DNA of 64,000 nucleotides from Raja brachyura (lineage: Eukaryota), in assembly GCA_963514005.1 (NCBI GenBank), contig OY740808.1:31186001-31250000 (forward strand), given 5' to 3'. The position numbers were made by a program, and so were the translations under genes. Below are positions 1 through 64,000 of this stretch, piece by piece. The notes below the pieces were generated by a model. The model was not told the origin of the DNA. It saw only the letters and a program-made list of their open reading frames with translations, and did no database searches. How positions within the stretch are numbered: the stretch's first letter is position 1; every line of letters starts with the position of its first letter.

Positions 1-1260
1 GCAGATATACATAAAATTATCCATCAATGGTCAATATTCAGTTATATCCTATACATCACCAATGTATCTGAAACACTATTTGATTTCTGTTCTCTAAAAT
101 TATGAAACAGGAAGGGTCACAGTTGTAAATTGTAGATTTTTAATCAGTGCTTAAATCAAACTAGTCCTACAAAGAATGAAATATGGAAGGTATTCTTTGT
201 CTGTCCATGCCACCCAAAGTGCTAATGTTGAACGCCTCCACATACAGTGTCTCTCTTACCTGGATTATTCTTCAGATCAACAAGGGCATTTTGAAAAAAG
301 CATATCTGATTAGAATCAATTGGACAATTGGACCCCATCGAGTCATTTGTTTCTTTCACTTCTAGGGTGCTTTGCTACCTGCACAGATTTGGCTAATCAC
401 TTGTTATCTACTGGCATTCAATATCTCATCAAAGCTGGAGTTACAGATTTCTTTCCATTCACCAAAGTGGCGCCATTTGGAGTGTATTAAATATTTAGTT
501 GGGCCAACAAAGAAACAGACATTGTCTTTTAATTGGCCAAATGCATAATAGCCCAGTTATAATTTATGTTAGTATTAGCAGCCTTTCCAAGATTCTTGAA
601 GATAAAAATTCTACTGTCATTAAAATTCCTTTTAAATTCTTTTGTTCTTTTTGCGGGCTCGGTTGGCTAATGTCATGAAAAATAATATACCCAAATAGGG
701 TAATAAATCCAGTTCCTTTTAATCAGTTAAAGTGGGTCGCCAAAGTCATAGATTCGCAGGGCTGTACTGAACAGAAGCAGGCCCTTTGCCCCAACTCCTC
801 CATCTCGACCATAATGCCTATCCATGCTAATCCCATTTGCCTGCATTAGTCCCATATCCCACCACTTCTTTCCCATCCAAGTACCTGTCAAAATGGCTTT
901 TAACGGCTTTAAAATGGCTCAGTTTGACTTGGAACTCTGCCTGTCTTGGAAAAAAGACCTCGTTTCTACTTCTCATCTCCCCTGTTGGTCCTGGATCAGG
1001 CCAGGAATTTAGCCTGAGGACAGATTGTGAAAAACACTTATTACTAAATTGCACCACAGCAATAAGGCAGCTAAGAGGGACATTTATTTTTCTCTTTGGA
1101 TTGTGTTATTTTAGTTAAGAGTGTGATTATTGTTGGTCTCAGATTCTGATATTGTGATTTTTTTTAAGAAACACTTCACTGCTCGTGTTTATGGTATTGG
1201 AGGTGCAGAGCGATGTAGTTGCAGTTTCAACAACCCTACCTCAAACCTTACCTTCAGTAT

Positions 1261-1393
1261 TGTGTAGGAAGGAACTGCAGGTGCCGGTTTACACCAAAGA
1301 TAGACACAAAATACTGGAGTAACTCAGCGGGACAGGCAGCATCCCTGGATAGAAGTAATGGGTGACGTTTCGGGTCGAGACCTTTCTTCAGAC
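1261..1393 (-). mobile_element. Short hammerhead-bearing PLE-derived element
   Basis: Full ~130-nt consensus on the minus strand; flanking near-repeat ACCTTCAGT(A/G)TTGT at 1250-1263 and 1392-1405. Confidence 0.85.
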
Positions 1394-1769
1394 CTTCAGT
1401 GTTGTTTCTCTAGAACACGCGCATTCTGCTTGTGATCATGAGGACTTCTTCCAGGTAATCCAATTTCCTCCTACATCAGAAAGATAGGCTAGTTGGCAAA
1501 TTAATTGGCTGCTGTAAACCACCCCCAATGTAGTTGGGTGGCAGGAGAGAATGTTGTTAGGTTGATGAGGGAGAGAGGATTGCAAAGAATCTTCTCACAG
1601 GGGTGGTGGGGAGATTACTCTGGTATCTGGCATTGACTTATTTGGTTGAATTGCCTCCTTCCATGCCTCCTTGGAAGAATTCATAAATAAAATATGAACT
1701 AAATCTTAAAAAGCATCTAACAACACCAAACTAGTAAAAGAAGGTAACTTGCAAATGATCTCAGAATAT

Positions 1770-1945
1770 GGGGAGATAGATAGGGCTCTTAAAAATAGCG
1801 GAGTCAGGGGATATGGGGAGAAGGCAGGAACGGGGTACTGATTGGGGATGATCAGCCATGATCATATTGAATGGCGGTGCTGGCTCGAAGGGCCAAATGG
1901 CCTTCTCCTGCACCTATTATCTATTGTCTATTGTCTATTGCCTTT
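1770..1945 (+). mobile_element. CR1-type LINE 3' end with (TCTATTG)n tail
   Basis: GGATATGGGGAGAAGGCAGG…GGCTCGAAGGGCCAAATGGCCT…CTCCTG plus tandem tail. Confidence 0.75.
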
Positions 1946-1985
1946 CTTGTTATTCTTGGTAGTAGTGAACATACCGTGGACATAT

Positions 1986-2465
1986 TGTGCCGGAAGGAAC
2001 TGCAGATGCTGGTTTATACCGAAGATAGACACAAAATGCTGGAGGAACTCAGCGGGTCAGGCAGCATCTCTGGAGTTACAGGTAAGAATCATTCTTCAGA
2101 CTGAAAGGATAGGGAAGGCCAGAACAAAACAGGGCTGGGAACAGATGAGCTCAAGAAGGGCAGAGACCATAATGCCGCAATGTTGACTGGGGAATAATGT
2201 TCTAATGACAGGGGTGTAAGGATTCGAACCAGGGAACAAGTAGGACAACTAGGGTGGGGGAGGGACCAGTGGGGAAAGTAATGCAGAGGTTTCTTGAAAT
2301 TAGAGAAATCAATATCATACCGTTGGGTTAAAAACGTCCCAAGCGAAATATGAGGTGCTATTCCTCCAATTTGTATGTGGCCTCACTCTGACATTGGAGG
2401 AGGGCCAGAACAGGAAGGTCAGTGTGGGAATGGGAAGGGGAGTTAAAATGTTTGTCAACCAGGAG
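1986..2465 (-). mobile_element. Penelope-like element 3' fragment (endonuclease C-terminus plus tail)
   Basis: Reverse complement matches 59130-59620 (…AAATTGGAGGAATAGCACCTCATATTTCGCTTGG…) and the short-element tail. Confidence 0.8.
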
Positions 2466-3249
2466 ATACTGCTTGGTGACATACTTCTTGTCAAAGTATT
2501 TCTGATTTATTTATCATCTTGATTCCTTTGCCAATTTCCAATGCAATCTCCAATGCCATTTCCAATGCCATCACAATGTTCAGAGGTGATGCTTAATTTG
2601 GTGGTGGTGTCAATTAATCAAATTATTTTATCCTGAGGTTGCTTCAGTTTCAGGTTTATTGTTTATCTGCAGAGAATGAGAGAGACAATCTGTATCGAAT
2701 TGCCCCTAAATTCCCATGCAGTTTAAAATACGGCATCACTATGTGTAAAATACACCATGTTTTGGAGCTATCTCAGGACTAGCTTTGCAGATTCTTCTTT
2801 GAATTAGCTACTCTGAAAGACTAATAAACAAGCTCAGGAATCTATAACCCAAAATTACTGACACGGATAATGGTAAATAAAAGTGAAAATGCAGAAAACA
2901 CACAGCAGTTCAAACAACTTTTGTGGAGAAATAATTCACTTTTCAGGCCAATTTCTTTTTGTGGTAGGTCTTTAAATCTGATATGCTGACTCAACTCCGC
3001 AGATGCTGCCTCATTTGTTAATTTTTAGCAGCATTTACGGAGTGATCTCAAGGAACCCCATCTTGTCTACAAGAGACACAAAATGCTGGAGTAACAGCAG
3101 GACAGCAGCATCTCTGGAAAGTAGGAATGGAGAGATGCTGCCTGTCCCGCTGAGTTATGCCAGCATTTTATGTCTATCTGTGGTGTAAGCCAGCATCTAC
3201 AGTTCCTACAGTTCTCAGCTAATACTTTGAGTCTTCAAACTTTCAGATG

Positions 3250-3535
3250 CTTAGCTTAGTTTAGTTACAGCGTGGAAACAGGAGCCCACGGCTCACCGAG
3301 CCCATGTCGACCAGCGATCACCCATCCAGTAGTTCTATCCTACACACGAGGGACAATTTACAGAAGCCAATTAACCTATTAACCTGCATGTCTTTGGAAT
3401 GTGAGAGAAAACCGGAGCACCCAGAGAAAACCCACGTAATCACAGACTCCATAGCGACAGCACCTGAGGTCAGGATCGAACCCAGGTCTCTGGCGCTGTA
3501 AGGCAGCAAATCTAACGCTGCACCACTGTGTCACT
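3250..3535 (-). mobile_element. tRNA-derived SINE (V-SINE/HE1-like)
   Basis: Minus strand has A-box TGGTGCAGCGTTAG and B-box GGTTCGATCC, a central domain and a LINE-like tail. Confidence 0.8.
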
Positions 3536-3614
3536 GCTGATTGTTTGTAGAAATCTTTGTTTTTTTAATATTTCCTGCATTAAAAAAATGGTCCTTTTGT
3601 ATAAAGAGCAATAT

Positions 3615-4944
3615 TGTGGCGTCAGCCTAAACACGGGCCACTTAAGCTTGAACCCTCGTCAGGAGATACGAGGGTGGGCACTTGACGTCATGGGCAGAGG
3701 GAGTGTCCTGGTACATAAGCTCTCTCACCACGAGACCCAAGAGGAGTTTAACCGGTAGCTGAGCCCGAGGGAACAACCTCGCTCAGCTACAACAACACAT
3801 TAATTAGGTATGTTGCAAAACTTACCTTGCGCAGCGCTGCAGTTCTGCCGCTCCCCGTGTGTGCGACTTTGGCGCCTTTCAGAGGGGGGCGGGCTTAAAG
3901 TGCCGTTTTTCAACAGACCTGGAAAATCGATGAATGTCGGGCGATTTCGTTGCGGAAGAAAAATCGCTCCGACATTTCATGAATGAAGGTATTTTTAAAT
4001 TACTCTAAATTATTTATTAACTAGAGTAATTTAAAAATCATTATTCAAAAGCCGTGAGCGCCGATAACCGGAAGGATTTTGCGTAGGGGAGAAAAAAAGG
4101 TAAATAGTTTATTTTTATATTAAAAGTTGGTTTTTCGGGAGGCTTTAATAATATTTTTATGTTGCGATATGGGGTCCCAAAAAATGTATGAACAAACAAT
4201 GTTTTTCCTCCTGACTTCACCGCTAACCGCAACGTTCCAATCCACCGCATTCCACTAAAACCCACTCGCTAGTTGATTTAAATGGCCATTAATTTACAGG
4301 CATTAAACACTAAATTCCTTCCATTTGGCCCAGAAATTCATGAAAATGAGATTTTAAAATTATGTTATATTGTGGATTATTGTGTGAATGTTATTTGGAC
4401 ACTTAGGCAATTTAAAAAAAGTTTATCTTTTCTTAAGAAATGTATAGATGTTTAGATCTACTCATTGAATTTTGTAATTAGCTACAATTAGATAACTAAC
4501 TAATTATATGCTTTAATTTCAGGTCATCCAAGTAAGATTGTTTCATATTTGTTTCAGAATGCTTCAATCTATAATAACTGAAAATGTCATTGAGTTCTCT
4601 TAATTTTTAAGAAAGTTATGGGCTTTTAACTTTTCCAGATCACAGCTTTTGAGTTAAGTCAATTGAAAGGCAATGGGGAGCAAGATGCTAATTTCCGAGT
4701 ATGAAAATGGCCATAACTTTCTTAATACTGAAGATATGAAAGTAAATTAGGTGTCAAATTAAACTTCTTTTTATGCTTTATCTGATGGGATAAATTGCAG
4801 ACTTGATTTTTTAAATCTCAAAATTTTGTAACATTGCTACATTAATATAGTTAGCGCACCCACGTAACGTGGGACCACCGAATAAAGAACTGCTTGCACC
4901 AACCCGACGTCTCTTCTTTATTCGCCATGTATGGTGCCGCTACA
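3615..4944 (+). mobile_element. Solo LTR (about 290 bp net, probably Ty3/Gypsy-like) interrupted by a DNA transposon
   Basis: Ends TGTGGCG...CGCTACA (TG..CA imperfect inverted termini); 4-bp TSD ATAT at 3611-3614 and 4945-4948; TGACGTCA motif, TATA-like TACATAAG, AATAAA at 4881. Confidence 0.8.
3805..4839. mobile_element. Non-autonomous TIR DNA transposon (1035 bp) nested in the LTR
   Basis: TIRs TAGGTATGTTGCAAAA and revcomp TAGCAATGTTACAAAA (13/16); direct repeat CATTAAT at 3798-3804 and 4840-4846; no transposase ORF. Confidence 0.8.
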
Positions 4945-6969
4945 ATATTGTCGAATAGAATGGTACAAGTGTGTGAAAGGAGACATTATTTCAATCATGT
5001 GCCTTAGTTTATCGGAATCTTTCTGCAAAAACATAGAATACAGCTAAATGTGATTTGCATTTGCTGAGTTACATAAAAGACATTTAGCATTGTCTAAACA
5101 TTGAAGGTAATACAAAGAGAATAAAATCAAAACACTTGAATACTCTTCATTTAGTCTTCCTGAACATTCATGATCCAACAACTGAATAAATGGTCACCTA
5201 TTCCTTTTCTCCAGAGATGCTGTCTGCCTTGCTGAGTTACTCCAGCTTTTTGTGTCTATAAAGGATTACAGTTCTTCTCTGTTTTCAAGATCAGATATGG
5301 GAAAGCTTGCAAAATATTGACTTCCATTTGTAACTTGTCAGTAAATGAAGTGTCCATGTCTGCCTATATTTGCACCTAAAATACACGCAGGTGTGGGCTG
5401 ATAGGTTGAAAGAATTTTCATGCCACAGAGTTTCCAGACAGCGATCATCTCCAGAGAGGGTCTAATCACTCGCACTTAATATTCAATACAATTCCTGTCA
5501 CAAACATACAACAACCCCCACCTGACACCACATGCATCCTCTGCCAATCCCTCTATCAATATCTTGAAAGATATAATTGATCAGAAAGTGCATTGGACTA
5601 GCCATATAGCTATTAGGTTAGAGGCTGGAAATTCTATTGCAATTTTCTCATCTCCTCAGATTACCTACAAGGCATAAATCCGAAGTGTGTTTTTATATTC
5701 TCCACACGTCTGGATAAATTAAAATCCAGTAGCAGTAAAAAAAAACAGGACTAAGCAGCCTGTTTCATTGGCACCTGTACTTTTTGTATAGTCATGATAA
5801 ACTTTTTGTTAAGATGTAGATAGTTTATTGCTGAATATGGAGTTAGTTATTGTCCTATAGCATAAGTGTATATATGCAGTTTAGATACTACTTTGACATT
5901 GGGCTTGGTTTCTTGCTCGAGCTTTTATCCTGGTGTTATAGGACAAGTACTTTGTGTTTCAACCGTAATAATCATTTATCCTCTATCAGCATTGCAACTG
6001 CAATGTGTGCAGATCGCAAAACACACGGCTTTTATCCAACTAGGGTTACTCGTTTTTTATTTACCATCCAACAAAGCAATTAGCTATGTCAAGAGTGTTT
6101 TATTCTCATATGTCCCAGATAGGATTTCTGAATTCCCAATTACCTGTAATTGGTTAGTTACCCATATTTTATTTGTATCTGGTTGGGATTCAGCATAACT
6201 ACAGAAAATGCAGTGCAAAGAAATGTGTATATTGATATCATTTGCATCGCAATGCACTGATGTGAGCATTCTTGGTCCTCACTGTGGAGTTTTTTAAAAT
6301 AATATATAGTTTTTTCAAAATAATATATAGTTGTTTCAAACTCACATTTCCAAGAGTTTGATGTAAGTTTCATGTTTAAAACATGTCCATAATTTAGTAC
6401 CATTTAAAGGTTCAAGTGACTAACTGCACCATGGGTTGCAACAATCTTTGTATACAATTCCGGAAGAGCTCTTTGGTAAACTGCACCTACCATGTCTGCG
6501 CTCTTTACGTCTAATGTATATTAGTCCATGTCTGTACCATTTGCTATGGACTTTATTAGAGCCTAAGAACTTACTGAAAGCACACGCCATGCAGAGTCAT
6601 TCTGTTAGATTATTTAAACACAGAAGTCAATAATTTATCACTTGAGCCTCTGCATACGAGTGAAATCAACCTTACTCCCCACAAGTAGCAGAGCACTTGT
6701 TGCCAGATGGCAAAGAGTTGTGAAGAATAAACCTTGTCGTTTTCTTGTCATTCAATACGTGTGAAATCCATGAGCAATCAATTCTTTGCCAAAGACTTAC
6801 TGAAGTAAAAGGATGCAGAGCTTAGCTTTTTCCATTTTAGGTAAAACAAGAGAGGTCGTTCAAGGTAATCAACATAGGAGCACAGGGACTTACAGAATGA
6901 AATTGGAAGCCAAAATCATTTTTAAATACAGTCTTTTAAACACACTTTGCAGGAACAGGAAAACACCGT

Positions 6970-7345
6970 TTAGAATCACAGAATCATAGTCATACAGCAT
7001 GGGAGCAGGCCCTATGGCTCAACTCATCCAGGCCAACCAAATTGCCTCATCTAAACAAGTCCAATTTGCCTGCAAATGGCCCATATCCCTCCAAACCTCT
7101 CCTATCCATATACCTGTCCAAGTGTCTTAAATGCTGTTACAGTATCTCCTCTGGGATCCCATCACCCTATTGTGTGAAAAGGTGCTGCAGGTTCCTATTA
7201 AATCTTGCCCCTCTCGTTTTAAACATGTCCTCTGATTTTTGATTCCCTACCCTAGGGAAAAGACTGTGCATTCACCTTATCTATTCCCCTCATGATTTAA
7301 TACACCTGTATAAAATCACCTCTCATCCTCCTGCCCTCCAAGGAA
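6970..7345 (-). mobile_element. CR1-type LINE 3' fragment
   Basis: Reverse complement of the 38400-38645 type; similar minus-strand pieces at about 745-905, 46553-46882, 49205-49500 and 59620-60145. Confidence 0.75.
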
Positions 7346-7993
7346 CCTGTTTTGTCTTTAGTTTTGTGCAATTATTAGAATTTGTAAATCAATCATAACC
7401 TATATTTGTATTGTTGATTGATTGCCAAGGCTCAAAGATTCAAATGCTGGAAAATTCAAATCTACTTTTTTGGGCACAACTTGTACCCTTGAGGTAAAAG
7501 ATTGTGGTTGGCACAATTAAAGGATTAAATTGCTACTTTCATACAAGCCTAGAGTGCTGTACCAACATTACATAAATATAACATGAACCACAGATTTGCT
7601 TGCGGTTTCAAACTTAGCCAACAATTAAAAATTAATCCTTTACTCCACTGTTCTTTTTATAATTTAGGAAGAATTTGCACCTTTAATTAAAGTGGAAAAT
7701 ACACATAAAAGTTTATTAAATAATAAGTTCTTAAGAATTAACTAATTTGATCAAAACTGGATGATCAAATGTTTGAATGCAATTTCATACCATGGCAATT
7801 TCAATGTAAAAATAAAATTCCTACAGTTAATTGTGCACAAAAGATTATTGTATCATTAAAAACTCAACGGACCAGACAGCATCTCTAGAGGGCATGAGTA
7901 GATGGTGTTTTAGTTACGGACCCTTCTTCAGACCTTTTGACCCGCTGAGTTACTTTGTGTTTTCTTTGTAAACCAGCATCTGCAGTTTCTTGT

Positions 7994-8173
7994 TTAAGAA
8001 AGGACTGCAGATGCTGGAAAAATCAAAGGTCGACAAAAATGCTGGAGAAACTCAGCGGGTGAGGCAGCAACTATGTAGCGGAGGAATAGGTGACATTTCG
8101 GGTCTTCAGAACCTTCCTTCGCTCCGTAGATGCTGCCTCACCCGCTGAGTTTCTCCAGCATTTTTGAGTACCT
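7994..8173. mobile_element. Foldback (inverted-pair) PLE-derived element nested in an older copy, 15-bp TSD
   Basis: Arms TGCTGGAGAAACTCAGCGGGTGAGGCAGCA and TGCTGCCTCACCCGCTGAGTTTCTCCAGCA; TCTGCAGTTTCTTGT at 7979-7993 and 8174-8188. Confidence 0.85.
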
Positions 8174-8889
8174 TCTGCAGTTTCTTGTATCTCTGACTTC
8201 ATCATACCTGATCCCAGATATCATAAACATATTATTTGAGTCACTGGTTGTTTTTAAAGGACCACTGTTATAATTTATAAGAAAGCTTATTTATTTACTG
8301 TACGATATTTCCCATGGCTGTGTTTACCATTGCAAAATACAGTTCAACACTAATTACAATCTAAAGGGTAAAATCTGTGTAAGTGCCCTTCACGGAGAAC
8401 AATTGCATTACACAAGCCAACACACTAGCCAATGCCACATATTAAATACATTAATATAAATACATAATGTTCACTATTGAATTATGTTTAGTGCATTGCG
8501 GCATAGAGTTGCAATGTTAATGATTGCTTAAAACAAAAATGTAAGGACCATAAACAAAAAGGTATTTTTAATGTAAAATATCTCCTTTTAACTGCTAAGA
8601 AACTGCTAAGAAACAGTTAGTTATTATTGAGTGTGCTCCAATCTGAACCCACAAACACAAAGGCAGATGGTCAAACCTGTGAGTGTTAAGTGCCTTTAAT
8701 GTAATGGAAGTGATGTTACTATATTTTTTTACATGTTTGCAGTCGTGTGCTTCAGTCTTTACAATATGTTACAGGCATGAGTATTTGACACCCATTCTAT
8801 GGCAAATCCCTATTTTCTTGGATAGAGATTCATAACATGATGCCAGAGAAAAAGGTAAGTCACTCAGAGATAGTATTTGAAGTTATTTC

Positions 8890-10632
8890 ATTTCAGTATA
8901 TACATTGTGTTTTATTTACAAAGAAGCATTATTGATTCATCTCTTTTATACACCAAAGAACTTTCAAGCACATTTCTTTAACAACTTTTTTTCTAACAAT
9001 ATATCATTCTTAATACTCCAAAACAAGCACTTTAAGGATTGTCCAACAATAAATACTATTGACCAGAAAGATACTAATAATTATTACAAGCAAGTTCTTC
9101 ACTTTTTTTCATGTTGAATAAAGAGCTACTTATTGCTTGATACATAATTTAAGAATATTATTCTTTGCCTTATGATGTAAACACCTGTATTGCTCAAAAC
9201 CGGGGACAATTAGAAGTTGATGTTGAGTATCACAAGATCAAAATATAATACATATATAGCTGTAAATGGGTATCTGTATAAAATATTTACTATAAGTGAA
9301 ACAAAGAATACCTATGTTCTCTGAATTATTTACATCCACTATTTTTTTCATGTACATATGTTGAATTGTCCCATTGTTATATATCCGGAAATAGTGCATT
9401 TTCCCCTACGTTTTCCAATCTTTTCAATGAATCAAAGGAATTCATCCTAAATTGCTTCTGAGGAAGGTATAGACTGAACTCTGAACCATAAAGTGTCTAC
9501 TTGCCATCATTCAAGTTTTACAAACTTCAATGAACATTTTATTGAACTCAGGAATTGACTTGTATTCTTGATCATCCAACGAATGGGACAGATGAGATTT
9601 CTGAGGTGGAGGGTAAGGAAACAATATAAATTCTGGGGATATTTCTCAATATTCATAAAATCCATTTTTGTGAAGCAAGTTTTGTGTTTAGTTATAGCCC
9701 TGATTTTACCTTTAATAAAAATGTATTTCAGTGAAAGGAAATCATGTGATATTCCTTGCTTATGCTTTCAGACACTCAGCAACTATTTATTTCACAACAC
9801 CAAATGGTACCTATTTCCTTCTCTCCATGGATGCTGCTGCAACCGCTGGGTTTCTCCAGCACTTTTGTCTACCTTCGATTTTCCAGCATCTGCAGTTCCT
9901 TCTTAAACAATGTGATTCCCTTTCCCTCCCTCTCCTTCCACACCAGCGATATCTGTTTAGTTTGTCTCCATTAATATTTATTTTGGAAATATTAAAACTA
10001 ATTCGGGGCTACAATGTTTTACATGCTACCTAAAAGGTGTATTTGCCTGACCTGGCTTGCTTGTTTCATTCCCCTGCAAACTCTTCTAGTAATATTTTGA
10101 AATAATGAATCAAACAAAATTGTAATTGCATGGAGCAACAGAAATAAGCATTTTGCCCTTCGAACGAATCCTGTAAGCATGTAGGGGTCTTACATTGCTC
10201 ATGACACCCCACCAGATTTCCTCATCTATACCATATGAGATCATGATAGCAATTTGGTTCAAGGGGAAACTTTCTAGGATTTGTACAGTCGCTAATGATT
10301 CTTCCATTTGTTTGATATTTACACAACTTTTTGACCAATTTTACAAATGAAATGCACAGAAACATTAACTATACATTGCAGAGAAACATCCACCAGATGG
10401 AACCCTTCACTTTTGTTTTTGGTGAATGACATTTAAATATCATTCAAATAAATAGAATAGGAAGAAGGGAGGGTGAAGAATGTCTCAATGATATGTCATT
10501 GTATAAAATGTCCTTTGAAAATTACAGCCATTTATGATTGATTTTCCAAAGAAAAGTATTGCTGGAAAAATGTGTTCAGTTTCATCAAATGCAAACATTC
10601 AGGTATGTCAGATCCATTAAAGGATCTTTGAA
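8890..10632 (-). other. Putative TBX5 3'UTR with candidate poly(A) signal AATAAA at 8916-8911
   Basis: AT-rich sequence after the stop codon; minus strand reads TGTAAATAAAACACAATGTATA; another AATAAA near 9540, so the end is not certain. Confidence 0.5.
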
Positions 10633-11216
10633 TTAGCTGTTTTCAGTCCATTCTGGCACCATGCCAACTCCATGAACTGAGTGGTATTGATGTGGTGAGA
10701 GGGTTCTTGACATGCCATGTGGATACAAGTAGTCAGAAGGTTGAAGATTGCTTGCAGACTGAATGGCAGCTTGAGGAGCACACGGCCTGACTATGGGCTG
10801 GTGAGAAACTGAGGTCTGATGCTGAAACATGTGGGTATCCCCTATCTGTGGAGACGTGTGGTTGGTGACGCCACTGATGCGAGGCATTAATGGGCTCGAT
10901 GTGAAATGCGCTGAGAAGTGTTGGTAGGGTATTCGGTCCATGGGCTGCATGGCAGTCACTGTGCAGCTGCTGTATGAAGGAACAGTGGCCCAAGTGTTAC
11001 AACTTATGTCATCGAGGCTGGAGCCAGGGTCCGTTCCTGATGTAGATCCAGCATACATGCACGCCTGCCGTTGTGCAGAGTCAGTCCTATAAGACGGAGC
11101 AAGATTTTGCTGTTGGGAGTAACTTGGGGACCTGTAGAAAGGGTCATCTTCTTGAGGTGGACTTTCCATAAATGCCTTCTTGAATGGATGCTCAGTTGAG
11201 TTGCAGTCTTCTTCTA
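10633..11216 (-). CDS. TBX5: TBX5 last coding exon (transactivation region, stop codon)
   Basis: [20 protein letters not shown]...AQRQACMYA...[11 protein letters not shown]...[24 protein letters not shown]; matches the TBX5 C-terminus (human ...VPEWSDNS); acceptor could alternatively give a start at 11213. Confidence 0.96.
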
Positions 11217-11358
11217 CTGCTTACATAAATAAATCAGAATGGAATCAAATTTCAGTTAATGAGAAATCTATGTATGAAAAAGCACAGATATCATTTAATT
11301 CTTTGCTTTTGTCAGTAAATTTGATGAAACATCTTATAAACAGCATAGTCATATGTTG

Positions 11359-11926
11359 AAGGTAGACACAAAATGCTGGAGCAACTCAACGGGTCAAGGA
11401 GCATCTCTGGAGAAAAGGAATAGGTGACGTCTCAGGTCGAGTGCCTTCTTCAGACTGAGAGCCAGGGGAGAGGGAAACTAGAGTTATGAATAGGTGCAGA
11501 ACAAATCAAAGCTGACACCGATGACCCAGGAGCCCACAATGATTATTTGTTGGATGTGGAGGAGGTGATAACAAAGGGATATGAACAGTGAAACTAGCAG
11601 GATGACTAGTGTGGGGGAGGGAAGGAGGGAGAGGGAATGCAAGTGTTACTTGAAATTAGAGAAACCAATATTCATATCACTGGGTTGTAAACTGCCCAAA
11701 CGGAATATGAGAATGGACCATTGTGGATTCCTGGGTAACCGGTTTGTTCTGTACCTTTTCATACCTCCAGTTTCCCCCTCCCCTGAATCTCAGTCTGAGG
11801 AAGGGTCTTGACCCGAAACCTCACCTATTTTATTTCTCCAGAGATGCTGCCTGACCCACTGTGTTACTCCAGCATTTTGTGTCTATCTTCGGTGTATACC
11901 AGCATCTGCAGTTCCTTCCGACACAC
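11359..11926. mobile_element. Long inverted pair of PLE 3' ends in the last TBX5 intron
   Basis: Minus-strand tail plus 3'UTR and endonuclease end (11359-11710), followed by a plus-strand end with hammerhead-like motif at about 11793. Confidence 0.8.
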
Positions 11927-12499
11927 ATAGTCGTATGCTACATGCACACAGTGTACTAAGTGTCTTACATCTCTGGGCCACTTCAAATCCGCATGCTCAA
12001 GTTTCATTTCACAGGCCTGAATGTAATGTCTTGGCTCACATTCCATGTCATAGCAAAGAGAAGAGGCAATGCCAGAGGTGCCATACTTTGGGAAGAGACA
12101 CTGATCTAAAGCATTTTCCCCTCATTGATGAATATTAAAGAGTCTGTGATAGTATCTGAAGAGCAACAATGGAGTTCTTCCCCAACTTCATGGCAAACAT
12201 TTAAGCCCTAATCAATGTTACCAAATGCATTGACTATCTGGTCTTAACCACATATTGGTATATATTAGTAGGAATGAACTGCAGATGCTGGTTTACACCA
12301 AAGATAGACACAAAATGTTGAGTAACTCAGTGGTTCAGGCTCAAGTCCCGATCCGAAACATCACGCATTCCTTCCATCCAGAGATGCTGCCTGTTGTTGG
12401 TGTATATTACCCAAGTTACAGCAGTTGCCATACTTCATTAGATGTAATGTGTTCAAGAATGTAATGAAGTTATAAATAATCCATTCTCTGCAAATCTTT

Positions 12500-12820
12500 T
12501 ATGGATTGAAAGATAGAGTGAAACAGGCACTTCAGCCCATTGAATCCATGCTCACATATCATCACCCTTTCACAAGAGTTATAGGTTATCCCATTTTCGC
12601 ATGCACTCCCTACACAATGGGGGTAATTAACAGAGGCCAATTGACATACCAACCCACAAGTCTTTAGGATATAGGAGGAAACCATAACACCTGGAGGAAA
12701 CCTTTGCAGTCACACGAAGAACATGCGACCTCCACCCCGACTCCACACCTGAAGGCAGGTTTGAGCCAGTGTCTCTGGTGTTGATGAGGCAGCATCTCTA
12801 CCTGCTGCACCGCTGTGCTA
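12500..12820 (-). mobile_element. tRNA-derived SINE (same family as 3250-3535), intronic
   Basis: Shared motifs GCCAATT.ACATAC..ACC..CA.GTCTTT.GGA and GGAGGAAACC; decayed A/B boxes. Confidence 0.7.
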
Positions 12821-14023
12821 CCCTTCATCTTGGAAGACACAAAAAGCTGGAGTAACTCAGCGGGGCAGGCAGCATCTCTGCAGAGAAAGAATGGATGATG
12901 TTTCGGGTCAAGACCATATGTCTCCCTTTTCCCTGAGTTTCAGTCTGCAGAACGGTCCGGATCCGAAACGTCACCCATTCCTTCTTTCCAGATATGCTAC
13001 CTGTCCCATTGAGTTACTCCAGCATGTTTGTGGCTATCTTCTGTGTAAACCAGCATCTGCATTTCCTTCCTTGGTAGTCTGGAGCTATCAAGTCATTTCC
13101 CTGTCTTTCACTTCTCTCAAATCACAAAGTGTGAACATATCCGCGGTGAAGTAACAATTCCCACGTCCATACTTCAATGAGTTTATAAGCCAAGGAAATA
13201 TTCCTGCACCCTTTACTTCTGTGGTGTCAAGGGGTCTGATAATCAGCCTCTGGTGGTATATTTTGCGAAAGGGTTACCTGCATAAGATATATCTCCACAA
13301 AAGCTATCTCTTGCCTTCAGCTTCCACAAAGTATTGCTAAAATGCACTTAGGAAGAAACCGTGGTGACAAGCCCAGCCTGTGTGAGGTTGAGATGGGATT
13401 TGCAAGGTCACATGTTCATTTCACATCACAGCATTCCATCTCGCCACTGTAGCTCCAAGAGTTGTTTATTTTTTGACACTCAAGCGGAATAGATAACTGG
13501 TTATTTGGAGAAGCCACCCACAGGATAGACAGTTCAGATTTCTCAGTGGGAACACTTGAGGTGCATTGCTACTTGTCAGTTTATTTTCTACATCTGTTCA
13601 TGCTCGATAGTACGACGCTGCAAAGTGTGGCTCTCGCAACGTTATTGGAACTGGGAAAACGGTTTCAGTTTCAGTTTAGTTTATTGTCACATCATGTACC
13701 GAGGTACAGTTAAACGTTTTTGTTACGTGCTAACCAGTCATCAGAATGCAATACATGATTGCAATCGAGCCATTTACAGTGCACAGACACATGATAAGTG
13801 ATTAACGTTTGGTGCAAGGTAAAGACAGCAAAATCCGATCAAGGATAATCCGAGGGTCACCAAAGAGGTAGATTCACCAAAGGGGAAAACATTTAATTGC
13901 CCATTCTAACGTGCGCTATCTATAGACCTTTTCGCCTTATAACATTTCAAGCTAATATTAATGCCTGTGACAGATTGTGTGGGGGTGCATAATGAAGCGC
14001 CGCGGCCACGGAAGACGCCTTAC

Positions 14024-14247
14024 CTTTCCTTTTGTTGCAGTGATAAAGCGGACTCTGTTCCTGGGACAGTGAGTACGGGTTGGGAGGCAGCAGCTCCTGC
14101 GATGAACTGGATACACCGTTCTCGCATTGGTACTGAGAATTCAGGTTGTTGGACACCGGTAACACTCGCACCTCCCCGCTGAACTGACTCGCAGCGGACC
14201 CCACGCGTTGTCTAACCGTGCTCCGGGGAACCACCGGGTATTCTTTA
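14024..14247 (-). CDS. TBX5: TBX5 coding exon 7
   Basis: [16 protein letters not shown]...[38 protein letters not shown]; 224 nt, frame-consistent; CAG and GTAAG boundaries. Confidence 0.96.
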
Positions 14248-14286
14248 CTGTAGGCATAATTGCAAAAGAAAATGCGTTAATGCCCA

Positions 14287-14522
14287 AGATGGACCCAACA
14301 TGCTGCTGTAACTCAGCGGAACAGACAGCATCTCTCGATAAAAGGGATGGGTGACGTTTCGGGTCGCGACCTTCCTTCAGACTCTAGCGGTAAGACGCCC
14401 TCAATACTACCCTCATCCCTAACCAGTCTGAAGAAGGGTCTCGACCCGAAACGTCACCCATTCCTTCTCTCCTGAGATGCTGCCTATCCCGCTGAGTTAT
14501 CCAGCTGGCTGTGTCTATCTAC
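14287..14522. mobile_element. Foldback PLE-derived element with a hammerhead motif on each strand
   Basis: 14351-14382 (minus) and 14426-14458 (plus) motifs with complementary tails. Confidence 0.85.
14426..14458 (+). ncRNA. Minimal hammerhead ribozyme motif, consensus copy
   Basis: GT-CTGAAGA-A-GGGTC-TC-GACCC-GAAACGTC-AC: CUGANGA core, stem II, GAAA, palindromic ACGT in place of stem III, GUC site; activity not shown. Confidence 0.75.
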
Positions 14523-15317
14523 CCGACCAATACTACGTTTTACTACTTGATCAGTCTGGTGACCTTGAAGAGTTACATTTCACATGCCATTTTCAACATT
14601 TTTTTGTATGGTTTGAAAATGATAACTAAACCGTTACTTTTTAATTATGTTTCATTCCCTCGTCGCCGCCTTTCGTTCTGTCATTTCCAAAGACACGGGG
14701 TAGTATGAACATGCACGTACACAACGGGCCGAGCGTCCCATGCAATTGTAACTGTAATAGCCTTAGGAAAACCTCGTCTTCTTGTGTACGGCCAACAATG
14801 GCTTTGTTTCAAGTTATGCATTCGTTGGCCAGTAATGATTTATTGTTTTGGCCAGGTTCAGTGGACGCCTGATCTCAATCTTTGAATAAAAATATTCTTG
14901 GAGCAGGTCAGTAATTGGGAAGTCTGACCCAGCAGAGTGCTGTCTACAGTCCAAATCGGACCCATTTTGAAGTGGTCTGCAACAACCTTTCCTTGTAATT
15001 GCCTACGTGGTCTCTGGGTGAAGCCAGGTTTTGATTAATTGATTGAAAGATACAACATGGATACAGGCCCTTCAGCCCACCGAGTCCAAGCTGGCCATTT
15101 ACTCTAGTTGTATGTTATCGCACTCGCATCTATTCAATACATTCCAGCAGATCGAACGGGGCAATAAACGCAAGAGGTATTTCATTAAATGTGAGGGGAA
15201 TTGACCGAGAGTAGACCGGTGAAATACAAAAATGCAACGTATTTGATGTATCATCCCGGACAGCTTGCATTTGGTCTATCTGTATCACATACAATGCAGG
15301 GTCGTGCAAGCATGTTA

Positions 15318-15410
<93 letters not shown>

Positions 15411-16544
15411 CTAAATTAGAAATCGAAAAATGTTATAAATTCCTCACAATATGTTAACCAAATATTTTAAAACAGCACCCCGCGTAGACGCACCCTGTGA
15501 ACATAATGACAATGCAAAAACAATGGGCTTGACGTGAAGATGGACTTTAAGTGCATACCTGACCCATTATTTTTTCAAAGATAGACACAAAGTGCTGGAG
15601 GAACTCAACGGGTCAGGCAGAATCTCCGGAGAGTTTCGGGTCGGGACGCTTCTTCAGACCCTCTAGAGTAAAAGGATGGGTGCAGAAAGGTCCCGACCTG
15701 AACTGCCACCCATCATTCTTTCTCCAAAGATGCTGCCTGACCCGTTGAGTTACACCAGCCATTTGTGTCTATATTTCGTATAAACCAGCATCTGCAGTTG
15801 TTTGTTCATTTAAACTTTTCTTATTTCACAGTGTGATTTTTTATTCGTGTTTAAAGAAAGTACGTGTTTTTACTCAAACCTTCCGAACGTTTTAGAACAC
15901 GGTGACTGAGGATGCAAGAAAATGCAAAGTGCTGGAGGAACTCAACGAGTCAGGCAGCATCTGTGGAGGGAATGGACGGGCGACGTTTCGGGTCGGCACA
16001 TTTATTCAGACTGACAATATTTTTAAAATATTGAAACGGGATGGAGCACATGTCGGTATAGTTTATAGCAATGTTCTGTAACATTAATCTGTCACCGAAT
16101 TGTGTAAAACTAAGCGTGTGATATAAACCTTTGCGAGGTGACCGGTCATGCTGATTTGAAAGTTTCATTATCGCCTAGAAATCTAATGGGCACAAAAAAC
16201 AGTCGTCGAAAAGAGAATCTAAAAGCCTTTGAATTGGATTTGGTTGCTGAATAATTGCAAACCCAGTTGAAAGAGGCGGTATAAAAGTGCCCATACTGTC
16301 CAGGAAACTTCCTGGGGACTTCATATGTCTCAAGTAATTTACTGTCGCTTTCCGAACACACGTGTTAGCCGCTGCTTTGTCTGAATTGATCGGACGTTGG
16401 GTATGTTGACCATTATAGCCAAGCTGCCAAGCGCCGACTCCGGCCACGTCCGTTCCAGGTATTGATGGTGGAACAGTCGCCCTTACTAGCATTTAATGAA
16501 TTAGCCAGGTCGGATTGAAAATGAAGACATATAGAACCTAGTTT

Positions 16545-16725
16545 TGTGTAGGAATGAACTACAGATGCTGGTTTACACCGAAGATAGACACAACATGCTG
16601 GAGTAACTCAGCGGGACAGGCAGCATCTCTCGACCCGAAACGTCACCCATTCCTTTTATCCAGAGATGCTGCCTGTCCCGTTGAGTTTAGTTACAGTTAA
16701 TCTAGCATTTTGTGTCTTTCTTCGG
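16545..16725. mobile_element. Foldback PLE-derived element with 13-bp TSD
   Basis: Inverted arms; TAGAACCTAGTTT at 16532-16544 and 16726-16738. Confidence 0.85.
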
Positions 16726-19121
16726 TAGAACCTAGTTTGTTTTTTTTTTTTTTGGGGGGGGGGGGGGGTCTGACTTTATTATTGAATGTATTATTTATTA
16801 TTCTAAAATAATAATATTTTATTATTATTATTTGTAACAAAAGTTGCTATCTTCGTGTATTATCATCTCACTGCTCGGAAAATGTACGGCCAATATTTTA
16901 CACAACTAAATATCCTGCAGTGTGTATTTTGGGCAAGTCCAAAGGACCAATTCAAACATTAAAACTTTCCGTATATTCCGTGAGCAACTTGTGTTGACGA
17001 TTTTGAAAAGTCCTTTTCCTAAATTCGTTCCTTTTAAGGTGAGAAAATTTTATCCCGTGCTGATCCCGTCAACGGCACAACGAGGTGCAATTAGTCTACA
17101 AGTAATACTCAACAGCGTAACTTTGGGAGCTGGCGTTATAATCAATTGGGTTTTCGTAAGTGTGAAGTCACGGCGCCGTGGCATTATACAAATACAAGGC
17201 ACTACGCCACCGAAGCACCATAAATCAGAATGGAAAACATGCGGGCGTTAACTTCAGTAATATGAGCTGAACTAACTTTCATTTTTATAAAATATCTTTG
17301 AGTTATTTGAGTTTAAAGTATCCAAATTAAGTTGTTTTATAACGTATCTTATTGATAGAAAATAGCCAACTTCGATTTCATATCTCAAATAGTGCACGCA
17401 TTCTTGCTTTCAGATTTATACATTAGACAAATATTTAATATACCATGTATCTAATAACACGTCATTATTTTATATATTTCTAACAGTTTTTTTGAAAATA
17501 TTTTCGATGAACATTCCATTAATCTCAGTATGAAAATATTAGTGAGTTATTTTGAGCGTGCTTTGTGTTTAATTTGTCTTGCAAACTCCGGTCAGTATTT
17601 TTGTGTCCCAAAGTGATGAGGAATACAATCATTAAGCAGAGAGAGGGAAGGTGAGAAACGATAATGACGCGTTACTAACTCATTGATGATTAAATATCAT
17701 TTCCCCAACTAATCACAGGTTACTTTACAAAAAGCTTCAAAGTCACATGGCAGAACCTAAACGGCTTCATACTTAACATGCCCATGTTAATAAAAAGGAT
17801 AGCAGGATTCAGTTGTGCTGAGCACTAAACCTCCGGGAGTAAATGCCGCTATGTGTATGTCTAATTAATTGTCCGGCCGTCTACTTGTAAAGAGTTTTAA
17901 ATTATGTGCTTCTCAGCCAAATAGTGTATCCTGTTACTAACTTTCAACCTGCCAGTTTTGAATTAATTTGATATTTGTTCTTCAGAAGCTCACACTTTCT
18001 AAGAAGCAGACATTGATTGGCACAGCTCATTTACACGAATGTTCCCTTGCTGTTAAATTGGTAAAAATCCTCGAATCCCAAGGACCACATTTCATAGGCG
18101 ATTTTTTATTAAAGGACGTCTCCTTGAAATGTTTTACCATCTCGTGAAGAATATTAATATATTGTTCAAACCCCAATCTAATGCTGCAAAACCTTTGGCT
18201 TGATGGAATTTCAAGGGAAACGCAGTCTTTTTTTCATTAAAAGTGATAAATGTCAGGTCCGTGTTGCAATTGGTGAACTGCAGGTGAGGCTCTTGCTTTG
18301 ATTGTGGTTGGAAATTTAAATGAGTTCCAACTCCAAGCCTCGACCTTTTACTGGAATAACCGTTGCTGGAGAACGTGTTTGCCCGTCAATTGTTTAACCC
18401 GACGGTGAGCCAATTGAACAGAACTATAAAATATGGTGTTTTCCCCTCCTCAGATCGTTCAATGACATCCGCCAGAGTGATTGTTGATCTTTGAAACTTT
18501 AATCCTCAACTAATTCCCCAACTGGCGTTATTTCACTAAAGACGGAAATTAAAAATTAGTCTAAACTTTTCATTTGTGGTGAGTTATGAAAGTATCTTCA
18601 TATGATGCAAGCCACACTCAAAATCCCTGACGGGACAAAAAATAAGCGACCTTAATCGCAAACGGTAGACGTCTGGAATAAAAGCAGAAATATTCAAAAT
18701 ATACCGCGACCCATCAGCATCTAATAATAAAATGAAAACAGTTTGGGGGCGTGTTACTCAGTGATCTGAAATTTACTGCACACACATCTTCCCAATCTTA
18801 ACTATTTTATGTTCTTAGAATCTAAGCAACTATATCAATATAAATAATCAACGTTTAAATATTTAATGTGTGTCCATGAAATTAATAATTAAACTATAGA
18901 AGAAAAGTGTCGCGTTCGTTCGCAATGTACCGCAGTAACAACATCCCCTTATCGATTGCGACCTGTCCATTTTTTTTGCCCAATTTCACGCCGGGCAAGT
19001 GATCGATAAAACCACAAGACTGGATGCTGCTTCTCTTTACAAACAATATGTTGGAAGTGAAAGTTGGAATTACATGGGTGTGAATGGGCGAATGGATTCG
19101 AGGTAGTTCAAACTCACTTTA

Positions 19122-19283
<162 letters not shown>

Positions 19284-19403
19284 CTAACAAAGGGAAACAT
19301 GGAAAGTAAATATTCGGATCAAAATCAAGGATTTAGATTTAGATTTTTATTAGCTTGGGTATTTGCAGAAACCAGAACGAGAGAAGGAAGCGTGTAAGAT
19401 TCT

Positions 19404-19500
19404 GTCTGAAGAAGGGTCTCGACCCGAAACGTCGCCTATCTCCTTCGCTCCTTAGATGCTGCTGCACCCGCTGAGTTTCTCCAGCTTTTTGTGTAACCCC
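19404..19500 (+). mobile_element. Short hammerhead-bearing PLE-derived element with 13-bp TSD
   Basis: Starts GTCTGAAGAAGGGTCTCGACCCGAAACGTCGCC; CGTGTAAGATTCT at 19391-19403 and 19501-19513. Confidence 0.85.
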
Positions 19501-19517
19501 CGTGTAAGATTCTTCCT

Positions 19518-19650
19518 TGTGTAGGAAGGAACTACAGGTGCTGGTTTAAACCGAAGACAGACAGAACAAGTTGGAGTATGTCAGCGGGTCAGGCAGCATC
19601 TCTGGACAGAATGAATGGGTGACGTTTCTAGTCGAGACCCTTCCTCAGAC
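19518..19650 (-). mobile_element. Short PLE-derived element, full length, in a TBX5 intron
   Basis: Matches the 1261-1393 consensus; stem II mutated. Confidence 0.8.
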
Positions 19651-21241
19651 CTCTTTTTGGTTTTAAATGCTCGGGGAAACATCTCCACACAGCTCGTCTT
19701 TTTAAATTCCCCCACTTCTGTAATTTTCTTCAATCAAATGACAATTTGCCGGCAACTGTTGTCATTCCGGGCAGTTTCGCCCAGAGTGGCGGGGGTTTTT
19801 AATTTTGGAAAGCACCCAACTAACTAAGCCCCTTCCACTCGCAGTCAACCTCTAGTGAGTACACACTGCCTTTCATTTTTTTTTAAATGTGATTTAAAAC
19901 GTTACAAACATCTGGTAATGCCAAAGAGTCGTTTCGAAGGACTCAGTCTGCAATTATTCCAAGATCGCCAAGATTGTTGGGAGACAGGGGGTAGGGTTGG
20001 GAGCGATTCTGGCGACAGAAAGACGCTGCTTGTCCCGCAATGGCAAACCCTCCAAGTCATCTCTTCTTGGAGTCCCTCTCATCCCCCAGGCTTAGTTAAA
20101 TTGCTTTGACAGTCCCGTAAGCCCTAGACATCACTGGTGAACGATCTAATGATTTTTAATTTCATTATATCCCGCTTAATTGAGAGGCTACCAGTACTGG
20201 TTACATCCAGCAATTTGTTAAATGCATTTCTCATTGTTGCCTCTCAATCCGTTTGTTTAGAGAGATTTTTGCAATTGCCGCCTTTTCACAGTAGGGAAGG
20301 CGGCCTTCATCGGCCTGCCATCCATTGCCCGGCAGTTTCCAAGGCTACCGTTACCTAACGGGAGTGCTTAATTCCGGAAAACAGAGCTCTCTGTTCTGGT
20401 AGAGACGAATGTTGGGGAAATTACGCGCCACTGTTAAAGTTGACATTTCCAATTTCTGTTTTGGTTCTGTTTTTCTAACGTTGATTCTTATCTCGCAGAT
20501 ACTACAGGCGGCGGAGATGTGTTCTATGTCAGTACTTTTACACATCAACTGGAATAACTGAACTCATTAAAAAAAAATAACTAAAGGATTTCACCGGCGC
20601 CCCGGAACTTAAAGGAGGGTGTTTGGTCCACTCTTTGTAATGCAACGATAGTTCGCATCGAATGGATTGGAAAGTTAGGCCGGGCAATGGAAGGAAAATG
20701 AACACGTATGTCTCTCTCATAATACTGGTATTGTTTATGTTAAGACAGGCCTCCCCGTGTCCCATCGTGCATCGCAGCAGAATGAGGCAATTTGTGTTCA
20801 AGCCCAATAATTTCAGGTAGAGTGAAAGGTTCCATTCTCAACTAGTGCTTGCAAACGATTGCATTCCTGATGCGCCTCTTTTTACAAAAAAAAACATAAT
20901 TTGGCCCAATCCCGCAGTTGAAATAGCAACCTTGTTAATGTTCATTTCTAAGATGTACATCAGCACGAGAAAACCAACGATAATTATTCACGATAAGCCA
21001 AATGTTCTACTCGGTCCCAACACTCTACAATTTTCTCGTTAACCATTCGCTGACCACAGAGCCGGTTCATTTCTTTGCTTTCCTCGCCAGCGTCAATGGC
21101 AACAAGTTTGACAGGATGTAACTTTCGCGATAACCGCGTGTTTAACAGTCAGCCCCGCGTTAATTTGTGCTCTTCTGTTAAGATTGGGCAGGTTCCGATG
21201 ATCATTGGAGTTCAGCTACTTAATGGGAAGAGGTGCAATTA

Positions 21242-21469
<228 letters not shown>

Positions 21470-21897
21470 TCAGTCCAGTCTAGACACGGAACACACAAAG
21501 AGCATTGCCAACGATAAAACAGGTGTCGCGCTCAATGAATATTTTATACACGTTGAAACCAAACTCTGAATCCACATCACAGAATCACTGCTAGCAAGTG
21601 AAATGCTCCAAATACCAGGGGGGAATTTCCATTTTGAAAAAAAGGCCGCGCGTTTGTCTGAATCAAACCTTATAACCCCACTTGGGGAGATGCTCATTTT
21701 TCCACACACGGCCTTCTTTATACACAATATACATGTCAGTTTCCACCCGTGTAACAGCAAGTGGCGGTTATAAAAGACTCATCATTGGCATATCCCCACA
21801 ACACCATTACCACAATATTCCGAAATCTATTCAGCCCAACAAGAATTCTACTTTTTAAAAAAAAATCTCGTAAGATTGATGGAGCAGACAAATACTA

Positions 21898-22029
<132 letters not shown>

Positions 22030-23439
22030 TTAAAACCAGAAGCGCTTTTAATGCAGGGGCGATACATTGCGTATACCACTCTCCATAGAAAATATGAATT
22101 CCCACCACTGTAAACAATGATACGTGCCGCTGGAGACCTCGTTTGGTGTTTACTGATACATGACTTTGTTTTGTACAAGCAAACTGGTGGAAAAAGGTTG
22201 ATTGTTCAACCTGAACAAACAAACACGATCTGTAATGCATGTACACAGTAGACACGAGTAATAAAAGCCGCGGGTAAACAGGCAGCATTAATGCAGCAAA
22301 GTAATGTACACAACATGGCTTCGATCATGGCCTAATTTGTACCCCGCGTACCAAGCCTAATGTTCCATCTCTTTGTATTAAAGTGGCTGTTAGTTTGTAA
22401 ATGCGAAATGTGTTTACAGAATACTTTGGCAATATAATCTAAAGGTGGCTTTATTCATGGACATCGCATTACAAAAAAAGGGGGGAGGGGCGGGGGAGAG
22501 AATAAAAAGCTTTTAACTGGAAGCGCAATATTTGTTGTCTCCACATATTACCGAATAACAGCTTGAACATATGCAGATCTTTATAAATATTTATTACTTG
22601 TTCGGCGTAAGTGGGATGAAATTGAAAGCCCACGAGGAAACATATTGTCTGCATGCAAATCAAGAAATGTTGAGAGGGGCAGAATAGAAAACATTGTTTT
22701 AATCCGAAATTAAGATGATATCCTGTTTGCCTTAGCTCTTTCAGGAAATCTCAATCTGAATGTCCTTAATTTCTGCCTCATTCCACAAGTTTGTGAATTA
22801 TTTAGAATCTTACTGCAATTATCGTTTAACAAAATAAACTAAACTAAAGATGTGGGTGGGGGGGGGGCTTTAAATTAATGGAATGCGAATGTAGCGGGGA
22901 GCAGATGATTTCATGTAATTAGTATAATTTATTAATTCGGCCTGTATTGTAAATAAAGTACCTTGCCGCATCAGTTTATAAAAAGCTCAGCTGTTTAGCT
23001 AAACATTCCAACTATAGTTTCTACAAATAATTTGAGGACAAAGTTTAAAAGATGTGCATCCGTGGAAGCTTTCTTATATATTCTGTAAACAGTCTTGCTG
23101 GAATATCACTTCAAGACTGACTGGATTTGCGCTCTACAGCCACATTAAATATTCCTTATTAAAAATTGATTAATCTGAGCCTGTTTAACGTTGAGCACCA
23201 GAGTTATTAACTATCTATTATATTCGACTCTTTAGAAACACTTAAGAATGTCCCTTTGGGACGAACAGATTTTGTATAACAGTGAAAGTTCTGTCATTGC
23301 AAACTTTGGTTGATCGGGAAGCATATTCACAACTGCATTTAAGTAACAGTCGAGCTATGAGCATGAACACCATACATTGTAATGTAAGAACAACGGCCAT
23401 TATGGTAGCATTTCGTTCGGGTTAATTACCATTCCCTTA

Positions 23440-23535
<96 letters not shown>

Positions 23536-23852
23536 CTAGAAGTGGGAAATATAATTAATAAATACCCATGCCTAGAATTAGATTATCAACAAAATAAATA
23601 CAATCTAAGTAATCAATGCAATGGCTCCCCGTTATAATTTACCCCCTCAGTTACAAAATGAGTACTTAATCCGTACCTTGGTCTTAAAGTATGTAACAAG
23701 GAATGAGATTAACCAATCAAGCGTCTGCGGGCACTAGCACCGAGAAAGGTGTTGGAGATGCATTTACAGACATTTACATGTATTACCCAGTTGTTACCCG
23801 TGTTAAGCAATAAGGTGCACTTATTGTGCTGCGCTGGTAGTCTGAGACCAAC

Positions 23853-24002
23853 CTGTTGACTGTATGTAGCCTGCTGTGGGGAATGGGGTTTGTTGGCCGC
23901 ACCGAGCAAGCTGTCCTGCTTATTTTCTGAACAATGTTCCTTCGGCTCGGGGTCGCTGCGTGTTGTAGCTGGCAGCCCGAAGCCTTCTTCAGTCTCCGCC
24001 AT
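23853..24002 (-). CDS. TBX5: TBX5 coding exon 1 (human exon 2 equivalent), contains start codon
   Basis: Translates MAETEEGFGLPATTRSDPEPKEHCSENKQDSLLGAANKPHSPQQATYSQQ (cf. human MADADEGFGL...QAAFTQQ); 150 nt; GT donor at 23852-23851; polypyrimidine tract plus AG acceptor at 24020-24019 gives 16 nt of 5'UTR. Confidence 0.96.
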
Positions 24003-26379
24003 ATTCCACCGCACGATCCTTGCGAGAGAGGCAGGGAAACCCAAGCATTGAGACTTAATTGTAAGCAACGCAAAACGACCATCACACGGCACAGTCCCTT
24101 CTTGACAAATATGCAGTAAAAAAAAAACACAGCGAATAGTGAATGGGTTAAGGGGCTAAGGGGGAAACGAAACGAAACTCTCTCAAAAGTAACGGTGTTA
24201 CCAGACTGAGCTGCCGCACGATTACATAATGCAGGCCTTTTATATGAAGTTATGGAAAATTAGGGATAAAACCATAATGCCAATCTTAGCTGACTCCAAA
24301 TGATAAATGAGGTATTCACGAAATTCGCCTGGACTTCTGGAAAGAGTAATAAAGATAAGGTTCCAGGCTGCTTTTGAGCAACTGTTTGATTGGAGTCAAA
24401 GTAGCAATTACAATCCCTCCACTTTGTAGACCAGCGCTTCTGCATTTGACCCAACTTCTTCCATTGGTTTCATGGCCCTGTTAAAGGGTCGGCAGCTTTC
24501 GACATCAGCCCGAGGTTTCACCGTGTTATTACGATGGCTATGCTGGTGAGCGCTTTTAATCACTCGCCGTGCACTCCGAGTTACTAGACCGTGGGGCACG
24601 TGACCGTGTTGATAATGAGTAGATTTCAGAAGCGTGTGATCGACTGAAAATTAAATATTCTGCATTTGATCGTGGCTTTCCAAATGGTCAGCGTTCTAAC
24701 GTTTGAAAGGCCAACCCCTTCCACACCTCCCCGCCTCCACAACCTGTCACCAGAGCACCCGCATTTTAGTTAAACTATCTTAAGGTGTTATTTCATCTCT
24801 GATGTGGCGCAAATGTTTTGAGTCGGTTACTGAATTACCTAAATACTACCAGCTACATTCATTTGACAGTCCAGTTGACTTAATCGTTTCCAATCTTCTC
24901 TCTCACTCTGCTTAATGATTATATTCGTCATCACTTTGAGACACAAACAATACTGAGCCGAGTTTGCAATGCAAATGAAACGCAAAGCGCGCACAAAACA
25001 ATTCACTAATATTCTCATCGTTTGGATATAAAAGCATGCCAACATGTCCCAGAATGAAAAATAAAAATCACAATTTGGATAGCGTTTAGTTGGTCTATAT
25101 CATATCCTATGAAACTAGGCCTCTGCTTATAATGCGCAAACGATTAGCGACGAAGGAGATTACAATGCAAAAATAATTTAGGTCGCATTTATCCCAGTTG
25201 TGCGTCTACTAATGGGTTCATGATATTTATCTGCATTAAAATTATATGTAGCCCTGTTTAATATTTTATCGATCAATTGTTTACACAAAGGACATTGTTC
25301 AAAGCAGATTTAACTCAGAAGATTTTATGCAACTTTAATTGTTCTTATTACTGAGATGCTAAATTGTCATACCCTCTTATTTGCAAGTACATATCTGTAA
25401 TTTAGTTTAATTTAGAAATCATCTTTTTCACGGGTCTTTTGACCGCACACTTGATTACCCACGCGTTTTACTATTGCTCAGCATTGCGGTTATGAATAAT
25501 TCACACCAATCGTGAAACATAGCGTGTGTACCTGTAATCGACGGAATTAACTTGTAAAATGTATCTATATGAAGATAAGGCATAATTTCAGGACGTTATT
25601 AATGCATCATATGATTGAATGAGAATGCATTGGGAATTTAGGAGAAAGGCCTGTGTGTTGTAAATATAATTTCCTTTTTGGGACGGCGAATGGGAATTTC
25701 TCTGTCTACCTTGCTGGCTATTTTATAACAATCTTATTCGGACAGCGAAGATATGAAGCCTGCTCCATATGGAATGAACAGCACTGCCACTTTGCACTTT
25801 CTGCTAAGTTCAACTAATGTAGATGTTTTATAATGTGACAATATCCACATGAACATGTAATCAACATGCTTCTTAGCTCGAGTTCCGGCAAAAAGAGTAA
25901 CTGATTTCGGGAATATATATCGCTTGCAGGGTTTCCCAAATCGGGAGAAAAGCGACAAGGAAATGCTTCCGGCAATATTTACAAAAACAATCGCCAGAAA
26001 TATTAAATCCTCGCTACAGTCGAGCAAACTGCGGGTAACAACTTTTTCGATGCTAAACCCTCCCACTTCTATTATGATTGGTAATATTAAAATTTGACGT
26101 ATAAACGGAAGAGTATCAGAGGGTCAGAAGAAAGCGATGTGTCTGTACAGATAGGCCGCGACACTGTGCTTGCAAATGTAAACATACACTCATAGTCGAC
26201 AATGTCCATCGTTGGTTGTATAGACAGTTTTTGAAATTTCACTAATTACTAGCTTCAGCTCCTTGCATTTCCTAAAGACTTGCCCACAATAATCTGGACC
26301 AATCCGAAATGCTTCCTTTTGTTTTAATTTCCGTGCAGGCCCCGTTATTCAGTGATAAGATACTTGATATAAATCGCGA

Positions 26380-27300
26380 TCGCTGCTCACACAGACAATG
26401 CACACAACATGCACGCAAGCTGAAAGGCAGAACACAAAGAATTAAACTTCACCCGAGGGAGAAATGGCAATGTACCTTCAGGTCTATCCACAATGGAAGA
26501 GTATTGATACGATCCTTCGCAATCGCTGTCTTCCCTGGTTAGACACAGAACACATCCCAGGCTGAACAATCCAGAGATCGCCAGGGGTATTGCACTTTTC
26601 CAAATACTTCCAGGTTGCCGGACGCGCAACGAGTGATTTTGAGGGTGGAAAAATAAGGCCTTGTCGTAGGATCTGTGGTAGCTATGCACAAGAAACTTGG
26701 CGTGCAGAGGACGAGTGGGGAAGCAGTTCACCCATAAGGTAGATTTGGTGGGCGCTGTGTGTGTAATATAGGAAATGCGTGCACATCCAGTGGAGCGCGC
26801 TGACTGGAGTGACGTGGGGAACCTTCCGTGCGCTCGAAGTGCTGAACGTCTGTCCAACCAGCGCTGATCCACACACAACGACTCATCCCAGACCCCCCAG
26901 CATCCTGGCAGCTCAAACGCAGCACAAAGACACGATGAAACTTGAGCACCTCACCATCCATCTTGGTCCTTTTTTTAACCAAAAGGCACCCCCCCCCCCT
27001 CTCCCCCCCACCCTCCCCTCTCTCTCTCCCTCTCTCTCTCTCTCTAACTTTCCCCCCCCTCCCTCTCTCTGTCTCTCTTTCACACACATACACACACACA
27101 CACTCCTCCACCCATAGCCACACGCACACACACACACACTAACACTAACACACACACTAACACACACACACACTAACACACACACGCACACAAAACCAGG
27201 AAGCCCTGATCCACTGACAGGACTTAGAAATCTCTCCGGGAGAAAACAAAATTCCACTGAGTGCTGTGAAATGCAAATCCGATTCCCCTTTTAGGCTGTA
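26380..27300 (-). promoter_or_regulatory. Candidate TBX5 promoter / non-coding first exon region
   Basis: The ATG exon has an acceptor, so an upstream exon is required; CpG-rich stretch next to GA/GT microsatellites; possible donor GTGAGC at 26390-26385; no transcript evidence. Confidence 0.3.
26989..27192. repeat. Compound microsatellite (C-rich/CT, then CA and CACTAA units)
   Basis: Directly visible low-complexity tract. Confidence 0.95.
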
Positions 27301-30300
27301 GATAACTCCGGAGCTCACCATGACGTTATCCAGATGGGAGAAGCAGAATTCAAGAAAGTCACAAGCCTGTCTGAAGAAGCAAGTATTAAGATACAGGACT
27401 GGGTACTTTTGCATTTTTCTCTTTGTATTTATCAGCGGAGGGGAAGAGTCGAAAATTATCTTTGTATGTTATCAGAATTTTGCGAATTGAGCTTTAAGAC
27501 CTAGATTCAGACTGTATTAACGGTACCGTGTAAATTAGTGCCTGCGACAACCAATTCTAATGCACAGGCTTTAACGTGGAGTGAAACCAGTAGCATTTAA
27601 GGATTTAAATTCGCAATACTTTTTTCAACTTATTTCAAAATACATATATCATTCGAGCGTCGTTGAATGGGTCGTGTTTGCTATACACCATGCTCTCGCC
27701 TTCCAAATTAACCAGTGTAGGAACTGTATTTTCGATAAGGAAGTGGTCTTATATCAGCGTTCTCATGTCTCTTAGTAATCCTGTACGTGATACCAAAAAA
27801 CATTTTACATTTCAATCAAATACACATCCCTTTGTAGCTACCTGAGTTACATACGGTTTAATAAACTTTCTGCTAATGTATTTCGTATTGGTTTGCAAAT
27901 CGTATTGGTTTGGACTGACAAGCACAGCTTTCTCTTCTAGATCTGGACTTTCCATAGAGGAAATTAATATAAAACAGTATCCCTCTGTCATTATAGCATA
28001 CATTACACAGTCAGTAATGTCGAGTAGTCACGACTGCGAGCCTCACTGAAGGCAAAGGTGTAATATATTTATACGCATCCAATGAAACCGAATTCGCCCC
28101 TTATTTTAAATTAGGCAGTACTCTGGCCTAAATCACCATTAGTTCTACTATGTAAATCTAGATGCATGTAGTCTAAACATCACGACATTAGATTTAACGG
28201 TGAGATGCGCCTAATGTTTCATATTCCCCTCCCCAATACCATGACAGCGTTATTTGACCTGCCCTTTTTGGATCTTAATGCTATAGAATGAATATGTTCA
28301 ATGTTAAGGCGATGGCAAGTACTACTTTAGATGATGGCATTAATTTCGACTAGATATTGAATGTTTATATATTGTTTAGGCACTGTGCCCTTCGGCAACA
28401 TTGCCGGAATACTTGGTGAAGGGTGGAGATGAAATGTTATTTTAATCTCTCCAACTGATTATCGTGTCTTTAGAACCAAATACTGAACGCTCGTTTCCAC
28501 ATGCATATTTTAAAATAGTATCAATACATCTGCAGGTTCTATAGTAAAAACGATGGCAACATCCACGTTAACGCACGTTGAATAATACATTACAACCATC
28601 TCCAATATCATCATCACATCAGAAGTTTTGTAACTAAGATATGTTTTACCTACCGACGGTGTGCAATATTTCCTCGACCAATGGACAAAACAACAGCTCC
28701 CCGTTATATTGGGATCATGCTTGCAGGTTTTTGTTTCCTATATTTTTTTATAAGTTTGATTCGGCGCCAGGAACACCTCGGCCCAGCGTCAGCACACCGC
28801 CCAGTTAGTTTCGTATTAAGCCACTCCAGCGACTTGACCGAATTTAATATTAGAGATTTTACTAGCCATACGCCAATAGATAAAGAATGCCGCGAGAACA
28901 TCAGCCATTCACCTATAGAAGTCGTTAACGTCACCAATACGCAAATAAGCTTTTTGTGTTGGTTGACTGAAACTCCGATGGATTCTCAAACCGAATCAGG
29001 ATTATTCCCGGCAAGTGCATTGCAATTTGCGTAGATCAGACAATGCTCGACGTGGGGTTTAAAATCCAACAAGGCATACGTTAAATGTATTTTCTTTATC
29101 GGTTTGCAATGATTAGATGTTGGAGTCGGTTTAACGTTCTTGTGCCTCCGTTCTCTGTTCCGAGTTTAATTCGCCACTCGGTTGCTGGAATTGCATTATT
29201 AACTGAAATCTTGTCAAATGAATGTAGAGACACTTGGGTGACAAGTACTGCGCTATATATAGTAATTGATAACTTGCTGGTTCACAGTATCAGAAGATAG
29301 CGCTTGTGAAGCAATTATTACCAGTGTTTACTTTATCATCTGCCCCACTAACGCAGCTAACAGAAACTGGGGATAAAATCGTTAGTGGCCTTCATTGCTT
29401 AATTGCAACAAAAAAAACAAAATGCTAAGACTTTCTTCCGATGACGTTCCGCAGCTGGCACACGTAATAATGCATATGCAGCGCCAATTAAATAAGTGTG
29501 AAGGTTACTTTGAGCCGAGCGGAGTTGAGAGTTGTTAAGAATACCAGTGACCTAAGGGTTTTGTATTTAGGAAACGACATTGGCAGTCATGATTGGCAAG
29601 TATTTGCGGTGAGTGAAGTCCCAGCGATCTGCAATGTTTATTAGAAGCTATTTATAACGTGCACTAACACATCTATGTTTATTTCCTATTTAAATAAACA
29701 TCATGTTTGGGGTGAACATTTTAACATAGAATGCATTTTAGCTGAAGTGGTTAAACATCTCAGTTGCTTACTGTATGAGGGAAGGGCATGGCCGCATTCG
29801 CCGTTCGAAATAAAACAATAACAGGCCTCTGTGATGAATAATAGTTATTGCGGCTGTTACAACATGAAAACAATTGTATTCTTGCCATGTAACCAAATGA
29901 TGTTTGCTGCATGCATGGTTCATTTGATTACACATGTCAGAGAAATACTGTGGTCTCTTAAAGTATGAAATATTAAACTAAATTAAATCTGTAGTTACAA
30001 GACTGCACAGCAAAACGTCACTGCAGCCATTTTATTACTGCATAAAATTATTTACTTCAGTTTTTCTAAACAGGCGGGGTCCTGGGTTACTACTCCGTTG
30101 TTTTGGCTGCAAACAGCATCATGGGAATCTGTCTGGTTATTACATACAACAACGGGCAGGCTCCCAATTCAATTTAATACGTGCCGAGGCCCAATTCCAG
30201 TTGTAAGTCTGCACTGCTCCCATTGTCTTTGTAGAAGTTCTACTGATGGAGAAAGTCGATATAGAAATAGAGGTGCGCCAGTAATTGTTGCTGATTAATT

Positions 30301-32153
30301 CCTGAAATATTCGGAAGGTTTTTACCACATATTTCCCTCAACTCAATTATTTGACTTAGTTTTGAAACAACATTCGTTATAAAATCAATGCATCGAATCT
30401 GGGTGCAATATAGAATGGAATTTCATGTAGTATACCATGAATCGGCCCGAATAAATAATTACGCATCCCATTTAGCACAATGGTCTCAAGGTACTTATCC
30501 ATTATTGTATATTCAAGTCGTTTTATTCTTTAAGGGTTTCATCGTGATGAATAATGCAGAGCTACCAATTGCACATTGTGCACCGTTGACTCCGGGAACA
30601 TTTGTCACAATGATATGGGTCAATATGAGGTGGTTGAGATCTGAAAAAGATCTCCTTACATGTACGGTTTAATAAATAATAATTTTACAGTAACCCAATT
30701 ATCAAAAGATGAACTGAATTCAGCGAGTATTGGATTTCATTTTTAGCATTATTTTTGTTTTCAAGGGCTCGTCGTTGTTTAAATTAAACATTTTCCAAAT
30801 AAAGCGTAATTTAAAGTTCTTTAAATTGGCAACCGTAAATGGGACAATATTTTATTTTATTAGTCGTGGCAATTAGTTGTTGGCGGTTGTTGGGAATTAA
30901 CAAACGTTTCATTAAACCAGTCTTGTTATCCACATCCTTCATTAGAATCCCTGCCTACATATAACAAACAGGGCACTGCATTTAACTTTCCACATGCGTT
31001 AAACCTGTAAGAGGTTGGCGTGTAAATGCTTATGCAAGCTTGAAGGTCTGTTTATTTTAAATAAGATGAATTTATCTTTAGAATAAATGGTGCATTTTAT
31101 GCCTTCAGCTCAAATCCATAACGTGCATCGCGTGATGTGTTAGCAAGCAAACGTTAAAATGATCCCATAAGTTAAGTTATTTTCAAGTTAAGGTCGTTCT
31201 TACTATAGATTTCGAGAGTAAAGTTTTAATGTGTACTGAAATGTTATCTACTTATTTTGCCGGGTTTCAATACATTTATCGCTGTTCTTAAATACTTACA
31301 TGTTAAATATTACACATGGTAGCCATGAACGAATTTGGCACACGTAAAATGTGCACATTTGGAATGGCATTTGAGTAGGGGATGTGTAATTAATTGAAAT
31401 ACATTAAAAAATACGGAAACGACTTTACTGACTTTGTTAATTCGATGGGAGTATCTATATTGCTAATAAACAGGTGTAAATTAGGCAGGGTTAATGGGGG
31501 GGGGGGGGCATCCAAATTGGAATCGAACGACGAACCCATGATTTCCAATCACAGTGCCAACCTGGAATGGCCCACATCAACAATCCTACTAAAAATATAA
31601 CTCGACATGTAAGGTGCTCAGATGCTGACTCCGTCCCATCCACGGGGGACATGATGGAACGCACGCCACTTGCAACGCTATCCAGGTTCAAGAAGTTCAA
31701 GAAGTTCAAGAAATTCCAGATTAAAACAAATGCTTCACCGGCACCCAATTCACCATAATTCCATCAAGACGAATGGTCGCTGTCCGCTCTGTGCACAACC
31801 TATAAATTCTTGTTCAAACTTATATGACAGTGCTTAAAAAACCCCAACCATCTCCAACGTTTAGAAGGACAAAGCCAACTACCACATGGGAACCCCGGCA
31901 TCTCCAATTTTCATTCCATGATATACATCACCCCAATGGGGGAAATATAAAGTCTTGCATTCCTCCATCATTCTTGGGCCAAAATCATTTGGCGTCCCAG
32001 CGAACAGTTGCAAGCCATTTCCCCATTCGGAAAAGATACTCAGTCCTACCTTCTCAGAAGCGATTAGGATGAGCATTAAACGTGGCTCAACTATTCCCAT
32101 AGGCCATGAAGGAAATCAAAGGAGCAGCTAAGAAATAATGTTGTGCTTACGTT

Positions 32154-32249
32154 AGGTAGACAAAAGTGCTGGAGAAACTCAGCGGGTGCGGCAGCATCTA
32201 TGGAGCAAAGGACATAGGCAACGTTTCGGGCCGAAACCCTTCTTCAGAC
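32154..32249 (-). mobile_element. Short PLE-derived element (subfamily B) with intact hammerhead core
   Basis: Revcomp GTCTGAAGAAGGGTTTCGGCCCGAAACGTTGCC; stem II kept by G-U wobbles. Confidence 0.8.
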
Positions 32250-35200
32250 TCATTTTACTTCGATTTTGTGTACATCAAGACCAAAAAGCGGAAATGTAAC
32301 TTTTGGGCACATTTTTGGGGAGTTTGCACAACAATAAACCTGTGTATTATTTAAGTTAATTGATGAATGGGTTTCAGAAAATTATCAGCACAATATTATG
32401 GTCCGAGAATTAGAATGCAAACTTCATTAATTTGGCAGGAGTTACTAATAATAATCCCCATACTTCAGAATTATGTTAATATTAACTCGTCTCCAGGGGG
32501 TAACTTTGCCCAACGAGGGTAATTTGGAGAAAACGAAAAATATCGTAAAATCAATATAACAATTAAGAAGAAAAATGACACCAGTGTTTTCTACATTAAA
32601 GAGGAGGTTTCCAATTAAAATGAGTCGACGTGGAAAACAGTGTACGACCAAATAATGCAACCAAACACTGTTTAATACTACCGACCACCGAATACAGTCT
32701 GGAAGTTCATTTCCTTCAGTAAATTATGGAACGTTTCAAATTAGGCATGATCGAGGATTATTAGTCCCTCAAGATCTGACGAACAGTCAATATATTCGAA
32801 TTCCCGAAAATCATTGCAATTTTAGAAAGTGCGATGGTGTGTGTTTTTCTATACATAGGAAACAACCAATGGAAGCTACAAACATCCTGATGGAACCGTG
32901 CTTGGATTTTATAGATCACTTGTACAGCGAGTATACATGTGTAACCCCGGCCAGGTTAATCAGTTTCCTATCAATCAAAAGTTTACGAGTTAACAGGAAA
33001 TGCTGCAAAGATGAAAAGTACTGCAAAACTGTTGAAGACATCAGCCGAAGGAGCATGTCGTTTAGCCTGGCCGATCTCTGTTCTCTCTCAGTAGAGGATT
33101 AAAGGCATGTATCTTTAACGCGGCCTGTTGTTGGCGCCAAGTGGTGTGTTATTAATCATGACTTTAGCTCCATTTTACGGAAAGGCTGTGCGGCTACATC
33201 TCTTCACCGCCGAGTTAAGATGGTGAAGTAAAAACATATTTCTAGCTGTTCTGTCTATATTTGTATTTTAACCGAAATCCTGTCGCGAATGTCAGAGGTC
33301 CTTCTAATAATCAGACTATTGCTAGTCTACGGATCAAACTGCTCGGAGCGATTACACCGGTGAGTGAATGCAAGTCCTCTCCGGCAAGGTTAATCTGTTC
33401 GCGCAGAAGACAAATATATCACGCAGTTTCAGATCTAAATTCAATAGAGGCCTCAAATATATTGCCGCGTTCTTTGGAGGAATGAGAAAAAGGATGAGTT
33501 CCACGACTCAACATAACCTGTTAAACCTCACAGCGCAGTATCATTTCAGTTTAAAGATGATCAAACGCAACTTGCATCTTGACGTTTAACTGATTTTCAG
33601 CAAGGAATGTATGCAATGGATTCTCTCCCCAATACAGAAAGTTTATCACAATGATACAACATACCAATACGTAAGTGTAAAGGATTAGTTTAGTTTGCTA
33701 ACATCGTTATCATAATGCCTGAAATATTCGCAGCGTGCAATACGCTCCAATAGCTTTTTAGCTGGCCTCTCATTTCGAATCCGACACAGTTTTATTCACA
33801 TTAATAGCATCTTTTCAAACGAGGCTCATTTTAGTGTGTTCTCTCCCTCCATAAATACTGATGCAAATAGTCATACCTGTCCATATCTGAACATTTTAGT
33901 TGGTTAAAGCCTATCTGTATTAAATAATAATATATCAATTATGGGTTACTTTGAGACCGTCCTACTTTAAAATTCACTTGAACGTAATCAGTTTTTTTTA
34001 GTTGGAGGCTGTAAATTGTAACTTCTTGTTAAACCACGAGTATATTGTGTGTCGTTTGAATTTCTTTATCCCGTGGCGGCCTTGAATGAAATATGTTCTC
34101 TGTGATATTATGCGCAAACATTTGCTAAGTTTGCGACAGTTTGTCGACTTTCTGCGCACGTCTTTTAAAGCCGAAGAATCAATAATCAATGCACATTTTC
34201 ACTTCGAAGGAACGTGTTCTGACGGTGGATCATATGTGCGCTGTTGCATTCAATTAGTACCGGCTATGGTCAAAATGCACAGGCAAACAATGCGCACCTT
34301 TAAAAGCACAATAAAGGATACGAATTCATAAGACTCGACAAACAACACCACACACAAGTTTGAAATGCGTGTACTGTTTTAAAACGAACATTTTAAACTA
34401 TCTGCCACTATTTTTTTCTGAGGGGGGGATACAATTTATCATTTAATAAACAGCTTCCATTGGGCTTTAAATGTAAGTCGCGGATACGAAAATAAAATAA
34501 ATGTATTTAGAATAAAATGGAAATTATAATGCCCATGACATTTTTACTTCATCGGAATAGTTTTGAGCGATGTTTGAATTATATTTTATCTTACTTTTAA
34601 AAAACTTATTAAATGCTTGATTATAGTTCAGATTTAGAAGTTGTAAGAGCATTTTAGGCTTTATCCTGCATGGTAATGCTCTAAAAAGTCGAAAAAATGC
34701 CACTTACGTTTTTTAAGGAAATTATATATCCTTTATTCGTTGTAAGTGCTAACATTGATAGCTACCAACACTACAGCAGCATTAAAATCAGCCAAAGTGA
34801 TAATAGTACTTTAAGCCTTCGCCTATCGCATTTCCTTCCTCTCCCAAGGGTACCTTTCCTCCTACGCATGTCAATTCAACAATCTGGCGATTCAACCATA
34901 TTCTAACAATTATCAATGGTCGGACACCTAAGTTAGAGCAACGAGGGCCCATCTCCAGAAAAATTTAGTAAACCAGCGGAGCCACAGTAACATGATTAAT
35001 TCGTCTGATGGGGCCTCGTGTGACAATCGATTATCGTGTTTGCCATGTTATAACAGAGGCTACATTTCAAAACAAAATATTGTATTGATTAAAGTAGCGA
35101 TCTGGGACTTCCTGTGGACTGTTAAATGAAGGTCCCTTTTCGGGATTTATATTCTAACGAGACACCGTCACTTTATGAGAACGGCATTGATTCGGGATGA

Positions 35201-37451
35201 ATTAGATTTGGCCATTTTACCAGTGATACGGATGTGCTGCGTCCGCGCTATTCTTTGCCAATATATGTTTCAAGGAGATTAATTTCTCTCCCCCGTGTGA
35301 GACATTTAACTGATTCAAAGATTGTTTAAAAAAACACACTAAATTTCGTGTGGTTTGAGAGCTTTGATGAATGACAAAACAAGACAACTCAGCAAGGAGT
35401 ATTTTTTGCATATTCTATCACTACGTTTGATAATCTATTTTACTCTGCACAAGTTATCCGTATGGCGACAGCGGCAGAAGGCAATGTGGAGCTGTCTAAA
35501 TATTTACTTATATTTATATAGGGTACAACTATCAGCTTTACCGATGTCATAAATACCGGGAAAATAATTCAACGGCGAATTCATGCCCATCCCATACACA
35601 GTTGAATCTTTACTCTTATACACACAATGGGATCGCGACCTTCGAGAGTTTAAGTGGTGCTGGTGGAAGTTCTAGTTTAAGATTGCTTCGGTTTTATAAG
35701 CCATCCTTTTACTTCCGTTTCAGCGACTTGGCCATTATTTGAGCGTTTCGTTTTCACCCCAGAGGTGCTAACATCTAGTTTTAGAAATGATCGAAACAAG
35801 GTTTTTTTTTTAATCCTGTGTATTGAATTTAATCCCCATTACAGGGATAACGGTGAACAATACGTGTATGCGGGGGTAAGGAATGCACTGAAGCCATATT
35901 AAATGTTAGTTCCACGTTAAAGTACTGCAATCTCTCTTCCATTCCACATTAATAATGTTATAATGCTGTGAAGGATTCCAACATTAAATCCGGGATCGTA
36001 TTTTCTAAAATAAATCTTAATTGAGTAACAAGCTAACAGGCAGGTTAATCATTACCTATCGGATGGTAAGGCCAGCGCCTGCAGCCGTCTTGTTTCTATA
36101 CAAGAGGTACGAACTCAGAAATATACCACAAGTGTAATGACCTAACAAGTTCACAGCTTTTGGGTTCTACGTAAACTGAGATCAACGGCACTTTATCCTA
36201 AACTAAAACAAGAAGGGAATTCCTGTTATTTTTATGTTTGAAATTAAGGCACAATTGCCCCATCCCCGCAAACAGAGAAGTCTTGCACATCTTTCGTTTT
36301 CATTCCAGAAGTGCTAACACCTAGTTTTCGCTACATTAATAAATTATCAGCGAATTGCCTGGGTTTTGCGTATAGGAGCGTCAACTAGTTCTGTTTTGAA
36401 GTTCAGTGGTAAGTTCCGAAATGCCTCCAAACCAACAGTTTACAAAATTCGAGGGTTAAGCGCTCGCCAGCTATTTGGAGTGGCTGTTGTTATACCAGCA
36501 CGGAGAGAAACGCCCTTTTAGCCAAAAGAAAATATTCACAATTATTCTGAAATATTTACGATCTGCCAGAGTTAGCAGATTGAAAATCTAATTGGAAAAT
36601 TTACAATAATGGGAAGGATAAAGTTTGGCGAGTACAAACAGTAAAAGTTCTATCGAGGTGTCTGTTAAAATTAACCCATCTCGTTTTTACTATTCCATGC
36701 TTCACAAGAAGTAAAACGAAATCAACGATCGATGTTGTGTCGATGTGCCAAGTTCGTAACAGGGCTCAAACTTGCAAACGTAAAAACAATATATAGTTAT
36801 TGAGATGTTGCTTTGTCTTAATAAATCAACGTTCTTCTCGACCGACCTTTTTACGGTGAACTTCGCCGCAATCAGTACATCGCAAAGAAAATAGAACTTA
36901 CCTTTTAGAAAGGGTAAGTGCAAAGTTAGTCGACGGTGAGAATTAAAATCGCCGCATAAGTAACAGCGGAGGCAGATAATGAAGTGGAGATAACCGATAT
37001 CATTTGTGAACAACTAAGTTTTGGTCTTGTCCCTCAGATGCCAATTTTAGAATGTAATCCCCCCCCCCCCCCCCCCCGCCCCCTCTCATCCACCCATGCC
37101 CAGCACATGCGCACCCCTCCTTCTCACCGGCAAGCGGAATATTCGAGCGCATAACCTGGTTAGCCGAGTCAAATGCATACATTCATGTAAATGTTCACAA
37201 GATATCCGGCTGGAGAGACTGAGCGATAGGTATGTTAGCTATGAGTTCAGACCTTAGTTTGGCTGGATTTGAATAATGGAACAATTCTGATGTATCCACT
37301 ATTAATAGTCCAGAAACAGATTACTTAGACTTAACTGGTTAAACGTGCTATTTACACCACCGGATCTTCCACTCCGTCAATCAACCCACTAAATAAAGAT
37401 TAATTCCATTTCGTGCTAGCTGCTGGATAGCGCATTGGGTCACAGCATCAG

Positions 37452-38645
37452 CTGGAGTTGACACCAAAGTGGGTGGAACATTAGATAGCGAAGATGGTTA
37501 TCAAAATTACAGCAGGATCTTGATCAGTTGGGCAAGTGGGCAAAGGAATGGTGAACGGAGATTAATGCAGATAAGTGCAAGGGGTTGGATTTTGGGAAGT
37601 AAAATACAAGGCAGTACCAACAGAGTGAATGACAGGGCCCTGGGGAATGTTGTAGAGCAGGGGGATCCAGGAGTGCAGTTGCATTTGTACTTGAAAGTGG
37701 AGTCAGGGTATTCAGTACTTTGGCCTTCATCAGTCAGGGAATTGAGTATCGAAGTTGGGATGTTATGTTGCAGTATGTAGGAAGGAACTGCAGGTTTAAA
37801 CCAAAGATGCTGGAATGCTGGAGTAACATCGGTGGGGCAGGCAGCGTCTCTGGAGAGAAGGAATCGGTGACATTTCGAGCCGAGACACTTCTTGTACAAG
37901 ACATTGGTAACGTATTTCAAGTATTGTGTTCATTTTGATCACTCTACTAGAGGAAGGATGTTGCTAAACTGGGCAGCCTCCTACTTTATTCCTTGGAGCA
38001 CAGGAGGATGAGGGATGATCTCATAGAAACTTCCCATATAAATGAAAGGCCTGGAGAGAGTAGATGAGCAGAGAATGTTTCCACTAGTGGGAGAGTCTGG
38101 AACCAGAGGCGATAGCCTCAGAAATGAAGCACATGCCTTTAGGAAGACGAGGAGGAATTTCTTAGCTAGAGGGTGGTGAATCTGATGAATTTGTTGCTGC
38201 AGATAGCTGTGGAGGCCATGTTTGGGTATTTTTAAAAGCGGGATTGACAGGTATTTGATTAGTAAATTTGATTAGTTTTAAAGGTTAGCAAGAGAAGGCA
38301 GGAGAATGGGGTTGAGAGAGAATGGTGGAGGAGACTTGATGGGCTGAAAGGCTCAATTCTGCTTCTCTGACTTATGAACTTATGAATACACAGTTTTTTT
38401 TTACCCAGAGTAGGGGAGTTAAGAACCTGAGGGTATAGGTTAAGGGTGACAGGAGAAAGATTTAAGGGAACCTGAGGGAAACCTTTTCACACAGAGGGTG
38501 AAACTTCCTTCACACAGGTACAAGGAAAGATTTAGAGGGGTATGTACCAAACATGAGTGGGTAGGACTAATTTGAATGGGGGCATCCTATTTGGCATGGG
38601 CAAATTGGGTTGAAGGGCATGTTTCTGTGCCGTATGACTTTATGA
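37452..38645 (+). mobile_element. CR1-type LINE 3' fragments (two adjacent pieces), with a PLE-derived short element inserted at about 37775-37892
   Basis: DTKVGG..DSEDGYQ.LQQDLDQL RT-end motif, RMRDDLIE motif, typical CR1 3'UTR and TTATGA tail. Confidence 0.85.
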
Positions 38646-41632
38646 GTTTGAATTCAGTTTGAGCTAGGCTAGTGAGCTAGCTTCCTCTGTTTGCCAGTTG
38701 CAATAATGTGAAGTGAATTGGAGCAGAATCAACCCAATTTCTAAAGTAAAGCACATTGTGGCAAAGAGTTGAAAAAAAAACTGCAGATGGTAGAAACCGG
38801 AAATATGAATTGAAAATACTGGAAATGTGCAGTAAGTCGGGCAGCCTCCGTGGGAAGAGAAACAGGCCAATGCTTCATGTTTAAAACCCTTCAACAGAAC
38901 CTAGAACTGGAACAGGAAATTGTAGAGGAAGAAACCCTATCATCTTCTGGATGAAGATCTAAGGACTGAGAGTTGAGAAGAAGTAGCTACACAAATATCT
39001 CAACTTCTGTGTTGAATGGGCTGAATGGCCTGCTACAGTTCGTTGGATTTGAAAGATATCATTTTTTATTTTCTCACTTGTTTAAATAGGCTGTGTTTTA
39101 AATAGACTTTGTTTTCTGTTCAATAGGTTGCATACTGCACCCCATCTCCTACATATCAGCTGATACAAAGTGCTGGAGTAACTTAGCAGGGCAGATAGCA
39201 TCACTGGTGACCTTTCAGCTCAAGACCTTTCTTCATACCACTTCTCCCCCCCATCTACAATCAGTCTGTTAAGGGTCTCGACCTCACATCTTTTCTTCAG
39301 AGAAGCTGTCTGACCCCTTGAATTACTCTGGCACTTTGTGTTCTTTTGTGTATTAACCAGCATGTGCAGTTCTTTGTTTCTACATCAGGTGATACAGTAT
39401 TATCAATGAATGTTTTCAGAAAGCTGGAATCTGTTTAAAAAACCCATCTATATTGTACTTCAAGAGCTACATTTTTTATTGTGTTCATTCTATATCCAAG
39501 ATGTATTCCAGAACCCAGAAAAAATGGTATTTCCCCACTTCTATAGGATTATTGGATACAATGGGTTTTGAATGCAAGATTAATAATGAAAGAAGTACTG
39601 AGTGGAGTGTACAGGTATTTATGTTTCTTGGTGCTTTCATTTTAAATTCCAGAACTGTAATTTTCAGTCAATGTATTAGTAATATTCCCAAAGTGAAACA
39701 AACTGGGTAGTGATAGTTAGATATGCATACATATCTAAGAGCCATGCGTTATTTTAAATAACATGTGTAAGTATCCAAAACTGCAACTGATGTAATTTAA
39801 AGAAATAATGATAAAACATTATACATTGGAATAAAAATCAGGCTTTGACCTCAGGTGTGGGAATGAAATAACCAAAGGTTAATTCTTTGGCAATGCAGCA
39901 TTGTTTGCCTATTGAGTACTTAATATGTCTGAAGCCAATGGAAAACCATTTATCAAATGGGAAGCTATGTATCTAACCAAATATGAAGTAGGTCAGAAAG
40001 TATTGTCCTGAAATAATAAAAGTATCCTTATTCACAATCTCACTTGGAAAATGTGTTGATTTTTGATCAAAGAGACTCTGGAGAGGCATAGATGCTCTAA
40101 AGTTGATTCCTAGCATCAGATAGTTAACTGGGAGGAAGCACTGGGATTCAGAAGCTGGGCGAAGATGACTGAGGGGGTAGGACTGAAATTAGCATGGGAC
40201 AAATAAATTGGATAGCGCTATTTAATGACGTGACTAAATAAATCAAAAGCTGCTGTCAGATAAATTTAGTATGGATATGAAGCTCTTCACAGATGTGGCA
40301 GACAACAATTTAGCATTGGAATAATAAAGTTGACATTAGTTAAGGAATACTTGGAGAGTGCAACTCAGGAACCACATGTTTGGTCTCAGTAGAACGATTA
40401 CTTTTCTTCCTGAAAGTGCTTCCCTGGCATGATTTTCTACTACCTGTTATCTTTGTTATCTTTGTTTAGTTTTGGAATGTGGGAAGATTAGTGAGGATGC
40501 ACTTATACCTTCTTGCAGTGAGTAGTTGGTAGAAATCGCCCTAGAACTCTGTGGTGTTGGTTCTCGCAAAATGGTGCTGCATACAAAATTCAGGGGTGCT
40601 GATCAATGACACAGAAGAGACATAACACTTGAACCCGAGGTTCCTCTCTAATCCACGCAACTCTCTGACACACTGATTCTTGTTTATATACCTGCACTGT
40701 GTCAAAATACTGAAACACCCATTTAATAGCATTGTGCCATCACCACACATATTCTAGGAATCATTTTGTTAGATTGTAAGCTTATAAGAAGGCAGGCCAC
40801 CACCAGATAGGGATGTTGTCTCTTGAGTGCCCATACAACCAAGTCTTCCCCCTAGGTATCACTGCAGCCTTGCAGCAGATCGTATGAACAAAGCAGTCAT
40901 TATGGATTTATTTGAACAAGTCAGGATAGTGAATAAATCAGAGAGACATCAGCAGTATTGACATTATCACAACATCTTACTGATGGACATCCCAGAGGAG
41001 GGAAATGCTACTGAAGTAATCTTGATGTACTGCAATTGTCCAATGCACAGTATATATGGTTTGGTTGTATATTTAATGGTTTGCAGTCACAGCAATCTAG
41101 TAATAGAAATTGTATCGGCTGAGTACTATCAAAGCCAATGGAGTAATCTTTTAAATCCCAATGGTGTTTTGCTGCTGGTGCATTTGCCTTAAATACATCT
41201 TTCCAAATTCATTAGATTTTTCTTTATAAATATTGTGTACATTGCTGCAAAAGTCTGCATTTATTGCTTTCCTAATTGCTTTTTCTATTAAGTACTCCTA
41301 ATTTTCCAATCTTTCAAATCCATTCTTATTATTTGTGAAGGAGGGTTAAGTACTTGCACTGTTAAGTATGAGTTCCAGCATTTTGATGCAGTACCGGTGC
41401 AGAAACAATGATGAGTGTGTGTGTCAATGTATTGTGTGCCTGGTGTATGGCTTAGAGAGGAACTATGAGTAGGTGGAATTCTCATGTGTATGTCTCATTG
41501 TCTGCTTAAGTAGAAGTTTTGTTTTGGGAAGAGTTGGCAAGGAATCTTTGCCAAGTTGAAGAAAATAAAAAACAGAAGGGAAATGACTCCTCAAGTCAGC
41601 TCCATTACTAAATATGATATTGTCTGATCATC

Positions 41633-41772
41633 TGAATGAATTAATGAATGTATGAATGAATGAATGAATGATTGTATGACTGACTTGGCAAATGAAATTC
41701 CTCGTATGTTGCAAAACATACTTGGCAAATAAAGTATTATTCCGAATGAATGAATGAATGAATGAATGAATA
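41633..41772. repeat. Two (GAAT)n microsatellite tracts
   Basis: Directly visible at about 41633-41680 and 41744-41772. Confidence 0.9.
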
Positions 41773-42099
41773 CTTTATTGTTACATGTGACAAGTGAAAT
41801 GTGGCAGTGAAATTATTTGCTTGCATAACCAAGGTATGCAAAGAGTTACCACATCAAGGGCACTTACAAGGTTACAAAATGGCCGTGCCAGGTCCCCCTT
41901 TGGTCCCAAGAGGGGACCCAATTTCCCTACTTCCCAATCTTCTTGATCCCAATTTCTCTTTCCTCCTTTCTTCATATACCTGTTGATCCCTTTGTGGTTG
42001 AAATACCTGTCAGTCTCCTCCTTGAATATGTCCAGTTACTTCACCATCACAGCACTCTAGGGTACAGAATTCTACAGAACAACAAAGCTGTGAGAACAC

Positions 42100-42620
42100 A
42101 AACCTCCTCTTCTTCCAATGACGCATCTTGTAGTTGCCATTCACTATAGTCATGGTGAGCCATTGGTGAAGAGACTGAATATTGAGCATGACGAATGGGA
42201 CATCAAGCAGGCGAATTGCTTTCTGCTGGATGTTGATGATTTTCCTCAGCTTTGTAGGAGCTGCTCTCAAGTCAGGTGCATTCTGACCTGACATGTCTTA
42301 GGAGGTCAAGAGGTGAGCTATGGTATTTATGTGAGTCATCAAGTTAATTTTTAATCACCATTCAATCCCACTCTACCAAACCCTACACCCTATCCCCACT
42401 CCACCTGAAGGATCTTGATGGTTAGAACTTGACAATTGTAATGTTGTTGAATGCCAAAGGGAGTTGGAAATCACTATTGTCTGGCACCTGTCAGATATGA
42501 ATGCTAAACTGAAATCTATCCTGGACCTGTTGCATATAAACAATTCTAGGTTGCAGGAATTGCGAATGAGATTGAGTTCCATAGTTCTCCCCATTGATCC
42601 TCATTTCTAACCGAATTATA
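42100..42620 (-). mobile_element. Old non-LTR retrotransposon fragment (second LINE family)
   Basis: AAPTKLRKIINIQQKAIRLL resembles LINE ORF2 C-termini; related decayed plus-strand pieces at about 5575-5780 and 31540-32080. Confidence 0.55.
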
Positions 42621-44679
42621 AAAGCGGGCTAACTGTTGATGAAGCAACTGAAGATAATTAAGTTTTGAACCTCTATCATCTGGTCTGATGCTGCGATAAT
42701 TGCCTTCAGTGTGTGCAAATTATGAATACAACCAGGAAAGAGTTTCCTCCCATTTCTCATTGGCCTCTATTTAACTAAGGCACTGTTTCATCCGATCAAA
42801 TACAAAATGAACTCTGTGCAGATGGAAAACTTTGAGTGTTGCAGAGAAGAATCACATTGTAGTATATCCAGAGTATTGCCATGAGGCTTTTTGTGTAACT
42901 GATCCAATTCAATTTCTCTAAATAGGAATTGTCCATATTGTTGGAGAAGCTATAGGTGACCTAGAGTCAGTTCTACCGCATGATCGATGTCTCAAAAATT
43001 TCAGCCCAATCTTGTGGGTTATCCAAGCCATGCTGTAGGTTTTAATGGCCTACCCTTTGGAAGGAGGTTTTCTGAAGTGGGCTGAATGCAAATAAATTGT
43101 CAATGAACAACTTAATTCCAAGCAAAGAGTGTATTGATGAGAGACTTCCATATGGTTGGGCTGAAACTTATTCCTTAAAAATACCACCAAGGTAGTCCTA
43201 GGCTTCACTAGGTTACATCCTATCATCGTAACCAATCTCATTCATATTGGATATAATTTCAATCACTAGAGTGTATTCTCATTGACTCAAACACTCCGTT
43301 TTGCTAGGAATCCAGGTTATCATAGTGATTAAAAGCTTCCTGAATAAAGAGTCTCAACCCAAAACGTCGCCTATTTCCTTCGCTCCATAGATGCTGCCTC
43401 ATCCGCTGAGTTTCTCCAGCATTTTTGTCTACCTTCGATTGTCCAGCATCTGCAGTTCCTTCTAAAACATTTTCTCCTCCTTGCGCTTTTAGCACTTGAT
43501 TCCAATTCTGGATTGCTACTGTGGTAAGTGTAGGTGCCATTGAATTGGTGGAATCAAATTGATCAACTAGTTTTATTCAATAGCACTACTGATAACTCCA
43601 TCCATAATTATATAGACTTCTGCTTGGAGGTTGATGAAGCAATAACTGGTGGGGTTATATTTATCTCATTTATTTGTGGCTGGACATTTATGGGCATTTC
43701 TCCATGCTGTTGAATAAATGTAGACTCTTATACTTAGGTCTTCAATGTGAGAGCCAGGATGGTTGAACCCAAGAATCTGCGATGGTAGGAATTTCACAAG
43801 GATAGTGAGAAGGATAATGGAAGCATTCTCTTTTGCAATTGTACTTATGCTTTGTGCTTCATTAAGGCGGTGAATACGAATACTGCATTTCCTATTGAGA
43901 GCTTTTTTGTCTAATTTTATATAAATGTTGAAATATGATGAGTATTGCTATTTCCAGGCAAACTAACTCTCACTAAATTCTGTTGCTGTTATGACCTTTT
44001 ATAAATGAAGTGTAAGTTTATTTTGCCCATCGGTAGTTTACTATAATGTTCCCACTGGTATTGCTACACTTTATGTTAACTATCCCCCACTGTCTTGAGC
44101 AGTGGTATAACATAAGCTATTTCATTTAAATCAACCTTCAATATAGCTAATAAGTTCAGTATGTCTTTTCTTTCTGTCTAATTCTGTGCTTGTCTGTATC
44201 CACTCAATGTAAGCCTCATATTATCCACTTCTATTGTCACAAATATTCTGTATTTTAAAATCCATCCTGCACGTCCCATAGTTTTCCATATTGTTTTCTA
44301 AATTTTGCTCCTATTCTTTGTCATGTCTCTTTTTCTTTTCTTTCCTTTTAACTTTACTTTCCTTTGTCATCAACGGTGCATTATGGTTTGATGTTTTGCC
44401 ATTACCCTTCAATGGAATATTTCTAGTGTATGTCTGAACATTCTCTTCCTTGAGGTACTTTATCCTGCAATCAACATTACCATTTTATCTGTGAAAGATT
44501 ACTTCCAAAGGCATTGAAATCAACTCTCAGCCAGTTCAGCAGTTTACCTTTAGTATTTCTATAATTATTTTAAATCGTCAACTTTTTTTTCAATGAAAAT
44601 GCACCACAAACATTTACATCCATTCTTTCAACTAATAACCACCCCATTCATTCCTACCATGCATCTGCATGGTATTTTC

Positions 44680-45130
44680 CCATGTAGTCACATCTCGTAT
44701 ATGTCTTCTTGTACCTGTTTCCTTCCCAACATCCATTGACTCAAGTGGTCCTTCCAATTTATGCAATGATTAATTTGCACATCTTCCATTCAACATTCAT
44801 TGTTCACAATGCTGACTGTCCTCTGAATAAACCTAACTCATATTAGTTGACAGCTTTGCAGGAACTGACATGCTCAATCTGCAATGACAACTCTGAGCTC
44901 CCTGCCACTTTAATTTTCCATCAGACTCCACCTTTAGTCTATCTGGCAGGCATTCTCATAGCAATGTCCAATGTAAGTTTGAGGAAGTGCACCATATCTT
45001 CAATGTGGGAATATCACAGTCTTCCAGATTCAATGTCAAATCTCTGACATTAGCTGAACAGCTTCTCCTTCTCTGCCTGTAAAAAACTGTCCGTTTCTGC
45101 CTTTCGTAACCAATATTGGGTCAGTTTCTT
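44680..45130 (+). mobile_element. Highly decayed Penelope-like GIY-YIG fragment; its 3' ~200 bp recurs at about 45648-45845
   Basis: Similarity to the KLEEQHLIFRLG-coding DNA (AAGTTTGAGGAAGAACACCATATCTTCAATCTGGG in the second copy). Confidence 0.55.
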
Positions 45131-45317
45131 CTTCTCATTATCACAGCATAACCTGCTGGGCATGTCCTACAGCCCTGCATTTCACACCATTCCATTGGTA
45201 ATGGTTTATTAATGTCACGGGTACCAAGTTGCAGGAGATTCACATTCTCTAACTGCCCTCATCTCATGGTTTACATTCTTCGCATCAACTTTTTTTACCA
45301 GGTGGCCTCACCAACCT

Positions 45318-45410
45318 GTCTGAAGAAGGGTCTCAACCCGAAACGTCACACATTCCTTCTCTCCAGAGATGCTGCCTGTCCCGCTGAGTTACTCCAGCAT
45401 TTTGCGTCCA
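45318..45410 (+). mobile_element. Short PLE-derived element with hammerhead core
   Basis: GTCTGAAGAAGGGTCTCAACCCGAAACGTCAC plus conserved tail. Confidence 0.8.
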
Positions 45411-46129
45411 TCCCCACAGCAACCATGGCTTCACATTGTAAATGATATCCCCTTTGCCCCATCCGTTCATTCATTCCTCAGCTCGATGAAGAATTTGGTG
45501 AGCAAAATATAGTAAGATATTTAACATGAATGTTATTTACAAAATACACTTTTTTTTGCTACAGTGGGATAAATCAAATACGTTTTAAGATGCAAATGAA
45601 TTACCTTCAACACAATACTTTGCAAATCACCCAACAAAACATCTCAACTTTAGTCTATCTGTCAGAGATGTCAGGCATTCTCATAGCAATGCCCAATGTA
45701 AGTTTGAGGAAGAACACCATATCTTCAATCTGGGAACATTACAGTATTCCAGATTCAATGTCAAATCTCCGACATTAGCTGAACTGCTTCTCTGCCTGTA
45801 CAAAAACTGTCCATTTCTGCCAATCATCACCAATATTCAGTCAGTTGTCTACATTCGATTTTTATTAATCTTGTCTATCAACACATTGCATGTGCATGGT
45901 GCTGCATCCACATATGTGCATCTTTCAATTGTATGGCTGCACATCTGTAGTTTGCAAGGAAGTAATAACATTTGTAAATAGGCGTCTGCATATTCAAATT
46001 GGTTCTCGGGCAGCCTTGGTGAAGTGACAACCGGAATAGTGAAGTTTGGGAATGAATAGAGCAGAGAAAGTTTTGTATTAACATTTTTTTAATTTACTTG
46101 GAAGTAATTAAACTGGATAGATGTCTCTA

Positions 46130-46520
46130 AATTGAAAAGGGTGCAAAAACGATTTCAAAGGATGCTACTGGATCTGGATGGTTTGATGCTGTATAAGCTG
46201 TGTCTGTTTTCCCTGCAGCATGGGAGGCTGAGGGGTAACCTCACAGAAGTTCATAAAATCATGAGGGACTTAGATAAGGTGAAGTCTTATAAGGATAAGT
46301 TACGTCTATTTCTCACGGTAGGAGAGTCGTAAAGCAGAGGGCATAGGTTTTTGTTGATGGGGGGAGAGGGAACTGAGGGGTAACATCTTCACACAGACAA
46401 CTGTACATTCATGGAATGAACTGCCTGAGGATATGGTAGAGACAGGTACAGTTACAACATTAAAACGGCACTCAGACAGATAAATGGAGAGGAGAGGTTA
46501 GAGTGGAGTTAAATTCATGG
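46130..46520 (+). mobile_element. CR1-type LINE fragment
   Basis: KRVQKRFQRML…LCLFSLQHGRLRGNLTEVHKIM is a CR1 ORF2 C-terminal motif. Confidence 0.8.
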
Positions 46521-48609
46521 AAACATTTTAGATTAAGTTTAAATAGTATCAAGGTCATAGCGTCATAGAGTCTTAGTGTGGAAACAGGCCCTTCGGCCCA
46601 ATTTGCCCACACCAACCAATGTGTCCCATCTACACTAGTCTCACCTGCCTGCGTTTGGCCCATATTGCTCTAAACCTGTGCTATACATGTACCTGTCTAA
46701 ATCTTGTGATAGTCCCAGCCTCAACTACCTCCTCTGGCAGCTCATTCCATACACCCACCACCATTTGTGTGAAAAAGCTACCCTTCAGGTTCTTATTAAA
46801 TTTTCCCCCACTCACCTTAAACCTATGTCCTCTGATTCTCGATTCTCCTATTCAGAGGAAGAGACTCTGTGCGTCTACCCGATGATAAGGTATGAAATGT
46901 TGAAAACATTTTTTTAAAGTGTTTGAAGAAATCTCATAATTTTTTTAACTTAAATATTCTCTCCTGTTGTATCATCTTACCTGTTCAAATTATCCAAATG
47001 AGTTTCACACCTCATGGCATTGCTATAAACAATGGCTGACAATAGTATGATGGTAATCTCAGAAGGAAAAATTGCTTCAATAAGGCAGAATTTCCTCTCA
47101 ATCTACCCATACTAAACAACCACGGCTTCTCACTTCCAGTGGTGTTATGAACAAACATGAGGAGAAAAAAACTATCTGGCTCCATTCCCTTTAACCAGAA
47201 GACCGTAAGGCCAATTGTATTTTGTCATCACCGTTCTGGCTTTCAGTAGTGAACTCATCATATTCCTGGCAACGCATCTTCCTAACCTATTTGCCTCACA
47301 TCCACACAAGATAAACAAAATGGACTTCAATTGAACAGATGGATTAAAAGAACAGTTTAATACATGCTTTAACCATTTATCAACTACGTGGATTTCTTTT
47401 TACTACATATGAAACTAAATTCCTGTGAAATTCCAACATTTCTGTCAACCCTAAACCATACAACAGTATACCCCAGTGGCCTTTGTTTCTCAATATTGTA
47501 ACACTCTTTAAAGATTACACATGTTTCTACTCTGACCATTAAAATTGTGATGAGAATAGCAGCCTACTAAAAGACCACGTGAAGATAGATACAAAATGCT
47601 GCAGTAACTCAGCGGTTCAGGCAGCATCTCTGGAGAAAAAGAACGGATGATGTTCCGGGCCGGGACCCTTGTTCAGACTGAAAGTAGGGGGAAGGAACAG
47701 GAGGTAAGAAAGGGCCAGAAGACCATGTGATATTTTTATCTTTTTAAAATGTCTCCGTGTGTATTAAAAGCTCAGATGAATGCTCAGACAATTAATTTTG
47801 AGCAAACTTGCTTGGCTCCAATTGTATTAATCAAAACATTATTTCAGGTGAATAAATCACAGTATAGTCAGTAACTTTGATTATTAATATTAGGAAGAAA
47901 GCATGAATATATCTTAATATACAGGATTTCCCCTCGGTCATTTCTAATATTTTCCAACGCAGTCTGGCTGGATGGGAGAATGGGAGAAAAAAATTAGACC
48001 TCAAAAAAATCCAAAGTACTCTAATATTAGGAACAATCAACAAAGGTTATAGCTAATAATCTTTAATTAACTTGCTTATCAAGAATCTTCCTGTTTTTGC
48101 CTTTAAAATTTTTAATTATGCTCCCATTTGAAGGATATTTGGTGTTAAATCTTGGAGTAGGTGATTATGACCTGTTGCAATGAATAAAATCTTGTTTAAA
48201 GAGTTTAAAGGAATTTCAGTTGGTAACTCATTTATCAGTGCACACAAGGATGTGAATTTGTTCAAAATGATTTAAATCGGTGTAGCATTTTACAGAATAG
48301 AAAAAAAAAATCGGAATCATTTTTTTAATGGATTTTTAATTGATTTTTAAAACAGATTTTAACATGCAATAGCTTACACAATTATAGCTCTGTAAATGTT
48401 GCAGACCCTGCCAACGCACCACAAGTCCACATTGAGGAGGTACAGGGGGAAAAGAGGGATAAAAAGCTTGCAGAACACAAAGGGGGAAAAAGAAAAAGTG
48501 AAGTAGAAATGAAAGACTTGTGACAAGAGCAAAAAAAATGCACATCCAAATTGATGTAAAATTGAAAGTTTAGCTGAAATAATAGAATATTGAGATTTTT
48601 TGTAGTGGT

Positions 48610-49070
48610 GGTATTGTGTATAGTTCTGGTCCCCCAATACAGGAAGGAAGTGGAGGCTTTCAAAGGGGTGCAGAGGAGATTTACTAGAATTATACCTGGA
48701 TTAGGGGGTATTAGCTGCAGGCAGTGGTTGGACAGACTTAGGTTGTTTTCTCTGGCATGCCAGAGGTTGTGGGGAGACCTGATAGAAGTATAGAGATTTA
48801 TGAGAGGCATAGATAGGATAGACAGTCAGAACCTTTTTCCCAGGATGGAAACAACAATCAAATGGAATAGCTTCAAGGTGAGAGGGGCAAAGTTTAGAGG
48901 AGGTGATGGTTGAAACAGATACATCACAGGCATTTAAAACATAGTTATATGGTTATGTAGGTAATGGAGGGATATGGGTTATGTGCAGGTAGATGTGATA
49001 GTCTTGGCATCATGTTTGGCACAGATATTGAGGGTCAGTGGGCCTGTCCTTGTGCTGAACTGTTCAATGT
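48610..49070 (+). mobile_element. CR1-type LINE fragment
   Basis: PQYRKEVEAFKGVQRRFTRIIPGL…LDRLRLFSLACQRLWGDLIEV. Confidence 0.85.
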
Positions 49071-50139
49071 TTAAAATATTACCAATTAACAAAAGATGTG
49101 GAAGATCGCATATTTCATTTTAGCTCATCCAATTAGGCAGAAGAATCTGCTGCCACTTATGACATCCAACATGTTTGTTAATATGATTTTACCTTGATAC
49201 AGGTAGAGTTATAGAGTCATAGATTCACGCAGCACGGAATCATCCTCCTCGGCCCATTTCATCCATGGCAATCAAGATACCCCACCAAAGCTAGTCGCAT
49301 TGGTATTCATTTTGCCCATATCCCTGAAAAACTTTCCTATCCATGTACCTGTCCAAGTGCTGTTTTAAGTGCTGTTACACCTGCCTCAATCACCTCATTC
49401 ATCATACCAACTAAAATGTTGTCCTTCTGGTTTCTATTAATTCTCATCCCTCTTACTTTAAACCCATGTCCTCTGGAATATTGATTCTCCTACCCTGGGT
49501 AATTAAAATCATCATCATTGTATGAAAAAATATTAGTGCTCTCAGTCCTACACTCAACTTAGAAGAGTTTATTCAATTTGTCTCTTATTATATTTAATCA
49601 TCTTTACTACAGCTTAGAACCCATGGAGTTTTACATTCGGAGCAGCCATTTGTTCAAGAACCCCAGTTTTTTTTTCCATCTGGTGATGACACAGGAATTT
49701 ACCACTTGGATTTTCTGAAACAATGTAACAGAACCTTGTTGCTTGGTTTATTTAATGCTCAACTCTGGGCTCAATATTACGCGCATGAGATTTTCCAAAA
49801 TGGCAGGAGAAACTGATATTGGTGAAACTAGTAAACTAACGAGCTCCATAGAGCAATCTGGGCATCTGTCCAAAAGAGCAATTATGCACTCATCAGTCCC
49901 CCTATATTCATGCCCCCCCCCCCCCCCGGAAGATTTGGTGCGGTGCGGACTAGAGGGGGGAGGGGGTTGAGGGTGGAGGGGAGAAATTTACAGGAGACCA
50001 CATCTGAGGGAAGATTAGCCTGCCACTTATCCTTTCCTCACAAATAAACCGACAAATCAGGACAAGGGTTGGCCACCCGGCCTCTCGGATCTGTACTGCC
50101 AGCCAGTAACATTTTGGAGGCACCCTAGATCATCACCTC

Positions 50140-50618
50140 CTTCCCATTGACTCCATTTGTACCTCACGCTGCCACCAGCATAATCAAAGACAAGTCGCAT
50201 CCCGGCCCCTCTCTCTTTACCCCTCGCCCCTCAGGTTATAGAAGTGTGAAAACGCACACCTCCAGATTCAGGGACAATTTCTTCCCAGCTGCTACCAGGC
50301 AAGTGAACCATCCTAGTAACAACTGGGCTACTCATTGGAGACCCCTGTACTATTTTCCAATCGGACTTTACCTTGCAATAAACGTTAAAGGTAGACAAAA
50401 ATGCTGGAGAAACTAAGCGGGTGAGGCAGCATCTATGGAGCGAAGGAATAGGTGACGTTTCGGGTCTAGACCCTTTATTCCCTTTAGTGTGTTACATCTG
50501 TGCACTGTGGATGGCTCGATTGTGATCAAGTATTGTCTTTTCGCTGACTGGTCAGCACGCAACAAAAGCTTTTCACTGTACTTCGGTACACGTGACAATA
50601 AACTAAGCTAAACTCAAC
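50140..50618 (+). mobile_element. Rex1/Babar-type LINE 3' end, interrupted by a PLE-derived short element (about 50388-50475)
   Basis: IIKDKSHPGPSLFTPRPSGYRSVKTHTSRFRDNFFPAATRQVN matches the Rex1 C-terminal motif; AATAAA plus (CTAAA)-like tail; a minus-strand copy of the same 3'UTR lies at about 13661-13875. Confidence 0.75.
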
Positions 50619-53600
50619 TTTAAAAGTTAGATTCTGCTTCTACTGCCGTTTGAAGACGAGTTCGAAAGCATTAGGACAGAAAGCAAACACGCCCCATTTC
50701 TGCCTTAATCTGAAGCTCATTGGTTTTAAAATTAACCCCTGCTTCCTCAGGATGCTACATGTTTCTATTAAGTCACCCTCCTCTGAACGCCGGCAGATAT
50801 AACCCTAGCCTGTCCAACTTTTCATTTTTAAACACGAATGTTCCAGGTACCGCCCAGCTAACCTTCTCTGAACGGTCTCGCTTCATAAATTGAGTTTTTT
50901 TTTTAATGCGCTTCAGACTCCCCATTAGTTTGTTTTTGGCGTGGACGGATGAGAATCGACTGTTCAGAATTCATTAATTCCTTAGCTGTGAATTGGTTCC
51001 ACTTTTGAACCGTCAGTGATAATATTGCTCGAAATGAAGGTCTACCTACCAACGCTATCCCCAAACGCACTTCGCAGAATTCTCATGTATAGGCTGATGC
51101 CCGCACCGCAGTGATTCCTTCGCCGTCCTTTCCTGCCATTAGCAATTCCATATATGCCAAAGTCGTCTATCCTGGTTTACATTTGCAGTCTGCTATTTTG
51201 ACTTGACGAGGAATTAAGATTGGACACTCCTCGTGTACCACAAATACAAGTTGGATCGACACCTTTGTTTGGTGCCAGGGGGCGTATTTTCTCGGTAGAC
51301 CCATGCATCGTCCTCCGAATCTTCGACTGAGAAACCTACTTGAAGAAATTCCCGATCAGAAAAAGAATGTCACCAATACAGAGCAAACAATAAAAAACCC
51401 TAACCCCTCAGCATTGATGTTGCGCGAACAGTTATCCTTTTCACCCCAACCCCCACACAAAAAAACAAATGTTTGGATTGGAACATGATATTGAATTTGC
51501 AGCGATCCATACACAAGAATGAGAGTGAACCATTCAGTAGATTAGCAACGTTTTCCGGCCGTGGGTAGTTTGAGAATTTGCTCGGCTGCAGATATTATGC
51601 ACAATAGTATTTTAGTATTGGAAAGCCCGAGAACCGATTAAACGAAACCGACTATGTGGAACCACATATGGAGCCGTCTGTGTTGAAATAAACGCAAATG
51701 CACCGTGGCAATAGCAAACGAAGGGAACCTTGCATATATATTCATTCACCATCCTTGTTCTCGTTTGCAAAACTGACACATAGGGACTTGATCAAATAAA
51801 TTCATTTTTCAATCGAATCCCGTGCCAATCCCGTCTAAGAAACAAGCAGGCCGAAACCACGTTGGAGAAAGAACGTGTAAGAAAGAACTGCAGATGCTGG
51901 TTTACACCGAGGATAGACGCGACGTGCTGGAGTAACTCAGCGGGACAGGCAGCATCTCTGGAGAGAAGGAGACGCTGCTTGTCCCGCTGAGTTACTCCAG
52001 CATTGTGTGTCTTATGCGTTCAATTTTTCGTGGAGACAAAATAAACGCTGCATCATTGCAGCTCCAAGCTGTTCCTCAACAAGCGTAGTTAAATATTCAC
52101 TCCACCCAGACGTCTGCACCTATTTCTGTCAGCGTGACAAGTTGATACATTTGAGAGGCTGTACATTGAAATTTGACACTGAACACCCAAAACTACGAGC
52201 GTTGCACGCTCACACCTGTCCAATACACTTGCATTTATGAAGCCCCGTTTTAACTTGATTTTTAAAGGTCAGATAAAAGGTCATCAATCGGAAACGTTAG
52301 CTCCGTTCCACTCTCCGCCGATGCTGTCAGGCCCGCTGAGCATCTCATCCTTTATTTGGTTTGTACTTGCCTTTGTAATATGTGTTGGATGGAACTGCAG
52401 GTGCTGGTTTACACCGAAGATAGACACACAATGCTGGAGTATCTCAGTGGGACAGGCAGCATCTCTGGAGAGAAGGTCCGGGTGACGTTTCAGGTCGAGA
52501 CCTTTATTTGAATACATGTGGCGCTTTTAAATTCCAGAGTTGTGATGGGGTTGAGTTTCGTATCCCCCCGTTTATGTCAAGCTAACGGTGAGTATGGGTC
52601 ACCTAGGCAAGTCCAATACAAAGATCTAATCATATGGGGGTATATGGGGTGGGGGGGGGACCTGGCTTTAAAATGGTGCCGCGATCAACCAATCAGATGA
52701 ACAAATAGATTGGGATTCACATGTGAAACTTTGCAGAGTACAATGGATTAATCGTTTCTTTATCCTAACTAGACACTCGACCCCGTCTATCGGGCAGCTG
52801 CGGTCAGTTTTCACCCGAAATCAAACGCTATGCAGTGGAGCTCCATCCACGTTTCTGATATTTTTATTAGGAGTTTCAAATTCTCTTTTTGCTTGGAATT
52901 TGCCTTGAAGAGCGCCGTTGTTCGAAGCGTTACATTAAAAATGAATTTATTGGATCAAGTCCCTGCGATTTAGTTGTTGGTGGAAGCCAAGAAGAAATGG
53001 CTTAAGATTTTGCGACACTGAACGGGGGACATCTTTCCGATAAAGCTGCCAATTGAAAGCAATTGTTTGGTCTCTCCCAGAATTTAAATCCAATTTCAAC
53101 AACCTCGTTGCAACCGCACAGTCCGTTTGAATCGATTCTCGCTTCTGCTGACTGCTTGGGGCGAATGAATAATAAGTTGCTTCAAACCCAGTAACATTTT
53201 GTTATGAGGTTAATCAAAAAGCCAGGCACTGTTTCACTTTTTGAAGCGAATGCAATGTTTTCAAATCATAACGTTGAAATAGACAGCGTGAGTAATTAAA
53301 ACGAAGTTCCAGTGTTTATACCACAGCGCTCAACGATTGTATCTAGAACAGCACGTCTGTGAGATAAACATTACGATGGGATCATTCCCAGTTTCCCGAA
53401 CAAAGCATGTTATTTCTGTATTTGCATTTGGTTCGTTGTGTTCAAAGGAGCTGCGTTAACAAGCACAATTAATTACGGCGAGCAACATCTGGTTTGCAGT
53501 GAATTTCAATAGAAGGAATGTGTATTTTGTTGAAAGCAGCCCGTAGATTGGAATTAAATTTACAGCGCATATCCACTAGATGTGAAGAATTAGCCCCACT

Positions 53601-55479
53601 TACTTTATTTCGTGATTTAGCATCGTTCCAATGTTGCACTGTTCGCAGCCCAGACAAGGTAGAGACAATGAAAATAAATTACCTAACAGGCTAACTTCAA
53701 ATAAATATCTCCGGAGGAGCCCTGAAGAGTGAAAGGATGGCGTTTGCTAAAGGCTAGGGGCAAGGAAGTGAACACCTGGAACAGAGACTGGCTTAGAGCG
53801 TGGTCATTGTCCAATATCCCACATCATCAAGCAAGATAACAAAATCCACCCTCCAAAGTGCCCTGAAAACTTCATCAATCGTTGCCCATGTATTTAGCAT
53901 AACTTTGTTTTCCCCCCATCAGCATGACATATTTGGACGTGGCAGGTTTGCTTCCGTCCGACCGCACAAAATCCCCACACGTTATCGACGTAATATAAAA
54001 ACAAAGGTTCAAAATGTAACCGCATTAAGAAGAAGGACCAACAGCGATAGAAGGTTGATGCGGGTGCGAATGAGATTTAAAATATGACGGTTATAAATGT
54101 TTTATGAATGGATGATGGACCAGCAGATATTTATTCATATCTTATAGTTATGTAATTTCTGTGAAGCGATATGTTATAACGTATTTGTCTCCTTGTGTAT
54201 TATGTATCTTGCCCAAACCGTGCATTAGAGACAGATGAATCCATTCACTTCCCTAACCCGAACACAGACCAACATAATACACCCTCCCCCTCCACCAATT
54301 CTCACTTCTCTGCTGCAAGTTTAAGATGACGCTCGTTTGGAAGCCTATCTGTAGCTCCTGTGATCACCTTCCCCTCTGCACACGAAAAGCACGGAGAGTC
54401 AAGCTTACATTGGTCACAGGGTTGAACAGAACGACGCTGGTACGATATTGGTGGGAATTATTAAATCAAGACATGCTACACTATCCCCATACGAGGTGCG
54501 TCCAGGTCGGGAGAAATTATACCATGCCATTCCCTTCCATATTAGCGTCTACTTACAGACCTTGCTTTCCAATTGCAAGATGACGTTTGCGGATATCAGC
54601 TCCGGGGGCGACGGATGCGGATAGTTAATAGAGCGTGAATCCGCTGATCTTCAACGTGGAAGACAACGATAGAGCTTCATCGTAGCGAGTTCGGTTCTCC
54701 AATCCCGCAGATGCGCCCACCCGTCCAACAAAACAACGTTGATCAAAACATCCAAGTTTCTGCCTACATACTAGTCTATGATATAGGAGTGCGTGACAGC
54801 TGGACTCTGGAGGAAGCTGAAGTCTGCAGCACTCTGGCAGCTCTCCACAATCCCACCCCAAACCCTTCTCTGGCAGTCTACGAATTAGAACTGTCTCAAT
54901 TACTCCACATAGTTTGGATGGGTGTCAAGCGCGATAACAATGTGCACAATGAACATAGCAAACGGCTGCTGGCCGTAGCTAGAAGTGGGATGATGGGATA
55001 TCGCTAAGGGCACGAAACGGTGCCAGAAGAGCTGCTTGAAGCGAATCACTGTTGCAAAGTTCCCAATGCCCGGCAAGTTGTGGCAGAATCCGTTCTTCTT
55101 TGGTTAGCGATCTTCCAAAAAAAAAAAAAAATCCCGATGAACAGGAGGAATCACGCTTGGAGTATGTTCCAACAGAACTGTTGATCATAGCAGCAGAATT
55201 ACAAGGAAGTAATAAGTGCAGGAATAGGCAACTTCCAGTTCCCTGCACCATTTGCACTAATTTTGCACTTACTGATACGCACTAATAAGAAGAAGCCGGA
55301 AGTAAACTGGAAGACTTTGGTTTTACCATCAATGATTTTGAATTGTTTTATTTGGAAAGACACAAGAATGTGATTACAATTAGAGTAAACTGACGCCCAT
55401 ATTTAACCAATTGCTTTGGAACCTGCGCCCATTTAGTTGATAAACTCAAAGAATGCGATTTGGTTGTTAAAAAGGAAAG

Positions 55480-55705
55480 TGTGGGAAGGAACTGCAGATG
55501 CTGGTTTAAACCAAAGATAGACACAAAATGCTGGTGTAACTCAGCGGGACGGGCAGCATCTCTGGAGAGAAGGAACAGGTGACGTTTTAGGTCGAGACTC
55601 TTCGTCAATCCTGTCTGAAGAAGGGTTTCGACCTGAAACGTCAACTATTCATTTTCTCCAGAAATGCTGTCTGAAGCTCTGAGCTGCTTCAGCATTTTTG
55701 TTTCT
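55480..55705. mobile_element. Foldback PLE-derived element
   Basis: Minus copy 55480-55610 abutting a plus copy starting GTCTGAAGAAGGGTTTCGACCTGAAACGTC at 55613; similar foldbacks at about 3068-3207, 12835-13070, 15578-15800, 39165-39385 and 51876-52012. Confidence 0.8.
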
Positions 55706-57734
55706 GTTTTGCAAAACGAAAATCTCGTTTTATTTTCTGCAAAATAATCTAATGTTTGATATTCTCCAGATCATCGGGGGGGAAATTTGAATATTTCCGA
55801 ATAGGAAGGACAGGCTTCTTCCCGACAGTAGACAAAAATAATGGGAAGGTGTGTTCAGAAAACGACAGAGGATGGGAGCGAGAAAGACCGTCCTCTCTAC
55901 CCCCCCCCCCCCCCCCCCCCCCAAAACCTCCTCGCCAGCCCCGCCAATACTAGCTGCATCATCTAAAGGGGATGCCTTCATTTTTATGGTTTCCTATGTT
56001 AAGGTGAGCAAGAATGTAGTTTCCCCCTTTCAATTTCCGCCATCTGCATCACAGAAACTCTGCTGCAGCCATTAGCGACCTTTAATTTATTGCACAACTC
56101 CCTCCAGATTTAAAACACGACCAGCGTGTTAGTTTAAACTTGCAGAAGTTCCGCGCGGCCGCACTGATGTACGCATGGATGACGTGTACACAACGATATC
56201 GATGTCCCGATTGTGGTGGTCGGTAAACAGCAGAAATGAACATTTAATTCTGATTTCCAAGTGGAGTTTCTCAACAAGTAAAGGACACAAAATATTAAAT
56301 ATATTATTACACTTGCCAATGGGAATGGGACGTGAAATAGGTCTAAGTTTGTTTTGTTAGCAAACTTTCAAACAAATTCAGGGGAATTTAAACTCTTCCT
56401 TTGCTAATTCCTCGCTTATTTTTTCATATACTCTTACTGTTCATTTTACACCAATCTAATTATTGCCATCACTTTTTCAAGGTTGAATCTGTGCCTTGGA
56501 CCTTTTGCCTGTACATTCGGTCGCCATAATTTCGAACCACGGGGTTTGTGTGAACTTGGCTTCTTGTTTTTATTTTTTGTTCCCATTGGCCTTTCTCAGC
56601 GCAAATAATACTTTACTTCAATCGCCGCCTCCTGCGCTTTCCTAGCATTGCGCCCGATCTCATTTTTTTTAAATAGAAATAGTTCTCACTTGCAAAACAG
56701 ATCTTAAAAAATTAACAGTATAATTACCACACCCTTAAGCTCACCTAACAGTCTAATAGACGCAATAAACAAAACGTAGCCTGAGACTAACCAGCCAGTT
56801 AGCCTCTACCAGCGCTTATAGAATCACGCGAGACACGGTTAATTATTCATATAACCTGCACATTTTGTCGATAATTAGGAGCGAAGAACAACACAAGAGA
56901 ACGATTTGAACTGCAGAGGGGAACGAAGGCAGCATCTAACATTGAGACTATTTACGGGTAGATCTGACTCGAAAGTTCATAGCCACACATTCATGGAATT
57001 ATATCTGGATAGATTATTGTCCTAAATTCGACGAATTTGCCTAATGGTTACTTCGAAGTGCCAATTTGGTTTCGTTTTAGTTTCGTGATACAATGCCAAG
57101 GTTTAAGCATTTTAAAGTCATCATTAATTTCATTCCGTTTCTGTGTTGTTCGTAATGGAGACATCTTACATGGAAGCCAGACCTTTTATATTTTGTGGTT
57201 GAATACCGTAAACCAAGAGTTGTGTAGGAAGGACTGCCGCTGGCGGTGCTGGAGTATCTCGGCGGGATAGGCAGCATCTCTGGAGAGAAGGAATGGGTGA
57301 CGTTTCGCGTCGAGACCTTTCTTCAGACTGGAGTTACTAAATTAAAGTATTGAGAGATTATGTATCTCCAGCGGTTCAATCACAGGCATTGGCCGATTGG
57401 TTAGTGAGGATGTACCTCGTTATCTCATGCAGCACAGCACTTACAGTCGAAACAAGGCATCATTAAAAGCCAACATTTTAAAACCCAGTTATGATTTATT
57501 TGAAAACAAATGCCCATCGCAATGAGCAACCCGTCTTTAAAAGTCTTTACTTTGGTGGATTTAAGTATCTAGAATTTGAAACTCCTCGTTTTTTTTGGAG
57601 GTGCCTGCATTGTTTTGCGGAGCGCACCCATGCTGAAATGGCCACACTCGACCCGAAACGTCACCAATGCCATCTCTACAGAGATGCTGCCTGTCCCGCT
57701 GAGTTGCTCCAGCATTTTGTGTCCATCTCTGACA

Positions 57735-59620
57735 TGTGCCTTGATCGCACCCTCCATCACATGAGATAGACTATCGATTGACGTCTATTATAAACCCACT
57801 GACTCAACAGGGACCCAAGCAGTCCTTCCAGGTCCGACAGAGGTTCACCTGCACCTCCTCCAACCTCATCTACTGCATGGTTGCTCCAGATGCCAGCTGA
57901 TCTATATAGGTGAGACCAAGCGGAGGCTTGGCGATCGTTTCGCCGAACACCTCCGCTCGGTCCGCAATAACCAACCCGACCTCCCGGTGGCTCAGTACTT
58001 CAACTCCCCCTCCCATTCCGTATCCGACCTCTCGGTCCTGGGCCTCCTCCACGGCCAGAGTGAGCAAAACCGCAAGTTGGAGGAACAGCACCTCATATTC
58101 CGCTTGGGGAGTCTGCATCCTCTGGGCTTAAACATTGAATTTTCTCAATTCTGTTAACCCTTGCTGCCTCCTCCCATTCCCACCTCTCCCTCAGCCCTCG
58201 GGCCCTGGCATTCCCTCTCTCTCTATCCCTCCCCCACCCAAGTCGCACTAGCTTCTCATTTTCACACTACAAACAGCTTACAATAGCCTGTTTTCTTTAT
58301 CATCGATACTTTTTTGCATATCTTTCATTCATTGTTCTTTATCTCTCCACATCATCGTCTATATCTCTCGTTTCCCTGATCCCTAACCAGTCTGAAGAAG
58401 GGTCTCGACCCAAAATGTCGCCTATCTCCTTCGCTCCTTAGATGCTGCTGCACCCGCTGAGTTTCTCCAGCCTTTTGTGTACCCACTGACTCAACAGCTT
58501 CCTATCTACACTATAATTCTTCCTACCCTGCCTCCTGCAAAGACTCAATCCTCTACTCCCAATTTGTCCATCTACAATCCTCTACTCCCAATTTGTCCAT
58601 CTGTGCCCAAGACAAGGTGTTCCATACCAGGACATCTGAGGTATCCTCATTCTTTAGGTAACTGGGTTTCCAGCTTCCATCACATGTGTCTCCTCGGTAA
58701 CCCACAGCTCCACCCTTGCTCCCCCTCCTCCCAGTCATCATCCTCCCTTCAACCTCACCTTTCACCCCATCAGCCGTCACATAGAGCACATAATCCTCCA
58801 ACATTTTAGTCACATCTAATGGGATCCCACTACTAGCCACCCCTTTCTGATTTATGCAGAGACCATTCCATCCGCAATTCACTGATTAACTCGTCCCTCC
58901 CCACCCAAACCACTCCCTCCCCAGGTATCTTCCCCTGCAACACGTCCCTGTCCCACCTCCCTCGACTCTGTCTAAGGACCCCAACAGTCCCTTCAGGTGA
59001 GGTAGACGTTCATCTGCACCTCCGCCAACCTCATCTACTGCATCCGTTGTTCTAGAAGCAGACTCGTGTACATCAACAAGATCATGCACAGTCTCGCTGA
59101 GCACTTTTGCACAGTCCACCCGGGCCTCAGTTGCTAAACACTTCAAATCCCCTTCTATTCCCACACTGACTTTTCTGTCCTGGGCCTCCTCCATTGTCAG
59201 AGTGAGGTCAAATGAAATTTGGAGGAACAGCACCTCATATTTCACTTGAGCAGCTTACAACCCTGCAGTATGAAAATTGATTTAACTGATTTCAAGTAAC
59301 CTTTGCTTTCCCTCTTTCTCCATCCCTACCCCGCCCTAGTTCTCTGGACTAGTTTCACTGTCCTCCTGATTAATTTTACTGATTGTATTCCTCAATGTCG
59401 CATTCCCATCATCCAACAATGAACCATTCCACATTTCTTGGTCATCGTCTGCGTTGATCTGTCCTTTTCACACTTTACATCTTCTTTGTACTCTTCCATT
59501 TCTCTTGTTTTCTTCTCCCCGACTCTCAGACGAAGAAGGGTCTCGACCCAAAACGTCCCATTCCTTCTCTCCAGAGATGCTGCCTATCCTGCTGAATTAC
59601 TCAAGCATTTTGTGTCTATG
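57735..59620 (+). mobile_element. Older degenerate Penelope-like element (RT C-terminus, GIY-YIG, terminal repeat) hosting the 57811-58480 insertion
   Basis: DRLSIDVYYKPTDS before the insert resumes as YLHYNSSYPASCKDSILYSQF after it; second GIY-YIG remnant FICTSANLIYCIRCSR near 59010; degenerate hammerhead end near 59525. Confidence 0.85.
57811..58480 (+). mobile_element. 5'-truncated Penelope-like element: GIY-YIG endonuclease remnant, 3'UTR and hammerhead-bearing end
   Basis: Translates (one frameshift) GPKQSFQVRQRFTCTSSNLIYC/CSRCQLIYIGETKRRLGDRFAEHLRSV...HSVSDLSVLGL...RKLEEQHLIFRLGSLHPLGLN; flanked by 17-bp repeat ACCCACTGACTCAACAG. Confidence 0.9.
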
Positions 59621-61849
59621 CATATCCTATATCCATGTACCTGTCCAAATGTTTTTTAAAGGCTGTGATAGAACCTGACTCAATTACCAGCAGCTCATTC
59701 CATATACCTACTACACTTTATGCAAAAAAATTGCCACTCAGGTTACTATTAAACCTTACCCCCCCCCCCCCCCCCCCATTACCATAAACCTATATCCTCT
59801 TGTTCCTGACTAGCCAACTCTGGGTTAAAGAGTTTGTGCATTTACCCAATCTATTACTCTCATGATCTTATGCACCTCCATAAGATCATCTCTCATCCTC
59901 CTGCGCTTCAAGGAAATGTCCATTCTTGCTCAACCTATCCCAGAGGTGTGGCTCTCAAGTCCTGGCAACATCCTAAAAAATCTTCTCTACACTCTTTCCA
60001 GCTTAACAACTTCTTTCTTATAATGGGGTGACCAAAACTGAACACAATACTCTAAATGTGGCTTCACCAATGTTTTGTACAACTGTAATATGATGTCCCA
60101 ACTTCTATGCTCAATACACTGACTGATGAAGGCCAATGTGCACAAAGCTCAGTGTGCCGATGATTTTTCTTTTAGCAGTTTCATCAAAATCTTTTCCATG
60201 TTACTTCAATAAATCTACTCATAAATTTGCAATGAATTCCTATCTTCCATAAATTCAAGCATTTAGAGCCCCAGTTAAACACAATAATTAGCATAGGAAT
60301 GCGATAGTATTATTGAAGTTTTTATGTTTTTACTATTTTCAATTTTAGAAAAATAACTATGTTAACAGTGTATTTCTATCCGCATTAAATTTTAATATTT
60401 ATAATGTGACTTTGCACCCAATTCAAACAGCAACCAAAACGTTCCAATAATAAGTGTTTTTTGATGAAGCTAAACCCTTGAATATTCGCAGGTACATGTG
60501 TCGAATTAAATATCACAGTCATGGAACCAAGCAAAACTGTATCACAAAAAAGGCAGAAACTTTCTCTGATACATACCTGGCAAACAACGTATGGCCATCT
60601 CTTGCCAAAACTGAGCACACTGAGCTCATTCATGTCATACACTCCTCTGCCAAAGGAACCAACAGCACAGGATCAACTTGGAAAAGAAAATCAATCCCAG
60701 TTTTCTCATTATTACCAACCACATCCTCAAATTATTTCCCCCGGACCCTTCCACCCACAGAATTAAGAGCAAGTGTAAGTGGTTCATTGTTTTATTCACG
60801 GTTGAGATTAACACAAGGTGTCCTGCTTGCTCTTTCACCCCAAGTTAAACCCTTGTATCTTAATTTACCCCTGTCTCTCATTCCCTTTCACTCTAATTTC
60901 TTACCCTCTCTTCTCCCTGGGCTTATATCATCCACGTGATTCACCTTCTAATCCAAGTTTCTATTCCCATTAAACACTACACCATCCAACTGCTATTCTT
61001 TTATTTTTTGGCTCAATCACTCCATTTCCATCATATTTACATTTAAAATATTTTTTCCTACTTCCTGACTTTCCCCCTCACTATTAAATTAATGCTAAAT
61101 CTCCTGCTTCAAAATGTTCTCATCTTCCCAGTCTTTCTTTATGATAATTTCAGTCTTCCTTCTGGCTTGACATTGTACGAATGCATGGCTTCCATCTGTC
61201 CCAATATCCCTCTCTCCTCAAATTGCATATTGTAGTTTCTTTAACCCAGGTTTCTGCTCCACTCACAACCCCAAGAAAAGCCATAAACATGGTCTGTAGC
61301 CAAAACTATTATCTATTTTGCCTCGTCATCTCTTTGAGACAGATGAGTAGAATAGAGTTGTGCCCACATATTTGTGCTCTGCTTCTAAAATCTAGTTCAA
61401 TTGAAATTAATGTGCAAACCAATATTGTACATGGAGAGGTAGCAGTGGCAGATGAAGAATTGCTACACGCTCTGTATGAACTCAGTTTGGGATTTTTGTT
61501 CCTGAATATGGACAGGTTGAACTACAGAGGTATATCAAAAACATGATGACTCCTTGGAAGAAATGGAACATGTTCAGAATGGAAGGTGTTTGGAGACTTT
61601 GGTTAATCTGCAATTTTATGACAATGTAATAATAACATAATTCTGTGATCTAGTTTCAATATGTTTCCAGAGTTGTATGGTATACTATATTGAAAATATC
61701 TTGAAAAAATACAAAATGCTGGAGCAACTCAGTGGGTCAGGCCGCAAACAGCCTGAACATGGACAGGTGACGTTTCGGGTTGGGACCTTTCTTCAGACTG
61801 TAGTATACCTTCACTGCCATGCCATATTTCACACATTATGGCTTCAGGT

Positions 61850-62140
61850 ATTTGGCCTATGGCCTATCGAGTCCAAACTGATTGTCAAGCACACATTCAC
61901 ACTAGATCAATGTAATCCTACTTCCACATTCAATCCCCACACTTTAGTGACAATTTTACAGAGGTCAATTAACCTACAAACCTGCATGTCAATTGGGATA
62001 TGGGTACAAACCGGAGCACCTGGAGGAAGTCTACGCGATCACAGAGAAAAGATGCAAACTCCAAAGACAGCACCTGAGATCAGGATTGAACCCATGCCTC
62101 TGCCGCTGTGAGGCAGCAGTTCTACCAGCTGCGCCACTGC
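61850..62140 (-). mobile_element. tRNA-derived SINE (same family)
   Basis: A-box TGGCGCAGCTGG and B-box GGTTCAATCC on the minus strand. Confidence 0.8.
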
Positions 62141-63534
62141 AGTGCCTCTTACCAGTAGGAATGATGACACACTCCAAACACCTGCCATCACTATTCTGTA
62201 ACATTTATCACGAGGTTGCAACTTTTACACATGGAAATCCTTAAATGTCTGTTAATGATGCGGTACCTGTTCGCAGTCTGCTCTGTTACAGCCTCCTCCT
62301 TCTCAGATGAGTTAAAAATGATGCAAATTTAACTTTTCAAACATAGTAGCCTGATTTCAAAATATCCTAAAAATCATATGATTAACTACAAGCAGTTAAA
62401 GTGAGTTTTAACTTTATCTGCAACAATCTATTAAAAAATAATAATTTCCAACAATCTGTCTATCGAAACCTCCCCCCCCCAATTACAAATGCTTCCTGGT
62501 TTCCAGTCTGTGAGAATCCTTTAATAGATTAGCTGCTGTGCTCGTTGAATGACACCCTAGCTGCAGGCTGCCAGAGATGCTCTCATGGTAATGCCTGACA
62601 CGAGCAGATGTCAGAAAAGAGGCAATCTTCCACAGAGCCAGCTAGATCATTGTGGCAGTAGTTTTGCCTCATTGAGTGGAAATGACAGCAATTGTACATT
62701 TCGAGCTGTTGACTGAAATAAAGGTTATTCTTCTTACGGCAAAGAATCCTAAAAAAGAAGCAAAAAATCAAACGCTGGAGGAACTCAACAGGCCAGGCGG
62801 CTTCTATGATGGAGGTGCCTTGTGGCTCCAAGGCTAGGACTTGATTTGATTGAAGTGTATAAAATCATGAAGATTCCAGTTAGTAAATAAAGAGAAACAA
62901 TGCCCAGTGGCTGAACGATTGATAATCAGAGGGGAAACATTGAGATGGTGTAAAAAAATGAAAACAGCCCCTTGTTATAAAGTTAAATCAATATTTTGAA
63001 ATAGGAAAATACTGACAGGAGGTCTGAAGAAGGCTCCTGACCTAACACTTCACCTTTCCATGTTCTCCAGAGATGTTGCCTGATGAGTTGAGTTACTCCA
63101 GCACTTTGTGCCTTTGTTTGTAAACCAGCATCTGCAGTTCCTTGTTTCTACAGGAGAATGGATACATAGTTTGGGACAATCTTCAGTATGGAACTGAGTA
63201 AATAGGTGATGAAGGAAAAATTTAAGGACATTAGTATCAAACAGCACTGACTTGATAACCTGCTCACTGATTCTCCATCAGGTTATGCTATTTGCATTGA
63301 GCCTCAGATTTAGGGCTAAATCTCCCAAAATGACAGCCTTTTATCTCCAAGAATAATAAGTGCAGTTGGTACATAGTAATCCCAATATCTCAACATTCCC
63401 CTCCAGGATGCACGTTTACTTGACTTGGAAATATAATACTATTCTTCCATTGTCACTGTGTCTACCTTTTCCGAGTGCTTACCCAATGGTACTCTGGGTG
63501 TCCTCACAAGGACAGTTTGAAAAAGTGATAGCAA

Positions 63535-63886
63535 TAGAGATAGCGAAACAGCATGGAAACAGGTCGTATAGCCCACCGAGTGTGCCGACCAGTCTCGACC
63601 TGAAACGTGACCCATCTCTTCTCTCCAGAGATGCTGCTTGGCCCGTTGAGTTACTCCAGCAGTTTGTGACTGCCTCCAACCAACAATAACCCATACAGTT
63701 CTATCCAAAACACTAGGGACAATTAACAGAGGACAGCTAACGTACAAACTTCCACGTCTTTAGAGTGTGGAAACTGGAACACCCGGAGGAATCCCACGTG
63801 GTCACTCCATACAGACAGTGCCCATAGTCAGGATCGAACTAAAGGTCCCTGGCACTCTAACGCAGCAACTCTGTGCCACTGTGCTG
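63535..63886 (-). mobile_element. tRNA-derived SINE interrupted by a PLE-derived short element (about 63591-63670)
   Basis: SINE tail and head separated by …CTCGACCTGAAACGTGACC…GAGATGCTGC…. Confidence 0.75.
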
Positions 63887-64000
63887 CTCAAAGTTGCTTG
63901 GCTAGTTCTTCACAAAGCCAATAACAATAATTAAAGTAATTAAAAATCAACTTTGCCACCAATGCCCACATCCAAAAATTGGGGAGGGATAGGGAAATGG

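What the first reader, a model, noticed from the sequence alone, without database searches (positions are those of the whole stretch)
1261..63670. High-copy ~130-nt hammerhead-ribozyme-headed short retroelement derived from a Penelope-like element
Seen in sequence: roughly 25-30 copies of a short repeat whose sense-strand head is GT-CTGAAGA-A-GGGTC-TC-GACCC-GAAACGTC-(A/G)C. The best copies are at 14426, 19404, 45318 and 55613 (plus) and 1361-1393, 32217-32249, 57296-57328 and 61766-61798 (minus). Some stem II variants keep pairing (GGGTT/GGCCC, GGGTC/GGCCC, GGGTT/GACCT) while others carry mismatches, and the base after GTC is A or G, either of which pairs with the U before CUGA. Established: CUGANGA...GAAA..UH is the hammerhead core, and PLE-associated minimal hammerheads with a palindromic stem III (here ACGT) cleave as dimers. 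Inference: many copies begin within a few nt of GTCTGAAG, and 19404-19500 has its own TSD. This suggests a discrete SINE-like unit without Pol III boxes, mobilised by the PLE machinery, rather than random truncations. PLE hammerheads are known, but I cannot tell whether this family is annotated.
Basis: partly seen in the sequence, partly recalled or inferred. Interest (0 to 1): 0.85.

Follow-up and report, generated by a model that had tools for sequence, protein, structure and literature searches.

The report
Penelope retroelement run-off copies, not SINE
These short repeats are the ribozyme-bearing end piece of a very abundant Penelope-like jumping gene, not a separate SINE, and their sharp common start and strictly one-tailed head-to-head pairs likely record two reverse transcriptases copying one RNA until they run off its front end.

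Summary
The repeat is real: 46 copies in the window, about 350 per Mb of genome. It is not a SINE. The motif is the pseudo-LTR hammerhead of a 4.04-kb RT + GIY-YIG Penelope-like element with a Neptune-type linker. It lies about 235 nt after one ORF's stop and 163 nt before the next ATG.

Short and long copies share the same variants. The pile-up of starts is real: 56 of 99 young copies that reach CUGA start within 5 nt upstream of it (about 1 expected). Only 1 of 123 starts at the predicted cut site.

In 28 of 28 unbiased pairs exactly one arm carries the 35-nt tail, and both arms share their fate at the boundary.

Best reading (inferred): internal priming near the RNA's 5' end gives strong-stop-like run-off copies, and the boundary is probably the transcription start. 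Cleavage and RNA ends are untested. This scan found the same pile-up before in two other genomes; the paired-arm statistics were not in those notes as shown.

The parts
19404..19500 (+). Solo short copy of the youngest subfamily, from about -2 to +93 (no tail), intact core and stem II, 13-bp TSD CGTGTAAGATTCT
19406..19433 (+). Minimal type I hammerhead motif: CUGAAGA, bulged A, stem II GGGU(C)/(G)ACCC, GAAA, palindromic ACGU, predicted cut after 19433; helix I only 2 bp
   Evidence: sequence; descriptor of PMC4209133
57808..58484 (+). 3' fragment of the young PLE (-602 to +92): GIY-YIG coding end (ORF stops at 58157), 3' UTR/pLTR, hammerhead at 58392-58419; 90% identical to natural partial tandem L043
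58481..59631 (+). Older, broken PLE 3' fragment (RT end and EN, 39-60% aa identity to L043 protein) ending in a hammerhead at 59531 and the +93 end
14410..14514 (+). Copy cited as 14426; it extends to -18 into the pLTR, with a likely 9-bp TSD, and lies head-to-head with 14267-14383 (-); neither arm scored as tailed
1261..1393 (-). Solo short copy starting at about -2, with the tail (+128 class)
16544..16734 (.). Head-to-head pair, one arm tailed and one not, 13-bp TSD TAGAACCTAGTTT round the whole pair
55486..55712 (.). Head-to-head pair joined at the hammerhead 5' edge; minus arm tailed, plus arm (the cited 55613 copy) not
3063..3209 (.). Head-to-head pair, one tailed arm, both cut inside the unit
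7997..8170 (.). Head-to-head pair, one tailed arm
12271..12394 (.). Head-to-head pair, one tailed arm
12826..13068 (.). Head-to-head pair, one tailed arm that extends to about -22
15554..15804 (.). Head-to-head pair, one tailed arm
39158..39369 (.). Head-to-head pair, one tailed arm
51878..52013 (.). Head-to-head pair, one tailed arm; its hairpin explains the sub-threshold Rfam hits at 51927-52000
32135..32250 (-). Solo short copy of the subfamily with stem II GGGU-UUCG-GCCC and GUU cut triplet
45317..45416 (+). Solo short copy starting at about -2, no tail, intact core and stem II
57247..57329 (-). Solo short copy starting at about -3, possible 7-bp TSD
61699..61800 (-). Old solo short copy starting at about -4
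11348..11711 (-). Longer PLE 3' fragment: pLTR continues upstream of the motif and matches 59234-59618

Best explanation
The repeats are insertions of the end module of an autonomous Penelope-like element, and the short ones are likely run-off (strong-stop-like) copies, made when reverse transcription primes about 95 or 130 nt from the front of the element's own RNA and reaches its 5' end just before the hammerhead.

Shown: the element is a 4,038-nt unit (ORF, 3' UTR, hammerhead at 0..+31, two 3' ends at about +93 and +128, next ATG at +163). Starts pile up at -5..0. Paired arms differ by exactly one tail and sit in one TSD.

Inferred:
(1) The RNA begins at about A(-3) in YCAGT, an initiator-like site, probably capped.
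(2) A protein dimer nicks both target strands 7-18 nt apart and primes at +93 and +128 on the same RNA; the +93 enzyme leads.
(3) If priming is at the module nearest the RNA's 5' end, both copies stop at -5..0. If it is at the downstream module of a read-through transcript, they run on into the 3' UTR and ORF and truncate at about 0.001 per nt.
(4) Joining the two cDNAs gives a head-to-head pair; joining one to the target gives a solo copy.

Short copies are probably dead ends. The hammerhead is kept by selection in source elements, but its cut is not what delimits the copies.
For: Anatomy.

Pile-up: 56 of 99 copies reaching 0 end at -5..0, against 0.7-1.6 expected from flanking rates; among solo copies 33 of 65. 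Genome-wide, 6,268 of 17,680 exact heads extend to -11. The same edge appears in older subfamilies and as loose ends at -2/-4 in contigs of three other coded organisms.

Template holds the ORF start: 4 of 24 ORF-start-bearing copies begin at -5..-3 and end at +202..+260, as do two more.

Pairs: one tail in 51 of 52 pairings (the exception is a spurious second pairing without TSD) and in 28 of 28 unbiased ones. TSD of 8 bp or more round 45 of 52. Of 17 pairs in which both arms reach 0, 11 both stop, 6 both pass, 0 are mixed (p 3e-5). The untailed arm is longer at its 5' end in 13 of 15 unequal pairs (p 0.007).

Extra G: the base before AGTCTG is G 1,410, A 828, T 483 times. Among TSD-defined solo copies a single extra G is seen in 4 of 7 G-loci, against 1 of 18 A-loci and 0 of 16 T-loci for their own base.

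No stable fold upstream of the edge (-60..0: -2.5 kcal/mol). Internal priming at two sites that match the tail ends, cutting of both strands and a predicted dimer are published for an anole PLE (PMC11167929).
Against: No RNA 5' end was observed: only assembled contigs were available, and their RNA status is a guess.

The G excess is partly an artefact of inverted partners (13 of 30 G-loci). Single extra bases at other truncation points are also mostly G (3 of 4), so the G may be an enzyme preference rather than a cap copy; the numbers are small.

In Drosophila virilis Penelope the start site is about 120 nt upstream of the intron end (371 vs 491; PMC2377424), and it is the intron end that maps to helix I (PMC4209133). 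The pyrimidine-rich CAG|T here fits a splice acceptor as well as an initiator.

Shared fate of arms also fits a lasting block on one RNA. No full-length copy starting at -3 and spanning the whole ORF was seen among 24 ORF-start-bearing copies. The unbiased young set comes mostly from the first 3.8 Mb of one contig.
Confidence: 0.55

Rival explanations
1. Same origin, but the boundary is not a transcription start. It is a processed RNA end (5'-to-3' trimming up to the protein or ribozyme footprint) or a lasting block to the enzyme, such as factors bound at the pyrimidine tract and CAG acceptor-like site.
For: The edge matches a splice-acceptor consensus and the place where the D. virilis intron ends. 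Shared fate of the arms fits it. Starts are spread over -5..+8 rather than on one base. The cap-G evidence is weak.
Against: No stable upstream structure. No pile-up at candidate branch points (-12: 1 of 125). The modal solo start is -3 (10 of 79), the initiator position, with some extra G.
Confidence: 0.27
2. One reading: an independent, non-autonomous SINE-like unit of about 130 nt with its own source copies, mobilised in trans by the PLE.
For: Sharp ends on both sides, TSDs (92 of 162 solo young copies, 7-18 bp), very high copy number. Non-autonomous PLE derivatives exist (PMC8557442; bioRxiv 10.64898/2026.07.22.740005). If the promoter is internal, short copies could be transcribed.
Against: No diagnostic variant separates short from long copies. 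Every large subfamily has long forms. Boundary-start copies run into the ORF. In the anole PLE the RNA must extend about 55 nt past the priming sites (to +172 vs 111-118), which short copies would lack if the same holds here.
Confidence: 0.08
3. Copies come from spliced RNA, the boundary being an exon junction at CAG|T.
For: Acceptor-like sequence, and the D. virilis precedent.
Against: Only 5 of 161 boundary-start copies have sense PLE sequence directly upstream, and none joins at -1 with loss of the AG. In TSD-defined copies the target duplication abuts the head, leaving no room for an exon.
Confidence: 0.04
4. The units are retrozyme-type monomers released by hammerhead self-cleavage, with or without circularisation.
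For: The head is conserved at 98-100% between subfamilies while its flanks fall to 53-89%, so it is under selection in source elements.
Against: 1 of 123 copies starts at +26..+30. No tandem arrays of the unit in the window. The double-hammerhead fold scores -6.1 against -21.1 kcal/mol for the best cofold.
Confidence: 0.04

Closest known systems
Canonical EN+ Penelope-like elements, Neptune type (PMC8557442)
   Same: [quoted passage not shown]
   Different: The passages read give no sharp pile-up of 5' ends at the hammerhead edge and no count of the one-tail rule or of shared fate of arms. Clade was not tested by a tree.
PAc, Poseidon element of the green anole (PMC11167929)
   Same: Two internal priming sites matching the tail ends; hammerhead upstream of them; cleavage not needed for insertion; both target strands cut and extended.
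   Different: In PAc the ORF starts inside the hammerhead and the priming sites are 111-118 nt into the ORF. Here both 3' ends lie before the ATG (+163), and the protein has the Cys linker that Poseidon lacks.
Minimal PLE hammerheads (PMC4209133)
   Same: Type I, bulged base before stem II, G10.1-C11.1, palindromic stem III, mostly single dispersed motifs 'probably related to truncated PLEs', some close pairs on opposite strands.
   Different: Helix I is only 2 bp and stem II 4-5 bp, shorter than their typical 4-5 and 7-8. Copy number (about 0.9 million by extrapolation) far exceeds the 4,000-9,000 they report for coelacanth and Xenopus, with a different method.
Animal non-LTR retrozymes (bioRxiv 10.64898/2026.07.22.740005)
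   Same: Derived from PLE pLTRs, carry a type I hammerhead, non-coding; monomers are dispersed.
   Different: Retrozymes are defined as tandem repeats with a hammerhead in each unit. These copies are solo or inverted, and are not a lineage apart from the PLE.
Retroviral minus-strand strong-stop DNA and L1 twin priming (both recalled, no call)
   Same: Priming near the RNA 5' end gives a short run-off cDNA; two primers on one RNA give an inverted insertion.
   Different: Analogy only. Here the run-off product is integrated, and the two arms overlap fully rather than dividing the RNA.

Membership tests
EN+ Penelope-like element | Single ORF with RT followed by GIY-YIG endonuclease | tested here: met
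   Pfam RVT_1 (E 1e-4) then GIY-YIG (E 7e-4) in L043, both under the curated cut-offs; YIDD and IYIG motifs in the sequence. The three multi-unit loci inspected (L043, L347, L356) have broken frames; no unbroken full ORF was seen.
EN+ Penelope-like element | Partial tandem forming a pLTR that holds a hammerhead | tested here: met
   L043: ORF end, 3' UTR, hammerhead, ATG at +163; period 4,038 nt.
EN+ Penelope-like element | Optional 30-40 bp tail and adjacent inverted 5'-truncated copy | tested here: met
   3' ends at +89..95 and +126..130; 46 of 125 unbiased young copies are in head-to-head pairs.
Neptune clade | CX2-5CxxC linker between RT and EN | tested here: met
   CNRKRCYTC in P0002; feature shared with Nematis.
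Neptune clade | RT groups with Neptune in a tree | not tested
   No reference PLE proteins were fetched.
Minimal type I hammerhead | Core CUGANGA...GAAA, UH triplet, stem II, palindromic stem III | tested here: met
   Commonest letters match at every core position; intact core and stem II in 44 of 162 copies covering the head, and 6 of 46 window hits. Rfam gave no hammerhead match up to E 1.
Minimal type I hammerhead | Covariation in stems | tested here: inconclusive
   0-2 of 162 double changes per stem II pair; changes are mostly CpG decay. One subfamily variant keeps stem II with a U-G pair and UUCG loop. The head is far more conserved between subfamilies than its flanks.
Minimal type I hammerhead | Self-cleavage as a dimer | not testable with these tools
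   Needs an assay. The dimer fold is not the predicted minimum (-6.1 vs -21.1 kcal/mol), in a model that ignores core tertiary contacts.
SINE | Head derived from a Pol III gene (tRNA, 5S, 7SL) | tested here: not met
   No tRNA in the window; no such Rfam match; the head is the PLE's own pLTR.
SINE | Own lineage of source copies, distinct from the autonomous partner | tested here: not met
   No variant differs between 167 short and 50 long young copies; older subfamilies tested only for presence of long forms.
Non-LTR retrozyme | Tandem repeats with a hammerhead in each unit | tested here: not met
   No such array in the window; a few two- or three-unit short tandems seen elsewhere, not surveyed genome-wide.
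Non-LTR retrozyme | Circular RNA bounded by the cut sites | not testable with these tools
   No raw RNA reads were offered; copy starts avoid the cut site.

The most novel reading that the evidence does not exclude
This genome holds a fossil record of the PLE reaction. One protein dimer primes twice on a single capped RNA, at +93 on one target strand and +128 on the other. When it acts on the module at the RNA's front, both enzymes run off the cap, so about half of all insertions are obligate strong-stop waste. The hammerhead sits on the first 30 bases of the mRNA, where cutting would remove the cap, making it a switch for translation or decay rather than a tool that releases the template.
Probability: 0.35. 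Interest if true: 0.75.

Novelty: new variant of a known kind. Interest (0 to 1): 0.48.

Why it matters
How PLEs make their inverted pairs and one-sided tails, and what their hammerhead does, are open questions in the papers read (PMC8557442, PMC11167929). Tens of thousands of near-identical young insertions give sharp predictions: one tail per pair, shared stopping point, untailed arm leading, starts at -3 and not at the cut. These can be tested directly in the existing in vitro PLE assay.

For annotation, a repeat of perhaps 0.9 million copies should be filed as PLE ends, not as a SINE or as active ribozymes; only 44 of 162 head-covering copies keep an intact core and stem II. The element class, the hammerhead, the tail and the inverted copies are all known, which caps the score.

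Tried and rejected
Rfam scan: no hammerhead match up to E 1; the psbJ and mir-3170 hits are sub-threshold matches to the hairpins of inverted pairs.

Monomer folding: no stability beyond shuffles (z -1.1 to 0.8), and the hammerhead fold is not the minimum.

First end-mapping: false peaks at -53, -165 and -225 came from indels private to the reference. It was redone with 11 natural references.

Raw G excess before AGTCTG: not taken as proof of a cap, because 13 of 30 G-loci are inverted partners and 5 of 30 T-loci are long copies with a point change.

Transcript evidence: all 24 runs offered were contigs. Four were laid; they cannot show starts, one 'RNA' run is probably DNA, and no splice-type joint at the boundary was among the 15 joints listed (179 not shown).

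Spliced-template and cut-site models: rejected.

Covariation: R-scape is not available; my own pair counts were uninformative. Dfam and Repbase cannot be searched here, so whether this family is already annotated is unknown.

Literature: searches for hammerhead + Penelope + shark, + strong-stop (0 papers), twin priming (one unrelated review), skate + Neptune (0 papers), and searches showed no report of the pile-up or of a counted one-tail rule. Subscription papers are not covered, and Lunse et al. (PMC5785218) was not held.
Full report
Coordinates: position 0 is the first C of CTGAAG in the repeat; the predicted ribozyme cut is after +27.

1. Observation. The 28-nt head occurs 24 times in the window within 6 edits, including all eight cited places. 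A profile built from 143 natural copies finds 46 hits in the window, 350 in 100 evenly spaced 10-kb stretches of the 2.7-Gb genome, and none in the same stretches reversed. That extrapolates to roughly 0.9 million copies. One 34-mer of the youngest subfamily has 56,829 exact matches. The TSD at 19404-19500 is confirmed. The window also holds three T-box exons on the minus strand at about 19125-22026, so many copies are intronic. That the host is a cartilaginous fish and the gene tbx5-like is my recall, from no call.

2. What the repeat belongs to. The ORF at 57765-58157 encodes the end of a GIY-YIG endonuclease; the search with it had 112,586 first-look candidates, and the 150 scored were 94-99% identical. 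Of 20 loci fetched for long frames, 19 list an ORF with this ending, and 18 of them have the hammerhead head 222-251 nt after the stop. Locus L043 is a natural partial tandem: RT and EN, 3' UTR, hammerhead, then the ATG of the next unit at +163, with a period of 4,038 nt. Pfam gives RVT_1 then GIY-YIG, both below curated cut-offs. The linker CNRKRCYTC fits the Cys motif of Neptune and Nematis elements (PMC8557442, passages). So the 'head' is the pLTR hammerhead of an autonomous PLE. Only 564 exact matches of a 35-mer cover the junction into the ORF-proximal region, about 1% of the 34-mer count.

3. Ends. Among 140 young copies the 3' ends cluster at +89..95 and +126..130. This is the known optional tail, which in an anole PLE lies between two internal priming sites (PMC11167929, parts 1-2 of 4 read). 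For 5' ends I used 125 copies chosen only by an exact match at +46..+79: 111 from the first 3.8 Mb of contig C1 and 14 from the spaced sample. Of 99 that reach position 0, 56 end at -5..0, a rate of 0.119 per nt, against 0.0012 upstream and 0.0027 at +9..+45, i.e. 0.7-1.6 expected. A shoulder of 14 ends lies at +1..+8. Only 1 of 123 ends at +26..+30. Genome-wide, 17,680 exact heads start at -2 or earlier and 6,268 of them continue to -11 with the commoner allele (a minor allele and mutation explain only part of the loss). Older subfamilies show the same edge, as do contigs of three other coded organisms, with loose ends at -2 and -4.

4. Not a SINE. At 19 variable positions, 167 short and 50 long young copies do not differ (lowest p 0.07), and both are about 1.9% from the reference (this set includes loci selected by head pattern). 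All four subfamilies with at least 10 copies include long forms. Of 24 copies bearing the ORF-proximal junction, 4 start at -5..-3 and end at +202..+260, and two more were seen earlier. The RNA with this 5' boundary therefore ran into the ORF. There is no tRNA-derived head.

5. Head-to-head pairs. 46 of the 125 unbiased copies are arms of inverted pairs, as are 20 of 46 window hits, with exactly one tailed arm in 9 of those 10 arrangements. Over all loci, 51 of 52 pairings have exactly one tail (50% expected if arms were independent, p 1e-14); the exception is a spurious second pairing of an arm already paired. A TSD of 8 bp or more flanks 45 of 52. In the unbiased loci alone it is 28 of 28. 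Of 17 pairs whose arms both reach 0, 11 both stop at the boundary, 6 both pass, none is mixed (p 3e-5). The untailed arm reaches further 5' in 13 of 15 unequal pairs (p 0.007). Three of the six passing pairs end within 20 nt of each other far upstream (-47/-66, -997/-999, -1837/-1850); the other three do not. [quoted passage not shown]

6. Mechanism (inferred). The simplest account is two enzymes on one RNA, priming at +93 and +128 from nicks on opposite target strands (solo TSDs are 7-18 bp, mode 13, in 92 of 162). At the module nearest the RNA's 5' end both run off; at the downstream module of a read-through RNA both continue. YCAGT at -5..-1 is conserved among long copies of older subfamilies and fits an initiator with A(-3) as +1 (consensus recalled); -3 is the commonest solo start (10 of 79). 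The base before AGTCTG is G 1,410, A 828 and T 483 times, but 13 of 30 G-loci are inverted partners. Among TSD-defined solo copies, a single extra G appears in 4 of 7 G-loci against 1 of 18 and 0 of 16 for A and T; yet 3 of 4 single extra bases at other truncation points are also G. The cap reading is thus suggestive only. The site equally fits a splice acceptor, and in D. virilis the start is about 120 nt upstream while the intron ends at helix I (PMC2377424 parts 2-3 of 4; PMC4209133 parts 1-2 of 4). No spliced copy was found among 161, but trimming or a bound block remains open.

7. The ribozyme. The motif meets the minimal hammerhead description, with a 2-bp helix I (paired in 98 and 102 of 112 copies at the first two positions, 8 of 112 at the third). 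It is 98-100% identical between subfamilies while the next 64 nt are 76-88% and the upstream 56 nt 53-89% identical (top-decile pairs), which points to selection in source elements. Inserted copies decay: 44 of 162 keep core and stem II, and compensatory changes are 0-2 per pair. One subfamily swaps to a UUCG loop with a U-G pair. The dimer fold is far from the predicted minimum, in line with the protein-assisted cleavage reported for the anole element. Activity is untested.

8. Prior work. Also seen: bioRxiv 10.64898/2026.07.22.740005 (parts 1-3 of 5; supplements closed and possibly listing chondrichthyan families), PMC6765202 and PMC6155905 (passages). Two earlier notes of this scan describe the same 5' pile-up in other genomes; I read them after searches had given the result. 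A look-up for the paired-arm rule returned nothing.

Verdict: real and non-random, a new member of a known PLE kind with an insertion signature not found in the papers searched; the SINE reading is not supported. Interest 0.48.

Noticed in passing
window 19125-19286, 21266-21409, 21883-22026 and 10633-11220 (all -): Three T-box exons and a likely last exon of a T-box gene (tbx5-like by recall); another T-box gene lies about 105 kb beyond the window. The young insertion at 19404 is about 120 nt from an exon.
   Followed up: partly
repeat positions +28..+49, e.g. window 19434-19455: All main subfamilies keep a pyrimidine tract and AG directly before ATGCTG, a second acceptor-like site. Intronic sense copies could act as cryptic acceptors; no RNA evidence.
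   Followed up: no
junctions of pairs, e.g. L166, L197, L199: Many pairs join through the near-palindrome CAG-T-CTG at -4..+2, so the two cDNA 3' ends may anneal there; this blurs the exact start in pairs.
   Followed up: partly
L339; G000:C1:162939585-162940241; G000:C2:59590117-59590479: Short tandem arrays (about 190-330 nt period) of head plus ORF start, possible seeds of retrozyme-like repeats.
   Followed up: no
L043:1500-2250 (-), L347, L356: The PLE ORF has a long Pro/Ser/Ala-rich stretch between the N-terminal block and the RT, making a unit of about 4 kb; all three multi-unit loci inspected have broken frames.
   Followed up: no
window 44929-45126 and 45645-45846; 6971-7345, 46554-46869, 49204-49502; 37397-37780: Other dispersed repeats unrelated to the hammerhead unit, some resembling LINE fragments.
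   Followed up: no
L228/L232, L237/L238, L318/L319: Near-identical insertions with shared flanks a few kb to 220 kb apart on C1, i.e. local duplications that slightly inflate copy counts.
   Followed up: partly
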